Shown here: positions 1-32,000 of the stretch, piece after piece
Layout of the letters: each line of letters starts with the position of its first letter
Numbering within the stretch: the stretch's first letter is position 1
Source: Halomonas sp. M4R1S46
GTDB lineage: Bacteria > Pseudomonadota > Gammaproteobacteria > Pseudomonadales > Halomonadaceae
NCBI RefSeq assembly: GCF_025725685.1
Contig: NZ_CP107008.1
Coordinates: forward strand, 684,235 to 716,234
Length of the DNA stretch: 32,000 nt
Direction: 5' to 3'
Position numbers and translations under genes: made by a program
The notes under the pieces: model-generated
The model's database searches: none
What the model saw: the letters and a program-made list of their open reading frames with translations, nothing else
What the model was told of the DNA's origin: nothing

Positions 1-2
1 CC

Positions 3-461
3 ATGTCATTGCCGAGGCCGTCTCTCGCTCGCCTGTCGGCCGTTGCCGGGCCGAGGCCCGCCGGGTCGGGCCAGCCGCTGCTGGGCTGCCGGGTGCGGGC
101 CGGCTTTCCCAGTCCCGCCGATGACCACCTGGACGTGGAGCTCGACCTGCACGCCCATGTGGTGCGCCGCCCGGCGGCCACCTACTTCGTGCGCGCCGAG
201 GGCGACTCGATGCTCGGCGACGGCATCCACGACGGTGACCTGCTGGTGGTGGACCGCAGCCTGGAGCCCCTGCCGGGGCGGGTGGTGATCATCGCCGTGG
301 ATGGCGAGCCCACCGTCAAGCGGCTGACCCGTCACGCCGGGCGGACCTTCCTGGAGGCCAGCAACCCGCGCTTCGCGCCGATGCCGCTGGAGGGGCGCGA
401 GTGCCAGGTCTGGGGGGTGGTGACCCATGTGCTGCATGCCCTGCCCGGGGCGGCGCCGTGA
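3..461 (+). CDS. umuD: UmuD-like S24 peptidase (DNA polymerase V accessory subunit)
   Basis: 152-aa ORF from ATG 3. It carries RAGFPSPA (Ala-Gly self-cleavage context), GDSM (catalytic Ser) and VKRL (Lys) in the order and spacing of E. coli UmuD. It overlaps the next gene in a GTGA junction. Its promoter and SOS box would lie left of the window. Confidence 0.85.
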
Positions 462-1732
462 TCGCCCTGGTCGACAGCAACGACTTCTACGTCAGCTGCG
501 AGCGGGTCTTCGACCCGCGCCTGGAAGGACGGCCGGTGGGCGTGCTCTCCAACAACGACGGCTGCGTGGTGGCCCGCTCGGCGGAGCTCAAGGCGCTGGG
601 CGTGGCCATGGGCGCGCCGATGCACCTGCTGCCGCCGGCGATCCGTCGCCGGGCCACGCTGCTCTCCAGCAACTATGCCCTCTATGGCGACATGAGCCGG
701 CGGGTCAACCGGGTGCTCGGCGAATTCTCCCCGGACGTGGAGCTGTACTCCATCGACGAGAGCTTCGTCGGCTTCACGGGTCTCGCGCCTGCGCGGCTCG
801 AGTCCCAGGGGCGGCGGCTGCGCGAGACCGTGGGACGGGACACGGGGATCCCGGTCTGCGTGGGGCTGGCGCCGACCCGGGTGCTGGCCAAGGCGGCCAA
901 CCGCGTCGCCAAGACGTCGCCCGCGCTGGGCGGGGTCTGCCGTCTCGACGCCGAGGCCGCGGCGACCCGCCGGGTGCTGGAGGGGCTGCCGGTGCATGCG
1001 CTGTGGGGCGTGGCCCGGCGCAGCGCCGAGCGCCTGGCGCTGATGGACATCCATACCGCCTGGCAGCTCCGCGAGGCCGATCCCAAGCGCATTCGTCGCG
1101 CCTTCTCGGTGGTGCTCGAACGCATCGTCTGGGAGCTGCGTGGCCGGCCGGCCATCCTGCCGGACGACTTGGCCGAGCCACGCCAGCGGATCATGGTCTC
1201 ACGCTCCTTCGGCCGCCTGACCGGCGACTGGCGGGATCTCCAGGAGGCGGTGCGCCAGCACGGCGCCCGGGCCGCCGAGAAGCTGCGCCATCAGGGCAGC
1301 CTGGCCCGGGCCGTGCTGGTGTTCCTGCGCAGTGACCCGCACCGGCTCGGTGACCGCCAGTACCACAACAGCGTGGTGGTGCCGCTGGCCGGGCCCAGCG
1401 ACGACAGCCGCGCGCTGCTCGAGGCCGCCGGCCGGGGGCTGGCGGCGATCTTCCTCGCGGACGTGCGTTACCAGAAGTGCGGCGTGATGCTGATGGACCT
1501 GGTGGACGCCGAGTGCCACCAGCTCTCCCTGCTGGCGTTCCGGGACGAGGCCGCCCGGGGGCGCGATCGGCGCCTGATGACGGCGGTGGATCGGCTCAAC
1601 CGCGAGATGGGCCGCGATACCGTGCGCTTCGGGCTGCCGCGCCAGGACACCGCCTGGGCGCTGCGCTGCGAGCGGCGCACTCCGCGCTATACCACCCGCT
1701 GGAACGAGCTGATGCGGGTCAAGGTGCGCTGA
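458..1732 (+). CDS. umuC: UmuC, Y-family translesion DNA polymerase V catalytic subunit
   Basis: From GTG 458 the product begins [49 protein letters not shown], near-collinear with the E. coli UmuC N-terminus (MFALCDVNAFYASCETVF...[21 protein letters not shown]). At 424 aa it is close to the 422 aa of E. coli UmuC. The track start at 401 lies inside umuD and is unlikely. Confidence 0.9.
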
Positions 1733-1809
1733 GGCGCGCCGGTCGAACGCGACAGGCGCGGGTGGACGGATGGGCGGGATCATGTCGCGATCGCCATGAG
1801 GGCACATGG

Positions 1810-1847
1810 AAAAACCGCCATCCGGGGCGAGCCGGATGGCGGTTTTT
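1810..1847. terminator. Bidirectional rho-independent terminator between umuC and tRNA-Thr
   Basis: Perfect 12-bp stem ACCGCCATCCGG (1814-1825) / CCGGATGGCGGT (1832-1843) with a 6-nt loop. It is flanked by an A-run on the left and a T-run on the right. Confidence 0.75.
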
Positions 1848-1856
1848 GCGGTGGTC

Positions 1857-1932
1857 TGGTGCCGGTGAGAGGAGTTGAACCCCCGACCTACGCATTACGA
1901 GTGCGTTGCTCTACCGACTGAGCTACACCGGC
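1857..1932 (-). tRNA. tRNA-Thr (anticodon CGU)
   Basis: The reverse complement reads GCCGGTG TA GCTC AGTCGGTA GAGC A ACGCA CTCGTAA TGCGT AGGTC GGGGG TTCAACT CCTCT CACCGGC ACCA. This is a 76-nt cloverleaf with a perfect acceptor stem, anticodon loop CT-CGT-AA and an encoded CCA. Confidence 0.9.
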
Positions 1933-2002
1933 GTGCCGTGCATCATACGATCACCACGCCGGCCTGCCAAGCGCGCCCGGGGCCTGGCCCCGGGCGCGGG
2001 GT

Positions 2003-3322
2003 TCAGAAGGCGTGGTCGCGTCCCGCGGCCTTGGCCCGCTCCCGGGAGCTGGGGTTCACCGAGGCGCGGAAGGGCATCTCGCAGACCACGGCATCGACCG
2101 GTTGCCCGGGGATGTCGAGGAACTCATCGGGCAGCCAGGCCACCAGTACGGTGCCGATCGCCGCCGCGGCCACCGGCACATAGGCCATGGCGATGTTGGT
2201 ACCGAGCTCCGGCGAGTACCAGGGCGAGGTGATCCAGCCGCAGGGGTCGCCATCGGCGTCGTGGCCGACCAGCCAGAAGTCCGGGGCATAGTCCTCGATG
2301 GGTCGGCCGCCGAGCTTGAGCCCCACCAGCTGGTGGGTGAAGGGCGGCTTGCCCTGGTTGACCAGCTCGCGGGTCCGCTCCAGGGCGTCGCGGCCGATGT
2401 AGTCGGCCTCCTTGGCCTTGGGCACCATATGGCCGAGGTAGCACTGGAAGGGGTTGATCTCGTGGTCCAGATCCTGGCCGTAGGAGAGGATGCCGGCGGC
2501 GATGCGGCGGTGGTGGGCCGGGGCGATCACCTTGAGGGCGTACTTCTCCCCCTTGTCGAGGATGGCGTTCCAGATGGTCTCGGCGTGCAGCGTGGAGTCG
2601 TAGGCGTAGACCTCGTAGCCCTTCTCGCCGGAGAAGCCGGTCTGGGAGATGAGCACGTCGACCCCTTCGATGGTGGCCGCCATCAGGCCGTAGTAGGGCA
2701 CCTCGCGCACCCCTTCGCCGACCAGGTCGGCGATCAGGTCCTCGGACTTGGGGCCCTGGACCTGCAGCGGCGAGACATCGATCTCGTCGATGGTGACGTC
2801 GTAGCGCAGGCCGTGGTTGATGCCCTTGAACCAGTAGGCCAGGTCCGAGTCGCTGATGGTGAACCAGAACTCGTCATCCGCGACGCGCAGCATCACCGGG
2901 TCGTTGAGCACATGGCCCTGCTCGTCGCAGAGCACCACATAGCGGCCCATCATCGTCGGCACCCGGGTCACGTCGCGGGTGCAGACGTAGTTGCAGAAGG
3001 CCTCGGCGCCGGGACCCTTGACGCGGATCGGCCGCTCGACGGCGACGTTCCACAGGGTCACGTCGTTGACCAGGGCGCGGTATTCCTCCATGGCGCCGCC
3101 GTCCTCGGGTCGCACATAGGCGCGCGGGTGGTACATGCGGTTGTAGACGGTGGCCTTCCAGCAGCCGGCCTCGACCGAGAGGTGCCAGTAGGGGGACTTG
3201 CGCACGCGGTTGGAGATCAGCATCTGGATGCCGGGGTCGCCGCTCTGGCGCAGGTTGACCGGTACCAGGCGGTCGCCCTGATCGATGGACTGCTGGAAGT
3301 TCACGTTGGCTTGCTTGGACAT
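2003..3322 (-). CDS. GcvT/DmdA-family aminomethyltransferase (probable folate-dependent demethylase)
   Basis: 439-aa ORF with SD GAGGAG upstream of ATG (3322). The N-terminus NRVRKSPYWHLSVEAGCWKATVYNRMYHP matches the RRxRxTPF...YTVYNHMLLP pattern of DmdA/GcvT-type enzymes. Later blocks LQVQGPKS and TGFSGEKGYE fit the aminomethyltransferase fold. Substrate cannot be assigned. Confidence 0.75.
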   Translation of the reverse strand: MSKQANVNFQQSIDQGDRLVPVNLRQSGDPGIQMLISNRVRKSPYWHLSVEAGCWKATVYNRMYHPRAYVRPEDGGAMEEYRALVNDVTLWNVAVERPIRVKGPGAEAFCNYVCTRDVTRVPTMMGRYVVLCDEQGHVLNDPVMLRVADDEFWFTISDSDLAYWFKGINHGLRYDVTIDEIDVSPLQVQGPKSEDLIADLVGEGVREVPYYGLMAATIEGVDVLISQTGFSGEKGYEVYAYDSTLHAETIWNAILDKGEKYALKVIAPAHHRRIAAGILSYGQDLDHEINPFQCYLGHMVPKAKEADYIGRDALERTRELVNQGKPPFTHQLVGLKLGGRPIEDYAPDFWLVGHDADGDPCGWITSPWYSPELGTNIAMAYVPVAAAAIGTVLVAWLPDEFLDIPGQPVDAVVCEMPFRASVNPSSRERAKAAGRDHAF

Positions 3323-3360
3323 GGCTCGGCACTCCTCGCCCGTTCATATGCCTGAGGGCG

Positions 3361-3419
3361 GAGTCGTGGGCGGCGAGTGAGCGGTCATGCCGAGACCGTC
3401 GCCGAGTCACCCACGACTC
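3361..3419. other. Long imperfect hairpin in the tesB / aminomethyltransferase intergenic leader
   Basis: GAGTCGTGGG (3361-3370) pairs with CCCACGACTC (3410-3419). CGGCGA (3371-3376) pairs with TCGCCG (3399-3404). An inner CGGTC/GACCG stem completes the structure. No U-run follows on either strand. Confidence 0.4.
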
Positions 3420-3572
3420 TGACCCGCGCGGGCGGACGCCCGGAGACGCCCGCGAGGCGACGACCGCGCCCTGGAGGTCGCCGCTACTCTCAAGGTAGGT
3501 AGGCCCTTAGGGGGCAGCGTTCCCGCGGCGACGCCGGGATTCCCCAGCACGACACGCGGCCGGCACCGGGCC

Positions 3573-4385
3573 TCAGCCGCGTAGCCGGGTCAGGCCCTCC
3601 TGGGCGCTGGAGGCGACGAGCCGGCCGTGCCGGTCGTAGATGCTGCCCCGGCTGAGGGCCCGGGCGCCGCCGGCCCAGGGGCTGTCCATGTCGTAGAGCA
3701 GCCAGTCGTTGACCTTGACGTCGTGGTGGAACCAAAGGGCGTGATCGAGGCTGGCGATCTGCAGCGAGGGGTCGCCGAAGCGGATGCCGTGGGGCACCAG
3801 GGCGGTGGTCAGCAGGTTGAAGTCGGAGCTGTAGGCGAGCAGGTAGCGGTGCAGCGCCGGATCGTCGGGCAGCTTGCCGGCCAGCCGGAACCACAGCCGC
3901 TTGCGCGCCGGCTGGCCGGCCTCGGCCGCGTCGTCCAGGGGCAGGAACTCGATGGGGTGGCCCGGGAAGCGGGTCACCCGGCCGGCCTCCGGGTCCACGT
4001 GCTCGGGGGGTGTCACCTCGGGCATCCGCGGCTGGTGGGCGAGGCTCGTCTCCTCGCCGTGGAAGGAGGCGCTGCAGAAGAAGATCGGTCGGCCCTTCTG
4101 GATGGCGGTGACCCGACGGGTGGTGAAGCTGGCGCCGTCGCGCACGGCATCGACCTGGTAGACCACCGGGCGGCTGGCGTCGCCGGGACGCAGGAAGTAG
4201 CCGTGCAGGGAGTGCACCCGCCGCGAGGCGTCCACGGTGTGGGTCGCGGCGGAGAGGGCCTGGCCCAGCACCTGGCCGCCGAACAGCTGGGGCAGGCCGA
4301 GGTCCTGGCTGCGACCACGGAACAGGTTCTCCTCCAGGGGTTCGAGACCGAGCAGGTCCACCAGGGCGTTCAGGGCGTCGGGCAT
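3573..4385 (-). CDS. tesB: Acyl-CoA thioesterase II
   Basis: From ATG at 4385 (SD GGAGG upstream) the product reads MPDALNALVDLLGLEPLEENLFRGRSQDLGLPQLFGGQVLGQAL...HSLHGYFLRPGD...RDGASFTTRRV. This is collinear with E. coli TesB ([34 protein letters not shown]...HSFHSYFLRPGD). The track start at 4472 adds 29 implausible residues. Confidence 0.88.
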   Translation of the reverse strand: MPDALNALVDLLGLEPLEENLFRGRSQDLGLPQLFGGQVLGQALSAATHTVDASRRVHSLHGYFLRPGDASRPVVYQVDAVRDGASFTTRRVTAIQKGRPIFFCSASFHGEETSLAHQPRMPEVTPPEHVDPEAGRVTRFPGHPIEFLPLDDAAEAGQPARKRLWFRLAGKLPDDPALHRYLLAYSSDFNLLTTALVPHGIRFGDPSLQIASLDHALWFHHDVKVNDWLLYDMDSPWAGGARALSRGSIYDRHGRLVASSAQEGLTRLRG

Positions 4386-4410
4386 TCCGGGTATCCTCCA
4401 GGGGCCATGA

Positions 4411-4959
<549 letters not shown>

Positions 4960-4996
4960 TGGCGGCCGGTCATGCGGGAGGCGAGCCCCCGCCGGC

Positions 4997-6460
4997 TCAA
5001 CTGCTCGGGGGCACCAGATCGAAGAGGCCGCTCTCGGCCGCTTCGGGGAGCCGGGCATTGAGCTGGTGGAACTGCTGCTGGCTGCGGTCCACGTAGGCGA
5101 GGATCTCGTAATAGCGGCGGATGTTGCGGACATAGATGACCGGTTCGCCGCCCCGCGCATAGCCGTGGCGCGTCTTGCTGAACCATTCGCGCTCCTGAAG
5201 CAGCGGCAGGGCGTCGCGCACGTCCGCCCAGGCGTCGGGATCGCCGCCGCGCCGCTCGGCGAGGCGGCGGGCATCGTAGAGGTGGCCGAGGCCGACGTTG
5301 TAGGCGGCCAGCGCCATGAACAGCCGGTCCTCGCCGGTGATCGACTCGGGCAGGCGGTCCTTCAGTTCGCGAAGGTAGCGCGCCCCGCCGTCGATGCTCT
5401 GGGCCGGGTCGAGCCGGTCGTCGACGTCCATCTCCGCGGCGGTGGCGTTGGTCAGCATCATCAGGCCGCGCACGCCGGTCGGTGAGGTGGCGCGGGGGCG
5501 CCAGTGGGATTCCTGGTAGCCCACCGCGGCGAGCAGCTTCCAGTCGAAGCCGGAGCCCCGCGCCGCCTCGCGGAACAGCTCGGTGTAGTCCGGCAGGCGG
5601 GCGTGGACATGGCCGATGAAGGTGCGGGCGCCGACGTACTCCAGGTAGTTGTCGCGGCCGAAGTAGCGGGTCTCGAGGCGCTCGAGCAGGCCGCTGCCCT
5701 GGAGCTGGTCGAGGAAGCGGTTGGCCTCGCGGACCAGCCCGAGCCCCTGCCCGGCGGGAAAGGCCCAGGCCAGGGAGAGCGGCTTGCCGAGCCGGAAGCC
5801 GTCCTCCACCTCGGGAAAGAACAGGCGGTTGAGGCGGAACTGGTGCTCGAAGACCACGGCGGCGTCCAGGCGGCCGTTGGCCACCTGGCCCAGCAGTGCC
5901 GCCACTTCCATGTCGTCGGACTCCTTCCAGCTCAGCTGCGGGTATTCGGCCTGCAGCTCACGCATCACCCGGTCGGTCCCGGTGTCGCTGAGGGTGCCGA
6001 TCTCCAGTCCCGCCAGGTCGTCGATGCCCTGCGGCGGCGGCAGCCCGCGGCGATAGACCAGCAGCGGCTGCAGCGGCATGATCGGCCGGCTGAACAGCAG
6101 ACCCGGTTGGGTCGGGTCCAGGGGCAGGGCGGCGGCACCCAGATCCCCCTCCTCGCGGACCGCCTCCAGGACGCCGGCGATGTTGTGGTCGGCGTCGAGG
6201 GTCAGGCTGACGCCCAGGTGGTCGGCGAAGCGGCGCATCAGCTCGTACTCGAAGCCGGTGGGGCCCTCGCGCCCCTCGTAGTAGGTGGTGGGGGTGTTGC
6301 GGGTCTGGATGCTGAGGAAGTCCCGCTCGCGCACGGCCTCCAGGTGCGGCCCCGGCGAGCGGTCCGGCGGGTCGGAAACCAGGCCGAGCAGCAGCAGGGC
6401 GCACAGGGTCAGGTAGCCTCGCCGGTGGCGGCGGAGGTGGGCGAACAGGGGTGCGGGCAT
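4997..6460 (-). CDS. mltF: Membrane-bound lytic murein transglycosylase F
   Basis: 487 aa with a signal/anchor-like N-terminus. A periplasmic solute-binding (family 3) like N-domain is followed by an SLT domain ([24 protein letters not shown]...AYNVGLGHL). It keeps the conserved tadA-mltF-purL synteny. Confidence 0.85.
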
Positions 6461-6617
6461 GGGCGCGATGGGCAGCGACGGAAGGCTCCACCTTACCCAG
6501 CCGCCGGTCGGCTGTCATCCATGCCGATTTCTCGCGACCGGTGCTTTCCAGTATCATGTGCGCTCGTTGCCGCCGGCCGCGGCCCCGTCATTCCGCTTGT
6601 TTCAGAGGCCCCAGGAT

Positions 6618-9600
6618 ATGCTCGAACTGCGTGGTGCGCCCGCCTTATCCGCTTTCCGTCATGCCAAGCTGCTGGCCGCCCTGCGTGCCGCCGTTCCCGA
6701 GGTCGAGGCACTCACCGCCGACTATCTGCACTTCGTCGATCATGAGGGCGACCTGGCCGGCGAGGACCGGCGCCTGCTCGAGCGGCTGCTGGACTATGGC
6801 CCGAGCCGGGACGAGGACGCCGCTGCCGGCGAGGGCCGGCTGTTCCTGGTGGTACCGCGCATCGGCACCCAGTCGCCCTGGTCCTCCAAGGCCACCGATA
6901 TCGCGCACAACTGCGGCCTGACACGGATCCAGCGCCTGGAGCGGGGCATCGCCTACCGGGTGAGCTTCGCCGGCACCCTCTCCGAGGAGGCCTTCGAGAC
7001 CGTCACCGCGCTGCTCCACGACCGCATGACCGAGACGGTGCTGTTCGACGCCTCGGATGCCGCCCGGCTGTTCGCCCATCATGAGCCGGCGCCGCTCGGC
7101 CAGGTGGATATCCTCGCCGGCGGTCGCGCCGCCCTGGCGACCGCCAACGTCGAGCTGGGCCTGGCGCTTGCCGAGGATGAGATCGACTACCTGTGCGAGG
7201 CCTTCCAGGGGCTCGAGCGCAATCCCTCGGATGTCGAGCTGATGATGTTCGCCCAGGCCAACTCCGAGCACTGCCGCCACAAGATCTTCAACGCCGACTG
7301 GGTGGTGGACGGCGAGGCCCAGCCGCGCTCGCTGTTCAAGATGATCAAGAACACCTATGAGGCCTCGCCGGACGACATCCTCTCCGCCTACAGCGACAAC
7401 GCTGCGGTGATCCGCGGCAGCCAGGCCGGGCGCTTCTTCGCCGCGCCGCTGACCGGTGCCGCCGCCGAGCGTGCCGTCTACGCCGCCCATCAGGAGCCGG
7501 TGAACATCCTGATGAAGGTGGAGACCCACAACCACCCCACGGCCATCGCCCCGCATCCGGGGGCGGCCACCGGGGCCGGCGGCGAGATCCGCGACGAGGG
7601 CGCCACCGGCATCGGCGGCAAGCCCAAGGCGGGCCTGACCGGCTTCACCGTCTCCAACCTGCGCATCCCCGAATTCGTCCAGCCCTGGGAAGCCTTCGAC
7701 TACGGCAAGCCCGAGCGCATCGTCAGCGCCCTGGACATCATGCTGGAGGGGCCCATCGGCGGCGCCGCCTTCAACAACGAGTTCGGTCGTCCCAACCTGG
7801 CCGGTTACTTCCGCAGCTACGAGCAGGAGGCCCTGGGCGGTGAGGGCATCGAGCGTCGCGGCTACCACAAGCCGATCATGCTGGCCGGCGGCTACGGCAA
7901 CATCCGCGAGGAGCACGTCGAGAAGGGCGAGATTCCCGTCGGCGGCAAGCTGATCGTGATGGGCGGCCCGGCCATGCTGATCGGCCTGGGCGGCGGGGCG
8001 GCCTCCTCCATGGCCTCCGGCACGTCCAGCGCCGACCTCGACTTCGCCTCGGTGCAGCGCGACAACCCCGAGATCGAGCGCCGTGTCCAGGAGGTCATCG
8101 ACCGCTGCTGGGCACTGGGCGGCGACAACCCGATCCGCTTCATCCACGACGTGGGTGCCGGCGGCCTCTCCAACGCCCTGCCGGAGCTGGTCAAGGACGG
8201 CGGGCGGGGCGGTCGCTTCGAGCTGCGCGAGGTGCCCAACGCCGAGCCGGGCATGAGCCCGCTGGAGATCTGGTGCAACGAGGCCCAGGAGCGCTACGTG
8301 CTGGCCGTGGCCCCGGAGGACCTGGCGACGTTCGATGCCTTCTGCCGGCGCGAGCGCTGCCCCTACGCGGTGGTCGGCGAGGCCATCGAGGCTCACCATC
8401 TGGAGGTCCGCGACGGCCACTTCTCGACCAAGCCGGTGGACCTGCCGATGAGCGTGCTGTTCGGCAAGCCGCCGAAGATGCAGCGCGAGTTCACCCGCGA
8501 GCGCCGCGAGATGCCCGGCGTGATGCTCGACAACCTGGACCTGCGCGAGGCCATGGACCGGGTGCTGCGCCTGCCCACCGTGGCCTCCAAGAACTTCCTG
8601 ATCACCATCGGCGACCGCTCCATCACCGGCCAGGTGGCTCGCGACCAGATGGTCGGCCCCTGGCAGGTGCCGGTGGCCGACGTGGCCGTGACCACGGCGA
8701 CCTTCGATACTCATGCCGGCGAGGCCATGGCCATGGGCGAGCGCCCGCCGGTGGCGCTGATCGATCCGGCGGCCAGCGCCAGGCTGGCGGTGGCCGAGAC
8801 CATCACCAACCTGGCCGCCGCGCCGATCGCCAGGCTCGGCGACATCAAGCTCTCCGCCAACTGGATGAGCGCGGCCAGCCATCCCGGCGAGAACCAGGCG
8901 CTGTATGACGCCGTGCATGCCGTGGGCATGGAGCTGTGCCCGGCACTGGGCATCGCGGTGCCGGTGGGGAAGGACTCCATGTCCATGCGCACCGCCTGGG
9001 AGGAAGAGAACGACAGGGGGGAGCGCGAGGAGAAGAGCGTCACCGCGCCGCTATCGCTGGTGACCACCGGCTTCGCCCCGGTCACCGATGCCATGCGCAC
9101 CCTGACCCCGCAGATCAACCTGGAGCAGGACGAGTCCGACCTGATCCTGATCGACCTGGGCGGCGGCCGCAATCGCCTCGGCGGCTCGGCGCTGGCCCAG
9201 GTGTATGGCCAGGTGGGCGACGCCTGCCCGGACCTGGATGACCCGGAGGACCTCAAGGCCTTCTTCTCGGTGATCCAGGGCCTCAATGCCGACGGCAAGC
9301 TGCTGGCCTACCACGACCGCAGCGACGGCGGTCTGCTGGTCACCCTGCTGGAGATGGCCTTCGCCGCCCATGCCGGCCTCGAGGTCAAGCTCGACTGGCT
9401 GATCGACGAGCCCATCGAGGCCTTCAACGCCCTGTTCGCCGAGGAATTGGGGGCGGTCATCCAGGTCTCGCGGCAGTACACCGAGGAGGTGCTGGCGCAG
9501 TTCGCCGCGGCGGGCCTCGAGACCTGCGGCGTGATCGCCCGGCCGCGCTACGACGACCAGGTGCGGGTGACCCTGTTCGAGGAGCCGCTGCTCGAGACCA

Positions 9601-10556
9601 CCCGCCTGCTGGCCCAGCGCACCTGGACGGAGACCAGCTACCGCATGCAGGCGCTGCGCGACAACGCCGACTGCGCCAAGAGCGAGTTCGACGGCCTGCT
9701 CGACGGCCGCGACCCCGGCCTCTCGGCGGTACCGACCTTCGACGTCGACGAGGACATCGCCGCGCCCTTCATCAACACCGCCAAGCCGGCGGTGGCGGTG
9801 CTGCGCGAGCAGGGCGTCAACGGCCACCTGGAGATGGCCTGGGCCTTCGACCATGCCGGCTTCGAGGCGGTGGACGTGCACATGAGCGACATCCTCGAGG
9901 GGCGGGTGTCCCTGGAGGACTTCCAGGGCCTGGTGGCCTGCGGCGGCTTCTCCTACGGCGACGTCCTGGGCGCCGGCGGTGGCTGGGCCAAGTCGGTGCT
10001 GTTCAATGCGCGTGCCCGGGAGCAGTTCGCCGGCTTCTTCACCCGCGACGACAGCTTCTCCCTGGGGGTCTGCAACGGCTGCCAGATGCTCGCCCAGCTC
10101 AAGGAGCTGATCCCCGGTGCCGAGGACTGGCCGCGCTTCGTGCGCAACGAGTCGGAGCAGTTCGAGGCCCGGGTGGCTATGGTACGGGTGGAGGAGAGCC
10201 CGTCGATCCTGCTCGCCGGCATGGAGGGCTCGCGGCTGCCGATCGCCGTGGCCCATGGGGAGGGACGCGCCGAGTTCCGCGACAGCGCCCACCTGCGCGG
10301 CATGCAGGGCTCAAGCCAGGTGGCGCTGCGTTACGTGGACAACTATGGCCAGGTCACCACCCGCTATCCGGCCAATCCCAACGGCTCGCCGTCGGGAATC
10401 ACCGGCCTGACCACCCCGGACGGCCGGGTGACCATCATGATGCCGCACCCGGAGCGCGTGGTGCGGGCGGTGACCAACTCCTGGCGGCCTGCCGACTGGA
10501 CCCGCGACGGGGCCTGGATGCGTCTGTTCCGCAACGCCCGGCGCTGGCTGGGCTGA
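6618..10556 (+). CDS. purL: Phosphoribosylformylglycinamidine synthase (large single-chain form)
   Basis: From ATG 6618 the product starts [19 protein letters not shown], the canonical PurL start. It is 1312 aa and ends in a glutaminase domain (GVCNGCQML...MPHPER). The track start at 6459 overlaps mltF and adds a non-homologous extension. Confidence 0.95.
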
Positions 10557-10569
10557 TTCTCCGCGCCTG

Positions 10570-10615
10570 CCGACACGCCGACGCCCGGGCCATGGCCCGG
10601 GCGTCGGCGTGTCGG
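10570..10615. terminator. Perfect 46-bp palindrome between convergent purL and the zinc-ribbon gene
   Basis: CCGACACGCCGACGCCCGGGCC-AT-GGCCCGGGCGTCGGCGTGTCGG, with 22-bp perfect arms. There are no flanking U-tracts, so function as an intrinsic terminator is uncertain. Confidence 0.5.
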
Positions 10616-10618
10616 GGG

Positions 10619-10834
10619 TCAGGTGGCGCCGTTCTCCGAGGGGTTGTCGACCGCCTTCAGTTGGGCCTCCAGATCGTCGAGGAGGTGGCGGAACTGGGCC
10701 TGGAAGTAGTCGTGACGACCGAAGTCGTGACCGCAGCCATCGCAATAGACGTGATACTGATCATGGCGCCCCGGCGGGAACCGCTTCACTCGGCTGCCGC
10801 ACTTGGGGCATTCGGGGCGGGTCTTCGCTTTCAT
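10619..10834 (-). CDS. Small zinc-ribbon protein (hypothetical)
   Basis: 71 aa with two CxxC pairs (CPKCGS ... CDGCGH). SD AGGAGAGG lies upstream of ATG (10834). Confidence 0.6.
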   Translation of the reverse strand: MKAKTRPECPKCGSRVKRFPPGRHDQYHVYCDGCGHDFGRHDYFQAQFRHLLDDLEAQLKAVDNPSENGAT

Positions 10835-11145
10835 ATGCGCCTCTCCTGTCTCGACGATGGGCGATCCAGTCGCCCGGACATACTCCTAGGTATCATGGCT
10901 GGCCGCGCTTTGGTCAAGTGACGGCCGTTGAATGCCAGTTTCTGGAAAACCCTTCCATCAAGGCTTGCGCTGTCCCGGTGTGCGGTCTATGAGAGCGTCT
11001 CGGGCGTCGGCATGGGGTCCGGAAGCCCGTGACGGCGTGTGAGACGGATGCATGAAGGGCTGAGCCTGCTGGACCAGGCGGCAGCGCCCCTGACGCGGCC
11101 GGCCGCGGCCGGTAAGATGGCGCCACCGTCGCTGAGAGGCCCGTC

Positions 11146-12975
11146 ATGACCGAATCCGCACCGCCCAGCCTGCGCCCCTACCAGCGCCAGGCGGTGACCC
11201 GCGTGGTCGAGCACTTCCGCATCACCGACGACCCCGCGGTGGTGGTACTGCCCACCGGCAGCGGCAAGTCGCTGGTGATCGCCGAGCTGGCGCGCCTGGC
11301 GCGTGGCCGGGTGCTGGTGCTGGCCCATGTGCGTGAGCTGGTCGAGCAGAATCATGCCAAGTACCTGGCCTACGGGCTCGAGGCGGACATCTTCAGTGCC
11401 GGCCTGGGCCGCAAGGAGGCCGGGCGGCAGGTGGTGTTCGGCTCGGTGCAGTCGGTGGTGCGCAACCTGGCGGCCTTCGAGTCCCCGGCGAACGGGGCGG
11501 GGGCCTTTACCCTGCTGGTGATCGACGAGTGTCATCGGGTCTCGCTGGACGAGGACTCCAGCTACCGTCGGGTCATCGCCCACCTGCGCGAGCGCAACCC
11601 GCGGCTCAAGGTGCTGGGCCTGACCGCCACGCCCTATCGCCTGGGGCAGGGCTTCCTCTATCACCGCCATTACCACGGCATGGTGCGTGGCGCCGAGGAC
11701 TGCTTCTTCCGCGACTGCGTCTTCGAGCAGCCGCTGCGGCTGATGGTCAAGCAGGGCTATCTCGCCGCCCCCCGCCTGGTAGACGCCGCCGTGGAACGCT
11801 ACGACTTCTCGGCGCTCGCGCCGGGCAGCGGCGGCCTGTTCCAGGAGGCGGAGCTGAACCGGGTGGCGGCCGGCCATCGCGCGACGCCGGCGATCATCGA
11901 GGAGGTGGTCGCCCATGGCGCCGAGCGGGCCGGGGTGATGCTGTTCGCCGCCACCGTGGCCCATGCCGAGGAGGTCCTCGGCTACCTGCCGGCCGGCGAG
12001 GCGGCGCTGATCACCGGCGCCACGCCTACCGCCGAGCGCGAGGCGATCATCGCCGCCTTCAAGGCCCGCGAACTCAAGTACCTGGTCAACGTGGCGGTGC
12101 TCACCACCGGCTTCGATGCGCCCCATGTCGACCTGATCGCCATCCTGCGGCCCACCGAGTCGGTGGGGCTCTACCAGCAGATCGTCGGTCGCGGCCTGCG
12201 CCTCGCCCCCGGCAAGGTCGATTGCCTGATCCTCGACTATGCCGGCAACCCCTGGGATCTCTATGCCCCCGAGGTGGGCAGCCCCAGGCCCGCGGCGGAC
12301 ACCGAGCCGGTGCAGGTCGAGTGCCCCCAGTGCGGCCATGCCAACCTCTTCTGGGGGCGGCGCGACGGCGAGCTGGTCATCGAGCACTTCGGGCGTCGCT
12401 GCCAGGGACTCGTTGACGGTGCATCGAGTGCCCTGCCCGAGCACGAGCAACGCGGCGCGGCTTCGGGCGCCTGCAAGAAGCGCCAGTGCGACTTTCGCTA
12501 TCGCTTCAAGGTCTGCGATCAGTGCGGCGCCGAGAACGACACCGCCGCGCGGCGCTGCCACGGCTGCGAGGCGCTGCTGGTGGATGCCGACGACAAGCTG
12601 CGCGAGGCGCTCAAGCTGCGCGACGCCCGGGTGCTGCGCGTCTCGGGCATGGCGCTTGCGGCCACGGTCAACGGCCGCGGCCTGCCACGGCTCAAGGTCG
12701 TCTACCATGACGAGGACGGCGCCACCCTCAGCGAGTGGTTCGCCCTGGAGACCCCGGCCCAGCGCGGCGCCTTCGCCGCGGTCTTCCTGCGCGATCACCT
12801 GCGGGCGCCGGGCAGCCGCTGGTCGCCCACCAGCCCCGAGGAGGTCATCCGCGAACAGCGCCGGCTGCGGGCGCCGGACTTCGTGATCGGCCGCAAGGTC
12901 GGTCGGCACTGGCAAGTGCGGCGCAAGCTCTTCGACTACACCGGGCGCCATCGGCTCGCCGCCGAGGCCGGGTGA
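11146..12975 (+). CDS. Superfamily-2 DEAD/DEAH-type helicase with C-terminal zinc-ribbon region
   Basis: Helicase motifs are present: motif I LPTGSGKS, motif II DECH, motif [17 protein letters not shown] and motif [11 protein letters not shown]. Downstream cysteine pairs are CPQCGH and CDQCGAEN...CHGCE. Confidence 0.8.
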
Positions 12976-13060
12976 GTCGCGGCTTACCCTGGGGCGCGCC
13001 CCTTGGTAGACTGTGCGGTCGATCATTCGCCGCCCAACCAGCCCGGAGGCCAGGCCCCGC

Positions 13061-14029
13061 GTGAGCGAGACGCCATCGTCCATCGAAGCGCCCGATGCCC
13101 CGCCGGGGAGCGGCGGCGCCGCGGCCGAGCCCAGTGCGGCGGAGCAGAGCGCGGCGGTGCTCGGCCGGCTGTTCGACGAGCCGATCACCCAGCTGCCCGA
13201 GGATCTCTACATCCCGCCGGAGGCCCTGCGGGTCTTCCTCGAGGCCTTCGAGGGGCCGCTGGACCTGTTGCTCTACCTGATCCGGCGGCAGAACCTGGAT
13301 ATCCTGGCCATCGACGTGGCCGCCATCACCCGCCAGTACATCGAGTACGTGGAGCTGATGAAGGCCATGGAGATCGAGCTGGCCGGCGAGTACCTGCTGA
13401 TGGCGGCGATGCTCGCCGAGATCAAGTCGCGGACCCTGCTGCCCAAGCCGCCCAAGGAGGGCGGCGACGACGAGGAGGAGGACCCGCGGGCCGAGCTGAT
13501 CCGGCGCCTGCAGGAGTACGAGCGGCTCAAGAATGCCGCGGAGGCGCTGGCCGAGCTGCCGCGGCTGGGCCGCGACTGGTTCCCGGCCCGGGCGGCGCTG
13601 CCGCCCCTGGAGTCGCGGGTGGTGCACCCGGACGTGGAACTCGACGAGCTGCTGGGGGCGCTGGCCGGCATCCTGCGCCGCGCCGAGCTCAACCAGGCCC
13701 ACCAGGTCAGCCGCGAGGTGCTGTCGACCCGGGAGCGTATGCTGGCGATCATGGAGCGCCTGCATCACGAGCACTACACCCCCTTCGAGGCGCTGTTCCG
13801 CCTCGAGGAAGGCCGCTCCGGGGTGGTCGTCACCTTCATGGCGATCCTCGAGCTGGCCAAGGAGGCGATGATCGAGATCGTGCAGAACGCGCCGCTCTCG
13901 CCGATCCATGTGCGGGCCCGGGTGGCCGCGGAGGAGGAGGGCGACGAGGGGGCGGCGTTCGACGACACCGGCGAGGAGGGCGAGAGCGCCTTCGCGCCGC
14001 AGGACGACGATGGGAGCGAGCCGCCATGA
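13061..14029 (+). CDS. scpA: Segregation and condensation protein A (kleisin)
   Basis: FEGPLDLLLYLIRRQNLDILAIDVAAITRQYIEYV...LAGEYLLMAAMLAEIKSRTLLP is the ScpA signature region. It overlaps scpB in an ATGA junction. The start is ambiguous between GTG 13061 and GTG 13013. Confidence 0.8.
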   Translation: MSETPSSIEAPDAPPGSGGAAAEPSAAEQSAAVLGRLFDEPITQLPEDLYIPPEALRVFLEAFEGPLDLLLYLIRRQNLDILAIDVAAITRQYIEYVELMKAMEIELAGEYLLMAAMLAEIKSRTLLPKPPKEGGDDEEEDPRAELIRRLQEYERLKNAAEALAELPRLGRDWFPARAALPPLESRVVHPDVELDELLGALAGILRRAELNQAHQVSREVLSTRERMLAIMERLHHEHYTPFEALFRLEEGRSGVVVTFMAILELAKEAMIEIVQNAPLSPIHVRARVAAEEEGDEGAAFDDTGEEGESAFAPQDDDGSEPP

Positions 14030-14925
14030 CCGCCATGGAATTCCCCGATGCCCTGGACGAGATCCTCGAGGCCGCCCTGCTGGCGTCCGGCGAACCGCTC
14101 TCGCTGGAGCGCCTCGAGGCGCTCTTCGACGACCACGAGCGCCCGCCGCGGCGGGCGCTGCGGGAGGCCCTGGGACGGGTCGAGGTGCGCCACGAGCGCG
14201 GCGCCATGGAGCTGCTCGAGACCGCCTCGGGCTACCAGCTGCGCATCCGGCCGCGGCTCTCGCCCTGGGTGTCGCGGCTGTGGGATGAGCGCCCGCAGCG
14301 CTACTCCCGGGCGCTGCTCGAGACCCTGGCGCTGATCGCCTATCGCCAGCCGGTGACCCGCGGCGACATCGAGGAGGTGCGCGGCGTCACGGTGAGTGGC
14401 TCGATCATGCGCACCCTGGTCGACCGCGGCTGGGTGCGGGTGGTGGGGCATCGGGACGTGCCGGGCCGCCCGGCGGTCTATGCCACCACCCGGGCCTTTC
14501 TCGACGACTTCGGCCTCAAGACCCTCGACGAGCTGCCGCCGATGCACGAACTCAAGGGCTTCGATGCCCCCGAGGAGGGCCTCGAGGATGCGCCGCCGCC
14601 GCCCCAGCACGAGCTGCTGTCCCAGGCGGATGCCCCGCCGGACGCGCCGGAGGAACCGGGCGAGACGCCGGCGGCGGACGATCCACCAGACGACACGGCG
14701 TCGCCCGAGAGCGGCGACGCCGTGGCCACGGAGGCCCAGGAGGCCGCCGCGGCCAGCGAGACGACGGCCGGGACGGCCGACGATTCCCACGCCGGGACGG
14801 CGTCAGCACGGACGGGCCTGAGCTTTGCCGACCTCGAGGCTCGCCTGTCCGAACGTGCCCGGGGCCGCGTCGACGATGACGCTGCCGCGGGGACGGAATC
14901 CACTACCAGCGAGACAGACGACTGA
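14026..14925 (+). CDS. scpB: Segregation and condensation protein B with long acidic C-terminal tail
   Basis: From ATG 14026: [18 protein letters not shown]...[24 protein letters not shown]...[18 protein letters not shown], a winged-helix ScpB pattern. The last ~110 aa are D/E/A/P-rich and likely disordered. The upstream part of track ORF 13003-14925 is an out-of-frame overlap of scpA. Confidence 0.82.
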
Positions 14926-15776
14926 TGAGCACCACCACCGAGAAACTGCAGAAGGTCCTGGCCCGGGCGGGCCTGGGGTCGCGCCGCGAGATGGAAGCCG
15001 CCATCGCCGATGGGCGGGTCAAGGTCAATGGCCAGGTGGCGACCCTGGGCGATCGCATCGAGAGCCGCGACCGGGTGGCCCTCGATGACCGGCCGGTGAC
15101 CCTGCGGGCCGCCGACGAGGTGCCGCGCCGGGTGATCATGTACAACAAGCCCGAAGGCGAGCTGTGCACCCGCAAGGATCCCGAGGGGCGCCGCACCGTC
15201 TTCGACCGGCTGCCACGCCTCAAGGGCGAGCGCTGGATCGCCATCGGCCGGCTGGACATCAACACCAGCGGCCTGCTGCTGTTCACCACCGACGGCGAGC
15301 TGGCCAACCGCCTGATGCACCCCTCCACCCAGATCGAGCGCGAGTACGCCGTCCGGGTGATGGGCGCGGTCAAGCCGGATCAGGTCAAGGCCATGGTCGA
15401 GGGGGTGATGCTCGACGATGGCCCGGCCCGCTTCACCGATGTCCAGGAGTTCGGCGGCGAGGGCATCAATACCTGGTTCCACGTGGTGATCATGGAAGGC
15501 CGCAACCGCGAGGTGCGCCGGCTGTGGGAGTCCCAGGGGCTGACGGTCAGCCGCCTCAAGCGGGTGCGCTACGGTAATATCTTCCTCGACAAGCGCGCCA
15601 AGGCCAGCGAGTGGGTGGAGCTTAGCCAGGACGAGATCGACGACCTGGCCGAGATGGCCGGGCTGCCGCCGCGCAAGGTGCCGGAGCTGACGCCCGACGA
15701 GAAGAACCGCTGGAGTCGCGACAAGCACAAGCGCCGGCCGGTGCAGGCGATGCGCAAGCCCAAGGCACGTCGTTAG
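14925..15776 (+). CDS. rluB: 23S rRNA pseudouridine(2605) synthase
   Basis: [19 protein letters not shown]...[25 protein letters not shown]...[31 protein letters not shown]...[12 protein letters not shown] is near-collinear with E. coli RluB. The C-tail is basic. Confidence 0.88.
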
Positions 15777-15829
15777 GGGGCTGTTGCGCCCCGGCCGGGG
15801 GAGGCGGGTGCCGGAAGGCAAAAAAGTCC

Positions 15830-15858
15830 TTGCCAGGCCGGGGGCATATCCGTATTAT
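15830..15858 (+). promoter_or_regulatory. Sigma70-type promoter for the tRNA-Lys pair
   Basis: -35 TTGCCA (15830-15835), a 17-nt spacer, and -10 TATTAT (15853-15858). A GC-rich discriminator (CTGCACCC) follows, about 10 nt before the tRNA 5' end region. Confidence 0.55.
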
Positions 15859-15874
15859 CTGCACCCGTTCGGAC

Positions 15875-15950
15875 GGGTCGTTAGCTCAGTTGGTAGAGCA
15901 GTTGGCTTTTAACCAATTGGTCGTAGGTTCGAATCCTACACGACCCACCA
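15875..15950 (+). tRNA. tRNA-Lys (anticodon UUU), copy 1
   Basis: GGGTCGT TA GCTC AGTTGGTA GAGC A GTTGG CTTTTAA CCAAT TGGTC GTAGG TTCGAAT CCTAC ACGACCC ACCA. This is a 76-nt cloverleaf with an encoded CCA. Confidence 0.95.
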
Positions 15951-15980
15951 TCCGAGCCTGTATGCTTGCCTGCAAGCACT

Positions 15981-16056
15981 GGGTCGTTAGCTCAGTTGGT
16001 AGAGCAGTTGGCTTTTAACCAATTGGTCGTAGGTTCGAATCCTACACGACCCACCA
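15981..16056 (+). tRNA. tRNA-Lys (anticodon UUU), copy 2 (identical to copy 1)
   Basis: Same 76-nt sequence as 15875-15950, separated from it by a 30-nt spacer. Confidence 0.95.
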
Positions 16057-16102
16057 GACATAGGTTTCTGGACTTCCCAAGAAGCACCAGAAACCCAGCA
16101 AG

Positions 16103-16125
16103 AAAGGGCCTTCGGGCCCTTTTTT
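16103..16125 (+). terminator. Rho-independent terminator after the tRNA-Lys pair
   Basis: AAAGGGCC-TTCG-GGCCCTTT followed by a run of six T residues. Confidence 0.75.
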
Positions 16126-16170
16126 GTTGCCTGCCGTTCCCGTGCCTGCCCTTGACATCCTGCATGCTAC

Positions 16171-16189
16171 GGGGGCATATCTGGGGGCA
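16171..16189 (+). repeat. Left copy of 19-bp direct repeat GGGGGCATATCTGGGGGCA (candidate attL core)
   Basis: It is identical to 31918-31936. It lies 115 bp after tRNA-Lys copy 2 and 32 bp before the integrase ATG. It overlaps a possible int promoter (-35 TTGACA at 16152-16157). Confidence 0.6.
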
Positions 16190-16221
16190 GAACCCTGCCC
16201 GGCCCGGGAGGTGCCCCCACC

Positions 16222-17469
16222 ATGTCGACCCTGCGCCAGCTCAACAAGCTGACCGCCACCGCCGTCCGCAACGCCAAGCCCCGCGAGAAGACGTACCGCC
16301 TGGCTGACGGTGGGGGCATGTACCTGGAAATCACGCCAGCTGGGGGCATGTACTGGCGGCTGAAGTACCGCCACCATGGCAAGGAGAAGCGCCTGGCGAT
16401 CGGCGTCTATGGCGAGGGTGCCGGCAAGGTGTCGCTCGCCCAGGCCCGCAATGCCCGCGACGAGGCCAAGGAGATGCTGGCGCAGGGACTGGACCCCAGC
16501 ACCGCCAAGCGGCTCGCCAAGGAGCAGGGCAGGGCGGACGCCGATAACACCTTCAAGGCCGTGGCCACCGAGTGGCTGGAGCACATCCACAAGCATGAGG
16601 TGGTGCCCGCCCACTACGACCGCAACAAGCGCCGCCTCGAGCGCGACATCTTCCCCACCCTGGGCCACCGGCCGGTCGGCGAGATCTCTCCTCCCGAGCT
16701 GCTGGACTGCCTGCGTAAGGTCGAGAAGCGGGGGCACCTGGAGACCGCCTCGAGGATCAAGACCGTCTGCGGCCAGGTGTTCCGCTACGCCATCTCGACC
16801 GGCAAGGCCCGGCGCGACCCCGCGGCCGACCTGCGTGGCACCCTGCGGCGCGCCAGGACCCGGCACTTCGCCGCCGTCACCGATCCCAAGGAGATTCCCG
16901 CCTTGCTGCGGGCCATCGACGGCTATGGGGGCACGCCGGTGGTGGTGGCCGCCCTCAACCTGTCGCCCCTGGTCTTCGTCCGTCCGGGTGAGCTGCGCCA
17001 CGCCAAGTGGGCCGACTTCGACCTGGAGGCGGCGACCTGGTCCTTCCAGCCCAGCAAGAAGGCCGACCCCCTGATAGTGCCGTTGCCCAGCCAGGCGGTG
17101 GAGATCCTGCGCGACCTGCAGGGCCTCACCGGCCGCGGCGACTACGTGTTCCCCAACATCCGCGACAGCAAGCGCCCGATGAGTGACAGCACCATCGGCG
17201 CCGCCCTGGACACCATCGGCTACAAGAACCGGATGACCGCCCACGGCTTCCGGGCCATGGCCAGGACCGTGCTCGCTGAGCGCCTCGGCTACCCCGAGCA
17301 GTACATCGAGCAGCAGCTGGCGCACAAGGTCCGTGACGCCAACGGCCGAGCCTACAACCGGACCAAGTACCTGGAGCAGCGCCGGGAGATGCTGCAGAGC
17401 TGGGCCGACTACCTGGACGCCATGCGCGATGGCGCCGGCAATGTGGTGCCGATCCGGGGGGGAGCGTGA
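16222..17469 (+). CDS. int: Tyrosine recombinase, P4-type integrase
   Basis: 415 aa. The N-terminal arm-binding-type region reads LTATAVRNAKPREKTYRLADGGGMYLEITPAGGMYWRLKYR. The C-terminal catalytic region carries HGFRAMARTVL, QLAH and AYNRTKY (R-H-R-Y type residues). It is adjacent to a tRNA gene. Confidence 0.92.
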   Translation: MSTLRQLNKLTATAVRNAKPREKTYRLADGGGMYLEITPAGGMYWRLKYRHHGKEKRLAIGVYGEGAGKVSLAQARNARDEAKEMLAQGLDPSTAKRLAKEQGRADADNTFKAVATEWLEHIHKHEVVPAHYDRNKRRLERDIFPTLGHRPVGEISPPELLDCLRKVEKRGHLETASRIKTVCGQVFRYAISTGKARRDPAADLRGTLRRARTRHFAAVTDPKEIPALLRAIDGYGGTPVVVAALNLSPLVFVRPGELRHAKWADFDLEAATWSFQPSKKADPLIVPLPSQAVEILRDLQGLTGRGDYVFPNIRDSKRPMSDSTIGAALDTIGYKNRMTAHGFRAMARTVLAERLGYPEQYIEQQLAHKVRDANGRAYNRTKYLEQRREMLQSWADYLDAMRDGAGNVVPIRGGA

Positions 17470-18041
17470 AGAAAGAGTACGGACTGCTGGCGCCTGTTAT
17501 CGCCAAGCTGGAGAGCTGGACCTCGGAGGATGCCATACACGCCTATCACGAGTGGCTCGAGGATGGAGGAAGCTTTGAGGCCGTCTCCAACCCTGTTATC
17601 CAGTGGCATGTATGGCACGAAGATCTGCCGTGTCTTCGAGAACGATATGAGCGAGGGGATTCGCTGGCGCTACTAAAGGCGGTGGAACGCTGCGCCGTGA
17701 TAGGCCTGCCCTTTCCAACCTGGTGTAGAGAGGCGTACCTAAAGTCCTGGCGCAAGGCCTCTCAGTATGAGTGCCGCACACTGGATGAGGCATTCGATTA
17801 CGACATGAAGGGCATTAACCTTGCGAGGGCTAGAGAACGCTTCCTTCTCTCCGTGAAAGTCGCCAGTGAAGTGAGGCGTATGCTCAATTCCGGTAATACG
17901 GTGGAAAAGGCGCTTGGGGTTGTCGCTGAGCAAAACGACATCTCATTTTCGCGCGCTCGCGAGTGGTATTACGAATTGCGCGATGACCCGAGTGTTGCCC
18001 ACCTTCTTCCAGGAAAATCCGAAATCCCCCGGAAAGACTGA
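17466..18041 (+). CDS. Hypothetical protein (possible regulator; C-terminal HTH-like segment)
   Basis: 191-aa ORF starting at GTG 17466 in a GTGA overlap with the int stop. It is visibly lower in GC than its neighbours. The C-terminal VEKALGVVAEQNDISFSRAREWYYE looks helix-turn-helix-like. No family was recognised. Confidence 0.6.
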   Translation: MKKEYGLLAPVIAKLESWTSEDAIHAYHEWLEDGGSFEAVSNPVIQWHVWHEDLPCLRERYERGDSLALLKAVERCAVIGLPFPTWCREAYLKSWRKASQYECRTLDEAFDYDMKGINLARARERFLLSVKVASEVRRMLNSGNTVEKALGVVAEQNDISFSRAREWYYELRDDPSVAHLLPGKSEIPRKD

Positions 18042-18098
18042 GCGCACCGCCCCCACCATCCTTAGCCATGCCCATAAGCAACCAAGGAGCACCCTGGC

Positions 18099-18317
18099 AT
18101 GGCTGGCAACGATACCCCCACCAAGCGCCTGATCAAGCGCCCCGAGGTTCGTGAGAAGACCTCCCTCAGTGACAGCGAACTGTATCGGCAGATGGCGGCC
18201 GGGACCTTCCCACGCGCCATTCGCCTGACCCCGAACGGCAGAGCGGTCGCCTGGCTCGAGTCCGAGGTAGATGCCTGGATCGAGAGCCGCCTGGTAGACC
18301 GCGAGGGGGTGGCCTGA
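18099..18317 (+). CDS. alpA: AlpA-family (HTH_17 / MerR-like) transcriptional regulator or excisionase
   Basis: 72 aa, with SD AAGGAG 9 nt upstream. RPEVREKTSLSDSELYRQMAAGTFPRAIRLTPNGRAVAWLESEVDAWI matches the AlpA pattern (short HTH followed by W-x-x-x-E-V/I-x-x-W). Confidence 0.8.
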   Translation: MAGNDTPTKRLIKRPEVREKTSLSDSELYRQMAAGTFPRAIRLTPNGRAVAWLESEVDAWIESRLVDREGVA

Positions 18318-18409
18318 TGTTGACCGCTGACCCTACCCCCGGCTATGCTCCAACCGTCACGGCAAAATCCGTGACCCGGTTTGGCGACCGGAAATATCCA
18401 AGGCGCACC

Positions 18410-18438
18410 AGCGCCCTCCGCGAAACAGGCGCTTTTTT
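18410..18438 (+). terminator. Possible terminator after alpA
   Basis: AGCGCC (18410-18415) / GGCGCT (18428-18433) stem with a 12-nt loop, followed by TTTTTT. Confidence 0.45.
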
Positions 18439-18592
18439 CATGCCTGCACTTCGCGAATATGGCGGCTGTGCGTGGGAGACCCTCGGGTCTGCCGGTTCCC
18501 TTGGATGCCGGTTCGCCAACCTGCGTACAGCCGCCCCCAATCACTGTTTGGCGACAGTCGGGGACGGTTCCATCATCCAAGGAGCCCTACCC

Positions 18593-18763
18593 ATGAACAA
18601 CCCCACCCGCAATCCGTCTGCGCGCGCCGCTGCCCACCGGGCCATGGCGAGAGCCGCCCTGTTCAGCGACACCAGCGCCAGCACCCGCCTGAAGCGTTAC
18701 AACCACCACATCACCAAGGCCCGCGCCCTGGAAGCCCCTGCCGGCCAAGGGGAGGCATCATGA
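18593..18763 (+). CDS. Hypothetical small protein (56 aa), first gene of the replication operon
   Basis: ATG 18593 is preceded by SD AAGGAG. Its stop overlaps the next start (ATGA). Confidence 0.5.
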   Translation: MNNPTRNPSARAAAHRAMARAALFSDTSASTRLKRYNHHITKARALEAPAGQGEAS

Positions 18764-19098
18764 GCGCCTTCAACGTCTACCTGGCCCGAACTACCACTGA
18801 GATCGAGATCCACGCCCCAAGCTGGCGCGAGGCCCTCTACCGTGCGGGGCGGCCTGATGCGTGCATTGTTGCGCGACTTGGCCCCGGGAAGTTCGAGGCG
18901 ATCTTCAATCCTGACGCCCCCACAACCATCGGCTGCCGTGCCCGGTGCGCGTCCGATGCGGAGGCGCTTCGCTGGACGCTTGCGAGCGTCGCCCACCAGG
19001 TAGCCCAGAGGGAAGCCGCCCGCCGCGCCCTGGCCGAATTTGCCGACGGCGTCGAACCGGGCACCTACCAGCCGGCCGGCAAAAGGGGGCAATCATGA
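18760..19098 (+). CDS. Hypothetical protein (112 aa)
   Basis: ATGA-coupled at both ends. Coding-like amino-acid composition. No family recognised. Confidence 0.55.
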   Translation: MSAFNVYLARTTTEIEIHAPSWREALYRAGRPDACIVARLGPGKFEAIFNPDAPTTIGCRARCASDAEALRWTLASVAHQVAQREAARRALAEFADGVEPGTYQPAGKRGQS

Positions 19099-19322
19099 GC
19101 CACCTGACCCGTGACAACAGCAAGGCCGAGGACATCGAGGAGATTGTCTCGGCCATCCACGGCATCGCCCGCCTGGTCAACGAGGACCTGGCGCGCAAGC
19201 CCTCTGCGAACACCCAGCCCTTCCTCGGCGAAACCGAGCTCGGTGACTTGATGCTCGCCGTCGAGCACCTGTGCTCCTATGCCGAGGGCATTGCCGAGGA
19301 CATTGGGGAGGGCAAGTCATGA
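19095..19322 (+). CDS. Hypothetical acidic protein (75 aa)
   Basis: ATGA-coupled at both ends. Confidence 0.55.
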   Translation: MSHLTRDNSKAEDIEEIVSAIHGIARLVNEDLARKPSANTQPFLGETELGDLMLAVEHLCSYAEGIAEDIGEGKS

Positions 19323-19540
19323 CCCCGACCGACATCACCATGGACATCGGCGCCACCGGCCTGGTGGATGCCATCGATCGCACCCGCTATGCCATGGCCA
19401 AGCAGGTACCGAGTGTTGCGGATGAGCTGGCCACCAACTATGGCCCGCTGGTGCTCACTGCCCACGAACAAGCCGACCTGCGGATATTCCTCGACGAGAT
19501 GCTCCGTCGCCGGATGGGGATCCTGGAGGCGCAGCTATGA
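19319..19540 (+). CDS. Hypothetical protein (73 aa)
   Basis: ATGA-coupled at both ends. Confidence 0.55.
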   Translation: MTPTDITMDIGATGLVDAIDRTRYAMAKQVPSVADELATNYGPLVLTAHEQADLRIFLDEMLRRRMGILEAQL

Positions 19541-20061
19541 CGACCCCGCAATCGACAGCGCCCCGCCGGCAGGGCGGGGCACCTAAAGCGAGTTTTGGAA
19601 GGGCTCCACAGCAGTCTAGCGCGCTCGGCGCCGACGTGCACCGGCTGCTGGCGCGACTGGACAAGGTGAAGACCAACGGCCCGGAGCGCTGGCTGGCCTG
19701 CTGCCCTGCGCACGACGACCGCTCACCGAGCCTGGCCATCCGTGAGACCGAGGACGGCACGATCCTGGTGAAGTGCTTCACCGGCTGCCCGACCGCTGAT
19801 GTGTTGGCCGCCGTGGGCATGGAGATGTACGAGCTATTCCCCAGGCGCGACAACGATGCCTTCCGCGCCAGCAAGCGCCCCGGGGAGCGATGGGTGCCCC
19901 GGGACGTGCTGGCCGCCATCGCCCGCGAGGCGTTGGTGGTCATGCTGGCAGCTGAGGCGGTCCACGCCGGCCGGCCCCTGGAGCGTGTCGACCTGGCTCG
20001 TCTGGCCAAGGCGTCCGGCCGGCTGCGTGGAGCTGCTGAGGAGGTGGGTTGCCATGTCTGA
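19537..20061 (+). CDS. Stand-alone primase-type CHC2 zinc-finger protein
   Basis: CCPAHDDRSPSLAIRETEDGTILVKCFTGC follows the DnaG zinc-binding pattern CPFHxExTPSF...CFGC. At 174 aa it has no recognisable Toprim or primase catalytic region. It overlaps the next gene by 8 nt. Confidence 0.6.
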   Translation: MTTPQSTAPRRQGGAPKASFGRAPQQSSALGADVHRLLARLDKVKTNGPERWLACCPAHDDRSPSLAIRETEDGTILVKCFTGCPTADVLAAVGMEMYELFPRRDNDAFRASKRPGERWVPRDVLAAIAREALVVMLAAEAVHAGRPLERVDLARLAKASGRLRGAAEEVGCHV

Positions 20062-21106
20062 ACACGATGCGGGAATCAGCTGGCTCGATAGGCAGGCGGC
20101 CACGGCGACGCGGCTGCGGCCAGCTCCCAGCGATGGGCCACCCACGCCCCCAGCCACCGCCTACGAGGCGACCGCCGCCGAGCTCCAGCTGAACCCCATC
20201 AGCCTGGGTGACTTCCTGAGCCTGGACATTCCACCGCGAACCATGCTGCTGGCGCCCTGGCTGCCTACCAGCGGCCTGGCCATGGTCTATGCGCCTCGAG
20301 GCATCGGCAAGACCTGGTTTGCGATGTATGCGGGCTATGCCGTGGCCGCGGGGGGATCGTTCCTCGGCTGGGAGGCGCCAGCACCGGCGCCCGTGCTCTA
20401 CCTGGACGGCGAGATGCCGGCTATCGCGCTTCAGGAGCGGTTCGCGAGCATCATCCAGAGCACGGAGTACGAGGCGGCGCCCGAGGCCCTGCAGCTGCTG
20501 ACCCCTGACCTCCAGCCCAAGGGGATGCCGGATCTCTCGACCCTCGAGGGGCAGCTGGCGCTGGAGCCCTTCACCGATCCCGCCCGCCTGATCGTGGTGG
20601 ACAACATCTCCACTCTCTGCCGGACCGGCAAAGAGAACGAGGGGGAGAGCTGGTTGATGGTGCAGGAGTGGGCGCTGCGCATGCGGGCCCAGGGCAAGAC
20701 CGTGCTCTTCGTCCACCACGCCGGCAAGGGCGGCCAGCAGCGGGGCACCAGCCGCCGCGAGGACGTGCTGGATACCGTCATCGCGCTCCGCTATCCGAAG
20801 GGTGAGGACGAGGATGCCCAGGGCGCCAAGTTCGAGCTGCATTTCGAGAAGAACCGCGGCTTCTATGGCGAGGACGCCAAGGGGCGCGAGATCGAGCTGG
20901 TGAGCGCTCCCAGCGGGGCCACCACCTGGTCCTGGCTCCCGCTGCAGGAGAGCACCTATCAGCGAGTCGTCGACCTGCTCAATGAAGGGCTGAGCCCGAC
21001 CGAGGCGGCCCGGGAGCTGGACATCCACAAGAGCACCGCCACCCGGTACCGAAAGCGCGCCGACCGCGATGGCCTGCTGGCCAAGAAGTCAGGGGGTGAG
21101 TCATGA
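20054..21106 (+). CDS. RecA-like AAA_25/RepA-type replicative ATPase (putative helicase) with C-terminal HTH
   Basis: Walker A YAPRGIGKTW and Walker B-like LIVVDNIS are present, followed by VLFVHHAGKGGQQRGTSRRED. The C-terminus LNEGLSPTEAARELDIHKSTATRYRKRA is HTH-like. Confidence 0.75.
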   Translation: MSEHDAGISWLDRQAATATRLRPAPSDGPPTPPATAYEATAAELQLNPISLGDFLSLDIPPRTMLLAPWLPTSGLAMVYAPRGIGKTWFAMYAGYAVAAGGSFLGWEAPAPAPVLYLDGEMPAIALQERFASIIQSTEYEAAPEALQLLTPDLQPKGMPDLSTLEGQLALEPFTDPARLIVVDNISTLCRTGKENEGESWLMVQEWALRMRAQGKTVLFVHHAGKGGQQRGTSRREDVLDTVIALRYPKGEDEDAQGAKFELHFEKNRGFYGEDAKGREIELVSAPSGATTWSWLPLQESTYQRVVDLLNEGLSPTEAARELDIHKSTATRYRKRADRDGLLAKKSGGES

Positions 21107-21636
21107 GCGATCGCCCAGAGTTGCACGTTGCACCCCCTAGGGGATGCAACCCGCAACTTTCCCAAGAAGAGGGGGCAACTTTTCCCCCGTCCGATGCAAC
21201 CGGTCATGCAACCGGCAGCCTGAAAGCCTTGGCTGACAAGCGGTTGCGGGAGATAGAAAGCAACCGGGCGTGCAACTCGCCTGCAACCGAGGGGCCTGAA
21301 AGCGTGCAACTTTCGGCCGACTCGGCGACCCCTGAAGTTGCACCCGAGGCAGGACCCGAGACCGTGAGCCGGATGGACTGGTTGGAGTGGGTCACGGCCC
21401 GGGTACCGCTGGTGCGTGAGGATCGGGAATACGTTTGGTCCCGCCTGGCCACACTGCCGCCCCATGCCATGGAGCGGGCGGCCAAACGATACGTCCAGAC
21501 CTGGGCCGAGGCCGCTGCGGCCGAGCCGAAGCCCCACCGGAAGGAGAACGCCGGGCGACGTGCCGCGAACCACACCCTCCTGGCCTTGATCCAGCCGAAG
21601 TGCTGGCGCTGGAAGCAAGAGCACCGTAGGCCGTGA
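21103..21636 (+). CDS. Hypothetical protein; 5' half coincides with the iteron array
   Basis: Its ATG sits in an ATGA overlap with the helicase stop. The N-terminal 85 aa are low-complexity because they translate the TGCAAC repeats. The C-terminal part from ATG 21373 (MDWLEWVTARVPLVRED...) looks more protein-like. The true start is uncertain. Confidence 0.45.
   Translation: MSDRPELHVAPPRGCNPQLSQEEGATFPPSDATGHATGSLKALADKRLREIESNRACNSPATEGPESVQLSADSATPEVAPEAGPETVSRMDWLEWVTARVPLVREDREYVWSRLATLPPHAMERAAKRYVQTWAEAAAAEPKPHRKENAGRRAANHTLLALIQPKCWRWKQEHRRP
21120..21342. repeat. Iteron cluster, putative origin of replication
   Basis: Forward (T/A/C/G)GCAAC copies start at 21145, 21152, 21174, 21195, 21207, 21259, 21271, 21282 and 21305. 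Inverted GTTGCA copies start at 21120, 21127 and 21337, with a variant GTTGCG at 21243. CCTGAAAGC also occurs twice (about 21219 and 21294). Confidence 0.6.
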
Positions 21637-21721
21637 GCAACCAGGAGTCTGAACCATAATCCATACCCCTATCACGCCTGCCGTTGCCTACCGCTGACCC
21701 GATCGACCTGGCGGTGTGTGC

Positions 21722-22060
21722 ATGGACACACCGCGCATCAACGACTGGCTGGACTCCGAGCTCGTGCAGATCAGTCGCAAGGAGGCGGCCCTGCCAGCGG
21801 CCGTTTCCTTGCCTGAACTGGGCGATGGCAACGGCCTACCGTGGGATCTCGACGAGCTGCCCGACATCGATCTGATCACCCGGGACGGCGAGGTGTGGGC
21901 AAGGGGTACGCAAATTGCTCACGCCTTGGGCTACCACTGGCTGCCCCAGGGCCACCGACCATGTGAAGACGATGGGGCTGATCATCACGCGTCACGAACC
22001 CAACGGGATCGGCTGACACCCGCCCCACTGACCACCCCGAGCCACACCATGAGGAATTGA
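21722..22060 (+). CDS. Hypothetical protein, possibly a degraded Bro-N/antirepressor-like remnant
   Basis: DLITRDGEVWARGTQIAHALGY resembles the Bro-N/KilAC-type motif (xxGEPWFVAKDVAxALGY), but similarity is lost immediately afterwards. The SD is weak. Confidence 0.3.
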   Translation: MDTPRINDWLDSELVQISRKEAALPAAVSLPELGDGNGLPWDLDELPDIDLITRDGEVWARGTQIAHALGYHWLPQGHRPCEDDGADHHASRTQRDRLTPAPLTTPSHTMRN

Positions 22061-22202
22061 CTCGACACCTTGGGCCCGCTGGTCCCGGCGCTGAACAACA
22101 CTCGGCTTCGCTCACTCACGCTCTCGGCGGGGAGCCTTATCATTCCTGCGCCCTGTGGATAACTATGGCGAAGTTCACAATATTTTGTGCCATTTGTGGA
22201 AG

Positions 22203-22214
22203 ATATGCGCATAT
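22203..22214. promoter_or_regulatory. Perfect 12-bp palindrome ATATGCGCATAT (candidate operator)
   Basis: Read directly from the sequence. It lies in the AT-rich gap just upstream of TATAAA (22219-22224). A second inverted repeat, CACAA-TATT-TTGTG, sits at 22176-22189. Confidence 0.35.
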
Positions 22215-22233
22215 GTGCTATAAACAAGGGAGG

Positions 22234-22249
22234 CTGTATATATGGACAG
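22234..22249. promoter_or_regulatory. LexA (SOS) box-like site CTGTATATATGGACAG
   Basis: It fits the gammaproteobacterial CTGT-N8-ACAG consensus with an AT-rich centre, matching 14 of 16 positions of CTGTATATATATACAG. It lies just downstream of the -10-like TATAAA and ahead of the tape-measure/terS operon. Confidence 0.6.
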
Positions 22250-22256
22250 GTAACGT

Positions 22257-22427
22257 ATGGGGCATCCGCTAAACCTTCCACCTCGTGGCAAGCAGATGAA
22301 GCCAACCCGCCACCGACGGCGTGAGCTGTACGACATGCTCGAACGGATGGCCAACGAAGGTGATCCCCACGCCGTTGGCTGGCTCCTGTTCCTCAGTGAG
22401 CCGGTACCGAGATCTGCAGCGAAGTAA
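22257..22427 (+). CDS. Small hypothetical protein (56 aa), not in the ORF track
   Basis: Hand translation gives MGHPLNLPPRGKQMKPTRHRRRELYDMLERMANEGDPHAVGWLLFLSEPVPRSAAK*. It is preceded by a strong SD AAGGGAGG (22226-22233) and a 3-codon mini-ORF ATG GAC AGG TAA (22242-22253). Confidence 0.35.
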   Translation: MGHPLNLPPRGKQMKPTRHRRRELYDMLERMANEGDPHAVGWLLFLSEPVPRSAAK

Positions 22428-22494
22428 TACTGGAACACGCTATCCATCGCTTTCATCGCATCCGGTGCTGGCGCGAACTGAAACAGGAGGGTCA

Positions 22495-25308
22495 ATGGCC
22501 GATCTCGAGAAAACCGTCGCAATCATCTTCGAGGGCGTGGACCGGATGGGGGACGGGGTGAACTCCGCCACCCGCAAGATCGATGGCCTCGCCGGCAGTG
22601 TTCAGAGCGCTACCCAGCCGCTGGCGGATGCCACGATCGGCCTCGCCAAGTTCGAGGGCGCCCTGATCGCCGGTGGCGCCGCCGCCACAGCCTTCGCCGT
22701 GAAGTTGGCCGGTGACTTCGACACGCAGTTCCGCGAGATCGCCACGCTGATTGGCCAGCCAAGCGAGGCGCTGGGCGACTTTCGCGAGGAACTGCTGGCC
22801 TATGGGCGCGAGTCCAGCCAATCACTCGACCAGGTCAACTCGGCGGTCTACAGCGCCATCTCGGCGGGCATCGATTACACCGACTCCCTCGAGGCGGTGC
22901 GACAGGCCGAGCAGCTGGCCATTGCCGGTAAGGCCAACCTCGGGGAATCCCTGACGGTGCTGGTGTCCTCGCTCAACGCCTATGGCGTGGGCATGGAGGA
23001 GGCCGAGCGCTTCTCCGACCTGCTGTTCCAGACTGTGCGCAGCGGCCAGACTACGCTCCCCGAGCTGGGGAGCTCGCTGGCCAATGTGACAGGCCTGGCG
23101 GCCACCGCCGGCGTCAGCTTCGATGAGCTGCTCTCGGCCGTGGCCACGCTCACCGCCACCGGCTCCAGCACCAGCGAGGCCATCACGCAGGTTCGCGGGG
23201 CCATCTCCAACATCCTCAAGCCGACCAGCCAGGCAAAGGATCTGGCGGCGGATCTCGGCCTCGAGTTCAATGCCACTGCCCTGGAGTCGAAGGGCTTCGC
23301 CGGCTTCATGGAAGACGTAGGCGAGGCCACCGGGGGCAGCACGGAGAAGATGTCACTGCTGTTCGGTGACGTGAACGCCTTGAACGGGGCCCTGACGCTG
23401 ACCGGCTTGGGGGCCGAGAAGTTTGCGGAGACCATCCTCGATATGGCGGGCAGTGCTGGCGCTACGGCCGATGCCTACGGGGAGATGACCGAAGCCATCG
23501 ACAACGGCAGCCAGCGGATCCAGAACGCTATCAAGGCCGCCTTCGTCGGGTTCGGGACGCCGCTGCTGGACGAGTTCGGCAGCGTTCAGGACGCCATCGC
23601 CGCCATCTTCAATGCCATCGGCGCCTCGATCGAGTCGGGCCAGCTGTCCGGCTTCGTGGATCTCCTCGAGAAGGAGTTCCAGGGTCTCGAAAAAACCTTC
23701 CAGGAGGTGGCGCAGAATCTCCCGGATGCTCTCGAGCAGGCCGACTTCTCCAGCTTCTTCGATGGCATCGAGGCCCTACAAGATGCGGTCAGCAACCTCT
23801 TCGATGGCGCCGACCTGAGCAGTACCGACGGACTGGTCTCGGTGATCGAGACGCTGGGCCTGGGGTTCGAGGCGCTTTCCCAGTACGTGGCTGGCGCTAT
23901 CGAGGGCATTGGCCCCTTCCTCCGCCAGCTGGCCGACCTGACGCAGTTTTTCCTGGAGCTGGACCCGGCGGTGTTCGCGGCGGCCGGTACCATCGGCGGG
24001 TTATCGATCGCTATCAACACCCTGGCGACCGCGGCGTTGACCACGACCGGCGCCGTTCGCGGGCTCGCCGGGTCGGGGGGCGTGATCGCCAAGGGCACGC
24101 CAATCCTCAAGGGCATGGTCAGCGTTCTCACCGGCCCCCTCGGCCTGGCGGCGGCCGCCGCCGCGGTGGGCACCGCTGTTTACAAGGCCGGCGAGCAGTT
24201 CGTCGACCTCAATCGCGACCTGAAGGAAAGCCGCCGCGCCCACTCCGATCTGGCGGAGGCGGTCCGCGAGGGCAGGCAGGTATGGGACTACGCCATCGGC
24301 GACTACGTGGCCGCTGGTGAAGCCCAGGTGACCCTGCAGGACCGGGTCAACGCCAGCCAGGAATCCCTGGCCGACTGGGTGCGCAGCCTGGGGGAGACCT
24401 CGACGGAGACCGAGCGGAATGAGCGGGCTCTACGATCAGCTGCCGCCCAGTACACCAACTGGGATCGTGTAGTCGAGGAAGCCTCGAAGAGCAGCGAGTC
24501 GTTCAACCTGGCGCAGGAAAAAAACGCCGATATTCTTCGCGATGTGCTCGAGGCCATCGGCCCCCTCGAGGATGGCTGGAAACGGGTGGCTGATGGTGTC
24601 TACGAGAACGTCATCAACACCGCAGAGCTTGAAAATGCCTACCAGAAGGTAGCAGACGCCTTCGATGAGGGGCTGATCTCCGAAGAGCAGTTCAAGAACC
24701 TGACGGACTACTACGAGACCCTCAAATCCGGGGCTGACGCCGGTGTAGAAGGCAACAAGGACCTCGCCGATGCTGCGCTGAAAACCGAAAAGGCGATCCT
24801 CGAGGAGCGCAAGGCGGTCCTGGCGACCGAACAGGCGCTCGAGGAGATGGCCAGCAACGAGAACATCAAGGCCATGGAGTTCACCGCCGAGATCAAGGTG
24901 GCCGAGGCCGAGGCCGAGGCGCGCAAGGTCGAGGCAGTATTCAACAGCATAGGGACCGCCGTCGAGTCGACGGGGGAAACCCTGTCGTCGATGTTCGGCA
25001 CCTTGGGTCAGTTCGACTCACGCACCTCCAGCGGTTTCCGGGAGCTGGAGGACATCGTCCAGGACGAAGCGAAGCGCCGCGACAAGCTGATCAACTCGCA
25101 AACCAAGCACCTGGATGCCATGACCGACAACCTGAAGGCCAGGACGGAGGCCCTCCGGAATGGCGACGGGCTGGTCAAGATCGACTCCACCGGCCTGGAG
25201 CCGGCGCTGGAGATGATCCTCTGGGAGATCCTCGAGAAGATCCAGCTACGCGCCAACGCCGAGGGCCAGGAGTTCCTGCTCGGCCTCAACTCAGGATCGA
25301 GCGTATGA
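22495..25308 (+). CDS. Phage tail tape-measure-like protein (TP901-family core type)
   Basis: 937 aa from ATG 22495 (SD AGGAGGG).
- N-terminal third: blocks typical of the tape-measure core (FREIATLIG, AVYSAISAGIDY, LAIAGKANLGESL, LFQTVRSGQTTLPELGSSLANVTGLAATAGVSFDELLSAVATLTATG, GAISNILKPTSQAKDLAADLGLEF, LFGDVNALNGALTLTG).
- Centre: Gly/Ala-rich hydrophobic segments (VFAAAGTIGGLSIAINTLATAALTTTGAV..., LTGPLGLAAAAAAVGTAVY).
- C-terminal third: coiled-coil-like. Confidence 0.85.
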   Translation: MADLEKTVAIIFEGVDRMGDGVNSATRKIDGLAGSVQSATQPLADATIGLAKFEGALIAGGAAATAFAVKLAGDFDTQFREIATLIGQPSEALGDFREELLAYGRESSQSLDQVNSAVYSAISAGIDYTDSLEAVRQAEQLAIAGKANLGESLTVLVSSLNAYGVGMEEAERFSDLLFQTVRSGQTTLPELGSSLANVTGLAATAGVSFDELLSAVATLTATGSSTSEAITQVRGAISNILKPTSQAKDLAADLGLEFNATALESKGFAGFMEDVGEATGGSTEKMSLLFGDVNALNGALTLTGLGAEKFAETILDMAGSAGATADAYGEMTEAIDNGSQRIQNAIKAAFVGFGTPLLDEFGSVQDAIAAIFNAIGASIESGQLSGFVDLLEKEFQGLEKTFQEVAQNLPDALEQADFSSFFDGIEALQDAVSNLFDGADLSSTDGLVSVIETLGLGFEALSQYVAGAIEGIGPFLRQLADLTQFFLELDPAVFAAAGTIGGLSIAINTLATAALTTTGAVRGLAGSGGVIAKGTPILKGMVSVLTGPLGLAAAAAAVGTAVYKAGEQFVDLNRDLKESRRAHSDLAEAVREGRQVWDYAIGDYVAAGEAQVTLQDRVNASQESLADWVRSLGETSTETERNERALRSAAAQYTNWDRVVEEASKSSESFNLAQEKNADILRDVLEAIGPLEDGWKRVADGVYENVINTAELENAYQKVADAFDEGLISEEQFKNLTDYYETLKSGADAGVEGNKDLADAALKTEKAILEERKAVLATEQALEEMASNENIKAMEFTAEIKVAEAEAEARKVEAVFNSIGTAVESTGETLSSMFGTLGQFDSRTSSGFRELEDIVQDEAKRRDKLINSQTKHLDAMTDNLKARTEALRNGDGLVKIDSTGLEPALEMILWEILEKIQLRANAEGQEFLLGLNSGSSV

Positions 25309-25781
25309 GCAAGAAAACGCCCCTCCAGGGGGGGCTGGGTGACTCTGGCGCTGAAGACAAGCCGGCCGGGTATTGGCAGCTGGTGACGAAGCTGGCCGTC
25401 GCGAACCTGGCCGAGAAGAAGCATCGCCGCCAGCGGCTGGCGCACCTGGAAGCCCTGCGCGCCCTGGTGAAGGACCCGAGGGGAGTGGACTGCCCTGAAA
25501 TCGAGGCCGCTGGGCGGGCGCTGGCTGAGGCGCCGGAGGTGGCGATTCTGGAGCCATTCAATGCCTTTTCTGCTGCGGTGGCGGCTCGGGCCCGCGAAAC
25601 AACAGACCTGGGGGAGGGGCAGGCACTGAGTCACCTGTCCACGCGCGTGATGGAGGAGATGACCGCCTTGAGTGAGGCCATTGATGCGCAGCTGGCGGCC
25701 AGCAATGAAGCGGCCCTTATTCGGGCTCAGGCGCTTCGCTTGATGGAAGAGCAGAAGAAGGGGCCGGGGGTGCTTCATTGA
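25305..25781 (+). CDS. Hypothetical protein, paralog A
   Basis: 158 aa, with an ATGA overlap with the tape-measure stop. It shares GV(D/S)CP...AAG.AL, PF.AF and GEG...L..R.M..M..L blocks with the next gene. Confidence 0.6.
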   Translation: MSKKTPLQGGLGDSGAEDKPAGYWQLVTKLAVANLAEKKHRRQRLAHLEALRALVKDPRGVDCPEIEAAGRALAEAPEVAILEPFNAFSAAVAARARETTDLGEGQALSHLSTRVMEEMTALSEAIDAQLAASNEAALIRAQALRLMEEQKKGPGVLH

Positions 25782-25914
25782 GCGCGGCTGCGAGCATCTC
25801 GCTACTAGCCGGGGGCATGGTACATGTGCCACCCGCCGCTCTGCTGGCGCCTGAACGCCCCGGCCTCCTGGGCCAGCCGCGCCCTCGAACGAAAGCAAGG
25901 GGGAGGGGGTATTG

Positions 25915-26349
25915 ATGCCGACCAGCATGATCATCGAACTGGGCGAACGCGAGGCCGCCGCCCGCGCCCGCCGCGACTATCACCACCAGCGCTTCGACCG
26001 GGTGCTGGACAACCTCAAGGCGCTGGGCGCCCGATCCCCGGGCGTGTCCTGTCCGAAAGTCCAGGCCGCCGGCCTGGCGCTGTCGAAGGCCTCCCGTGGC
26101 GAGGTGCAAAAACCCTTCATGGCCTTCGCTGACGCGCTGCTCGAGTACGCCCGCACCGAACCTGAAAAAGACCAGGGGGAGGGGGTGACGCGTCTGGCCA
26201 GCCGGGCCATGGGCCATATGCGCGAACTGGCACACCACGTTGACCATGAGGTCACGGCGCAGCGAGAGCTCCAGTTATTCGCGCACTTGCATGAGCAGGC
26301 GCGCCAGCAGCTGGGTGAGGCGTCCCAGCCGCGAGGGGCGGGGGCATGA
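25915..26349 (+). CDS. Hypothetical protein, paralog B
   Basis: 144 aa from ATG 25915 ([15 protein letters not shown]). Paralogous to 25305-25781: GVSCPKVQAAGLALSKA vs GVDCPEIEAAGRALAEA; PFMAFADAL vs PFNAFSAAV. Confidence 0.6.
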   Translation: MPTSMIIELGEREAAARARRDYHHQRFDRVLDNLKALGARSPGVSCPKVQAAGLALSKASRGEVQKPFMAFADALLEYARTEPEKDQGEGVTRLASRAMGHMRELAHHVDHEVTAQRELQLFAHLHEQARQQLGEASQPRGAGA

Positions 26350-26471
26350 GCGCCACCGCGCCCCAATCCCTGACGGCGGCGGCTGGTGCGTGTCAGCGGC
26401 AGAGCGCCGAGCTGGCGCTGGGCGCTCCGGCAGCGTCCTCGCGCGCTCGCCAGGCTTCAGCCGGCAGAAAA

Positions 26472-26494
26472 TCGCGGGTCCTTCTGGCGGCCCC
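26472..26494 (+). repeat. 23-bp repeat copy 1 (TCGCGGGTCCTTCTGGCGGCCCC)
   Basis: It matches 29825-29847 at 22 of 23 positions in direct orientation. It lies in the apparently non-coding stretch upstream of terS. Confidence 0.6.
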
Positions 26495-26687
26495 TACCCC
26501 GTCCACGGGGACGCAGAGTCCCGGAGTTCGACAAAATTTCGGTGCCCCTGGGTGCTCCACCGCAGGTGGCAGCAAGCCCAGGCATGGCGCGGGATCTGAG
26601 CTGTACGAGCTGAGCATGGCGGCACGAGGATCGGCCGCCTCGATGTACAGGTGAAGGAGGAGCGCCGCTGGCGCTGACAGGCAGACG

Positions 26688-27197
26688 ATGGGCGAGGTGA
26701 TCGGACGCGAACAGGCCTACCACTGGTCGATCAGCCGCATCGCCGAAGCGATCGGTCGCGACCGGCGCACGGTGGCGACGCTGATCAAGGATGCCGGGAT
26801 CCCGCCGGCCGGTACCCGTCGCGGGAATCCCGTGTACCGGCTGGGTGATGTGGTCGACGCGATAAGCACCGACCGCCGCCCCGCCGCCAGTGGTATCGAC
26901 ATAAACGACCTGATGCCGCAGGACCGCAAGGCCTGGTACCAGTCGGAGAACGAGCGGGTGAAGCTGGAGCGCGAGCTGCGCCACCTGGTGCCGGTGGACG
27001 ATGTCCAGCGAGAGATGGCCGCCCTGGCCAAGGCCATGGCCTCCAGCCTCGACAGCCTGGCCGACATGCTCGAGCGGGATGCCGGGCTGCCGCCGGAGGC
27101 GATTGAGATGGTCGAGCGTGTGACCGACGCCATTCGCGAGCAGATGTACCGCGCGATCATCGAAAACGACGACGAAGACGCCGCCGCGGAAGCGTGA
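26688..27197 (+). CDS. terS: Nu1-like small terminase subunit (winged-HTH DNA-packaging protein)
   Basis: SISRIAEAIGRDRRTVATLIKDAGIPPAGTRRGNPVYRLGDVVDAI parallels lambda Nu1 (KKQLADIFGASIRTIQNWQEQGMPVLRGGGKGNEVLYDSAAVIKWY). It is followed by a coiled region ENERVKLERELRHLVPVDDVQREM, typical of this TerS family. The C-tail is acidic. Confidence 0.68.
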   Translation: MGEVIGREQAYHWSISRIAEAIGRDRRTVATLIKDAGIPPAGTRRGNPVYRLGDVVDAISTDRRPAASGIDINDLMPQDRKAWYQSENERVKLERELRHLVPVDDVQREMAALAKAMASSLDSLADMLERDAGLPPEAIEMVERVTDAIREQMYRAIIENDDEDAAAEA

Positions 27198-27242
27198 CGG
27201 CCACCGCCGGCGCCGCCGGCCAACGAGAAGGAGAGCAGCACC

Positions 27243-28310
27243 ATGACCACTGCGACGAAAAGTAAGGCGCCGGCCGCGGCGGAAAGCTGGAGCACCTGGC
27301 TCGAGCAGCTCGACCAACTCCAGGAGGAGCGCGCCGAGATCACAGGCCTGGGCGAGGCCCGCAAGATGCTGGAGCGCGCCAAGATGGGCGTCCAGTATGT
27401 CATCCGCCTGGCCGATCACTACCACTACCCGGGCCGCTTCAAGCATTCCAGTGCCGAAGACGACACCGAGGTTCTGCTGGAACTGATGAGGCATATCCGC
27501 GCCGATACAAGTCGCGCCCTTCAGGCGACGAACTGGCACGACCAATCGGCGGAGCGCCAGGCCTACATCAAGGATCTGGACGCCCGAGCGAAGCGGGCCG
27601 CCGCCAACTTGCAGAAGGCGGCCGAAGAAGCCGCAGAGCTGGAGCATGCCCGCGGGGAAGTCGATCAGCGTCTCGAGGATCTGGAGGCCAAGGCGCCGAA
27701 GGCCTCGGCAACCAGCCTGGCCGCCCTGCGCAAGGAGCGCGACGCCGCCACCGCCGAGCGTGACCGGATCGCCAAGTCGCTGGGCAACATGACAGCGGAT
27801 GACAGCCCGCTGGCGCTGGCGCGGGAAGCCGAGCAAACCGCCCAGGAACGCCTCGATGAAGCGGAGGCACTGCTGGCCATGGGTGAGGCCAATGACGAGG
27901 ACGTGAAGGCCGCGAAGAGCGAGGCGGACAAGGCCCACAAGGCGCTGGAGGCGCGTCAGGCCGACCACCGCAGCCAGGATGCCGCCCGGCGCGGCATGTC
28001 GCGCAAGCTGGAGCAGGTCGACAGTCGCCTGGAAACCCTGAGCCGGGCCTATCGCCAGGCGCTGGGGCGTGTGCGGCATGCCGACCTGGCGGCGCTCGAA
28101 GGCGAGATTGTCGAGGAGATCGAGCGCATCGCCCAGCAACGCCTCCAGGCCCTGGCCGCGATCTATGCCGACCTGGAGGAGGCCGAGCCGGGCAACTCAT
28201 ACGGCCCCGCTCGCCTCGAGGTGAAACTGCCCCACCTCCACCACCACCGGGAGGCCGACATGCTCAACGGCCACGGCCTGACGATCACCGCCTATGGGCG
28301 GGAGGAGTGA
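27243..28310 (+). CDS. Coiled-coil protein (355 aa), function unknown
   Basis: SD GAGAAGGAGAG lies upstream. Long A/E/R/L/K heptad-like stretches occupy the central ~200 aa. No enzymatic motif was seen. Confidence 0.65.
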   Translation: MTTATKSKAPAAAESWSTWLEQLDQLQEERAEITGLGEARKMLERAKMGVQYVIRLADHYHYPGRFKHSSAEDDTEVLLELMRHIRADTSRALQATNWHDQSAERQAYIKDLDARAKRAAANLQKAAEEAAELEHARGEVDQRLEDLEAKAPKASATSLAALRKERDAATAERDRIAKSLGNMTADDSPLALAREAEQTAQERLDEAEALLAMGEANDEDVKAAKSEADKAHKALEARQADHRSQDAARRGMSRKLEQVDSRLETLSRAYRQALGRVRHADLAALEGEIVEEIERIAQQRLQALAAIYADLEEAEPGNSYGPARLEVKLPHLHHHREADMLNGHGLTITAYGREE

Positions 28311-28313
28311 CCC

Positions 28314-28571
28314 ATGCCCAATTCAAGCCCATATCGCAGTGCCGCCTATCGCAAGGCAGCGCGCGCCGCGGCCTTCAGCCGCATCAAGGCGGAGGAAGAG
28401 CGCACGCCGGAGCGCATCGAGGAAGATCTGGCCGCCGCTCGCCAGAGAGTCGAGGAGCTGGAGCGGGAGCTGGCAGACGCCAAGCACAAAGATGAGGAGC
28501 CAGTGGAGGCCCGGCTAGACATCAATCGCATCTATGCCCGGCAGAATGGCCGGAAGGGGGAGCGGGCATGA
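28314..28571 (+). CDS. Hypothetical charged helical protein (85 aa)
   Basis: SD GGAGGAG lies upstream. Its stop overlaps the next start (ATGA). Confidence 0.5.
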   Translation: MPNSSPYRSAAYRKAARAAAFSRIKAEEERTPERIEEDLAAARQRVEELERELADAKHKDEEPVEARLDINRIYARQNGRKGERA

Positions 28572-28822
28572 TCGTCACCCGACCCCGCGGAGCCATCGTT
28601 ACCAACCCCGCTCGGCGCACCGCGGCCGAGCTGGACCAGCCAAACCTCCGCTACGCGGCACCGCTGGACCGGTGCCGGCAGCACCAGGTGGAACTCTATA
28701 CCCGCGGCGGCCGCCGCTTTGCCCGGTTGTTCGGCGAAGACCGCGAAGCCCTCCAGGCGCGTGCCGATCGCTGGCGCGCGCATATCTCGCCCAGCCTCGA
28801 GCAGCGCTGGCCAGAATCCTGA
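28568..28822 (+). CDS. Hypothetical basic protein (84 aa)
   Basis: ATGA-coupled to the previous gene and followed by a terminator. Confidence 0.5.
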   Translation: MIVTRPRGAIVTNPARRTAAELDQPNLRYAAPLDRCRQHQVELYTRGGRRFARLFGEDREALQARADRWRAHISPSLEQRWPES

Positions 28823-28866
28823 CCGTGGCTGGTTCCAGGGTGCCCGGGTCTCGTCAGCCCGGGCTT

Positions 28867-28895
28867 GGGGTCACCATATCGGTGGCCCCTTTTTT
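28867..28895 (+). terminator. Rho-independent terminator closing the tape-measure/terS operon
   Basis: GGGGTCACC-ATATC-GGTGGCCCC (9-bp stem with one G-U pair) followed by TTTTTT. An additional GCCCGGG...CCCGGGC hairpin lies just upstream (28841-28863). Confidence 0.75.
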
Positions 28896-28983
28896 CACCG
28901 TCGACCGCTGCCCCGCTGTAGGGCGCCGCCGAACGCTACCGCGCCAGCCTGCGTAATGGGCAACCACCATCGGAGGCCGTGCC

Positions 28984-29250
28984 ATGCCGATGATCAATGA
29001 AGAGATCACCCGCCACCCTGTGGAGTACCGCCGTGAGCGCCTCGAGGAGGAGCGAGACCGTCTGGAGCGGCGCCTGACCTGGGCAGTGAATCGCAAGGAG
29101 GCCAGGCAGGTCGAGCGCCTGACCCGGCAGCTGGCCGAGATCGATCGGGAACTGGAGCGGCCACCCGAGGACCTGGAGGGGCGGGGCCGGGCGACATCGC
29201 TTCGCCGGCAGTACGGCGCGGAGTTGTGTGACGCCCTTGGGTGGCACTGA
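28984..29250 (+). CDS. Hypothetical charged helical protein (88 aa)
   Basis: ATG 28984 has a GGAGG-containing upstream sequence. The protein is R/E-rich. Its stop overlaps the next ATG by one base. Confidence 0.5.
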   Translation: MPMINEEITRHPVEYRRERLEEERDRLERRLTWAVNRKEARQVERLTRQLAEIDRELERPPEDLEGRGRATSLRRQYGAELCDALGWH

Positions 29251-29524
29251 TGACTGCCGAGGCCCCGAGCTCCCTCCTCCTGCGCGGCGCCCCGGTGCCT
29301 GATGACCTCTGGGACCCGGCAGACTGCCGCGCGCTGTGGATCGCCGCCCTGGAGATGTACCTGCGCGACGCGATCGCCGCGGCCAAGGGGAGCGAACACA
29401 GGGAGGCGGTAGCGGCCCTTCACGACCTGATGGGCGGCTGGAGATGCTGGCGCGGCTGTGCGAGCCCCTGGGGCTGGAGGTGGAGTCAGTCGCCGAGGGC
29501 ATGAGGGCCAGGGCCTACTCCTGA
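29250..29524 (+). pseudogene. Hypothetical gene interrupted by an apparent -1 frameshift near 29.43 kb
   Basis: The frame from ATG 29250 reads plausibly to ...AVAALHDLMGG, then becomes W/R/C-rich (WRCWRGCASPWGWRW). The -1 frame continues plausibly as RLEMLARLCEPLGLEVESVAEGMRARAYS* and ends at 29524. Confidence 0.4.
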
Positions 29525-29769
29525 GCCTTGTTCGTGGCCTTGTCGCGCTCGTTCATCTCGGTGACAGCCCGGTGGACGTCATCCTCTTGTGTGGCTTGGA
29601 CCCACCCACCCAGGACGCCGATGAAGATGATGATGCTGGCCACCAGGTAGGCCCACCAAGGGCCGGGCCAGTCGCGCCACAGCCCGAAGGCGATGGGGAT
29701 GATCACCGCCGCTGTGAGGCACCAGCCTGCCGCCGCGTTCTTCTGCTGATCGAGTTTGTTCTCTGCCAT
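29515..29769 (-). CDS. Small two-TM membrane protein (holin-like architecture)
   Basis: 84 aa with two hydrophobic spans (WCLTAAVIIPIAFGLW and WWAYLVASIIIFIGVLGGWV). The C-tail is highly charged (EDDVHRAVTEMNERDKATNKAQE). Confidence 0.6.
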   Translation of the reverse strand: MAENKLDQQKNAAAGWCLTAAVIIPIAFGLWRDWPGPWWAYLVASIIIFIGVLGGWVQATQEDDVHRAVTEMNERDKATNKAQE

Positions 29770-29824
29770 GTCTCGCTCCCTGCGCTGAGTGGCTTTCAGT
29801 CTAGCCTAGCGAGGCTCGATGAAT

Positions 29825-29847
29825 TCGCGGGTCCTTCTGGAGGCCCC
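29825..29847 (+). repeat. 23-bp repeat copy 2 (TCGCGGGTCCTTCTGGAGGCCCC)
   Basis: It matches 26472-26494 at 22 of 23 positions. It lies in the 122-bp gap between the BRCT gene stop and the membrane-protein start. Confidence 0.6.
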
Positions 29848-29891
29848 GCCGCCGTCATGACCGGATGCGGGGCTGGCGCTGGGTGCCGGAG

Positions 29892-30530
29892 TTATAGCCA
29901 GTTAGCCCAGTGGCGCTCGCTGATCAGATGAATGTCGCGGCCATCGCGGCGCAACTCCACGGCGTGCTGGATCTTGCGTCCGTAGTTCGACTGGGCCCAG
30001 TCATCGCTGCCCAAGTTGCCGATAACAACGAAGTGGGTGGCGCGGCTGGGGCTTTTCTGGGGCTGTCCGCCGCGCTGCACGATCTCGGCCTCGCACTCGC
30101 GGCGCGTACCAGTGACGAAGCGCCCGGTCAGCACGAAGTTAGAACCTTCGAATACGACATCCGGCACCGGGTCGCAAAGGGGTAGGGCAGTGGATTGCCG
30201 GCTGGAGCTGGAGCCGCCTTGGGTGGAGCCACCGCCAGTATAGTCGAGCAGCAGTCCGATCAGTTCGCCCTCTTCCTCGGCATCCAGAACGCCATCGCCG
30301 AGCATTTCCTCGAGGCGAGGGAAGAGCACGTTGAAAGGCCAGACGGCCAGGGCCTCGGGACGCTCTCCAAGCCACTGGAGCAGGTATTCGGCCTCGGCCT
30401 GGTTGACCGAGCCATCGGCGAGCATCCCGCGGGCCAGCCCGCACAGCTCATTGGCATCCCGGGTGGTGTTCCTGGCCATGCTGAGCCGGCGCGTGACCGG
30501 CTGGCCGTGGTGGTCGAGTTGGATAGGCAT
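29892..30530 (-). CDS. TerB-like N-domain / BRCT C-domain protein
   Basis: 212 aa from ATG at 30530 (SD GGGAGAG). The N-terminal ARGMLADGSVNQAEAEYLLQWL fits the TerB/DjlA-N type DGxxxxxExxxL motif. After a G/S-rich linker, the C-terminal FVLTGRFVTGTRRECEAEIVQRGGQPQKSPSRATHFVVIG...GRKIQHAVELR...ISERHW parallels the LigA-type BRCT domain. Confidence 0.7.
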   Translation of the reverse strand: MPIQLDHHGQPVTRRLSMARNTTRDANELCGLARGMLADGSVNQAEAEYLLQWLGERPEALAVWPFNVLFPRLEEMLGDGVLDAEEEGELIGLLLDYTGGGSTQGGSSSSRQSTALPLCDPVPDVVFEGSNFVLTGRFVTGTRRECEAEIVQRGGQPQKSPSRATHFVVIGNLGSDDWAQSNYGRKIQHAVELRRDGRDIHLISERHWANWL

Positions 30531-30746
30531 GGGACTCTCCCTTGTTATGGTTCCCTGCGGGCCGTGGGCCCGCAAGGTAGTTTGGCAAAGGGAGGTGAGG
30601 TCTGCCCGTACTGGTGCCCAGGAGCCGCGGGGAGGGGTACCCGTTTCGGGTACGCTTTCCAGGTGGTCCTCGCCGTCGCTATGGCCGGAGGTAGCTGCTG
30701 GCGCTGTTTGTTGATGTGTTCAGCTGGGATCAGGACCCGACTCAAT

Positions 30747-30914
30747 TCAGCGGTCTATGGCCGCGACGTTGTAGAAGATCCTGCCATCGGGGGCCTTCCG
30801 CCAGATGCGCCCCTCAGGCCATGTGCCGTCCTTCCGCTTGTGGTCGATCGCTGAGCGCGAGTAGCCGTAGAGCTCCGCCAGCTTGTTCCGAAGAACCCAT
30901 TTGTTCTGTGCCAT
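30747..30914 (-). CDS. Excisionase-like small DNA-binding protein (55 aa), not in the ORF track
   Basis: Hand translation of the minus strand gives MAQNKWVLRNKLAELYGYSRSAIDHKRKDGTWPEGRIWRKAPDGRIFYNVAAIDR*. This fits a lambda Xis-like pattern (HTH, then W..G....K...GR.....A). Confidence 0.6.
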   Translation of the reverse strand: MAQNKWVLRNKLAELYGYSRSAIDHKRKDGTWPEGRIWRKAPDGRIFYNVAAIDR

Positions 30915-31085
30915 CGTTGCCCCCTAGTGCCGTGCTTCAACACATCAATCATGACAACCCGCCGCACCTCCTCCAGACTCCCGCTACGCTTTCCAGATGG
31001 TCACGCCAACACCATGGCCGTAGGTGGTACTGGCAGTACGGGTGCCGAGCGCTCGCTAACAGGTAGACCTCTAGGAGGGGGAGGT

Positions 31086-31304
31086 ATGTCCACCGGGAAA
31101 CTGATGTCCCTGGAGGAGTGGCGGAAGGCTCGGTTTGCAGGCGAGCCGCCAGCCATGTCGACCATTCGCAAGTGGTGTCGGGAAGGCCACGTGCCTTCGA
31201 AGAAGATCGGGGGTAGCTGGTTCATCGATCTGGATGCTGAAGCGCGACAGACAGGGAATCCCTTGGCCGATGCCGTGCTGAATGGGGAACGGAGGATCGA
31301 CTAA
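31086..31304 (+). CDS. Excisionase-like small DNA-binding protein (72 aa)
   Basis: ATG 31086 is preceded by [57 protein letters not shown] resembles lambda Xis (LTLQEWNARQRRPRSLETVRRWVRECRIFPPPVKDGREYLF). Confidence 0.65.
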   Translation: MSTGKLMSLEEWRKARFAGEPPAMSTIRKWCREGHVPSKKIGGSWFIDLDAEARQTGNPLADAVLNGERRID

Positions 31305-31346
31305 GCCGCGGTCACGGGCGAATCGGCAGGTATACGGGAGGTCGGG

Positions 31347-31583
31347 ATGAAAGAAGCAGGCAACACTACCACTGAGCAGCCGCCACTGCGCTTCCTGAAG
31401 GTACGCGACGTGTGCGACAAGATCGCGGTGTCGCGTTCTCGGCTCTACGAGCTGCTGATCGAAGATGAGGACTTCCCGAAGCCGTTCAAGGACAGTGACA
31501 GCCGCCAGGCGCCCAACTACTGGGTTGAGCACGAGATCGAGGAGTGGATGCGTCGGCGCATGGAGAGGGCAAGACGTCGGTAG
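31347..31583 (+). CDS. Second AlpA-family regulator/excisionase
   Basis: LKVRDVCDKIAVSRSRLYELLIEDEDFPKPFKDSDSRQAPNYWVEHEIEEWM fits the AlpA/HTH_17 pattern. Confidence 0.75.
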   Translation: MKEAGNTTTEQPPLRFLKVRDVCDKIAVSRSRLYELLIEDEDFPKPFKDSDSRQAPNYWVEHEIEEWMRRRMERARRR

Positions 31584-31649
31584 CTGGGCGCCGTTGAGCG
31601 CTTGTCTCGACGCCTGGATAAGATCGAATCAGAGATCGGCGCCGTCCCA

Positions 31650-31681
31650 GCCCCGCCGGGGAGCGCACCGGCGGGCTTTTT
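31650..31681 (+). terminator. Rho-independent terminator after the second alpA-like gene
   Basis: CCCGCCGG (31652-31659) / CCGGCGGG (31668-31675) stem with an 8-nt loop, followed by CTTTTT. Confidence 0.65.
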
Positions 31682-31917
31682 CGTCTGGCCCGGTGCTGGC
31701 GCCTCGAGAACATCAAATCGGGGGTCTGGGGCTGGTGACCGCGCGTGCCCGGGTGACCGGGGGCCGAGGCGGTCAGATTGACTGCCTCGGGAGGCTGGCG
31801 CCCGTGTGCGCGTGACACGACGTGTGGGCAAGGGGGCCCCAAATTGGGGATGCCTTGGGCCCCGCGCGCCCTGGTACTGAGCCCAGATTTCGGCCGAGTG
31901 GGTGATCTCGTCTTTAT

Positions 31918-31936
31918 GGGGGCATATCTGGGGGCA
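31918..31936 (+). repeat. Right copy of 19-bp direct repeat GGGGGCATATCTGGGGGCA (candidate attR core)
   Basis: It is identical to 16171-16189. It is preceded by non-coding DNA containing a 12-bp-stem hairpin (31764-31790). Confidence 0.6.
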
Positions 31937-32000
31937 TGTTGCTGGCGCTGATACCGGAGAATCCGGTAACGGTAAGGCATGGTTGGCAGATTTCCGGTGG

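Follow-up and report, generated by a model that had tools for sequence, protein, structure and literature searches.

A putative phage satellite with a tail tape-measure gene and its own small terminase in a Halomonas chromosome

The chromosome of Halomonas sp. M4R1S46 carries a putative satellite island of 15.7 kb, which lies within the 32-kb stretch of DNA analysed here (the window). As a sequence-only reading had proposed, two identical tandem tRNA-Lys(UUU) genes stand in the left flank, outside the element, and exact copies of a 19-bp direct repeat bound it (Table 1). The 19-mer, GGGGGCATATCTGGGGGCA, occurs exactly twice in the window; chance would give about 0.01 matches, even if three mismatches are allowed. 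G+C is 0.60-0.69 inside the island versus 0.70-0.73 in the left flank. The island is real and is bounded by this repeat. The repeat is not the 3' end of a tRNA: 115 bp separate the second tRNA-Lys gene from the 19-bp core downstream of it, and no further copy of the tRNA-Lys 3' end was found anywhere in the window.

The P4-type integrase claimed for the left end is present with three domains and is 37% identical to P4 Int over its full length (E 1e-80). The 19-bp core is 33 bp from int, and the attP core of P4 likewise lies directly upstream of its int. The proposed AlpA gene is also found, its product being 38% identical to P4 ORF88. Between the two lies the expected gene without assigned function, a 191-aa ORF that has no match in Pfam, PHROGs, PADLOC or NCBIfam and none in the sister loci described below. 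At the right end, three excisionase-type genes (Xis, Exc and AlpA) adjoin the putative att core, and together with a terminator they stand directly inside the repeat.

Table 1. Features of the island and its left flank (coordinates in the window)
Feature	Position	Strand	Evidence or remark
tRNA-Lys(UUU), two copies	15875-15950, 15981-16056	+	ARAGORN, Rfam
Left 19-bp repeat, putative attL core	16171-16189	+	exact match; upstream of int
P4-type tyrosine integrase, 415 aa	16222-17469	+	Arm-DNA-bind_3 1.5e-24, Phage_int_M 4.8e-35, Phage_integrase 1.4e-12
191-aa ORF	17466-18041	+	accessory slot between int and alpA
AlpA/Vis-type excisionase-regulator, 72 aa	18099-18317	+	Phage_AlpA 9e-17
C4/CI-type antisense-RNA immunity unit	18320-18541	+	Rfam, promoter scan
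Promoter-like site of the unit	18320-18349	+	promoter scan
a1/b1 element	18343-18395	+	Rfam c4-a1b1, 51.7 bits
isrK-like element with terminator	18356-18438	+	Rfam isrK, 51.1 bits
C4 RNA	18455-18541	+	Rfam C4, 76.6 bits
Putative a2/b2 target sites and first regulated ORF	18545-18763	+	read from sequence
First regulated ORF, 56 aa	18593-18763	+	76-85% conserved in L005, L006, L008, L089
Three small ORFs, 112, 75 and 73 aa	18760-19540	+	4-nt stop/start overlaps; homologs in L005, L006, L008
Zinc-finger primase-like protein, 174 aa	19537-20061	+	Zn_ribbon_DnaG 2.5e-4 (below Pfam cut-off), phrog_6088 1e-13
AAA_25 (RepA/RecA-like) helicase, 350 aa	20054-21106	+	AAA_25 2e-27; C-terminal HTH, HTH_23 3.7e-7
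orf177 and orf114	21103-22060	+	orf177 C-terminus matches phrog_852, kept in L006; orf114 without assignment
Island-specific AT-rich promoter region	22178-22290	+	AT-rich stretch with palindrome
43-aa ORF ahead of TMP	22296-22427	+	37-58% conserved in L005-L008
Tail tape-measure protein (TMP), full-length, 937 aa	22495-25308	+	PhageMin_Tail 3.6e-32, TIGR01760 2.9e-39, phrog_991 5e-62
orf158, helical paralog	25305-25781	+	paralogous to orf145
orf145, helical paralog	25912-26349	+	all-helical
Conserved non-coding cos-like block, ~195 bp	26466-26659	+	directly upstream of terS
TerS, small terminase subunit, 169 aa	26688-27197	+	DUF1441 family, 1.7e-41; phrog_141 7e-49
cc355, elongated helical coiled-coil protein, 355 aa	27243-28310	+	AF2 pLDDT 93.5
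orf85 and orf84	from 28314	+	conserved in sister islands
Strong terminator closing the operon	28867-28889	+	after orf85/orf84
orf88 and orf87	within 28984-30575	+	accessory region
84-aa membrane protein (mem84)	29515-29769	-	homolog in L007
Partial copy of cos-like block, 35 nt	29822-29856		repeat D7
227-aa protein, BRCT-like C-terminus	29892-30575	-	LigA BRCT 3e-5, weak
DUF1233-like Xis	30747-30914	-	right-end excision/regulation cluster (30747-31675)
Exc-like protein	31086-31304	+	Pfam Exc 5.2e-6
Second AlpA	31347-31583	+	Phage_AlpA 2.1e-9
Terminator of right-end cluster	31652-31675		
Right 19-bp repeat, putative attR core	31918-31936	+	exact match

The region at 18317-18590 is no protein-coding gene but holds a C4-type antisense-RNA system. 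The Rfam scores for C4, c4-a1b1 and isrK all exceed the gathering score, P4 has the same RNA trio in the same order and position, and the trio is also present in L005, L006, L008 and L034. Putative a2/b2 sites are TTTGGCGAC and CCAAGGAG, the latter being the Shine-Dalgarno sequence of the 56-aa ORF; by likeness to P1 c4/icd, they would pair with the C4 loops. The trio stands ahead of the coupled chain of small genes that had been noted (18593-21636), in which stop and following start overlap by 4-8 nt throughout and which includes the zinc-finger primase-like protein and the AAA_25 helicase. The 112-, 75- and 73-aa ORFs of this chain match no family in Pfam or PHROGs. The primase zinc finger of the sequence-only reading stands as a weak primase likeness, since its CHC2/Zn_ribbon_DnaG match is below the Pfam cut-off, phrog_6088 is a family of DNA primase N-termini, and no Toprim, AEP or other recognisable catalytic domain is detected by Pfam, PHROGs or NCBIfam. 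The RecA-like helicase is borne out by its AAA_25 domain and C-terminal HTH, and it also matches phage primase/helicase PHROGs. The iterons are not: TRF, repeat search and k-mer counting reveal neither iterons nor an origin, the best candidate being four dispersed 9-mers with one mismatch each.

A separate operon, terminated at 28889, runs from TMP through TerS and cc355. The AT-rich promoter proposed ahead of it corresponds to an AT-rich stretch at ~22150-22260 containing the palindrome ATATGCGCATAT, and nhmmer matches to this region occur only in islands (the window, L005, L006 and L008) and none in phages. The tape-measure-like gene encodes a full-length TMP. In tblastn, this protein shares 75% identity, evenly along its length, with the TMP of a lambda-like prophage of H. 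borealis (L001) and 73% with that of another in H. koreensis (L090); its identity to the TMPs of sister islands is 43-54%. The two genes described as paralogs, orf158 and orf145, are 26% identical. The orf145 family comprises 13 clusters, and all organism-named ones are from Halomonas or Billgrantia. Its AF2 model is a four-helix bundle (pLDDT 90) that has no significant PDB match and resembles none of the known chaperone folds, and no tail-assembly chaperone was identified in the island. Together with cc355, the two paralogs are candidates for TMP partners or inhibitors, or for a capsid-size scaffold.

An "ORF" called at 26346-26654 proved to be a conserved non-coding block, the most conserved DNA among five islands (nhmmer E 1e-46 to 1e-56). 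At the same position upstream of TerS, the block also occurs in ~25 viral contigs of IMG/VR (E down to 7e-24), many of them as long as a complete phage. Because the left arm of an apparent hairpin shows no conservation, a DNA site is more likely than an RNA structure, and from its position and conservation we regard the block as a putative cos-like packaging site. The small terminase that had been claimed follows it and is 37-44% identical to the TerS proteins preceding GpA-type TerL in mEp460, cdtI and Gifsy-2. TerS identity is 71-83% from island to island versus 52-61% from island to phage; the islands form their own TerS clade, whereas TMP tracks the phages. The predicted coiled-coil protein, cc355, occupies the slot that TerL has in a phage. 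Its family consists of 38 representative clusters, all of ~330-368 aa, and is absent from the phage database and IMG/VR, with only generic coiled-coil matches elsewhere. The large terminase, portal, capsid, tail tube and lysin reported as missing were indeed found neither by Pfam and PHROGs searches of every ORF nor, for lambda-like TerL, portal, protease, MCP and tube proteins, by tblastn.

Four sister islands in Halomonas and Billgrantia (L005, L006, L007 and L008) share the right-hand module and keep its gene order of TMP, paralog(s), cos, TerS and cc protein. Their replication modules differ, being Rep_O+DnaB, Toprim_3+DUF3987 or Toprim_3/AAA_25, and the sister islands continue straight into chromosomal genes without capsid genes. 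When homologs in complete prophages were checked, orf145, cc355 and the island-clade TerS were found only in small capsid-less islands (L005-L008 and L089), with none in the phage database or IMG/VR. L089 is a P4-like island without TMP or TerS, in which a distant cc355 homolog lies next to Abi_2. Complete lambda-like phages have the cos-like block and TerS family at their head and the gene order TerS, TerL (~700 aa), portal, protease, MCP, tube and TMP, and TerS and TMP homologs occur together in the cultured phages Cr-LKS3 and Cy-LDV1. From the island's right half, complete phages carry only TMP and the wider TerS/cos family, as would be expected of a satellite that borrows from its helper. 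The helper is likely to be found among the lambda-like (cos, GpA-terminase) siphophages of Halomonadaceae. None is evident as a prophage in the source genome, and the TerS and TMP lists each contain Halomonas sp. M4R1S46 only once. This single entry in each list also counted against a larger prophage.

The clear lambda-like origin of TMP and the TerS/cos block could also mean that the island is a decaying prophage remnant in which the two genes were kept by chance beside an unrelated P4-like integrase/replication cassette. L007 has short ORFs that are possible debris (TerL_nuclease of 57 aa, Phage_connect_1 and Phage_HCP), and an insertion sequence splits the L005 cc gene. However, the other sister-island ORFs of the right-hand module are intact, and the same non-contiguous gene subset, with intact TMPs of 914-959 aa, recurs in all five islands. 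In the islands, TMP precedes cos-TerS, and genes exclusive to islands stand between the two and behind them, whereas in the phages TMP lies ~10 kb downstream of TerS. Random decay would not be expected to leave such a subset, a separate TerS clade, and a right-hand module joined to three different replication modules and an island-specific promoter, and we consider a remnant very improbable. Structural genes of the same element beyond the 32 kb are argued against by the repeat, by the Xis/Exc/AlpA genes and terminator inside it, and by the flanks of the sister islands.

We favour, with a probability of about three in four, an integrated helper-dependent satellite of lambda-like Halomonadaceae siphophages built on a P4-type backbone. 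This is the reading that had been proposed from the sequence, and the P4 backbone, the island's own TerS and cos-like site, and the lack of TerL, portal, capsid, tail-tube and lysis genes in the window support it. The accompanying statement that the cargo fits no known satellite family calls for two amendments: the left half has the P4 layout, and a TMP in a satellite has precedents. P4 has capsid-hijacking genes; the island instead has its own packaging site, TerS and a full-length TMP from lambda-like phages. PLE11 makes chimeric tails that contain its own TMP, and PLE-like elements and some cf-PICIs are also described as having tmp genes (PMC12987554); EPIP satellites also carry TMP and TerS (PMC12822802). 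The island would thus belong to a satellite type for which reports date only from 2025-2026.

From the gene content, a life cycle can be inferred that covers excision, replication, packaging and TMP incorporation. While the element is integrated, the promoter at ~18320 would make C4 RNA, which would pair with a2/b2, the sites that overlie the first ORF's ribosome-binding site, and keep the replication genes off, as modelled on the P1 immI and P4 cI systems. Once a helper signal had lifted this block, the element would be cut out at the 19-bp core by Int and AlpA/Xis and copied by the primase-like protein and AAA_25 helicase. The island-specific promoter at ~22.2 kb would then switch on the TMP-TerS operon. 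The island TerS may bind its own cos variant and recruit the helper TerL, so that the 15.7-kb genome enters helper heads; the phage contigs, at 36-54 kb, are roughly three times as long, a ratio that suggests small capsids or trimer packaging. Finally, the island TMP would replace its helper counterpart, or compete with it, in tails made by the helper, and the outcome would be chimeric tails such as those shown for PLE11.

The same genes might instead serve an unpackaged anti-phage island that spreads by other means, its TerS and TMP homologs and helical proteins poisoning the terminase and tail assembly of invading lambda-like phages. Interfering with tail assembly is known as a strategy of defence, and genes for it are found in satellites, e.g., Rta in PLE11 (PMC12987554, PMC11364771). 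The presence of cc355 in L089, beside Abi_2 and without TerS or TMP, and the lack of a visible helper prophage in the source genome fit this idea. Yet a pure decoy needs no cis packaging site, and the island has a phage-type cos block in the exact phage position, which is the best-conserved DNA of the island family. Its excision and replication apparatus is also complete, and PADLOC finds no known defence protein in the island. Interference without packaging is thus unlikely, although a satellite can combine interference with self-transfer.

For the satellite, a composite history is possible but doubtful, in which its core would stop at the 28889 terminator, and tandem integration or recombination would have added the final ~2.4-3 kb (29.5-31.9 kb) from another, related element. 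The 35-nt partial copy of the cos-like block adjoins mem84, whose homolog lies directly upstream of cos in L007; a 43-nt repeat pairs 21889-21931 with 31818-31860; and the right end holds another AlpA and two further Xis-type genes, one of them the Xis, which shares 93% identity with the right-end DUF1233 gene of L006, compared with only 54-83% for core genes. Against this, the island has a single integrase and a single pair of 19-bp repeats, and the Xis-type genes of L006 occupy the same right-end position. In the circular form, Xis genes beside attP-int are the normal arrangement. A composite origin would bear on the history of the island, not on its function, and does not conflict with the satellite explanation. 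In the accessory region, the 227-aa protein had been described as TerB-BRCT; a weak BRCT match stands and the TerB part does not, and PHROGs gives a phrog_3989 match (3.8e-56) within the region.

Comparative evidence (gene content, conserved sites, and the comparative pattern) supports the sequence-only reading of the island as a phage satellite, and we rate it as a putative satellite that has a P4 backbone but is retargeted to siphophages of the lambda-like kind and carries a cos, a small terminase (TerS), and a tape-measure protein (TMP) of its own. Both ends carry an exact 19-mer, GGGGGCATATCTGGGGGCA (0.01 chance matches expected), which is the putative att core, and the two copies are spaced 15,747 bp apart. 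The left copy lies 115 bp 3' of the second of two tRNA-Lys genes, past a terminator-like hairpin and 33 bp 5' of the integrase start, and no second copy of the tRNA 3' end is found anywhere in the window. The G+C content is ~70% across the window and 0.60-0.69 between the repeats, compared with 0.70-0.73 in the left flank, which consists of housekeeping genes (purL, a helicase, scpA, and rluB) up to the tRNA-Lys pair.

Features of the island and its left border (positions in the window)
Feature	Position	Description
Two tRNA-Lys(UUU) genes	15875-15950, 15981-16056	Identical
19-bp repeat, left copy	16171-16189
Integrase	16222-17469	Arm-DNA-bind_3, Phage_int_M, and catalytic domains
Unknown 191-aa ORF		Between integrase and AlpA
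AlpA	18099-18317	Pfam 9e-17; 38% identical to P4 ORF88/Vis
Sigma-70-like promoter	18320-18349	Predicted by promoter scan
c4-a1b1	18343-18395	Rfam 51.7 bits, above gathering score
isrK-like element and terminator	18356-18438	Rfam 51.1 bits, above gathering score
C4 antisense RNA	18455-18541	Rfam 76.6 bits, above gathering score
Regulated operon	18593 (first ORF, 18593-18763)	In order: 56-, 112-, 75-, and 73-aa ORFs, zinc-finger primase-like protein, AAA_25 helicase, orf177
AT-rich region with palindrome	~22150-22260	Then a conserved 43-aa ORF, ahead of the right-hand genes
TMP	22495-25308	937 aa; PhageMin_Tail 3.6e-32; TIGR01760 2.9e-39; phrog_991 5e-62
orf158	25305-25781	Helical protein, paralog of orf145
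orf145	25912-26349	Helical protein, paralog of orf158
cos-like block	26466-26659	~195 bp, non-coding
TerS	26688-27197	DUF1441 / phrog_141
cc355	27243-28310	355-aa helical protein
Two small ORFs		Between cc355 and terminator
Strong terminator	28867-28889
Accessory and excision genes	28.98-31.9 kb
227-aa protein	29892-30575 (minus)	BRCT-like
19-bp repeat, right copy	31918-31936

A P4-type backbone makes up the left half. Aligned over its full length, the integrase shares 37% identity with P4 Int (E 1e-80) and has the putative att core directly upstream, and AlpA/Vis is followed by a CI/C4-type RNA ahead of the replication operon, both of which are P4-like features. The sequence-only reading had its chain of small genes begin in the stretch 18317-18590, but this stretch is RNA rather than protein, with three Rfam models above their gathering scores, and a 148-aa ORF was rejected as a gene in favor of the C4 RNA unit. 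P4 itself scores 74.9 bits for C4, 60.8 for isrK, and 44.1 for c4-a1b1; its RNA trio is likewise placed, between ORF88 and the epsilon-alpha operon, and its C4 match falls on the annotated cI. The P4 CI RNA and the P1/P7 C4 RNA are structurally related RNase P substrates (PMC5499578). Immediately 3' of C4, the island sequence reads TTTGGCGAC, which matches a1, and then CCAAGGAG, which matches b1 and is the Shine-Dalgarno sequence of the 56-aa ORF, an ORF that is 76-85% conserved among relatives. In the mechanism that we propose, the C4 RNA would pair over the ribosome-binding site of this first ORF and keep the replication operon silent, and a helper signal would relieve the block.

Each stop in the regulated operon overlaps the next start by 4-8 nt. 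The zinc-finger primase-like protein matches CHC2 weakly and phrog_6088 at 1e-13, and the helicase matches AAA_25 at 2e-27 and carries an HTH at its C-terminus, while no Toprim or AEP catalytic domain was detected in the operon by Pfam, PHROGs, and NCBIfam. The iterons proposed earlier were not borne out, since TRF, a repeat search, and 9-mer counts gave nothing convincing as iterons or an origin in 21.6-22.5 kb and the other intergenic regions.

A complete lambda-like prophage would carry TerL, portal, MCP, tube, and lysis genes inside the att pair, and this set is absent from the visible 32,000 nt. Pfam and PHROGs scans of every ORF there found no TerL, portal, protease, capsid, tail-tube, or lysis genes, and tblastn with the versions of these proteins from lambda-like Halomonas phages gave no match in the island. 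A 102-aa ORF upstream of terS was rejected as a gene in favor of the cos-like block; two of the "ORFs" in the sequence-only reading are therefore an RNA unit (the C4 unit) and a DNA site (this block). The accessory region contains two small ORFs and, on the minus strand, a membrane protein and the BRCT-like protein, and three Xis/Exc/AlpA-type genes with a terminator lie directly inside the right repeat. The BRCT-like protein (phrog_3989, unknown function, 3.8e-56) had been called a TerB-BRCT protein. Its C-terminal part weakly matches the BRCT of LigA and of a DnaQ-BRCT family. The N-terminal half gave no match and no TerB match turned up, so the TerB label is not confirmed. Apart from the iterons, the TerB label, and the two "ORFs", the original observation is essentially right. 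PADLOC found no known defence systems, and the sole match was a coiled-coil match to DndD (1e-4). In the stretch 29515-29856, an 84-aa membrane-protein gene (minus strand) is followed by 35 nt that partially repeat, at 86% identity, the beginning of the cos-like block, and the stretch has the look of a leftover from some other member of the family; in the sister island of Billgrantia montanilacus, a homolog of this membrane gene lies directly upstream of the full cos block.

Four sister islands were reached via TerS homologs, in Halomonas sp. H10-9-1 (L005), Halomonas sp. 1513 (L006), B. montanilacus (L007), and Halomonas sp. E14 (L008). In each of them, the TMP is followed in order by one or two paralogs, the conserved block, TerS, the coiled-coil (cc) protein, and small ORFs, and the C4 unit is also present wherever the left part is visible. 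The sister TMPs are intact, at about 930-959 aa, and the only broken gene is the cc gene of L005, split by an insertion sequence (a DDE_Tnp_1 transposase at 11363-12718 interrupts the cc355 homolog, both halves of which still match cc355). The replication modules vary, being Rep_O plus DnaB, Toprim_3 plus DUF3987, or a Toprim_3/AAA_25 fusion. The sister modules then run into chromosomal and tRNA genes, not capsid genes. We found no description of this Halomonas island family in the literature searched.

Individual sisters show further features. In L007, short ORFs matching TerL_nuclease (57 aa), Phage_connect_1 (117 aa), and Phage_HCP (83 aa) lie 3' of the cc gene (12665-13391) and represent debris or, alternatively, head-tail connector genes that the satellite encodes, and B. 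montanilacus has a second family member on another contig (proteins P0018, P0128, and P0223). L006 has a 183-aa ORF with a weak match to Minor_tail_Z (lambda gpZ) between the paralogs and cos (9174-9725), and Fic and SocA_Panacea cargo before its right end (12456-13802). Minus-strand tRNA genes lie at the right end of L005 (15027-15335), L007 (13806-13892), and L008 (13375-13448), far from the replication side, whereas the tRNA-Lys pair of the window lies on the left, beside int; this difference in placement indicates that integration sites or orientations differ among family members.

No other DNA of the family is as well conserved as the non-coding block 5' of terS. An HMM of the block finds it at the same position in ~25 IMG/VR contigs (lowest E 7e-24), many of them as large as a complete phage, which encode, in this order, TerS, TerL (~700 aa), portal (~500 aa), protease, MCP (~330 aa), and tube, with a TMP homolog ~10 kb downstream. 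Its most conserved motifs are CGCGGGTCCTTC, CCACGGGG, and AAATTTTCGG, and the terS-proximal, TGTACA-containing sites differ between islands and phages, a pattern that would fit a shared cosN and a diverged cosB. A structured RNA was rejected for the block, as the apparent hairpin shows neither conservation nor compensatory change in its left arm. No cos similarity to coliphage mEp460 was found, and the mEp460 record is linearised at terS and not at cos. In enterobacterial phages, a DUF1441-family TerS directly precedes a GpA-type TerL.

TMP and TerS show opposite identity patterns. The TMP of the window is 75% identical to that of the H. borealis prophage, uniformly over its length, and 73% identical to that of the H. 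koreensis prophage (tblastn), but 43-54% identical to the sister-island TMPs, whereas TerS is 71-83% identical between islands and 52-61% between islands and phages. This indicates that TerS is a marker of the island lineage, and the TMP appears, from these comparisons, to have been exchanged with, or tuned to, phages. Both prophages are textbook lambda-like, with GpA terminase, gpW, Phage_portal_2, ClpP, gpD-like, Phage_cap_E, gpFII-like, and gpZ-like proteins, tube, and TMP, and they are close relatives of the IMG/VR phages in which a DUF1441 TerS occurs together with the cos-like block (identity 72% for TerL, 78% for portal, and 79% for MCP). We infer that the helper is a lambda-like siphophage; no resident helper is evident in the source strain, Halomonas sp. 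M4R1S46, whose NCBI TerS and TMP proteins are 100% identical to those of the window and which occurs once each in the TerS and TMP homolog lists. Once the C4 block is relieved, Int together with AlpA/Xis would cut the element out at the 19-bp core. Binding of the island cos variant by the island TerS would bring in the helper TerL, and helper tails would incorporate the island TMP. The phage contigs are 36-54 kb and the island is roughly one third that size, which is compatible with small capsids or trimer packaging.

The island-only genes are rare in the searches made. orf145 falls in 13 clusters among 5.8 billion proteins, every organism-named one from Halomonas or Billgrantia, and cc355 falls in 38 representative clusters among 1.84 billion proteins; neither has a phage-database match, and cc355 has none in IMG/VR either. 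AF2 models are confident, giving a four-helix bundle for the paralog orf145 (pLDDT 90) and a long helical bundle for cc355 (pLDDT 93.5). Neither model has an informative structural match, and the roles of the paralogs and cc355 are therefore guesses. For cc355, generic coiled-coil/F-BAR-like matches were all that came out of a profile search of PDB sequences, a PHROGs comparison of 30 family members, and Foldseek runs on PDB and BFVD, and Sid, a scaffold, or another known protein was rejected as its identity; orf145 gave no match to chaperone folds. A distant cc355 homolog is also carried by a compact P4-like island (L089; GCA_008298015, VTPX01000008, 301-12063) with int, alpA, Toprim_3, DUF3987, a 234-aa ORF, and DUF3800, which adjoins a second integrase and an Abi_2 gene. 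Because this island has no TMP or TerS, the coiled-coil protein is a wider satellite marker than the TMP module.

We compared the island with known satellites. It resembles P4 in its integrase family (37%), the att core just upstream of int, AlpA/Vis (38%), the RNA trio between vis and the replication operon, replication genes at the operon end, a size of ~12-16 kb, and the lack of capsid genes. However, the alpha of P4 (Toprim plus DUF3987/D5-type) is absent and the island has the zinc-finger protein and AAA_25 helicase, although L006 and L089 do carry Toprim_3 plus DUF3987. The island also brings a TerS, a TMP, and a cos variant of its own, of which P4 has just the cos, that of its helper, and the P4 helper is a P2-like myophage, in contrast to the lambda-like siphophage inferred here. 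By tblastn of all island proteins against P4, only int and ORF88 match, and sid, delta, psu, and epsilon are absent by this search and by Pfam (no match to Psu, Ogr_Delta, or Sid). Taking int, alpA, alpha, epsilon, sid, delta, and psu as the P4-like core (SatelliteFinder-style), the island falls outside P4-like membership because it lacks the last three and epsilon.

Gram-negative PICIs (EcCICFT073 and PmCI172), described by Fillol-Salom and colleagues in 2018, reportedly have int, alpA, and replication genes in one direction and then a packaging module; some, of the Pasteurella type, are said to encode TerS, at ~10-15 kb and without capsid or lysis genes. The island likewise has int, alpA, and replication genes ordered in one direction within the 15,747 bp between its repeats, and a packaging-redirection gene (terS, rpp, or ppi) in the form of TerS. 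It differs in its full-length TMP, as the PICI definition excludes structural genes, in its P4-type RNA immunity, and in having cos and its own Nu1-position TerS, not Rpp or a bare cos. The cf-PICI criterion is an own MCP, portal, protease, and head-tail connectors without TerL. Lambda-like portal, protease, and MCP queries gave no match, nor did Pfam or PHROGs capsid searches, and without portal, protease, and MCP the window island and L005-L008 lack the defining cf-PICI feature. A portal was found only in two distant IMG/VR metagenome contigs, L032 (106-6586) and L034 (1545-17243), where TMP, cos-like block, and TerS are followed by a portal homolog (31%); L034 also has C4, isrK, and a1b1 elements and a DnaB-size gene. 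These two look like cf-PICI-type satellites sharing the TMP-upstream-of-terS arrangement. Current classifiers would mislabel the island, which is outside P4-like (no sid/delta/psu), strict PICI (structural gene), and cf-PICI (no capsid genes).

In PLE11, a satellite-encoded TMP is built into otherwise helper-made tails, giving chimeric tails (Mathur, Boyd et al., Nature 2026, PMC12987554), and putative tmp genes were noted in some cf-PICIs and in elements resembling PLE (PMC12987554, Extended Data Fig. 10). PLE depends on the lytic myophage ICP1 as helper, the PLE TMP is only ~20% identical to the helper TMP, and PLE also encodes a tail-assembly chaperone and baseplate hub (PMC12987554). Going by the description of PLE (Vibrio; integrase, RepA, and TMP+TAC+BhuB), the Halomonas island appears to have only the TMP concept in common with it; backbone, integrase, and replication genes seem unrelated, and the island TMP is 73-75% identical to prophage TMPs. 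Pfam and PHROGs scans of the island gave no match to a chaperone or baseplate hub, and no Rta homolog was identified. The EPIPs of Mycolicibacterium are small satellites with TerS and TMP and altered tail length (bioRxiv Dec 2025, PMC12822802), but they differ in their serine integrase, capsid, scaffold, and adaptor genes and actinobacterial hosts. Pseudomonas phiAH14b, a 16.8-kb satellite, has int, alpA, Toprim primase, helicase, and a homolog of a helper tail-assembly gene (PMC4936722), but lacks TerS and TMP and uses headful packaging.

The first demonstration of a satellite-encoded TMP dates from only 2025-2026 and concerns PLE and its lytic myophage, and the island family would be an independent temperate example with a siphophage. 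The comparative material comprises at least five islands, ~15-20 related protein clusters, and the helper-type prophages of H. borealis and H. koreensis, whose TMPs, at 73-75% identity, are near enough to test the features that decide tail incorporation. The family also illustrates modularity, a P4-type int/vis/CI-RNA backbone being joinable to varied replication modules and to another helper-exploitation module (cos, own TerS, and TMP). A more specific proposal, which we put forward tentatively and think somewhat improbable, is an undescribed Halomonadaceae satellite lineage with a P4 backbone, in which sid-delta-psu was swapped for a "lambda-hijack" module and the TMP is exchanged again and again for the one carried by whichever phage is the helper at the time. 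The swapping idea comes from the TMP being 73-75% identical to prophages and 43-54% to sister satellites, together with a satellite-specific TerS. If the proposal is true, the satellite TMP, the two helical paralogs, and cc355 would form a selective tail/head take-over system. One version would combine an Rta-like block of the helper TMP with the satellite's own resistant TMP, and another would join redirection of capsid size to escape from superinfection exclusion aimed at the TMP. This would make chimeric-tail piracy general among siphophage satellites and not a PLE peculiarity.

Two minor observations concern the ends of the island. The first 11 nt of the 19-bp core, GGGGGCATATC, occur at 15840-15850 between the -35/-10 hexamers of a promoter-like site 5' of the first tRNA-Lys gene, and TTGACA lies directly 5' of the left att copy. 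On these grounds, the att core may be part of a promoter-type sequence, and a gene lying to the right of the window may have had its promoter split by the island. Two copies of a 43-nt direct repeat (81% identity) lie at 21889-21931, inside orf114 (an ORF after the AAA_25 helicase), and at 31818-31860, where 58 nt separate it from the right att copy; they show no similarity past the repeat edges, and the repeat could be an arm-type site, a regulator binding site, or a recombination scar.

Follow-up and report, generated by a model that had tools for sequence, protein, structure and literature searches.

A predicted LexA operator heads the tape-measure/TerS unit in a Halomonas satellite-like island

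Results

Gene content of the island and its tape-measure/TerS unit

We analyzed a 32,000-nt stretch of Halomonas sp. M4R1S46 DNA (NZ_CP107008.1, positions 684,235 to 716,234), referred to here as the window. The element in it, known here from its genes, is by their content a putative satellite-like island. It has an integrase adjoining tRNA-Lys, an AAA_25/primase-type replicon, a C4 RNA, and AlpA, and its only virion-type genes are those for a tape-measure protein and TerS. The C4/CI-type antisense RNA (18343-18541) matched the Rfam families RF01695 (76.6 bits) and RF03163 (51.7 bits), and island immunity appears to be based on this C4-type RNA. We detected no repressor gene on the island with Pfam, PHROG, and NCBIfam, and no family matches to Sid, Psu, or Delta with Pfam and PHROG.

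The two virion-type genes lie in a + strand unit with the following features (loci compared with the window carry L numbers):

22120..22135, + strand: weak terminator-like hairpin that follows the block of replication genes upstream
22257..22427, + strand: 56-aa leader gene encoding a small basic protein (homologs P0121-P0126)
22495..25308, + strand: tail tape-measure protein gene, 937 aa (PF10145, E = 3.6e-32; PHROG tape-measure families)
25305-25781, 25912-26349, and 26346-26654, + strand: three ORFs of 158, 145, and 102 aa, conserved in L010, L036, L037, and L046
26448-26553: cos-like conserved element, overlapped by the 102-aa ORF, of DNA common to about 10 phage contigs
26688..27197, + strand: small terminase subunit TerS (DUF1441/PHROG 141; PF07278, E = 1.7e-41; phrog_141, E = 6.7e-49)
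27243..28310, + strand: 355-aa protein, modeled as an all-alpha coiled coil with long helices (AlphaFold2, mean pLDDT 87.5)
28314..28822, + strand: two small ORFs of 85 aa and 84 aa closing the unit (from the ORF list), the 84-aa one partly conserved in L010
28867..28895, + strand: strong intrinsic terminator GGGGTCACC-atatc-GGTGGCCCC-TTTTTT, where the unit probably ends

Scans of the operon with Pfam, PHROG, and NCBIfam matched only PhageMin_Tail and DUF1441/phrog_141, leaving the 158-, 145-, and 102-aa ORFs and the 355-aa protein without family matches; for the last, a PDB sequence search reached E = 0.11 and Foldseek returned nothing significant. Megablast of 21000-29500 against phage records and an exact 25-mer scan of viral contigs returned nothing, and an exact-protein look-up gave no identical record for the small ORF, TerS, or P0156. 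The terminator at 28867 is the sole + strand terminator-like site between 22135 and 31652, and none was found between 22135 and 28867, which places the TerS gene and the palindrome described below in one terminator-free + strand block. We infer co-transcription of the whole unit, from this palindrome to the terminator.

The tape-measure protein shares 73-75% amino acid identity over its full length with the prophage tape-measure proteins of L001 and L002, and the DNA homology to prophages begins at the ATG and stops at the end of the gene. On these sequence grounds, the gene is one captured from a Halomonas siphophage (prophage). In the prophages of L001, L002, and L006, tail-chaperone genes precede the tape-measure gene, and an AT-rich promoter is lacking; the predicted promoter of the window is therefore island-specific.

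The 56-aa protein carries the conserved motif RRELYxMLxxxAxxGDxxAAGWLLLL. An exhaustive profile search retrieved 27 proteins at E ≤ 0.001, all of 45-73 aa except a 1038-aa protein matched over 19 residues. AlphaFold2 predicted a two-helix hairpin (helices 18-33 and 37-47; mean pLDDT 79). The protein had no match in Pfam, PHROG, NCBIfam, or PDB, Foldseek of the model found nothing significant, and tblastn against annotated phages gave nothing.

A predicted LexA operator upstream of the 56-aa ORF

The AT-rich region before the 56-aa ORF contains the following elements:

22176..22189, no strand: CACAA-N4-TTGTG dyad
22193..22224, no strand: imperfect 32-bp dyad with the perfect 12-bp palindrome ATATGCGCATAT (22203-22214) as its core, overlapping the -35/-10 spacer and the -10 element
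22216..22224, + strand: candidate extended -10 TGcTATAAA (TATAAA at 22219-22224, TG at 22216-17)
22221..22233, + strand: apparently window-specific 13-nt segment TAAACAAGGGAGG, between a conserved CATATGTGcTA and the LexA box
22226-22233, + strand: SD-like AAGGGAGG, within the 13-nt segment
22232..22251, no strand: predicted LexA (SOS) operator GG-CTGTATATATGGACAG-GT, with its 16-bp core at 22234-22249
22242..22253, + strand: 3-codon mini-ORF ATGGACAGGTAA (ATG GAC AGG TAA), inside or adjoining the box

An earlier sequence-only reading had listed an SOS box, TATAAA, an SD-like sequence, a mini-ORF, the ATG of the 56-aa ORF, and two dyads in this region, and we located all of them where it had placed them. 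The core CTGTATATATGGACAG matches the CTG-N10-CAG palindrome in its ideal CTGT-N8-ACAG form, with an AT-rich core. The bare CTGT-N8-ACAG pattern occurs once in the window, with a shuffle mean of 0.27 and at least one occurrence in 27 of 100 shuffles, so the pattern alone is not significant. Scored as a whole against a LexA matrix of 20 positions, for which 30 E. coli sites and no Halomonas sites were used, the site reached 14.6 bits, ranking first among 31,981 positions (runner-up, 9.3). When the surrounding 155 nt of AT-rich sequence were dinucleotide-shuffled, 0.05% of the shuffles attained this score (p = 0.0005). The E. coli training sites span 12.4-26.4 bits, which puts the window site inside the range at its weak end. 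Its approximate heterology index, a mismatch penalty in which lower is better, was 9.4 against 1.5-9.7 for the same training sites. The sequence-only reading had called the box near-consensus; this holds for the 8 core bases and not for the whole site, which is the lowest-scoring of its family and has GG in place of the TA flanks.

We compared the site with one host SOS box, that of umuD. Contig L044, 100% identical to window bases 1-723, carries the box TACTGTTTATAAATACAGCT 15 nt upstream of umuD, and this box scored 24.3 bits, indicating that the LexA regulon of this genome uses CTGT-N8-ACAG. The host umuDC box is a palindrome of the same 16-bp CTG-N10-CAG kind, AT-rich in its core and lying on or beside a core promoter, which in the window is a candidate one. 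Compared with it, the window site is weaker (14.6 vs. 24.3 bits) and heads a satellite morphogenesis/packaging unit. SOS boxes are found on mobile elements at colicin genes, integron integrases, and CTXphi rstA. Canonical gammaproteobacterial SOS boxes head repair, toxin, or recombinase genes, whereas the window box does not.

We considered an RNA-hairpin reading of the box palindrome and rejected it by reasoning: at most 3-4 base pairs are possible, CTGG variants break pairs, and the distance from box to ATG ranges from 4 to 70 nt.

Conservation of the box in related islands

Upstream of small-ORF homologs, a unique LexA box of 14.6-24.3 bits was present in 9 of 16 regions (about 8 of 12 lineages), several of which share ancestry and are not fully independent. 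Within 150 nt upstream of the homolog, the boxes scored 16.9 bits in L010, 20.3 in L036, 15.4 in L046, 21.5 in L039, 23.3 in L040, 20.6 in L050, 18.7 in L057, and 24.3 in L060. Each family box was the sole position at that score in its locus (shuffle p ≤ 0.0015). The remaining loci scored below 3 bits, giving a bimodal distribution. These box-less loci (L037/L038/L062, among them a Halomonas genome; L051-55; L058; L059) make up about one third of the small-ORF lineages, so that LexA control is dispensable for the module.

In a four-way alignment, 12 of the 16 columns in the box were invariant vs. 14 of 94 upstream, and identity between the window and its relatives was 75-88% in the box vs. 32-45% upstream. 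The end of the box lies 7 nt from the ATG in the window and L010 and 8 nt from it in L036. The window has a perfect CTGT-N8-ACAG core where its closest relatives have CTGG. L007, L008, and L009 share the replication-protein region 19626-21636 and not the promoter region, and are uninformative on the box.

What stays with the box across lineages is the small ORF and not the tape-measure gene, a point overlooked in the sequence-only reading. The gene that follows the small ORF varies by lineage, being the tape-measure gene in some and a 355-aa protein in others; in L039, L040, and L050, homologs of the 355-aa protein stand directly after the small ORF as the alternative gene.

Promoter and translation signals around the box

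The candidate extended -10 TGcTATAAA ends 9 nt before the box and would place the transcription start near 22231. Its -35 is poor by hexamer scoring (GTGGAA, 17-nt spacer), and a stricter sigma-70 consensus scan called no promoter; the promoter and its start site are thus put forward as candidates. The distance from the start of a -10-like element to the box is 15-16 nt in the window and, as an independent case, in L039/L040 (CTGATA-17-TATAAT, its TATAAT starting 16 nt ahead). For L010 and L036, the best -10 falls within the box itself.

The 13-nt segment TAAACAAGGGAGG creates both TATAAA and the SD-like AAGGGAGG. In L010 and L036, (C/G)(A/T)TATGTGGTA abuts the box directly without this segment, which appears to be specific to the window and absent from its closest relatives, as judged from an alignment of short AT-rich sequence. 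A transcript initiated from TATAAA would start near 22231 and not contain the SD, making the promoter and SD readings mutually exclusive. The mini-ORF takes its ATG from the right half of the box, ATGGACAG, which is conserved; the 3-codon ORF is probably incidental. A functional role of SD and mini-ORF found no backing in the relatives, where neither recurs, and the SD lies in the very segment that the closest relatives lack.

The upstream dyads had been proposed as activator sites, and they fit this role poorly. The palindrome ATATGCGCATAT sits in the -35/-10 spacer, a repressor-type position. The window holds 21 perfect 12-bp palindromes vs. 17 expected, and 4.4% of shuffles of the 121-nt region hold one, a marginal result. 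The palindrome is not conserved, nor is the dyad at 22193..22224 as a dyad, but relatives do share a CATATG(T)G motif. CACAA-N4-TTGTG, with 5-bp arms, was not above chance (p = 0.18), and a P2/P4-type TGT-N12-ACA activator site had zero matches in the window. Because the dyads are marginal or at chance and the window has no TGT-N12-ACA site, the suggestion of dual input, from SOS plus an island or helper activator, is unsupported.

Alternative readings of the box

LexA might govern essentially only the 56-aa leader, as an SOS-induced effector or regulator comparable to LexA-controlled small antirepressors like Tum of coliphage 186, with the tape-measure and TerS genes controlled through the leader or by helper signals and not by plain read-through. 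This would fit the small ORF as the only invariable partner of the box, next to a gene that differs between lineages. It would also fit L010, where a terminator-like hairpin lies directly after the small ORF, before the tape-measure gene, and the short gap of 4-8 nt between box and ATG in L010, L036, and L046, which would suit a near-leaderless monocistronic start. However, L036, L037, and L046 do not share the L010 hairpin. In the window itself, the stretch from the small ORF to the tape-measure gene (22427-22495) is free of hairpins and terminators, and no promoter-like site precedes the latter. Pfam, PHROG, NCBIfam, and Foldseek searches detected no resemblance of the small protein to a known regulator. 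We consider this reading unlikely; in some relatives, as the L010 hairpin suggests, LexA may control mainly the small ORF.

Alternatively, the box could be a decaying relic, with a promoter rebuilt by the 13-nt insertion, LexA no longer usefully bound, and regulation exerted by other means. The family's lowest score, the change of TA flanks to GG, the separation of the box from the conserved upstream motif by 22221-22233, and the existence of natural relatives that work without any box are consistent with such decay. Nevertheless, the core matches CTGT-N8-ACAG perfectly and so improves on the CTGG seen in the closest relatives, the score is still within the range of real E. coli sites, and the new spacing between -10 and box equals that of L039/L040. 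Decay of this kind therefore seems quite improbable to us.

Another dimeric regulator with LexA-like specificity, from the island or a helper, could bind the palindrome. The right half GACAG, typical of the family and unusual (core position 12 is G in 6 of 9 boxes), could reflect such a protein, as could a prophage-side box in L001 whose core is nearly the same (15 of 16 bases). Set against this, what stays invariant is exactly CTG...CAG with TA-type flanks, the more distant L050, L057, and L060 drop GACAG and keep the LexA consensus, and no island repressor gene was detected by the family scans; we regard a different regulator as very improbable.

A chance match in AT-rich intergenic DNA, for which the 27% of whole-window shuffles holding the bare pattern could be cited, is scarcely credible given the matrix score, the local shuffles, and the presence of a box at the homologous position in about 8 lineages whose flanks have diverged.

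Discussion

The site is very probably a LexA operator heading the tape-measure/TerS unit of a satellite-like island, because it is conserved in related islands, the host umuD box is of the same type, and a promoter-like -10 adjoins it. These three lines of in silico evidence support the sequence-only reading, which had placed a LexA box at the head of this unit. The fuller reading, that the palindrome at 22234-22249 is a host LexA operator on the promoter of a damage-induced satellite-island unit of about 6.6 kb, has in our estimate a probability of roughly 0.7. From these features, we infer LexA binding, damage induction, and a biological purpose as follows. In uninduced cells, a LexA dimer would sit about 9 nt downstream of TGcTATAAA, across the predicted start, and block RNA polymerase. 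Upon DNA damage, RecA* would promote LexA self-cleavage, the site would be vacated, and the unit would be transcribed in the order 56-aa leader, tape-measure gene, three ORFs, TerS, 355-aa coiled-coil protein, two small ORFs, and terminator (28867-28889). DNA damage also induces temperate helper prophages. The satellite's helper-exploiting proteins would then be made as the helper begins virion production, as proposed here by likeness to SaPI operon I.

Among known systems, LexA controls small antirepressor genes in temperate phages, for example tum in coliphage 186 and those of Gifsy type. The window resembles them in having a LexA box immediately upstream of a small element gene and a possible SOS trigger without a cleavable element repressor, and differs in that the 56-aa protein has no sequence or fold similarity to theirs and is followed by structural and packaging genes. 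P4 late promoters are activated by Delta/Ogr at TGT-N12-ACA sites. With P4-like satellites and PICIs (e.g., EcCICFT073), the island shares tRNA integration, an integrase, AlpA, a primase/helicase-type replicon, C4/CI RNA, a terS-like packaging gene, and a cos-like site. Unlike P4, it has no TGT-N12-ACA site in the window and gave no family match to Sid, Psu, or Delta; a further difference is that it has a tape-measure gene of full length. Expression of alpA in Gram-negative PICIs depends on the helper and is not driven by SOS (PMC6092414). A full-length tape-measure gene in a satellite has been treated as exceptional (2025 preprint, PMC12822802).

The sequence-only reading had drawn a parallel with staphylococcal SaPIs, which stands as a functional analogy, a LexA box with a terS unit, and not as homology, since the operon proteins are unrelated. 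SaPI operon I is under LexA control (Ubeda 2007, as cited in PMC5052747). According to the same source (PMC5052747), it is a satellite late operon with terS under the direct control of the host SOS repressor, separate from the element's own immunity control, and the window unit is predicted to be like it in this. SaPI operon I has cpmAB, pti, and ppi. The window unit lacks these, and its products are unrelated proteins: a TerS of DUF1441/Nu1 type, the 56-aa leader, and the tape-measure and coiled-coil proteins. Pfam, PHROG, and NCBIfam gave no homology to CpmA/B, PtiA/B/M, Ppi, or SaPI TerS; the relation is one of analogy and not of membership. The predicted LexA motif of the window is of the Gram-negative type, unlike that of SaPIs, and SaPI immunity relies on the Stl master repressor, whereas that of the window island appears to rely on C4-type antisense RNA.

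We tentatively suggest a broader picture, which we hold to be possible and somewhat doubtful. An undescribed gammaproteobacterial satellite family, found in Halomonas and marine metagenomes, may have wired its helper-exploitation module to host LexA. The module would comprise the leader, a whole tape-measure gene copied from the helper type, terS, a cos-like site, and the coiled-coil protein. The leader of 45-60 aa would be an SOS-released effector that starts helper piracy, and damage would be sensed by the satellite, instead of or besides sensing of the helper.

In the satellite literature compared, staphylococcal SaPIs are the only elements whose late operon is described as directly controlled by the SOS repressor; for Gram-negative PICIs, the described trigger is the helper and not SOS (PMC6092414). 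The box-less sister islands with the same module provide a natural negative control. If the predicted control is true, direct SOS sensing would have arisen independently in unrelated satellites, here at a Gram-negative late unit.

A LexA-type box in the AT-rich candidate promoter region

The elements that the sequence-only reading had placed in the region 22140-22260 (43% G+C, versus 68% for the window) were all found at their positions when the sequence was read, and the box itself is confirmed:

22176-22189: CACAA-N4-TTGTG dyad
22203-22214: 12-bp palindrome ATATGCGCATAT
22219-22224: TATAAA
22226-22233: SD-like AAGGGAGG
22234-22249: palindrome (SOS box) CTGTATATATGGACAG
22242-22253: mini-ORF ATGGACAGGTAA
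22257, + strand: ATG start codon of a 56-aa ORF

CTGT-N8-ACAG as a bare pattern has one match in the window and at least one in 27 of 100 dinucleotide shuffles, so the pattern alone is no proof. We scored the site with a symmetrised, 20-position LexA matrix built from 30 E. coli sites, not from Halomonas sites. The 20-mer GGCTGTATATATGGACAGGT reached 14.6 bits, the top match in the window (second best, 9.3 bits). When the AT-rich 155 nt around the site were dinucleotide-shuffled, 0.05% of the shuffles attained this score. The training sites scored 12.4-26.4 bits (median 20.2), and on an approximate heterology index (a mismatch penalty, lower being better) the site had 9.4 versus 1.5-9.7 for the training sites. 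These values suggest a plausible but weak LexA operator; "near-consensus", as the box had been called, fits its eight core bases but not the rest of the site.

The region upstream of umuD had been named as a source of the host SOS motif, and it proved to be one. The window's UmuD protein has exact matches on short metagenome contigs, and contig L044, being 100% identical to window bases 1-723, supplies the umuD flank missing from the window. There, TACTGTTTATAAATACAGCT sits 15 bases upstream of umuD (24.3 bits, same E. coli-derived matrix). As this is a textbook CTGT-N8-ACAG box, the motif of the host SOS regulon is of the E. coli type.

Conservation of the box upstream of a small-ORF family

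The 56-aa ORF belongs to a small-protein family with the motif RRELYxMLxxxAxxGDxxAAGWLLLL, whose members occur in Halomonas genomes and metagenomes. An exhaustive profile search (E <= 0.001) returned 27 proteins in all, 26 of them 45-73 aa long; the outlier, a 1038-aa protein, aligned over 19 residues. L010, a related island on an IMG/VR contig, shares the order of AT-rich spacer, 58-aa ORF and tape-measure gene. This conservation marks the small ORF as a real gene. When the 150 nt before each homolog were scanned with the LexA matrix, nine loci, the window among them, had a box.

Best box upstream of the small ORF in the window and in related islands or loci (L numbers)
Window: GGCTGTATATATGGACAGGT, 14.6 bits
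L010: TACTGGATAAAATGACAGTG, 16.9 bits
L036: TACTGGATAAATGGACAGTA, 20.3 bits
L046: ACCTGGATAAATGGACAGTG, 15.4 bits
L039: TACTGTACAAATAGACAGTA, 21.5 bits
L040: TGCTGTATAAATAGACAGTA, 23.3 bits
L050: TACTGTATGTGCATACAGGT, 20.6 bits
L057: TACTGGATAAAACCCCAGTA, 18.7 bits
L060: AACTGTATATTTAAACAGCT, 24.3 bits

In all nine, no other position of the whole locus attains the score of the box (shuffle p <= 0.0015); CTG and CAG are invariant, and most boxes have TA-type flanks. A four-way alignment with the closest relatives shows no variation in 12 of the 16 columns of the box, versus 14 of 94 upstream, and identity between window and relatives is 75-88% in the box versus 32-45% upstream. Between box end and ATG there are 7 nt in both window and L010, against 8 nt in L036. 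Selection on a LexA operator would be expected to leave such a conserved footprint, which chance does not explain. It is this comparative evidence that decides the case for the box as a putative operator.

No box was found at L037/L038/L062, L051-55, L058 or L059, where the maximum in the 150 nt upstream of the homolog was 2.3 bits. L037 (7900-8060), L038 and L062 (3950-4110) are sister islands, one in Halomonas sp. H5, that carry the small-ORF, tape-measure and TerS module with two upstream direct repeats GTTGTCGCTA in place of the LexA box, which looks like a swapped regulatory input. These islands would be usable as a natural negative control.

A strong LexA box, AACTGTATGTATGGACAGTA (20.4 bits; core 15/16 identical to the window box), also lies at 15122-15141 of the H. 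borealis locus L001, upstream of a minus-strand 73-aa ORF about 5.3 kb past the tape-measure gene. It could belong to a related gene under SOS control, carried by the helper-type prophage or its neighbour.

Predicted promoter layout and neighbouring signals

A TG at 22216-17, absent from the sequence-only reading, precedes TATAAA and forms an extended -10, TGcTATAAA. The best promoter candidate in the window would be GTGGAA-17-TGcTATAAA, its -10 beginning 15 nt before the box; a consensus promoter scan called no promoter. Independently of the window, L039 and L040 have a predicted CTGATA-17-TATAAT beginning 16 nt before their box, and in L010 and L036 the best predicted -10 lies inside the box, with (T/A)TGACT as -35. 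Every candidate layout would put LexA on the core promoter or start site.

The proposal of a functional SD and mini-ORF did not hold. The SD-like sequence falls within a 13-nt segment (22221-22233) missing from L010 and L036, where (C/G)(A/T)TATGTGGTA directly adjoins the box; the mini-ORF takes its ATG from the conserved box half ATGGACAG; and neither the SD nor any 3-codon ORF recurs in relatives. A transcript from TATAAA would start at about 22231 and lack the SD, so the proposed -10 and SD are incompatible on one mRNA.

The upstream dyads had been read as activator sites, implying dual input from SOS and an activator, and this too is unsupported. The perfect 12-bp palindrome is marginal (local p ~0.04; 21 in the window versus 17 expected) and occupies the -35/-10 spacer, a repressor-type position, while the 5-bp CACAA-N4-TTGTG dyad is at chance level (p = 0.18). 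Relatives keep neither of them as a dyad, although a CATATG(T)G motif does recur. The window has no TGT-N12-ACA site, and P4-type late control is absent.

Probable extent of the unit and its proteins

On the + strand, the AT-rich region is followed by the 56-aa ORF, a 937-aa tape-measure protein (PF10145 and PHROG tape-measure families), three unknown ORFs, the small terminase subunit TerS (DUF1441/phrog_141), a 355-aa protein and two small ORFs, up to:

28867-28889, + strand: strong terminator

There is no + strand terminator in 22135-28867 and no hairpin between small ORF and tape-measure gene, and one 6.6-kb unit would be the simplest reading in the window. That LexA controls essentially the 56-aa gene alone stays alive as an alternative because in L010 a terminator-like hairpin follows the small ORF. 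In the window, L010, L036, L037 and L046 the small ORF is directly followed by the tape-measure gene; L039, L040 and L050 have a 355-aa-protein homolog there instead, and the tape-measure gene of L059 and L060 is farther downstream. Since the next gene varies, the small ORF is the constant partner of the box, leading a shuffled set of the same genes. Overall, the computed evidence gives good support to a predicted LexA operator, of SaPI-like logic, on the tape-measure/TerS unit of the satellite, with a probability of about 0.7.

The small protein was modelled as a two-helix hairpin with a basic tail (mean pLDDT 79), and a structure search with the model gave no fold match. For the 355-aa protein the model was an all-alpha coiled coil of high confidence (mean pLDDT 87.5), for which Foldseek returned generic coiled-coil matches only, none at E <= 0.001.

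The tape-measure gene (22495-25308) has 73-75% amino acid identity over its full length to those of the complete H. borealis and H. koreensis prophages L001 (7001-9802) and L002 (7001-9808). DNA homology sets in exactly at the ATG and goes as far as the gene end, and neighbouring tail genes are not shared, which indicates capture of that single gene from a helper-type phage.

Architecture of the island

The left half of the window is chromosomal (umuDC, tadA, mltF, purL, radD, scpA, rluB). Two identical tRNA-Lys(UUU) genes, 15875-15950 and 15981-16056, stand 106 nt apart directly before the integrase, and the second is the likely integration target. Related loci assign the island to Halomonas. 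The reading of a satellite-like island was borne out by a C4-type RNA, TerS and the following:

16222-17469: integrase, next to tRNA-Lys
19537-21106: AAA_25/primase-type replicon, then further unknown ORFs
right of the terminator-ended unit: AlpA gene

Rfam matches at 18343-18541 comprise C4 antisense RNA (RF01695, 76.6 bits), a1/b1 target repeats (RF03163) and isrK, which suggests RNA immunity of the P1/P4 type in a Halomonas island. Conservation of this region extends to L007 and L036.

Immediately before TerS is a cos-like conserved non-coding element (26448-26553) that about 10 IMG/VR phage contigs have in common with the window. A second copy of its core AAATCGCGGGTCCTTCTGGCGGCCCC (29822-29856; 86% identical) lies 3.35 kb downstream. 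Similar motifs, GCGGGTCCTCC and CGCGGAATTCGAC, precede the 355-aa homolog in L063 (~8790-8860) and L065 (~8770-8840), minimal islands of a type without the small ORF, tape-measure gene and TerS.

The 22-nt direct repeat TA(C/T)GGGGGCATATCTGGGGGCA occurs just upstream of int (16168-16189) and 15.7 kb away, after alpA (31915-31936); the two copies may represent arm-type sites of the integrase or mark an island boundary. As the tRNA-Lys 3' end is not repeated within the window, the island may extend to the right past position 32000. Within the 114-aa ORF that precedes the candidate promoter, a 43-nt stretch (21889-21931) recurs with 81% identity downstream of alpA (31818-31860), which hints at a paralogous gene or second regulatory module. 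The C-terminus of the 227-aa minus-strand protein at 29892-30575 (phrog_3989) is BRCT-like, with weak matches in NCBIfam to the LigA and Pol III epsilon BRCT regions. The L036 island has a version of this protein with 85% identity, and in both islands it adjoins alpA.

Relation to known satellites

The closest functional analogue of the unit is SaPI operon I, the terS-containing packaging/interference operon, described as LexA-controlled (PMC5052747, citing Ubeda 2007). No unit protein matches a SaPI-specific family, so the relation is analogy, not membership; as an analogy, the parallel drawn from sequence was apt. Gram-negative PICIs are described as triggered by helper-dependent alpA expression, independently of SOS (PMC6092414). 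Our literature search turned up no account of LexA control over Gram-negative satellite operons; LexA and tape-measure genes both go unmentioned in a marine satellite survey (PMC9618062), and a 2025 preprint (PMC12822802) treats tape-measure genes in satellites as exceptional.

Follow-up and report, generated by a model that had tools for sequence, protein, structure and literature searches.

The island and its genes

The window (the whole stretch of 32,000 nucleotides that was analysed) contains an integrative island of 15,769 bp (16168–31936), which adjoins tRNA-Lys and has a GC content of 65.8%, against 70.7% in the host flank. All features described below lie on the plus strand unless stated otherwise. 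Two identical tandem tRNA-Lys(UUU) genes (15875–16056; ARAGORN, Rfam) are situated in host DNA to the left of the island, followed by a putative attL core, TACGGGGGCATATCTGGGGGCA (16168–16189), that forms a 22-nt direct repeat of 95% identity with a putative attR core (31915–31936). In Halomonas sp. Y3, whose tRNA-Lys flank is 85% identical, a different island occupies the site. The island there (locus L016) displays equivalent bounding repeats at its positions 3262 and 14000.

The first gene of the island encodes a P4-type tyrosine integrase (16222–17469; Arm-DNA-bind_3, Phage_int_M and Phage_integrase domains), which shares 88.7% identity with its counterpart in L016. An AlpA-family regulator/excisionase (18099–18317; PF05930, E 9e-17) is followed by a C4-type antisense RNA cassette (18343–18541), composed of the a1/b1 target (18343–18395) and the C4 RNA (18455–18541); the Rfam scores (RF03163, 51.7 bits; RF01695, 76.6 bits) each exceed the gathering score. 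The C4 RNA also follows AlpA in L016 and in another island, L001. A primase-like CHC2 zinc-finger protein (19537–20061; phrog_6088 DNA primase, E 9.6e-14; PF01807 with E 2.5e-4, under the cut-off) and an AAA_25 (RepA/DnaB-like) ATPase with a C-terminal HTH (20054–21106; PF13481, E 3.1e-27; ATG at 20054 downstream of AGGAGG) form a replication module. Next to it lies the gene of a conserved satellite protein (21103–21636; phrog_852, E 5.2e-10), 62% identical to the product of the L001 gene directly upstream of the operon described below. Three further genes are found towards the right end. An 84-aa hydrophobic protein (29515–29769, minus strand) is common to other satellites of the group and 52–53% identical to a minus-strand gene product of L005 and L006. 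A DUF1233 excisionase (30747–30914, minus strand; PF06806, E 2.3e-8) is 93% identical to the final gene of the L001 island, and a second AlpA-family gene is located at 31347–31583 (PF05930, E 2.1e-9).

Like PICI/P4 satellites, the island combines an integrase and flanking att repeats, at a site also used in sp. Y3, with an AlpA-type regulator, a replication module of its own (CHC2 primase-like protein, AAA_25 ATPase) and a packaging gene (TerS of the DUF1441 family), with no TerL found beside it. Such satellites are defined as being without capsid, tail and lysis genes; neither capsid nor lysis genes were found here, but a complete tape measure protein (TMP) is present. Pfam and PHROG searches found no capsid, portal, protease or connector genes in the island, nor were homologs of Sid, Psu, Delta, Rpp or Ppi found in it.

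A complete tape measure protein

The gene of interest (22495–25308) is an open reading frame of 937 aa, with an ATG at 22495 and a stop codon at 25306–25308, and takes up 17.8% of the island. A GGAGG precedes the ATG by 6 nt. A longer frame, beginning with a GTG at 22321, is unsupported, as every homolog starts with MADLEK.

The first-pass annotation had described the product as TMP-like, with a TP901-type core, Ala/Gly-rich hydrophobic segments in the centre and a long coiled coil, and profile searches bear out this identification. The match to PF10145 covers aa 99–285 (E 3.6e-32; 112 bits against a Pfam cut-off of 33.2), that to TIGR01760 (tape_meas_TP901) covers aa 60–380 (E 2.9e-39; 135 bits against an NCBIfam cut-off of 28.8), so that the core domain of the family is matched above the curated threshold. 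In addition, 17 tape-measure PHROG families are matched (top E 4.8e-62), and so is a solved TMP chain (9g8s_w, E 2.7e-7). Core and hydrophobic centre are found as described, the Ala/Gly-rich segments setting in at about aa 489–493 and 537–544; the coiled coil is represented by a weak SMC coiled-coil-type match in the C-terminal third. Judged by these matches, the product is a genuine, complete TMP homolog.

A TMP gene is typically bordered by the tail assembly chaperone on one side and by distal tail or tip genes on the other. The present gene is instead flanked by a 56-aa leader ORF upstream and by two satellite-specific helical paralogs downstream, a departure that concerns its context only and not its family. 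The absence of any other tail gene, claimed before from the letters alone, holds in Pfam, PHROGs and NCBIfam: tube, chaperone, terminator, distal-tail and baseplate families were not matched by any ORF of the island.

The late operon

The TMP gene is, as had been claimed, the first large gene of an operon behind an SOS box, and it lies upstream of terS. The LexA box, CTGTATATATGGACAG (22234–22249), is a perfect match to the motif CTGT-N8-ACAG, the sole one in the window; the intergenic stretch that holds it, in the promoter region of the late genes, is AT-rich (44% GC). One match or more occurs somewhere in 27% of shuffled windows. A LexA-like box with one mismatch is found at the equivalent position in L001, the box is absent upstream in L005 and L006, and the motif also precedes a Halomonas recA gene in L013. 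From these motif matches we infer that the late operon may be under LexA/SOS control.

The box lies 8 nt ahead of the conserved 56-aa leader ORF (22257–22427; motif GD..A.GWLL in its translation), and the TMP gene comes next. L001, L005 and L006 each have a 60-aa counterpart, which immediately precedes their TMP gene. Paralog A (25305–25781), a helical protein of 158 aa, has a start codon that overlaps the TMP stop codon (ATGA), which suggests translational coupling. It aligns with, and is paralogous to, paralog B (25915–26349), a four-helix protein of 144 aa that is limited to these satellites (13 clusters of homologs, without exception from Halomonadaceae or metagenomes). The AF2 model of paralog B has a pLDDT of 90, and Foldseek returned no PDB match with E < 0.1. 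Comparison of both paralogs with a helper-type tail chaperone profile and a gpM-like protein yielded probabilities below 1% (0.1% for the chaperone).

A small conserved ORF (26346–26654; 64–67% identical to its counterparts in L001 and L020) precedes the gene of the small terminase subunit TerS (26688–27197; PF07278, E 1.7e-41; phrog_141, E 6.7e-49). DUF1441 is the TerS family of lambdoid cos phages, and ten phage contigs carry a DUF1441 TerS at the contig start together with a TMP of the same family as that of the island. Conserved after terS is a coiled-coil protein of 355 aa (cc355, 27243–28310), 43–66% identical across L001, L005, L006 and L020. It displays no phage, Pfam or PHROG matches, and its single-sequence AF2 model consists of long helices only (pLDDT 60); we regard it as a candidate capsid or packaging modifier. 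A terminator-like hairpin with a T-run (28867–28889) is the probable end of the operon. In L005 and L006, the minus-strand gene related to the 84-aa hydrophobic protein lies between paralog B and terS.

Relatives of the tape measure protein

Among the matches listed, the nearest relatives of the island TMP belong to complete lambda-like Halomonas prophages (69–75% identity, 931–934 aa). End-to-end identity to TMPs in tail modules is 75% for L009, 74% for L013, 69% for L014, 42% for L007 and 36.5% for Marinobacter phage PS3. The TMPs of the L009 and L013 prophages are collinear with that of the island across more than 930 aa. The phage TMP genes compared are flanked by tube, chaperone and tip genes, i.e. 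they are parts of complete tail modules. The termini (the first 12 and the last 37 residues) are kept. Divergence is mosaic, concentrated at aa 300–400 and 550–900, past the hydrophobic segments; the same pattern appears in comparisons between phages and is not specific to satellites.

The dN/dS ratio of the island TMP against phage TMPs is 0.17–0.30, compared with 0.25 between two satellite copies and 0.19–0.24 between phage TMPs. The island TMP is under purifying selection. Collinearity, retention of both ends and the phage-like dN/dS also make it unlikely that a TMP fold has been repurposed for another role, as had been considered at first.

At the nucleotide level, prophage homology does not extend beyond the TMP gene: it begins at the start codon (22495) and ends at 25265–25290, 18–43 nt short of the stop codon. 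Satellite TMPs are interspersed with phage TMPs in at least three places of a neighbour-joining distance tree. As far as these comparisons reach, the tmp cassette is exchanged repeatedly between satellites and phages, within the limits of the gene.

Occurrence in other islands

The module TMP–A–B–TerS–cc355 is found in at least eight Halomonadaceae islands, with carriers that include Halomonas sp. 1513, Billgrantia montanilacus (twice) and one IMG/VR metagenome contig. In sp. C05BenzN and sp. LBP4, the contigs of the paralog B clusters are the contigs that carry the TMP. Islands of other design that combine a TMP with TerS occur in Halomonas sp. Y3, where the att site is the same, in Thioalkalivibrio, and in TARA and other metagenomes, marine ones among them. 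Capsid genes lie beside TMP and TerS in the sister islands L016 and L032, and stray head or tail genes are present in related islands: gpZ in L001, connectors and a TerL fragment in L006, and a portal in L139.

A census of TMP homologs covered 131 unique metagenome and IMG/VR loci. The neighbourhood is a tail module in 99 of them and satellite-like in 7, and neither was assigned in the other 25; a tabulation of this kind, proposed earlier, places homologs not only in complete tail modules. An orphan tape measure gene accompanied by a small terminase and an integrase should be annotated as a marker of satellites, and not as prophage debris.

A possible mechanism

The presence of a TMP together with its own TerS in the island suggests that the element alters the tail of its helper. 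We hypothesize, with moderate confidence, that a working TMP is owned by a PICI/P4-like Halomonas satellite and serves as an alternative TMP for tails built by the helper, and that it is not left over from a prophage. The region of integrase, AlpA and C4 antisense RNA would keep the island quiet beside tRNA-Lys. DNA damage would free LexA from the box just upstream of the late operon, whose presumed order is leader ORF, TMP, paralog A, paralog B, TerS and the 355-aa coiled-coil protein. The helper, in view of its apparent sequence relatives probably a lambda-like siphovirus, would provide the large terminase, capsid, tail tube, tail chaperone and tip complex; its lineage would share with the satellite both the DUF1441 family of TerS and the family of the TMP. 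The satellite TerS may steer packaging of the 15.8-kb island, while the satellite TMP may replace or compete with the helper TMP inside helper-made tails. Incorporation of the TMP into tails is what analogy with the experiments on PLE satellites would predict, and the resulting transducing particles would bear chimeric tails of essentially unchanged length. The satellite might gain by staying compatible with its present helper, or by evading factors aimed at the helper TMP.

Some observations do not fit this mechanism readily. On the 4,218,477-bp chromosome, no second TMP and no helper-type tail tube was among the best 120 matches of each helper search, a weak negative since both lists end there. 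The chaperone and baseplate hub that may mediate selective incorporation in the PLEs of Vibrio cholerae were not detected in the island. Moreover, tails and heads of lambda-like phages assemble separately, and because of this a satellite TMP would reach helper heads too, so that an advantage specific to the satellite is not obvious.

A broader reading is offered tentatively, and we consider it rather doubtful: TMP and TerS would make up the minimum gene kit of a wide group of satellites, so far undescribed, that parasitises the lambda-like siphoviruses of Halomonadaceae, Ectothiorhodospiraceae and marine bacteria, with tmp cassettes swapped repeatedly to match the current helper and the TMP deciding which tails and recipients can be used. 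If so, the TMP could mark tails for satellite heads, helped by paralogs A and B, or could bring satellite DNA past defences or exclusion aimed at the helper TMP.

Alternative explanations

The advantage may instead lie in the recipient, which we regard as unlikely, but as the best of the alternatives. The TMP enters the recipient ahead of any other protein, and a variant might admit satellite DNA where the helper TMP is blocked, whether the block comes from superinfection exclusion in lysogens of the helper or from defences that sense TMPs. This explanation addresses what the satellite gains and does not conflict with chimeric tails. Exclusion and defence are known to target TMPs (HK97 gp15/PtsG, as cited in the literature, Tab and Rta), and both the mosaic divergence and the frequent turnover of the tmp cassette would fit; but phage–phage comparisons show an equal mosaic pattern, no exclusion gene was identified in helper-type prophages, and helper heads would also use tails with the satellite TMP.

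Lower still we place the idea that the satellite TMP is a decoy, which co-assembles with the helper TMP or titrates the helper chaperone or tip complex, spoiling tails and cutting helper yield. In that case the main role would be parasitism or defence and not the provision of own tails. An identity of about 75% to helper-type TMPs and the kept termini make mixed oligomers plausible, mimicry would need repeated swapping to match phage TMPs, as is seen, and assembly blockers such as Rta (PLE11) and Tab (JBD26) are known to act on TMPs. However, transfer of the satellite itself needs tails, and simple poisoning would harm it too. A decoy would need interaction surfaces alone, whereas dN/dS is phage-like along the entire TMP; furthermore, PADLOC defence families match none of TMP, paralog A and paralog B.

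A re-setting of tail length, by which the tails of satellite particles would differ in length from those of the helper, had been suggested in the first-pass annotation. It has precedents in PLE (10 nm shorter) and in the EPIPs of Mycolicibacterium (longer), and the actual helper of this strain may have a TMP of another length. Nevertheless, the nearest phage TMPs among those listed differ by at most 6 aa from the 937 aa of the island TMP (less than 1 nm at 0.15 nm per residue), and across the tree satellite TMPs are within about 0–30 aa of the phage TMPs next to them, which makes a change of tail length quite improbable.

Decay of a lambda-like prophage to the present island, with the TMP as an inert survivor of a tail module, is hardly credible: although the nearest relatives are prophage TMPs and stray head or tail genes exist in L001, L006 and L139, the ORF is intact with dN/dS like that of phages, an identical non-phage gene order is kept across genera, the backbone is of P4/PICI type (integrase, AlpA, C4 RNA, own replicon), prophage homology is limited to one gene, and 22-nt att repeats delimit the island, whose size is about one third of that of a 40–48 kb phage genome.

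Comparison with known satellites

Satellites were long believed to alter only capsid size and DNA packaging. To our knowledge, the PLEs provided the first, and so far only, experimental case of tail manipulation by satellites, in 2025–26. The Halomonas island indicates that PICI/P4-like elements that parasitise temperate siphoviruses may have evolved the same tail strategy on their own, with a simpler gene set than in PLEs, the TMP being the sole tail gene detected, and with an evolutionary trace in the form of tmp exchange with helper-type phages confined to the gene. A culturable Halomonas with a complete genome offers a tractable system for asking why a satellite has its own tape measure, how one TMP is chosen during tail assembly, and whether TMP variation is part of an arms race with defences that target TMPs.

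The first-pass annotation knew of no described satellite family with only a tape measure; a general claim that described satellites have none is outdated by PLEs, by some cf-PICIs and PLE-like elements, and by EPIPs. The PLEs encode a TMP, a tail assembly chaperone and the baseplate hub BhuB and build chimeric tails; their TMP enters PLE virions, and deletion of tmp lowers PLE11 transduction by about 99.9% (Nature 2026, PMC12987554). The Halomonas island resembles PLEs in having its own TMP, with the remainder of the tail presumably from the helper, and in the conservation of tmp across the satellite family. Counterparts of the PLE chaperone and hub, and of PLE11 Rta, were not detected, and the backbones have no sequence relationship. 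The PLE helper ICP1 is a lytic myovirus, whereas the helper type of the island is probably a temperate lambda-like siphovirus. The PLE TMP is about 20% identical to that of ICP1 and 95 aa shorter, in contrast to 69–75% identity to helper-type TMPs and equal length in the present case.

With proteobacterial PICIs of the EcCICFT073 type and P4-like satellites the island shares an integrase at a tRNA, AlpA, a primase/helicase replicon, TerS and a size of about 15 kb, and with P4 also an immunity of antisense RNA type, here the C4 cassette. We know of no tail gene in described PICIs or P4. The late operon also differs from theirs in that it is apparently controlled via a LexA box, and not by AlpA alone. 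In this respect it resembles SaPI operon I, reportedly (Ubeda and colleagues, in 2007) a LexA-controlled packaging operon of S. aureus pathogenicity islands that includes terS: in both, a morphogenesis or packaging operon with terS lies downstream of an SOS box. Operon I has no tail gene, and hosts and proteins are unrelated.

Predicted tmp genes are present in some cf-PICIs and PLE-like elements (PMC12987554), which like the Halomonas island are satellites outside Vibrio with a tmp gene; the island, being without capsid, portal, protease and connector, falls outside the definition of cf-PICIs, while such genes do occur in its relatives L016, L032 and L139. The EPIPs of Mycolicibacterium aichiense carry a TMP and TerS, and the tails of their particles differ from those of the helper (bioRxiv 10.64898/2025.12.02.691453). 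They differ from the Halomonas island in their actinobacterial host, a serine integrase, extra head genes and tails 2–3 times longer, and no link based on homology connects the two. Literature searches returned no PICI-like island with a TMP as sole tail gene.

Identity of the tape measure protein

The gene at 22495-25308 (forward strand) starts with ATG, with GGAGG 6 nt before it, and encodes a protein of 937 amino acids. The window is part of the chromosome of Halomonas sp. M4R1S46, and the protein is 100% identical to P0001. The first-pass annotation had described this product as tape-measure-like, and its coordinates and description were right: the protein matches PF10145 (amino acids 99-285, E 3.6e-32), TIGR01760 tape_meas_TP901 (amino acids 60-380, E 2.9e-39) and 17 tape-measure families in PHROGs (best E 4.8e-62). 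The proposed fold is borne out by these profiles and by a match to the solved tape measure protein (TMP) chain 9g8s_w. Hydrophobic Ala/Gly-rich stretches start at about amino acids 489-493 and 537-544. Both ends are kept across satellite and phage TMPs, with 12 residues at the N-terminus (MADLEKTVAIIF) and 37 at the C-terminus, and the protein is collinear from end to end with TMPs located in complete tail modules. Because of this alignment and the conserved ends, the product is, judged by its sequence, a complete and genuine tape measure and no look-alike.

Architecture and boundaries of the island

The TMP gene takes up 17.8% of a PICI/P4-like phage satellite. A 22-nt direct repeat (16168-16189 and 31915-31936) bounds this element of 15,769 bp, with a GC content of 65.8% versus 70.7% in the host flank. 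An attR formed by a repeat of the tRNA-Lys 3' end was not found; instead, a distance of 112 nt separates the att core from two tandem tRNA-Lys genes upstream of it. The boundaries are supported by Halomonas sp. Y3 (L016, CP099975.1), which has a different island of 10.7 kb (3262-14018) at the same att site, with equivalent repeats at both ends, an integrase 88.7% identical and a left flank 85% identical. Its cargo comprises a ClpP protease fused to a capsid protein (601 aa), a TMP of 926 aa, a protein of 159 aa and a small terminase (TerS) of Nu1 type; the backbone is shared with our island and the morphogenesis kit is different.

From left to right, the island encodes a P4-type integrase, AlpA, a C4 RNA with a1/b1 target, a CHC2 primase-like gene, an AAA_25 ATPase with HTH, a phrog_852 protein and, after an AT-rich gap (44% GC), a 56-aa ORF. 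These are followed by the TMP gene, two helical paralogs A (25305-25781, 158 aa) and B (25915-26349, 144 aa), a small ORF, a DUF1441 TerS (26688-27197) and a 355-aa coiled-coil protein (27243-28310). The start of paralog A overlaps the TMP stop codon as ATGA. The right part holds small ORFs and a terminator-like hairpin (28867-28889), then accessory genes, and three excisionase/AlpA-like genes. No capsid, large terminase, lysis or further tail gene was detected with Pfam, PHROGs and NCBIfam, in agreement with the earlier statement that no other tail gene is present.

The C4-type antisense RNA (RF01695, 76.6 bits) and its a1/b1 target (RF03163) directly follow AlpA (18343-18541) as a P1/P7 c4-like (P4 CI-like) RNA immunity cassette, which an isrK match overlaps. 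C4 also follows AlpA in the satellite of Halomonas sp. 1513 (L001, 5130-5216) and in L016 (5661-5747). A direct repeat of 43 nt (81% identity) has one copy upstream of the late operon (21889-21931) and one beside attR (31818-31860). Both arms of its internal palindrome differ between copies (GCAAATTGC versus CCCCAAATTGGGG), and it might serve as a site for protein binding or for packaging. Another direct repeat, of 35 nt and 86% identity, is located upstream of terS (26469-26503) and past the small-gene cluster (29822-29856); no copy was found in the other loci. At the right end (30747-31583), a DUF1233 xis on the reverse strand, a 72-aa ORF (31086-31304) and a second AlpA are clustered; the first AlpA is the one at 18099. 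An accessory gene (29892-30575) encodes a phrog_3989 protein with a BRCT-like C-terminus. In L001, the accessory region (17096-18442) instead has genes for Fic and SocA_Panacea, which probably act in toxin-antitoxin systems or defence.

Putative SOS control

The sole CTGT-N8-ACAG motif of the window (22234-22249) lies in the 44% GC gap before the 56-aa ORF. L001 has a copy of this LexA box with one mismatch at the same place, and the same motif is found before Halomonas recA and before DUF1654 genes of prophages of the likely helper type (L014, L018). From these boxes we infer SOS control of the late operon. The L014 box (20000-20015) is closely upstream of the DUF1654 gene, the L018 DUF1654 gene stands at the head of a umuD/umuC-like operon (17160-19107), and a prophage of Halomonas borealis (L009) has a box one base different from that of the island (18124-18139).

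Phage relatives and the likely helper type

The collinear phage TMPs are those of prophages in H. borealis (L009, P0002; 931 aa, 75% identity), H. koreensis (L013; 931 aa, 74%) and H. salina (L014; 932 aa, 69%), of a Geoalkalibacter prophage (L007; 890 aa, 42%) and of Marinobacter phage PS3 (L004/L008; 911 aa, 36.5%). A scan of genome contigs with one protein instead of an alignment as query yielded 4 loci, L009 among them. The Halomonas prophages with a related TMP are lambda-like. L013, L014 and L018 encode a GpA terminase, a portal of the lambda family, a ClpP/S49 protease, a capsid protein of gpE type, gpFII, gpZ, a tube protein of 330 aa, a chaperone of 165-171 aa, TMP and tip proteins; annotations of gpW and gpD (HDPD) are limited to some of these prophages. 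L009 has PHROG matches to portal, protease, major head and tail-fibre proteins. Between tail chaperone and TMP, a SocA_Panacea gene is inserted in L014 (8790-9542) and an AbiEii gene in L018 (8743-9480); this gap may be a defence-gene hotspot within the tail module.

For a census, metagenome and IMG/VR contigs were searched with an alignment query (A5), followed by tblastn of the loci with marker proteins. Tube, chaperone, gpM-like or tip neighbours were present in 99 of 131 unique loci; 7 were satellite-like, with TerS adjacent and without tail markers, and 25 were placed in neither class. Ten phage contigs have a DUF1441 TerS at their start and also encode this TMP family, and lambdoid cos phages such as cdtI and mEp460 use DUF1441 as their TerS. 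Hence, the helper-derived TMP and TerS of the satellite are traced to a single phage lineage, which is the likely helper type. PS3 was rejected as helper type for packaging because its TerS is Nu1-type, not DUF1441. Among the best 120 matches listed per search, neither a second TMP nor a helper-type tail tube was found on the 4,218,477-bp chromosome.

Exchange of the tape measure gene

Between window and prophages, nucleotide homology sets in precisely at 22495 and stops at 25265-25290; the flanks are unrelated. On a neighbour-joining tree, the TMP encoded in the window branches as sister of a phage clade, that of the sp. 1513 satellite falls inside another phage clade, and satellites make up most of a third clade. 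Satellites with TMPs just 42-54% identical share TerS at 71-83% and paralog B at 56-63% identity. Since satellite TMPs are scattered and less conserved than TerS and B, the tmp cassette has evidently been replaced repeatedly, which fits a need for compatibility with helper tail parts, or mimicry of them.

Sister islands

The same non-phage order (leader ORF, TMP, A, B, TerS, 355-aa protein) recurs in L001, twice within a single Billgrantia montanilacus genome (islands L005 and L006) and on a 17-kb metagenome contig (L020/L036). L005 and L006 are two contigs of one assembly with satellite TMPs 88% identical; L006 additionally has genes for head-tail connectors (Phage_connect_1, Phage_HCP) as well as a TerL-nuclease fragment. 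Homologs of paralog B form 13 clusters, all from Halomonadaceae or metagenomes; in sp. C05BenzN and sp. LBP4, the contigs with paralog B are also those with a TMP. Islands of other design have only TMP and TerS in common with ours, such as those of 9 kb with tRNA genes at the borders in Thioalkalivibrio ALJ1 and ALJ16; the sp. Y3 island (L016), L032, L139 and TARA Oceans scaffold L030 belong to this group too. Single helper-type virion genes accompany TMP and TerS in related satellites: a gpZ tail-completion homolog in L001 (13814-14365; it passes the Pfam cut-off with 48.7 bits), a lambda-family portal in L139 (13673-15106) and a capsid protein in L032 (7724-9178).

The helical paralogs and the 355-aa protein

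The AF2 model of paralog B (pLDDT 90) retrieved only generic helical bundles with Foldseek against PDB (E 0.15 or worse), and a PDB sequence profile search gave no match. A G/GT-like chaperone pair finds no support: hhalign probabilities against the helper-type chaperone, and against the gpM-like protein, were below 1%. By Foldseek against PDB and hhalign of the paralogs, no tail chaperone or baseplate hub was detected in the island. A defence-system reading of TMP and both paralogs was rejected after a PADLOC search.

The 355-aa protein has no match in Pfam, PHROGs, NCBIfam, phage genomes or IMG/VR; its PADLOC matches are coiled-coil noise, and its single-sequence AF2 model (pLDDT 60) is too weak for a fold search. 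With a 40-48 kb genome about three times as long as the island, we speculate that this protein may alter capsids.

Possible function

In PLEs, satellites of Vibrio cholerae, TMP, chaperone and hub take the place of those of the helper ICP1 in chimeric tails, and tmp deletion lowers PLE11 transduction by about 99.9% (PMC12987554). By this precedent, chimeric tails are the most likely model here as well: the satellite TMP would be incorporated into siphovirus tails made by the helper, with tail length unaltered, and packaging would be redirected by the satellite TerS. The benefit may lie in interference with the helper or in escape from TMP-targeting factors, for which Rta, Tab and HK97 gp15-type exclusion come into question. 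A re-setting of tail length, as proposed in the first-pass annotation, is unlikely because the TMP differs by 6 amino acids or fewer from those of the closest Halomonas prophages. A prophage remnant is rejected: orphan TMPs recur in TerS-bearing islands upon tabulation of homolog neighbourhoods, with a recurring non-phage gene order, and dN/dS is 0.17-0.30 between satellite and phage TMPs (0.25 between two satellite copies, 0.19-0.24 from phage to phage).

Comparison with known satellites

Satellite-encoded TMPs are experimentally established in PLEs, and tmp genes are predicted in PLE-like elements and some cf-PICIs (PMC12987554); a TMP is also present in the EPIPs of Mycolicibacterium (bioRxiv 10.64898/2025.12.02.691453). 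The literature searched describes no PICI/P4-like family with TMP as sole tail gene. The same search found no such family parasitising lambda-like siphoviruses, no satellite TMP near-equal in length and up to 75% identical to helper-type TMPs, and no gene-precise turnover of a tmp cassette. PLEs encode chaperone and hub alongside the TMP, whereas our island has a TMP without a detected chaperone or hub.
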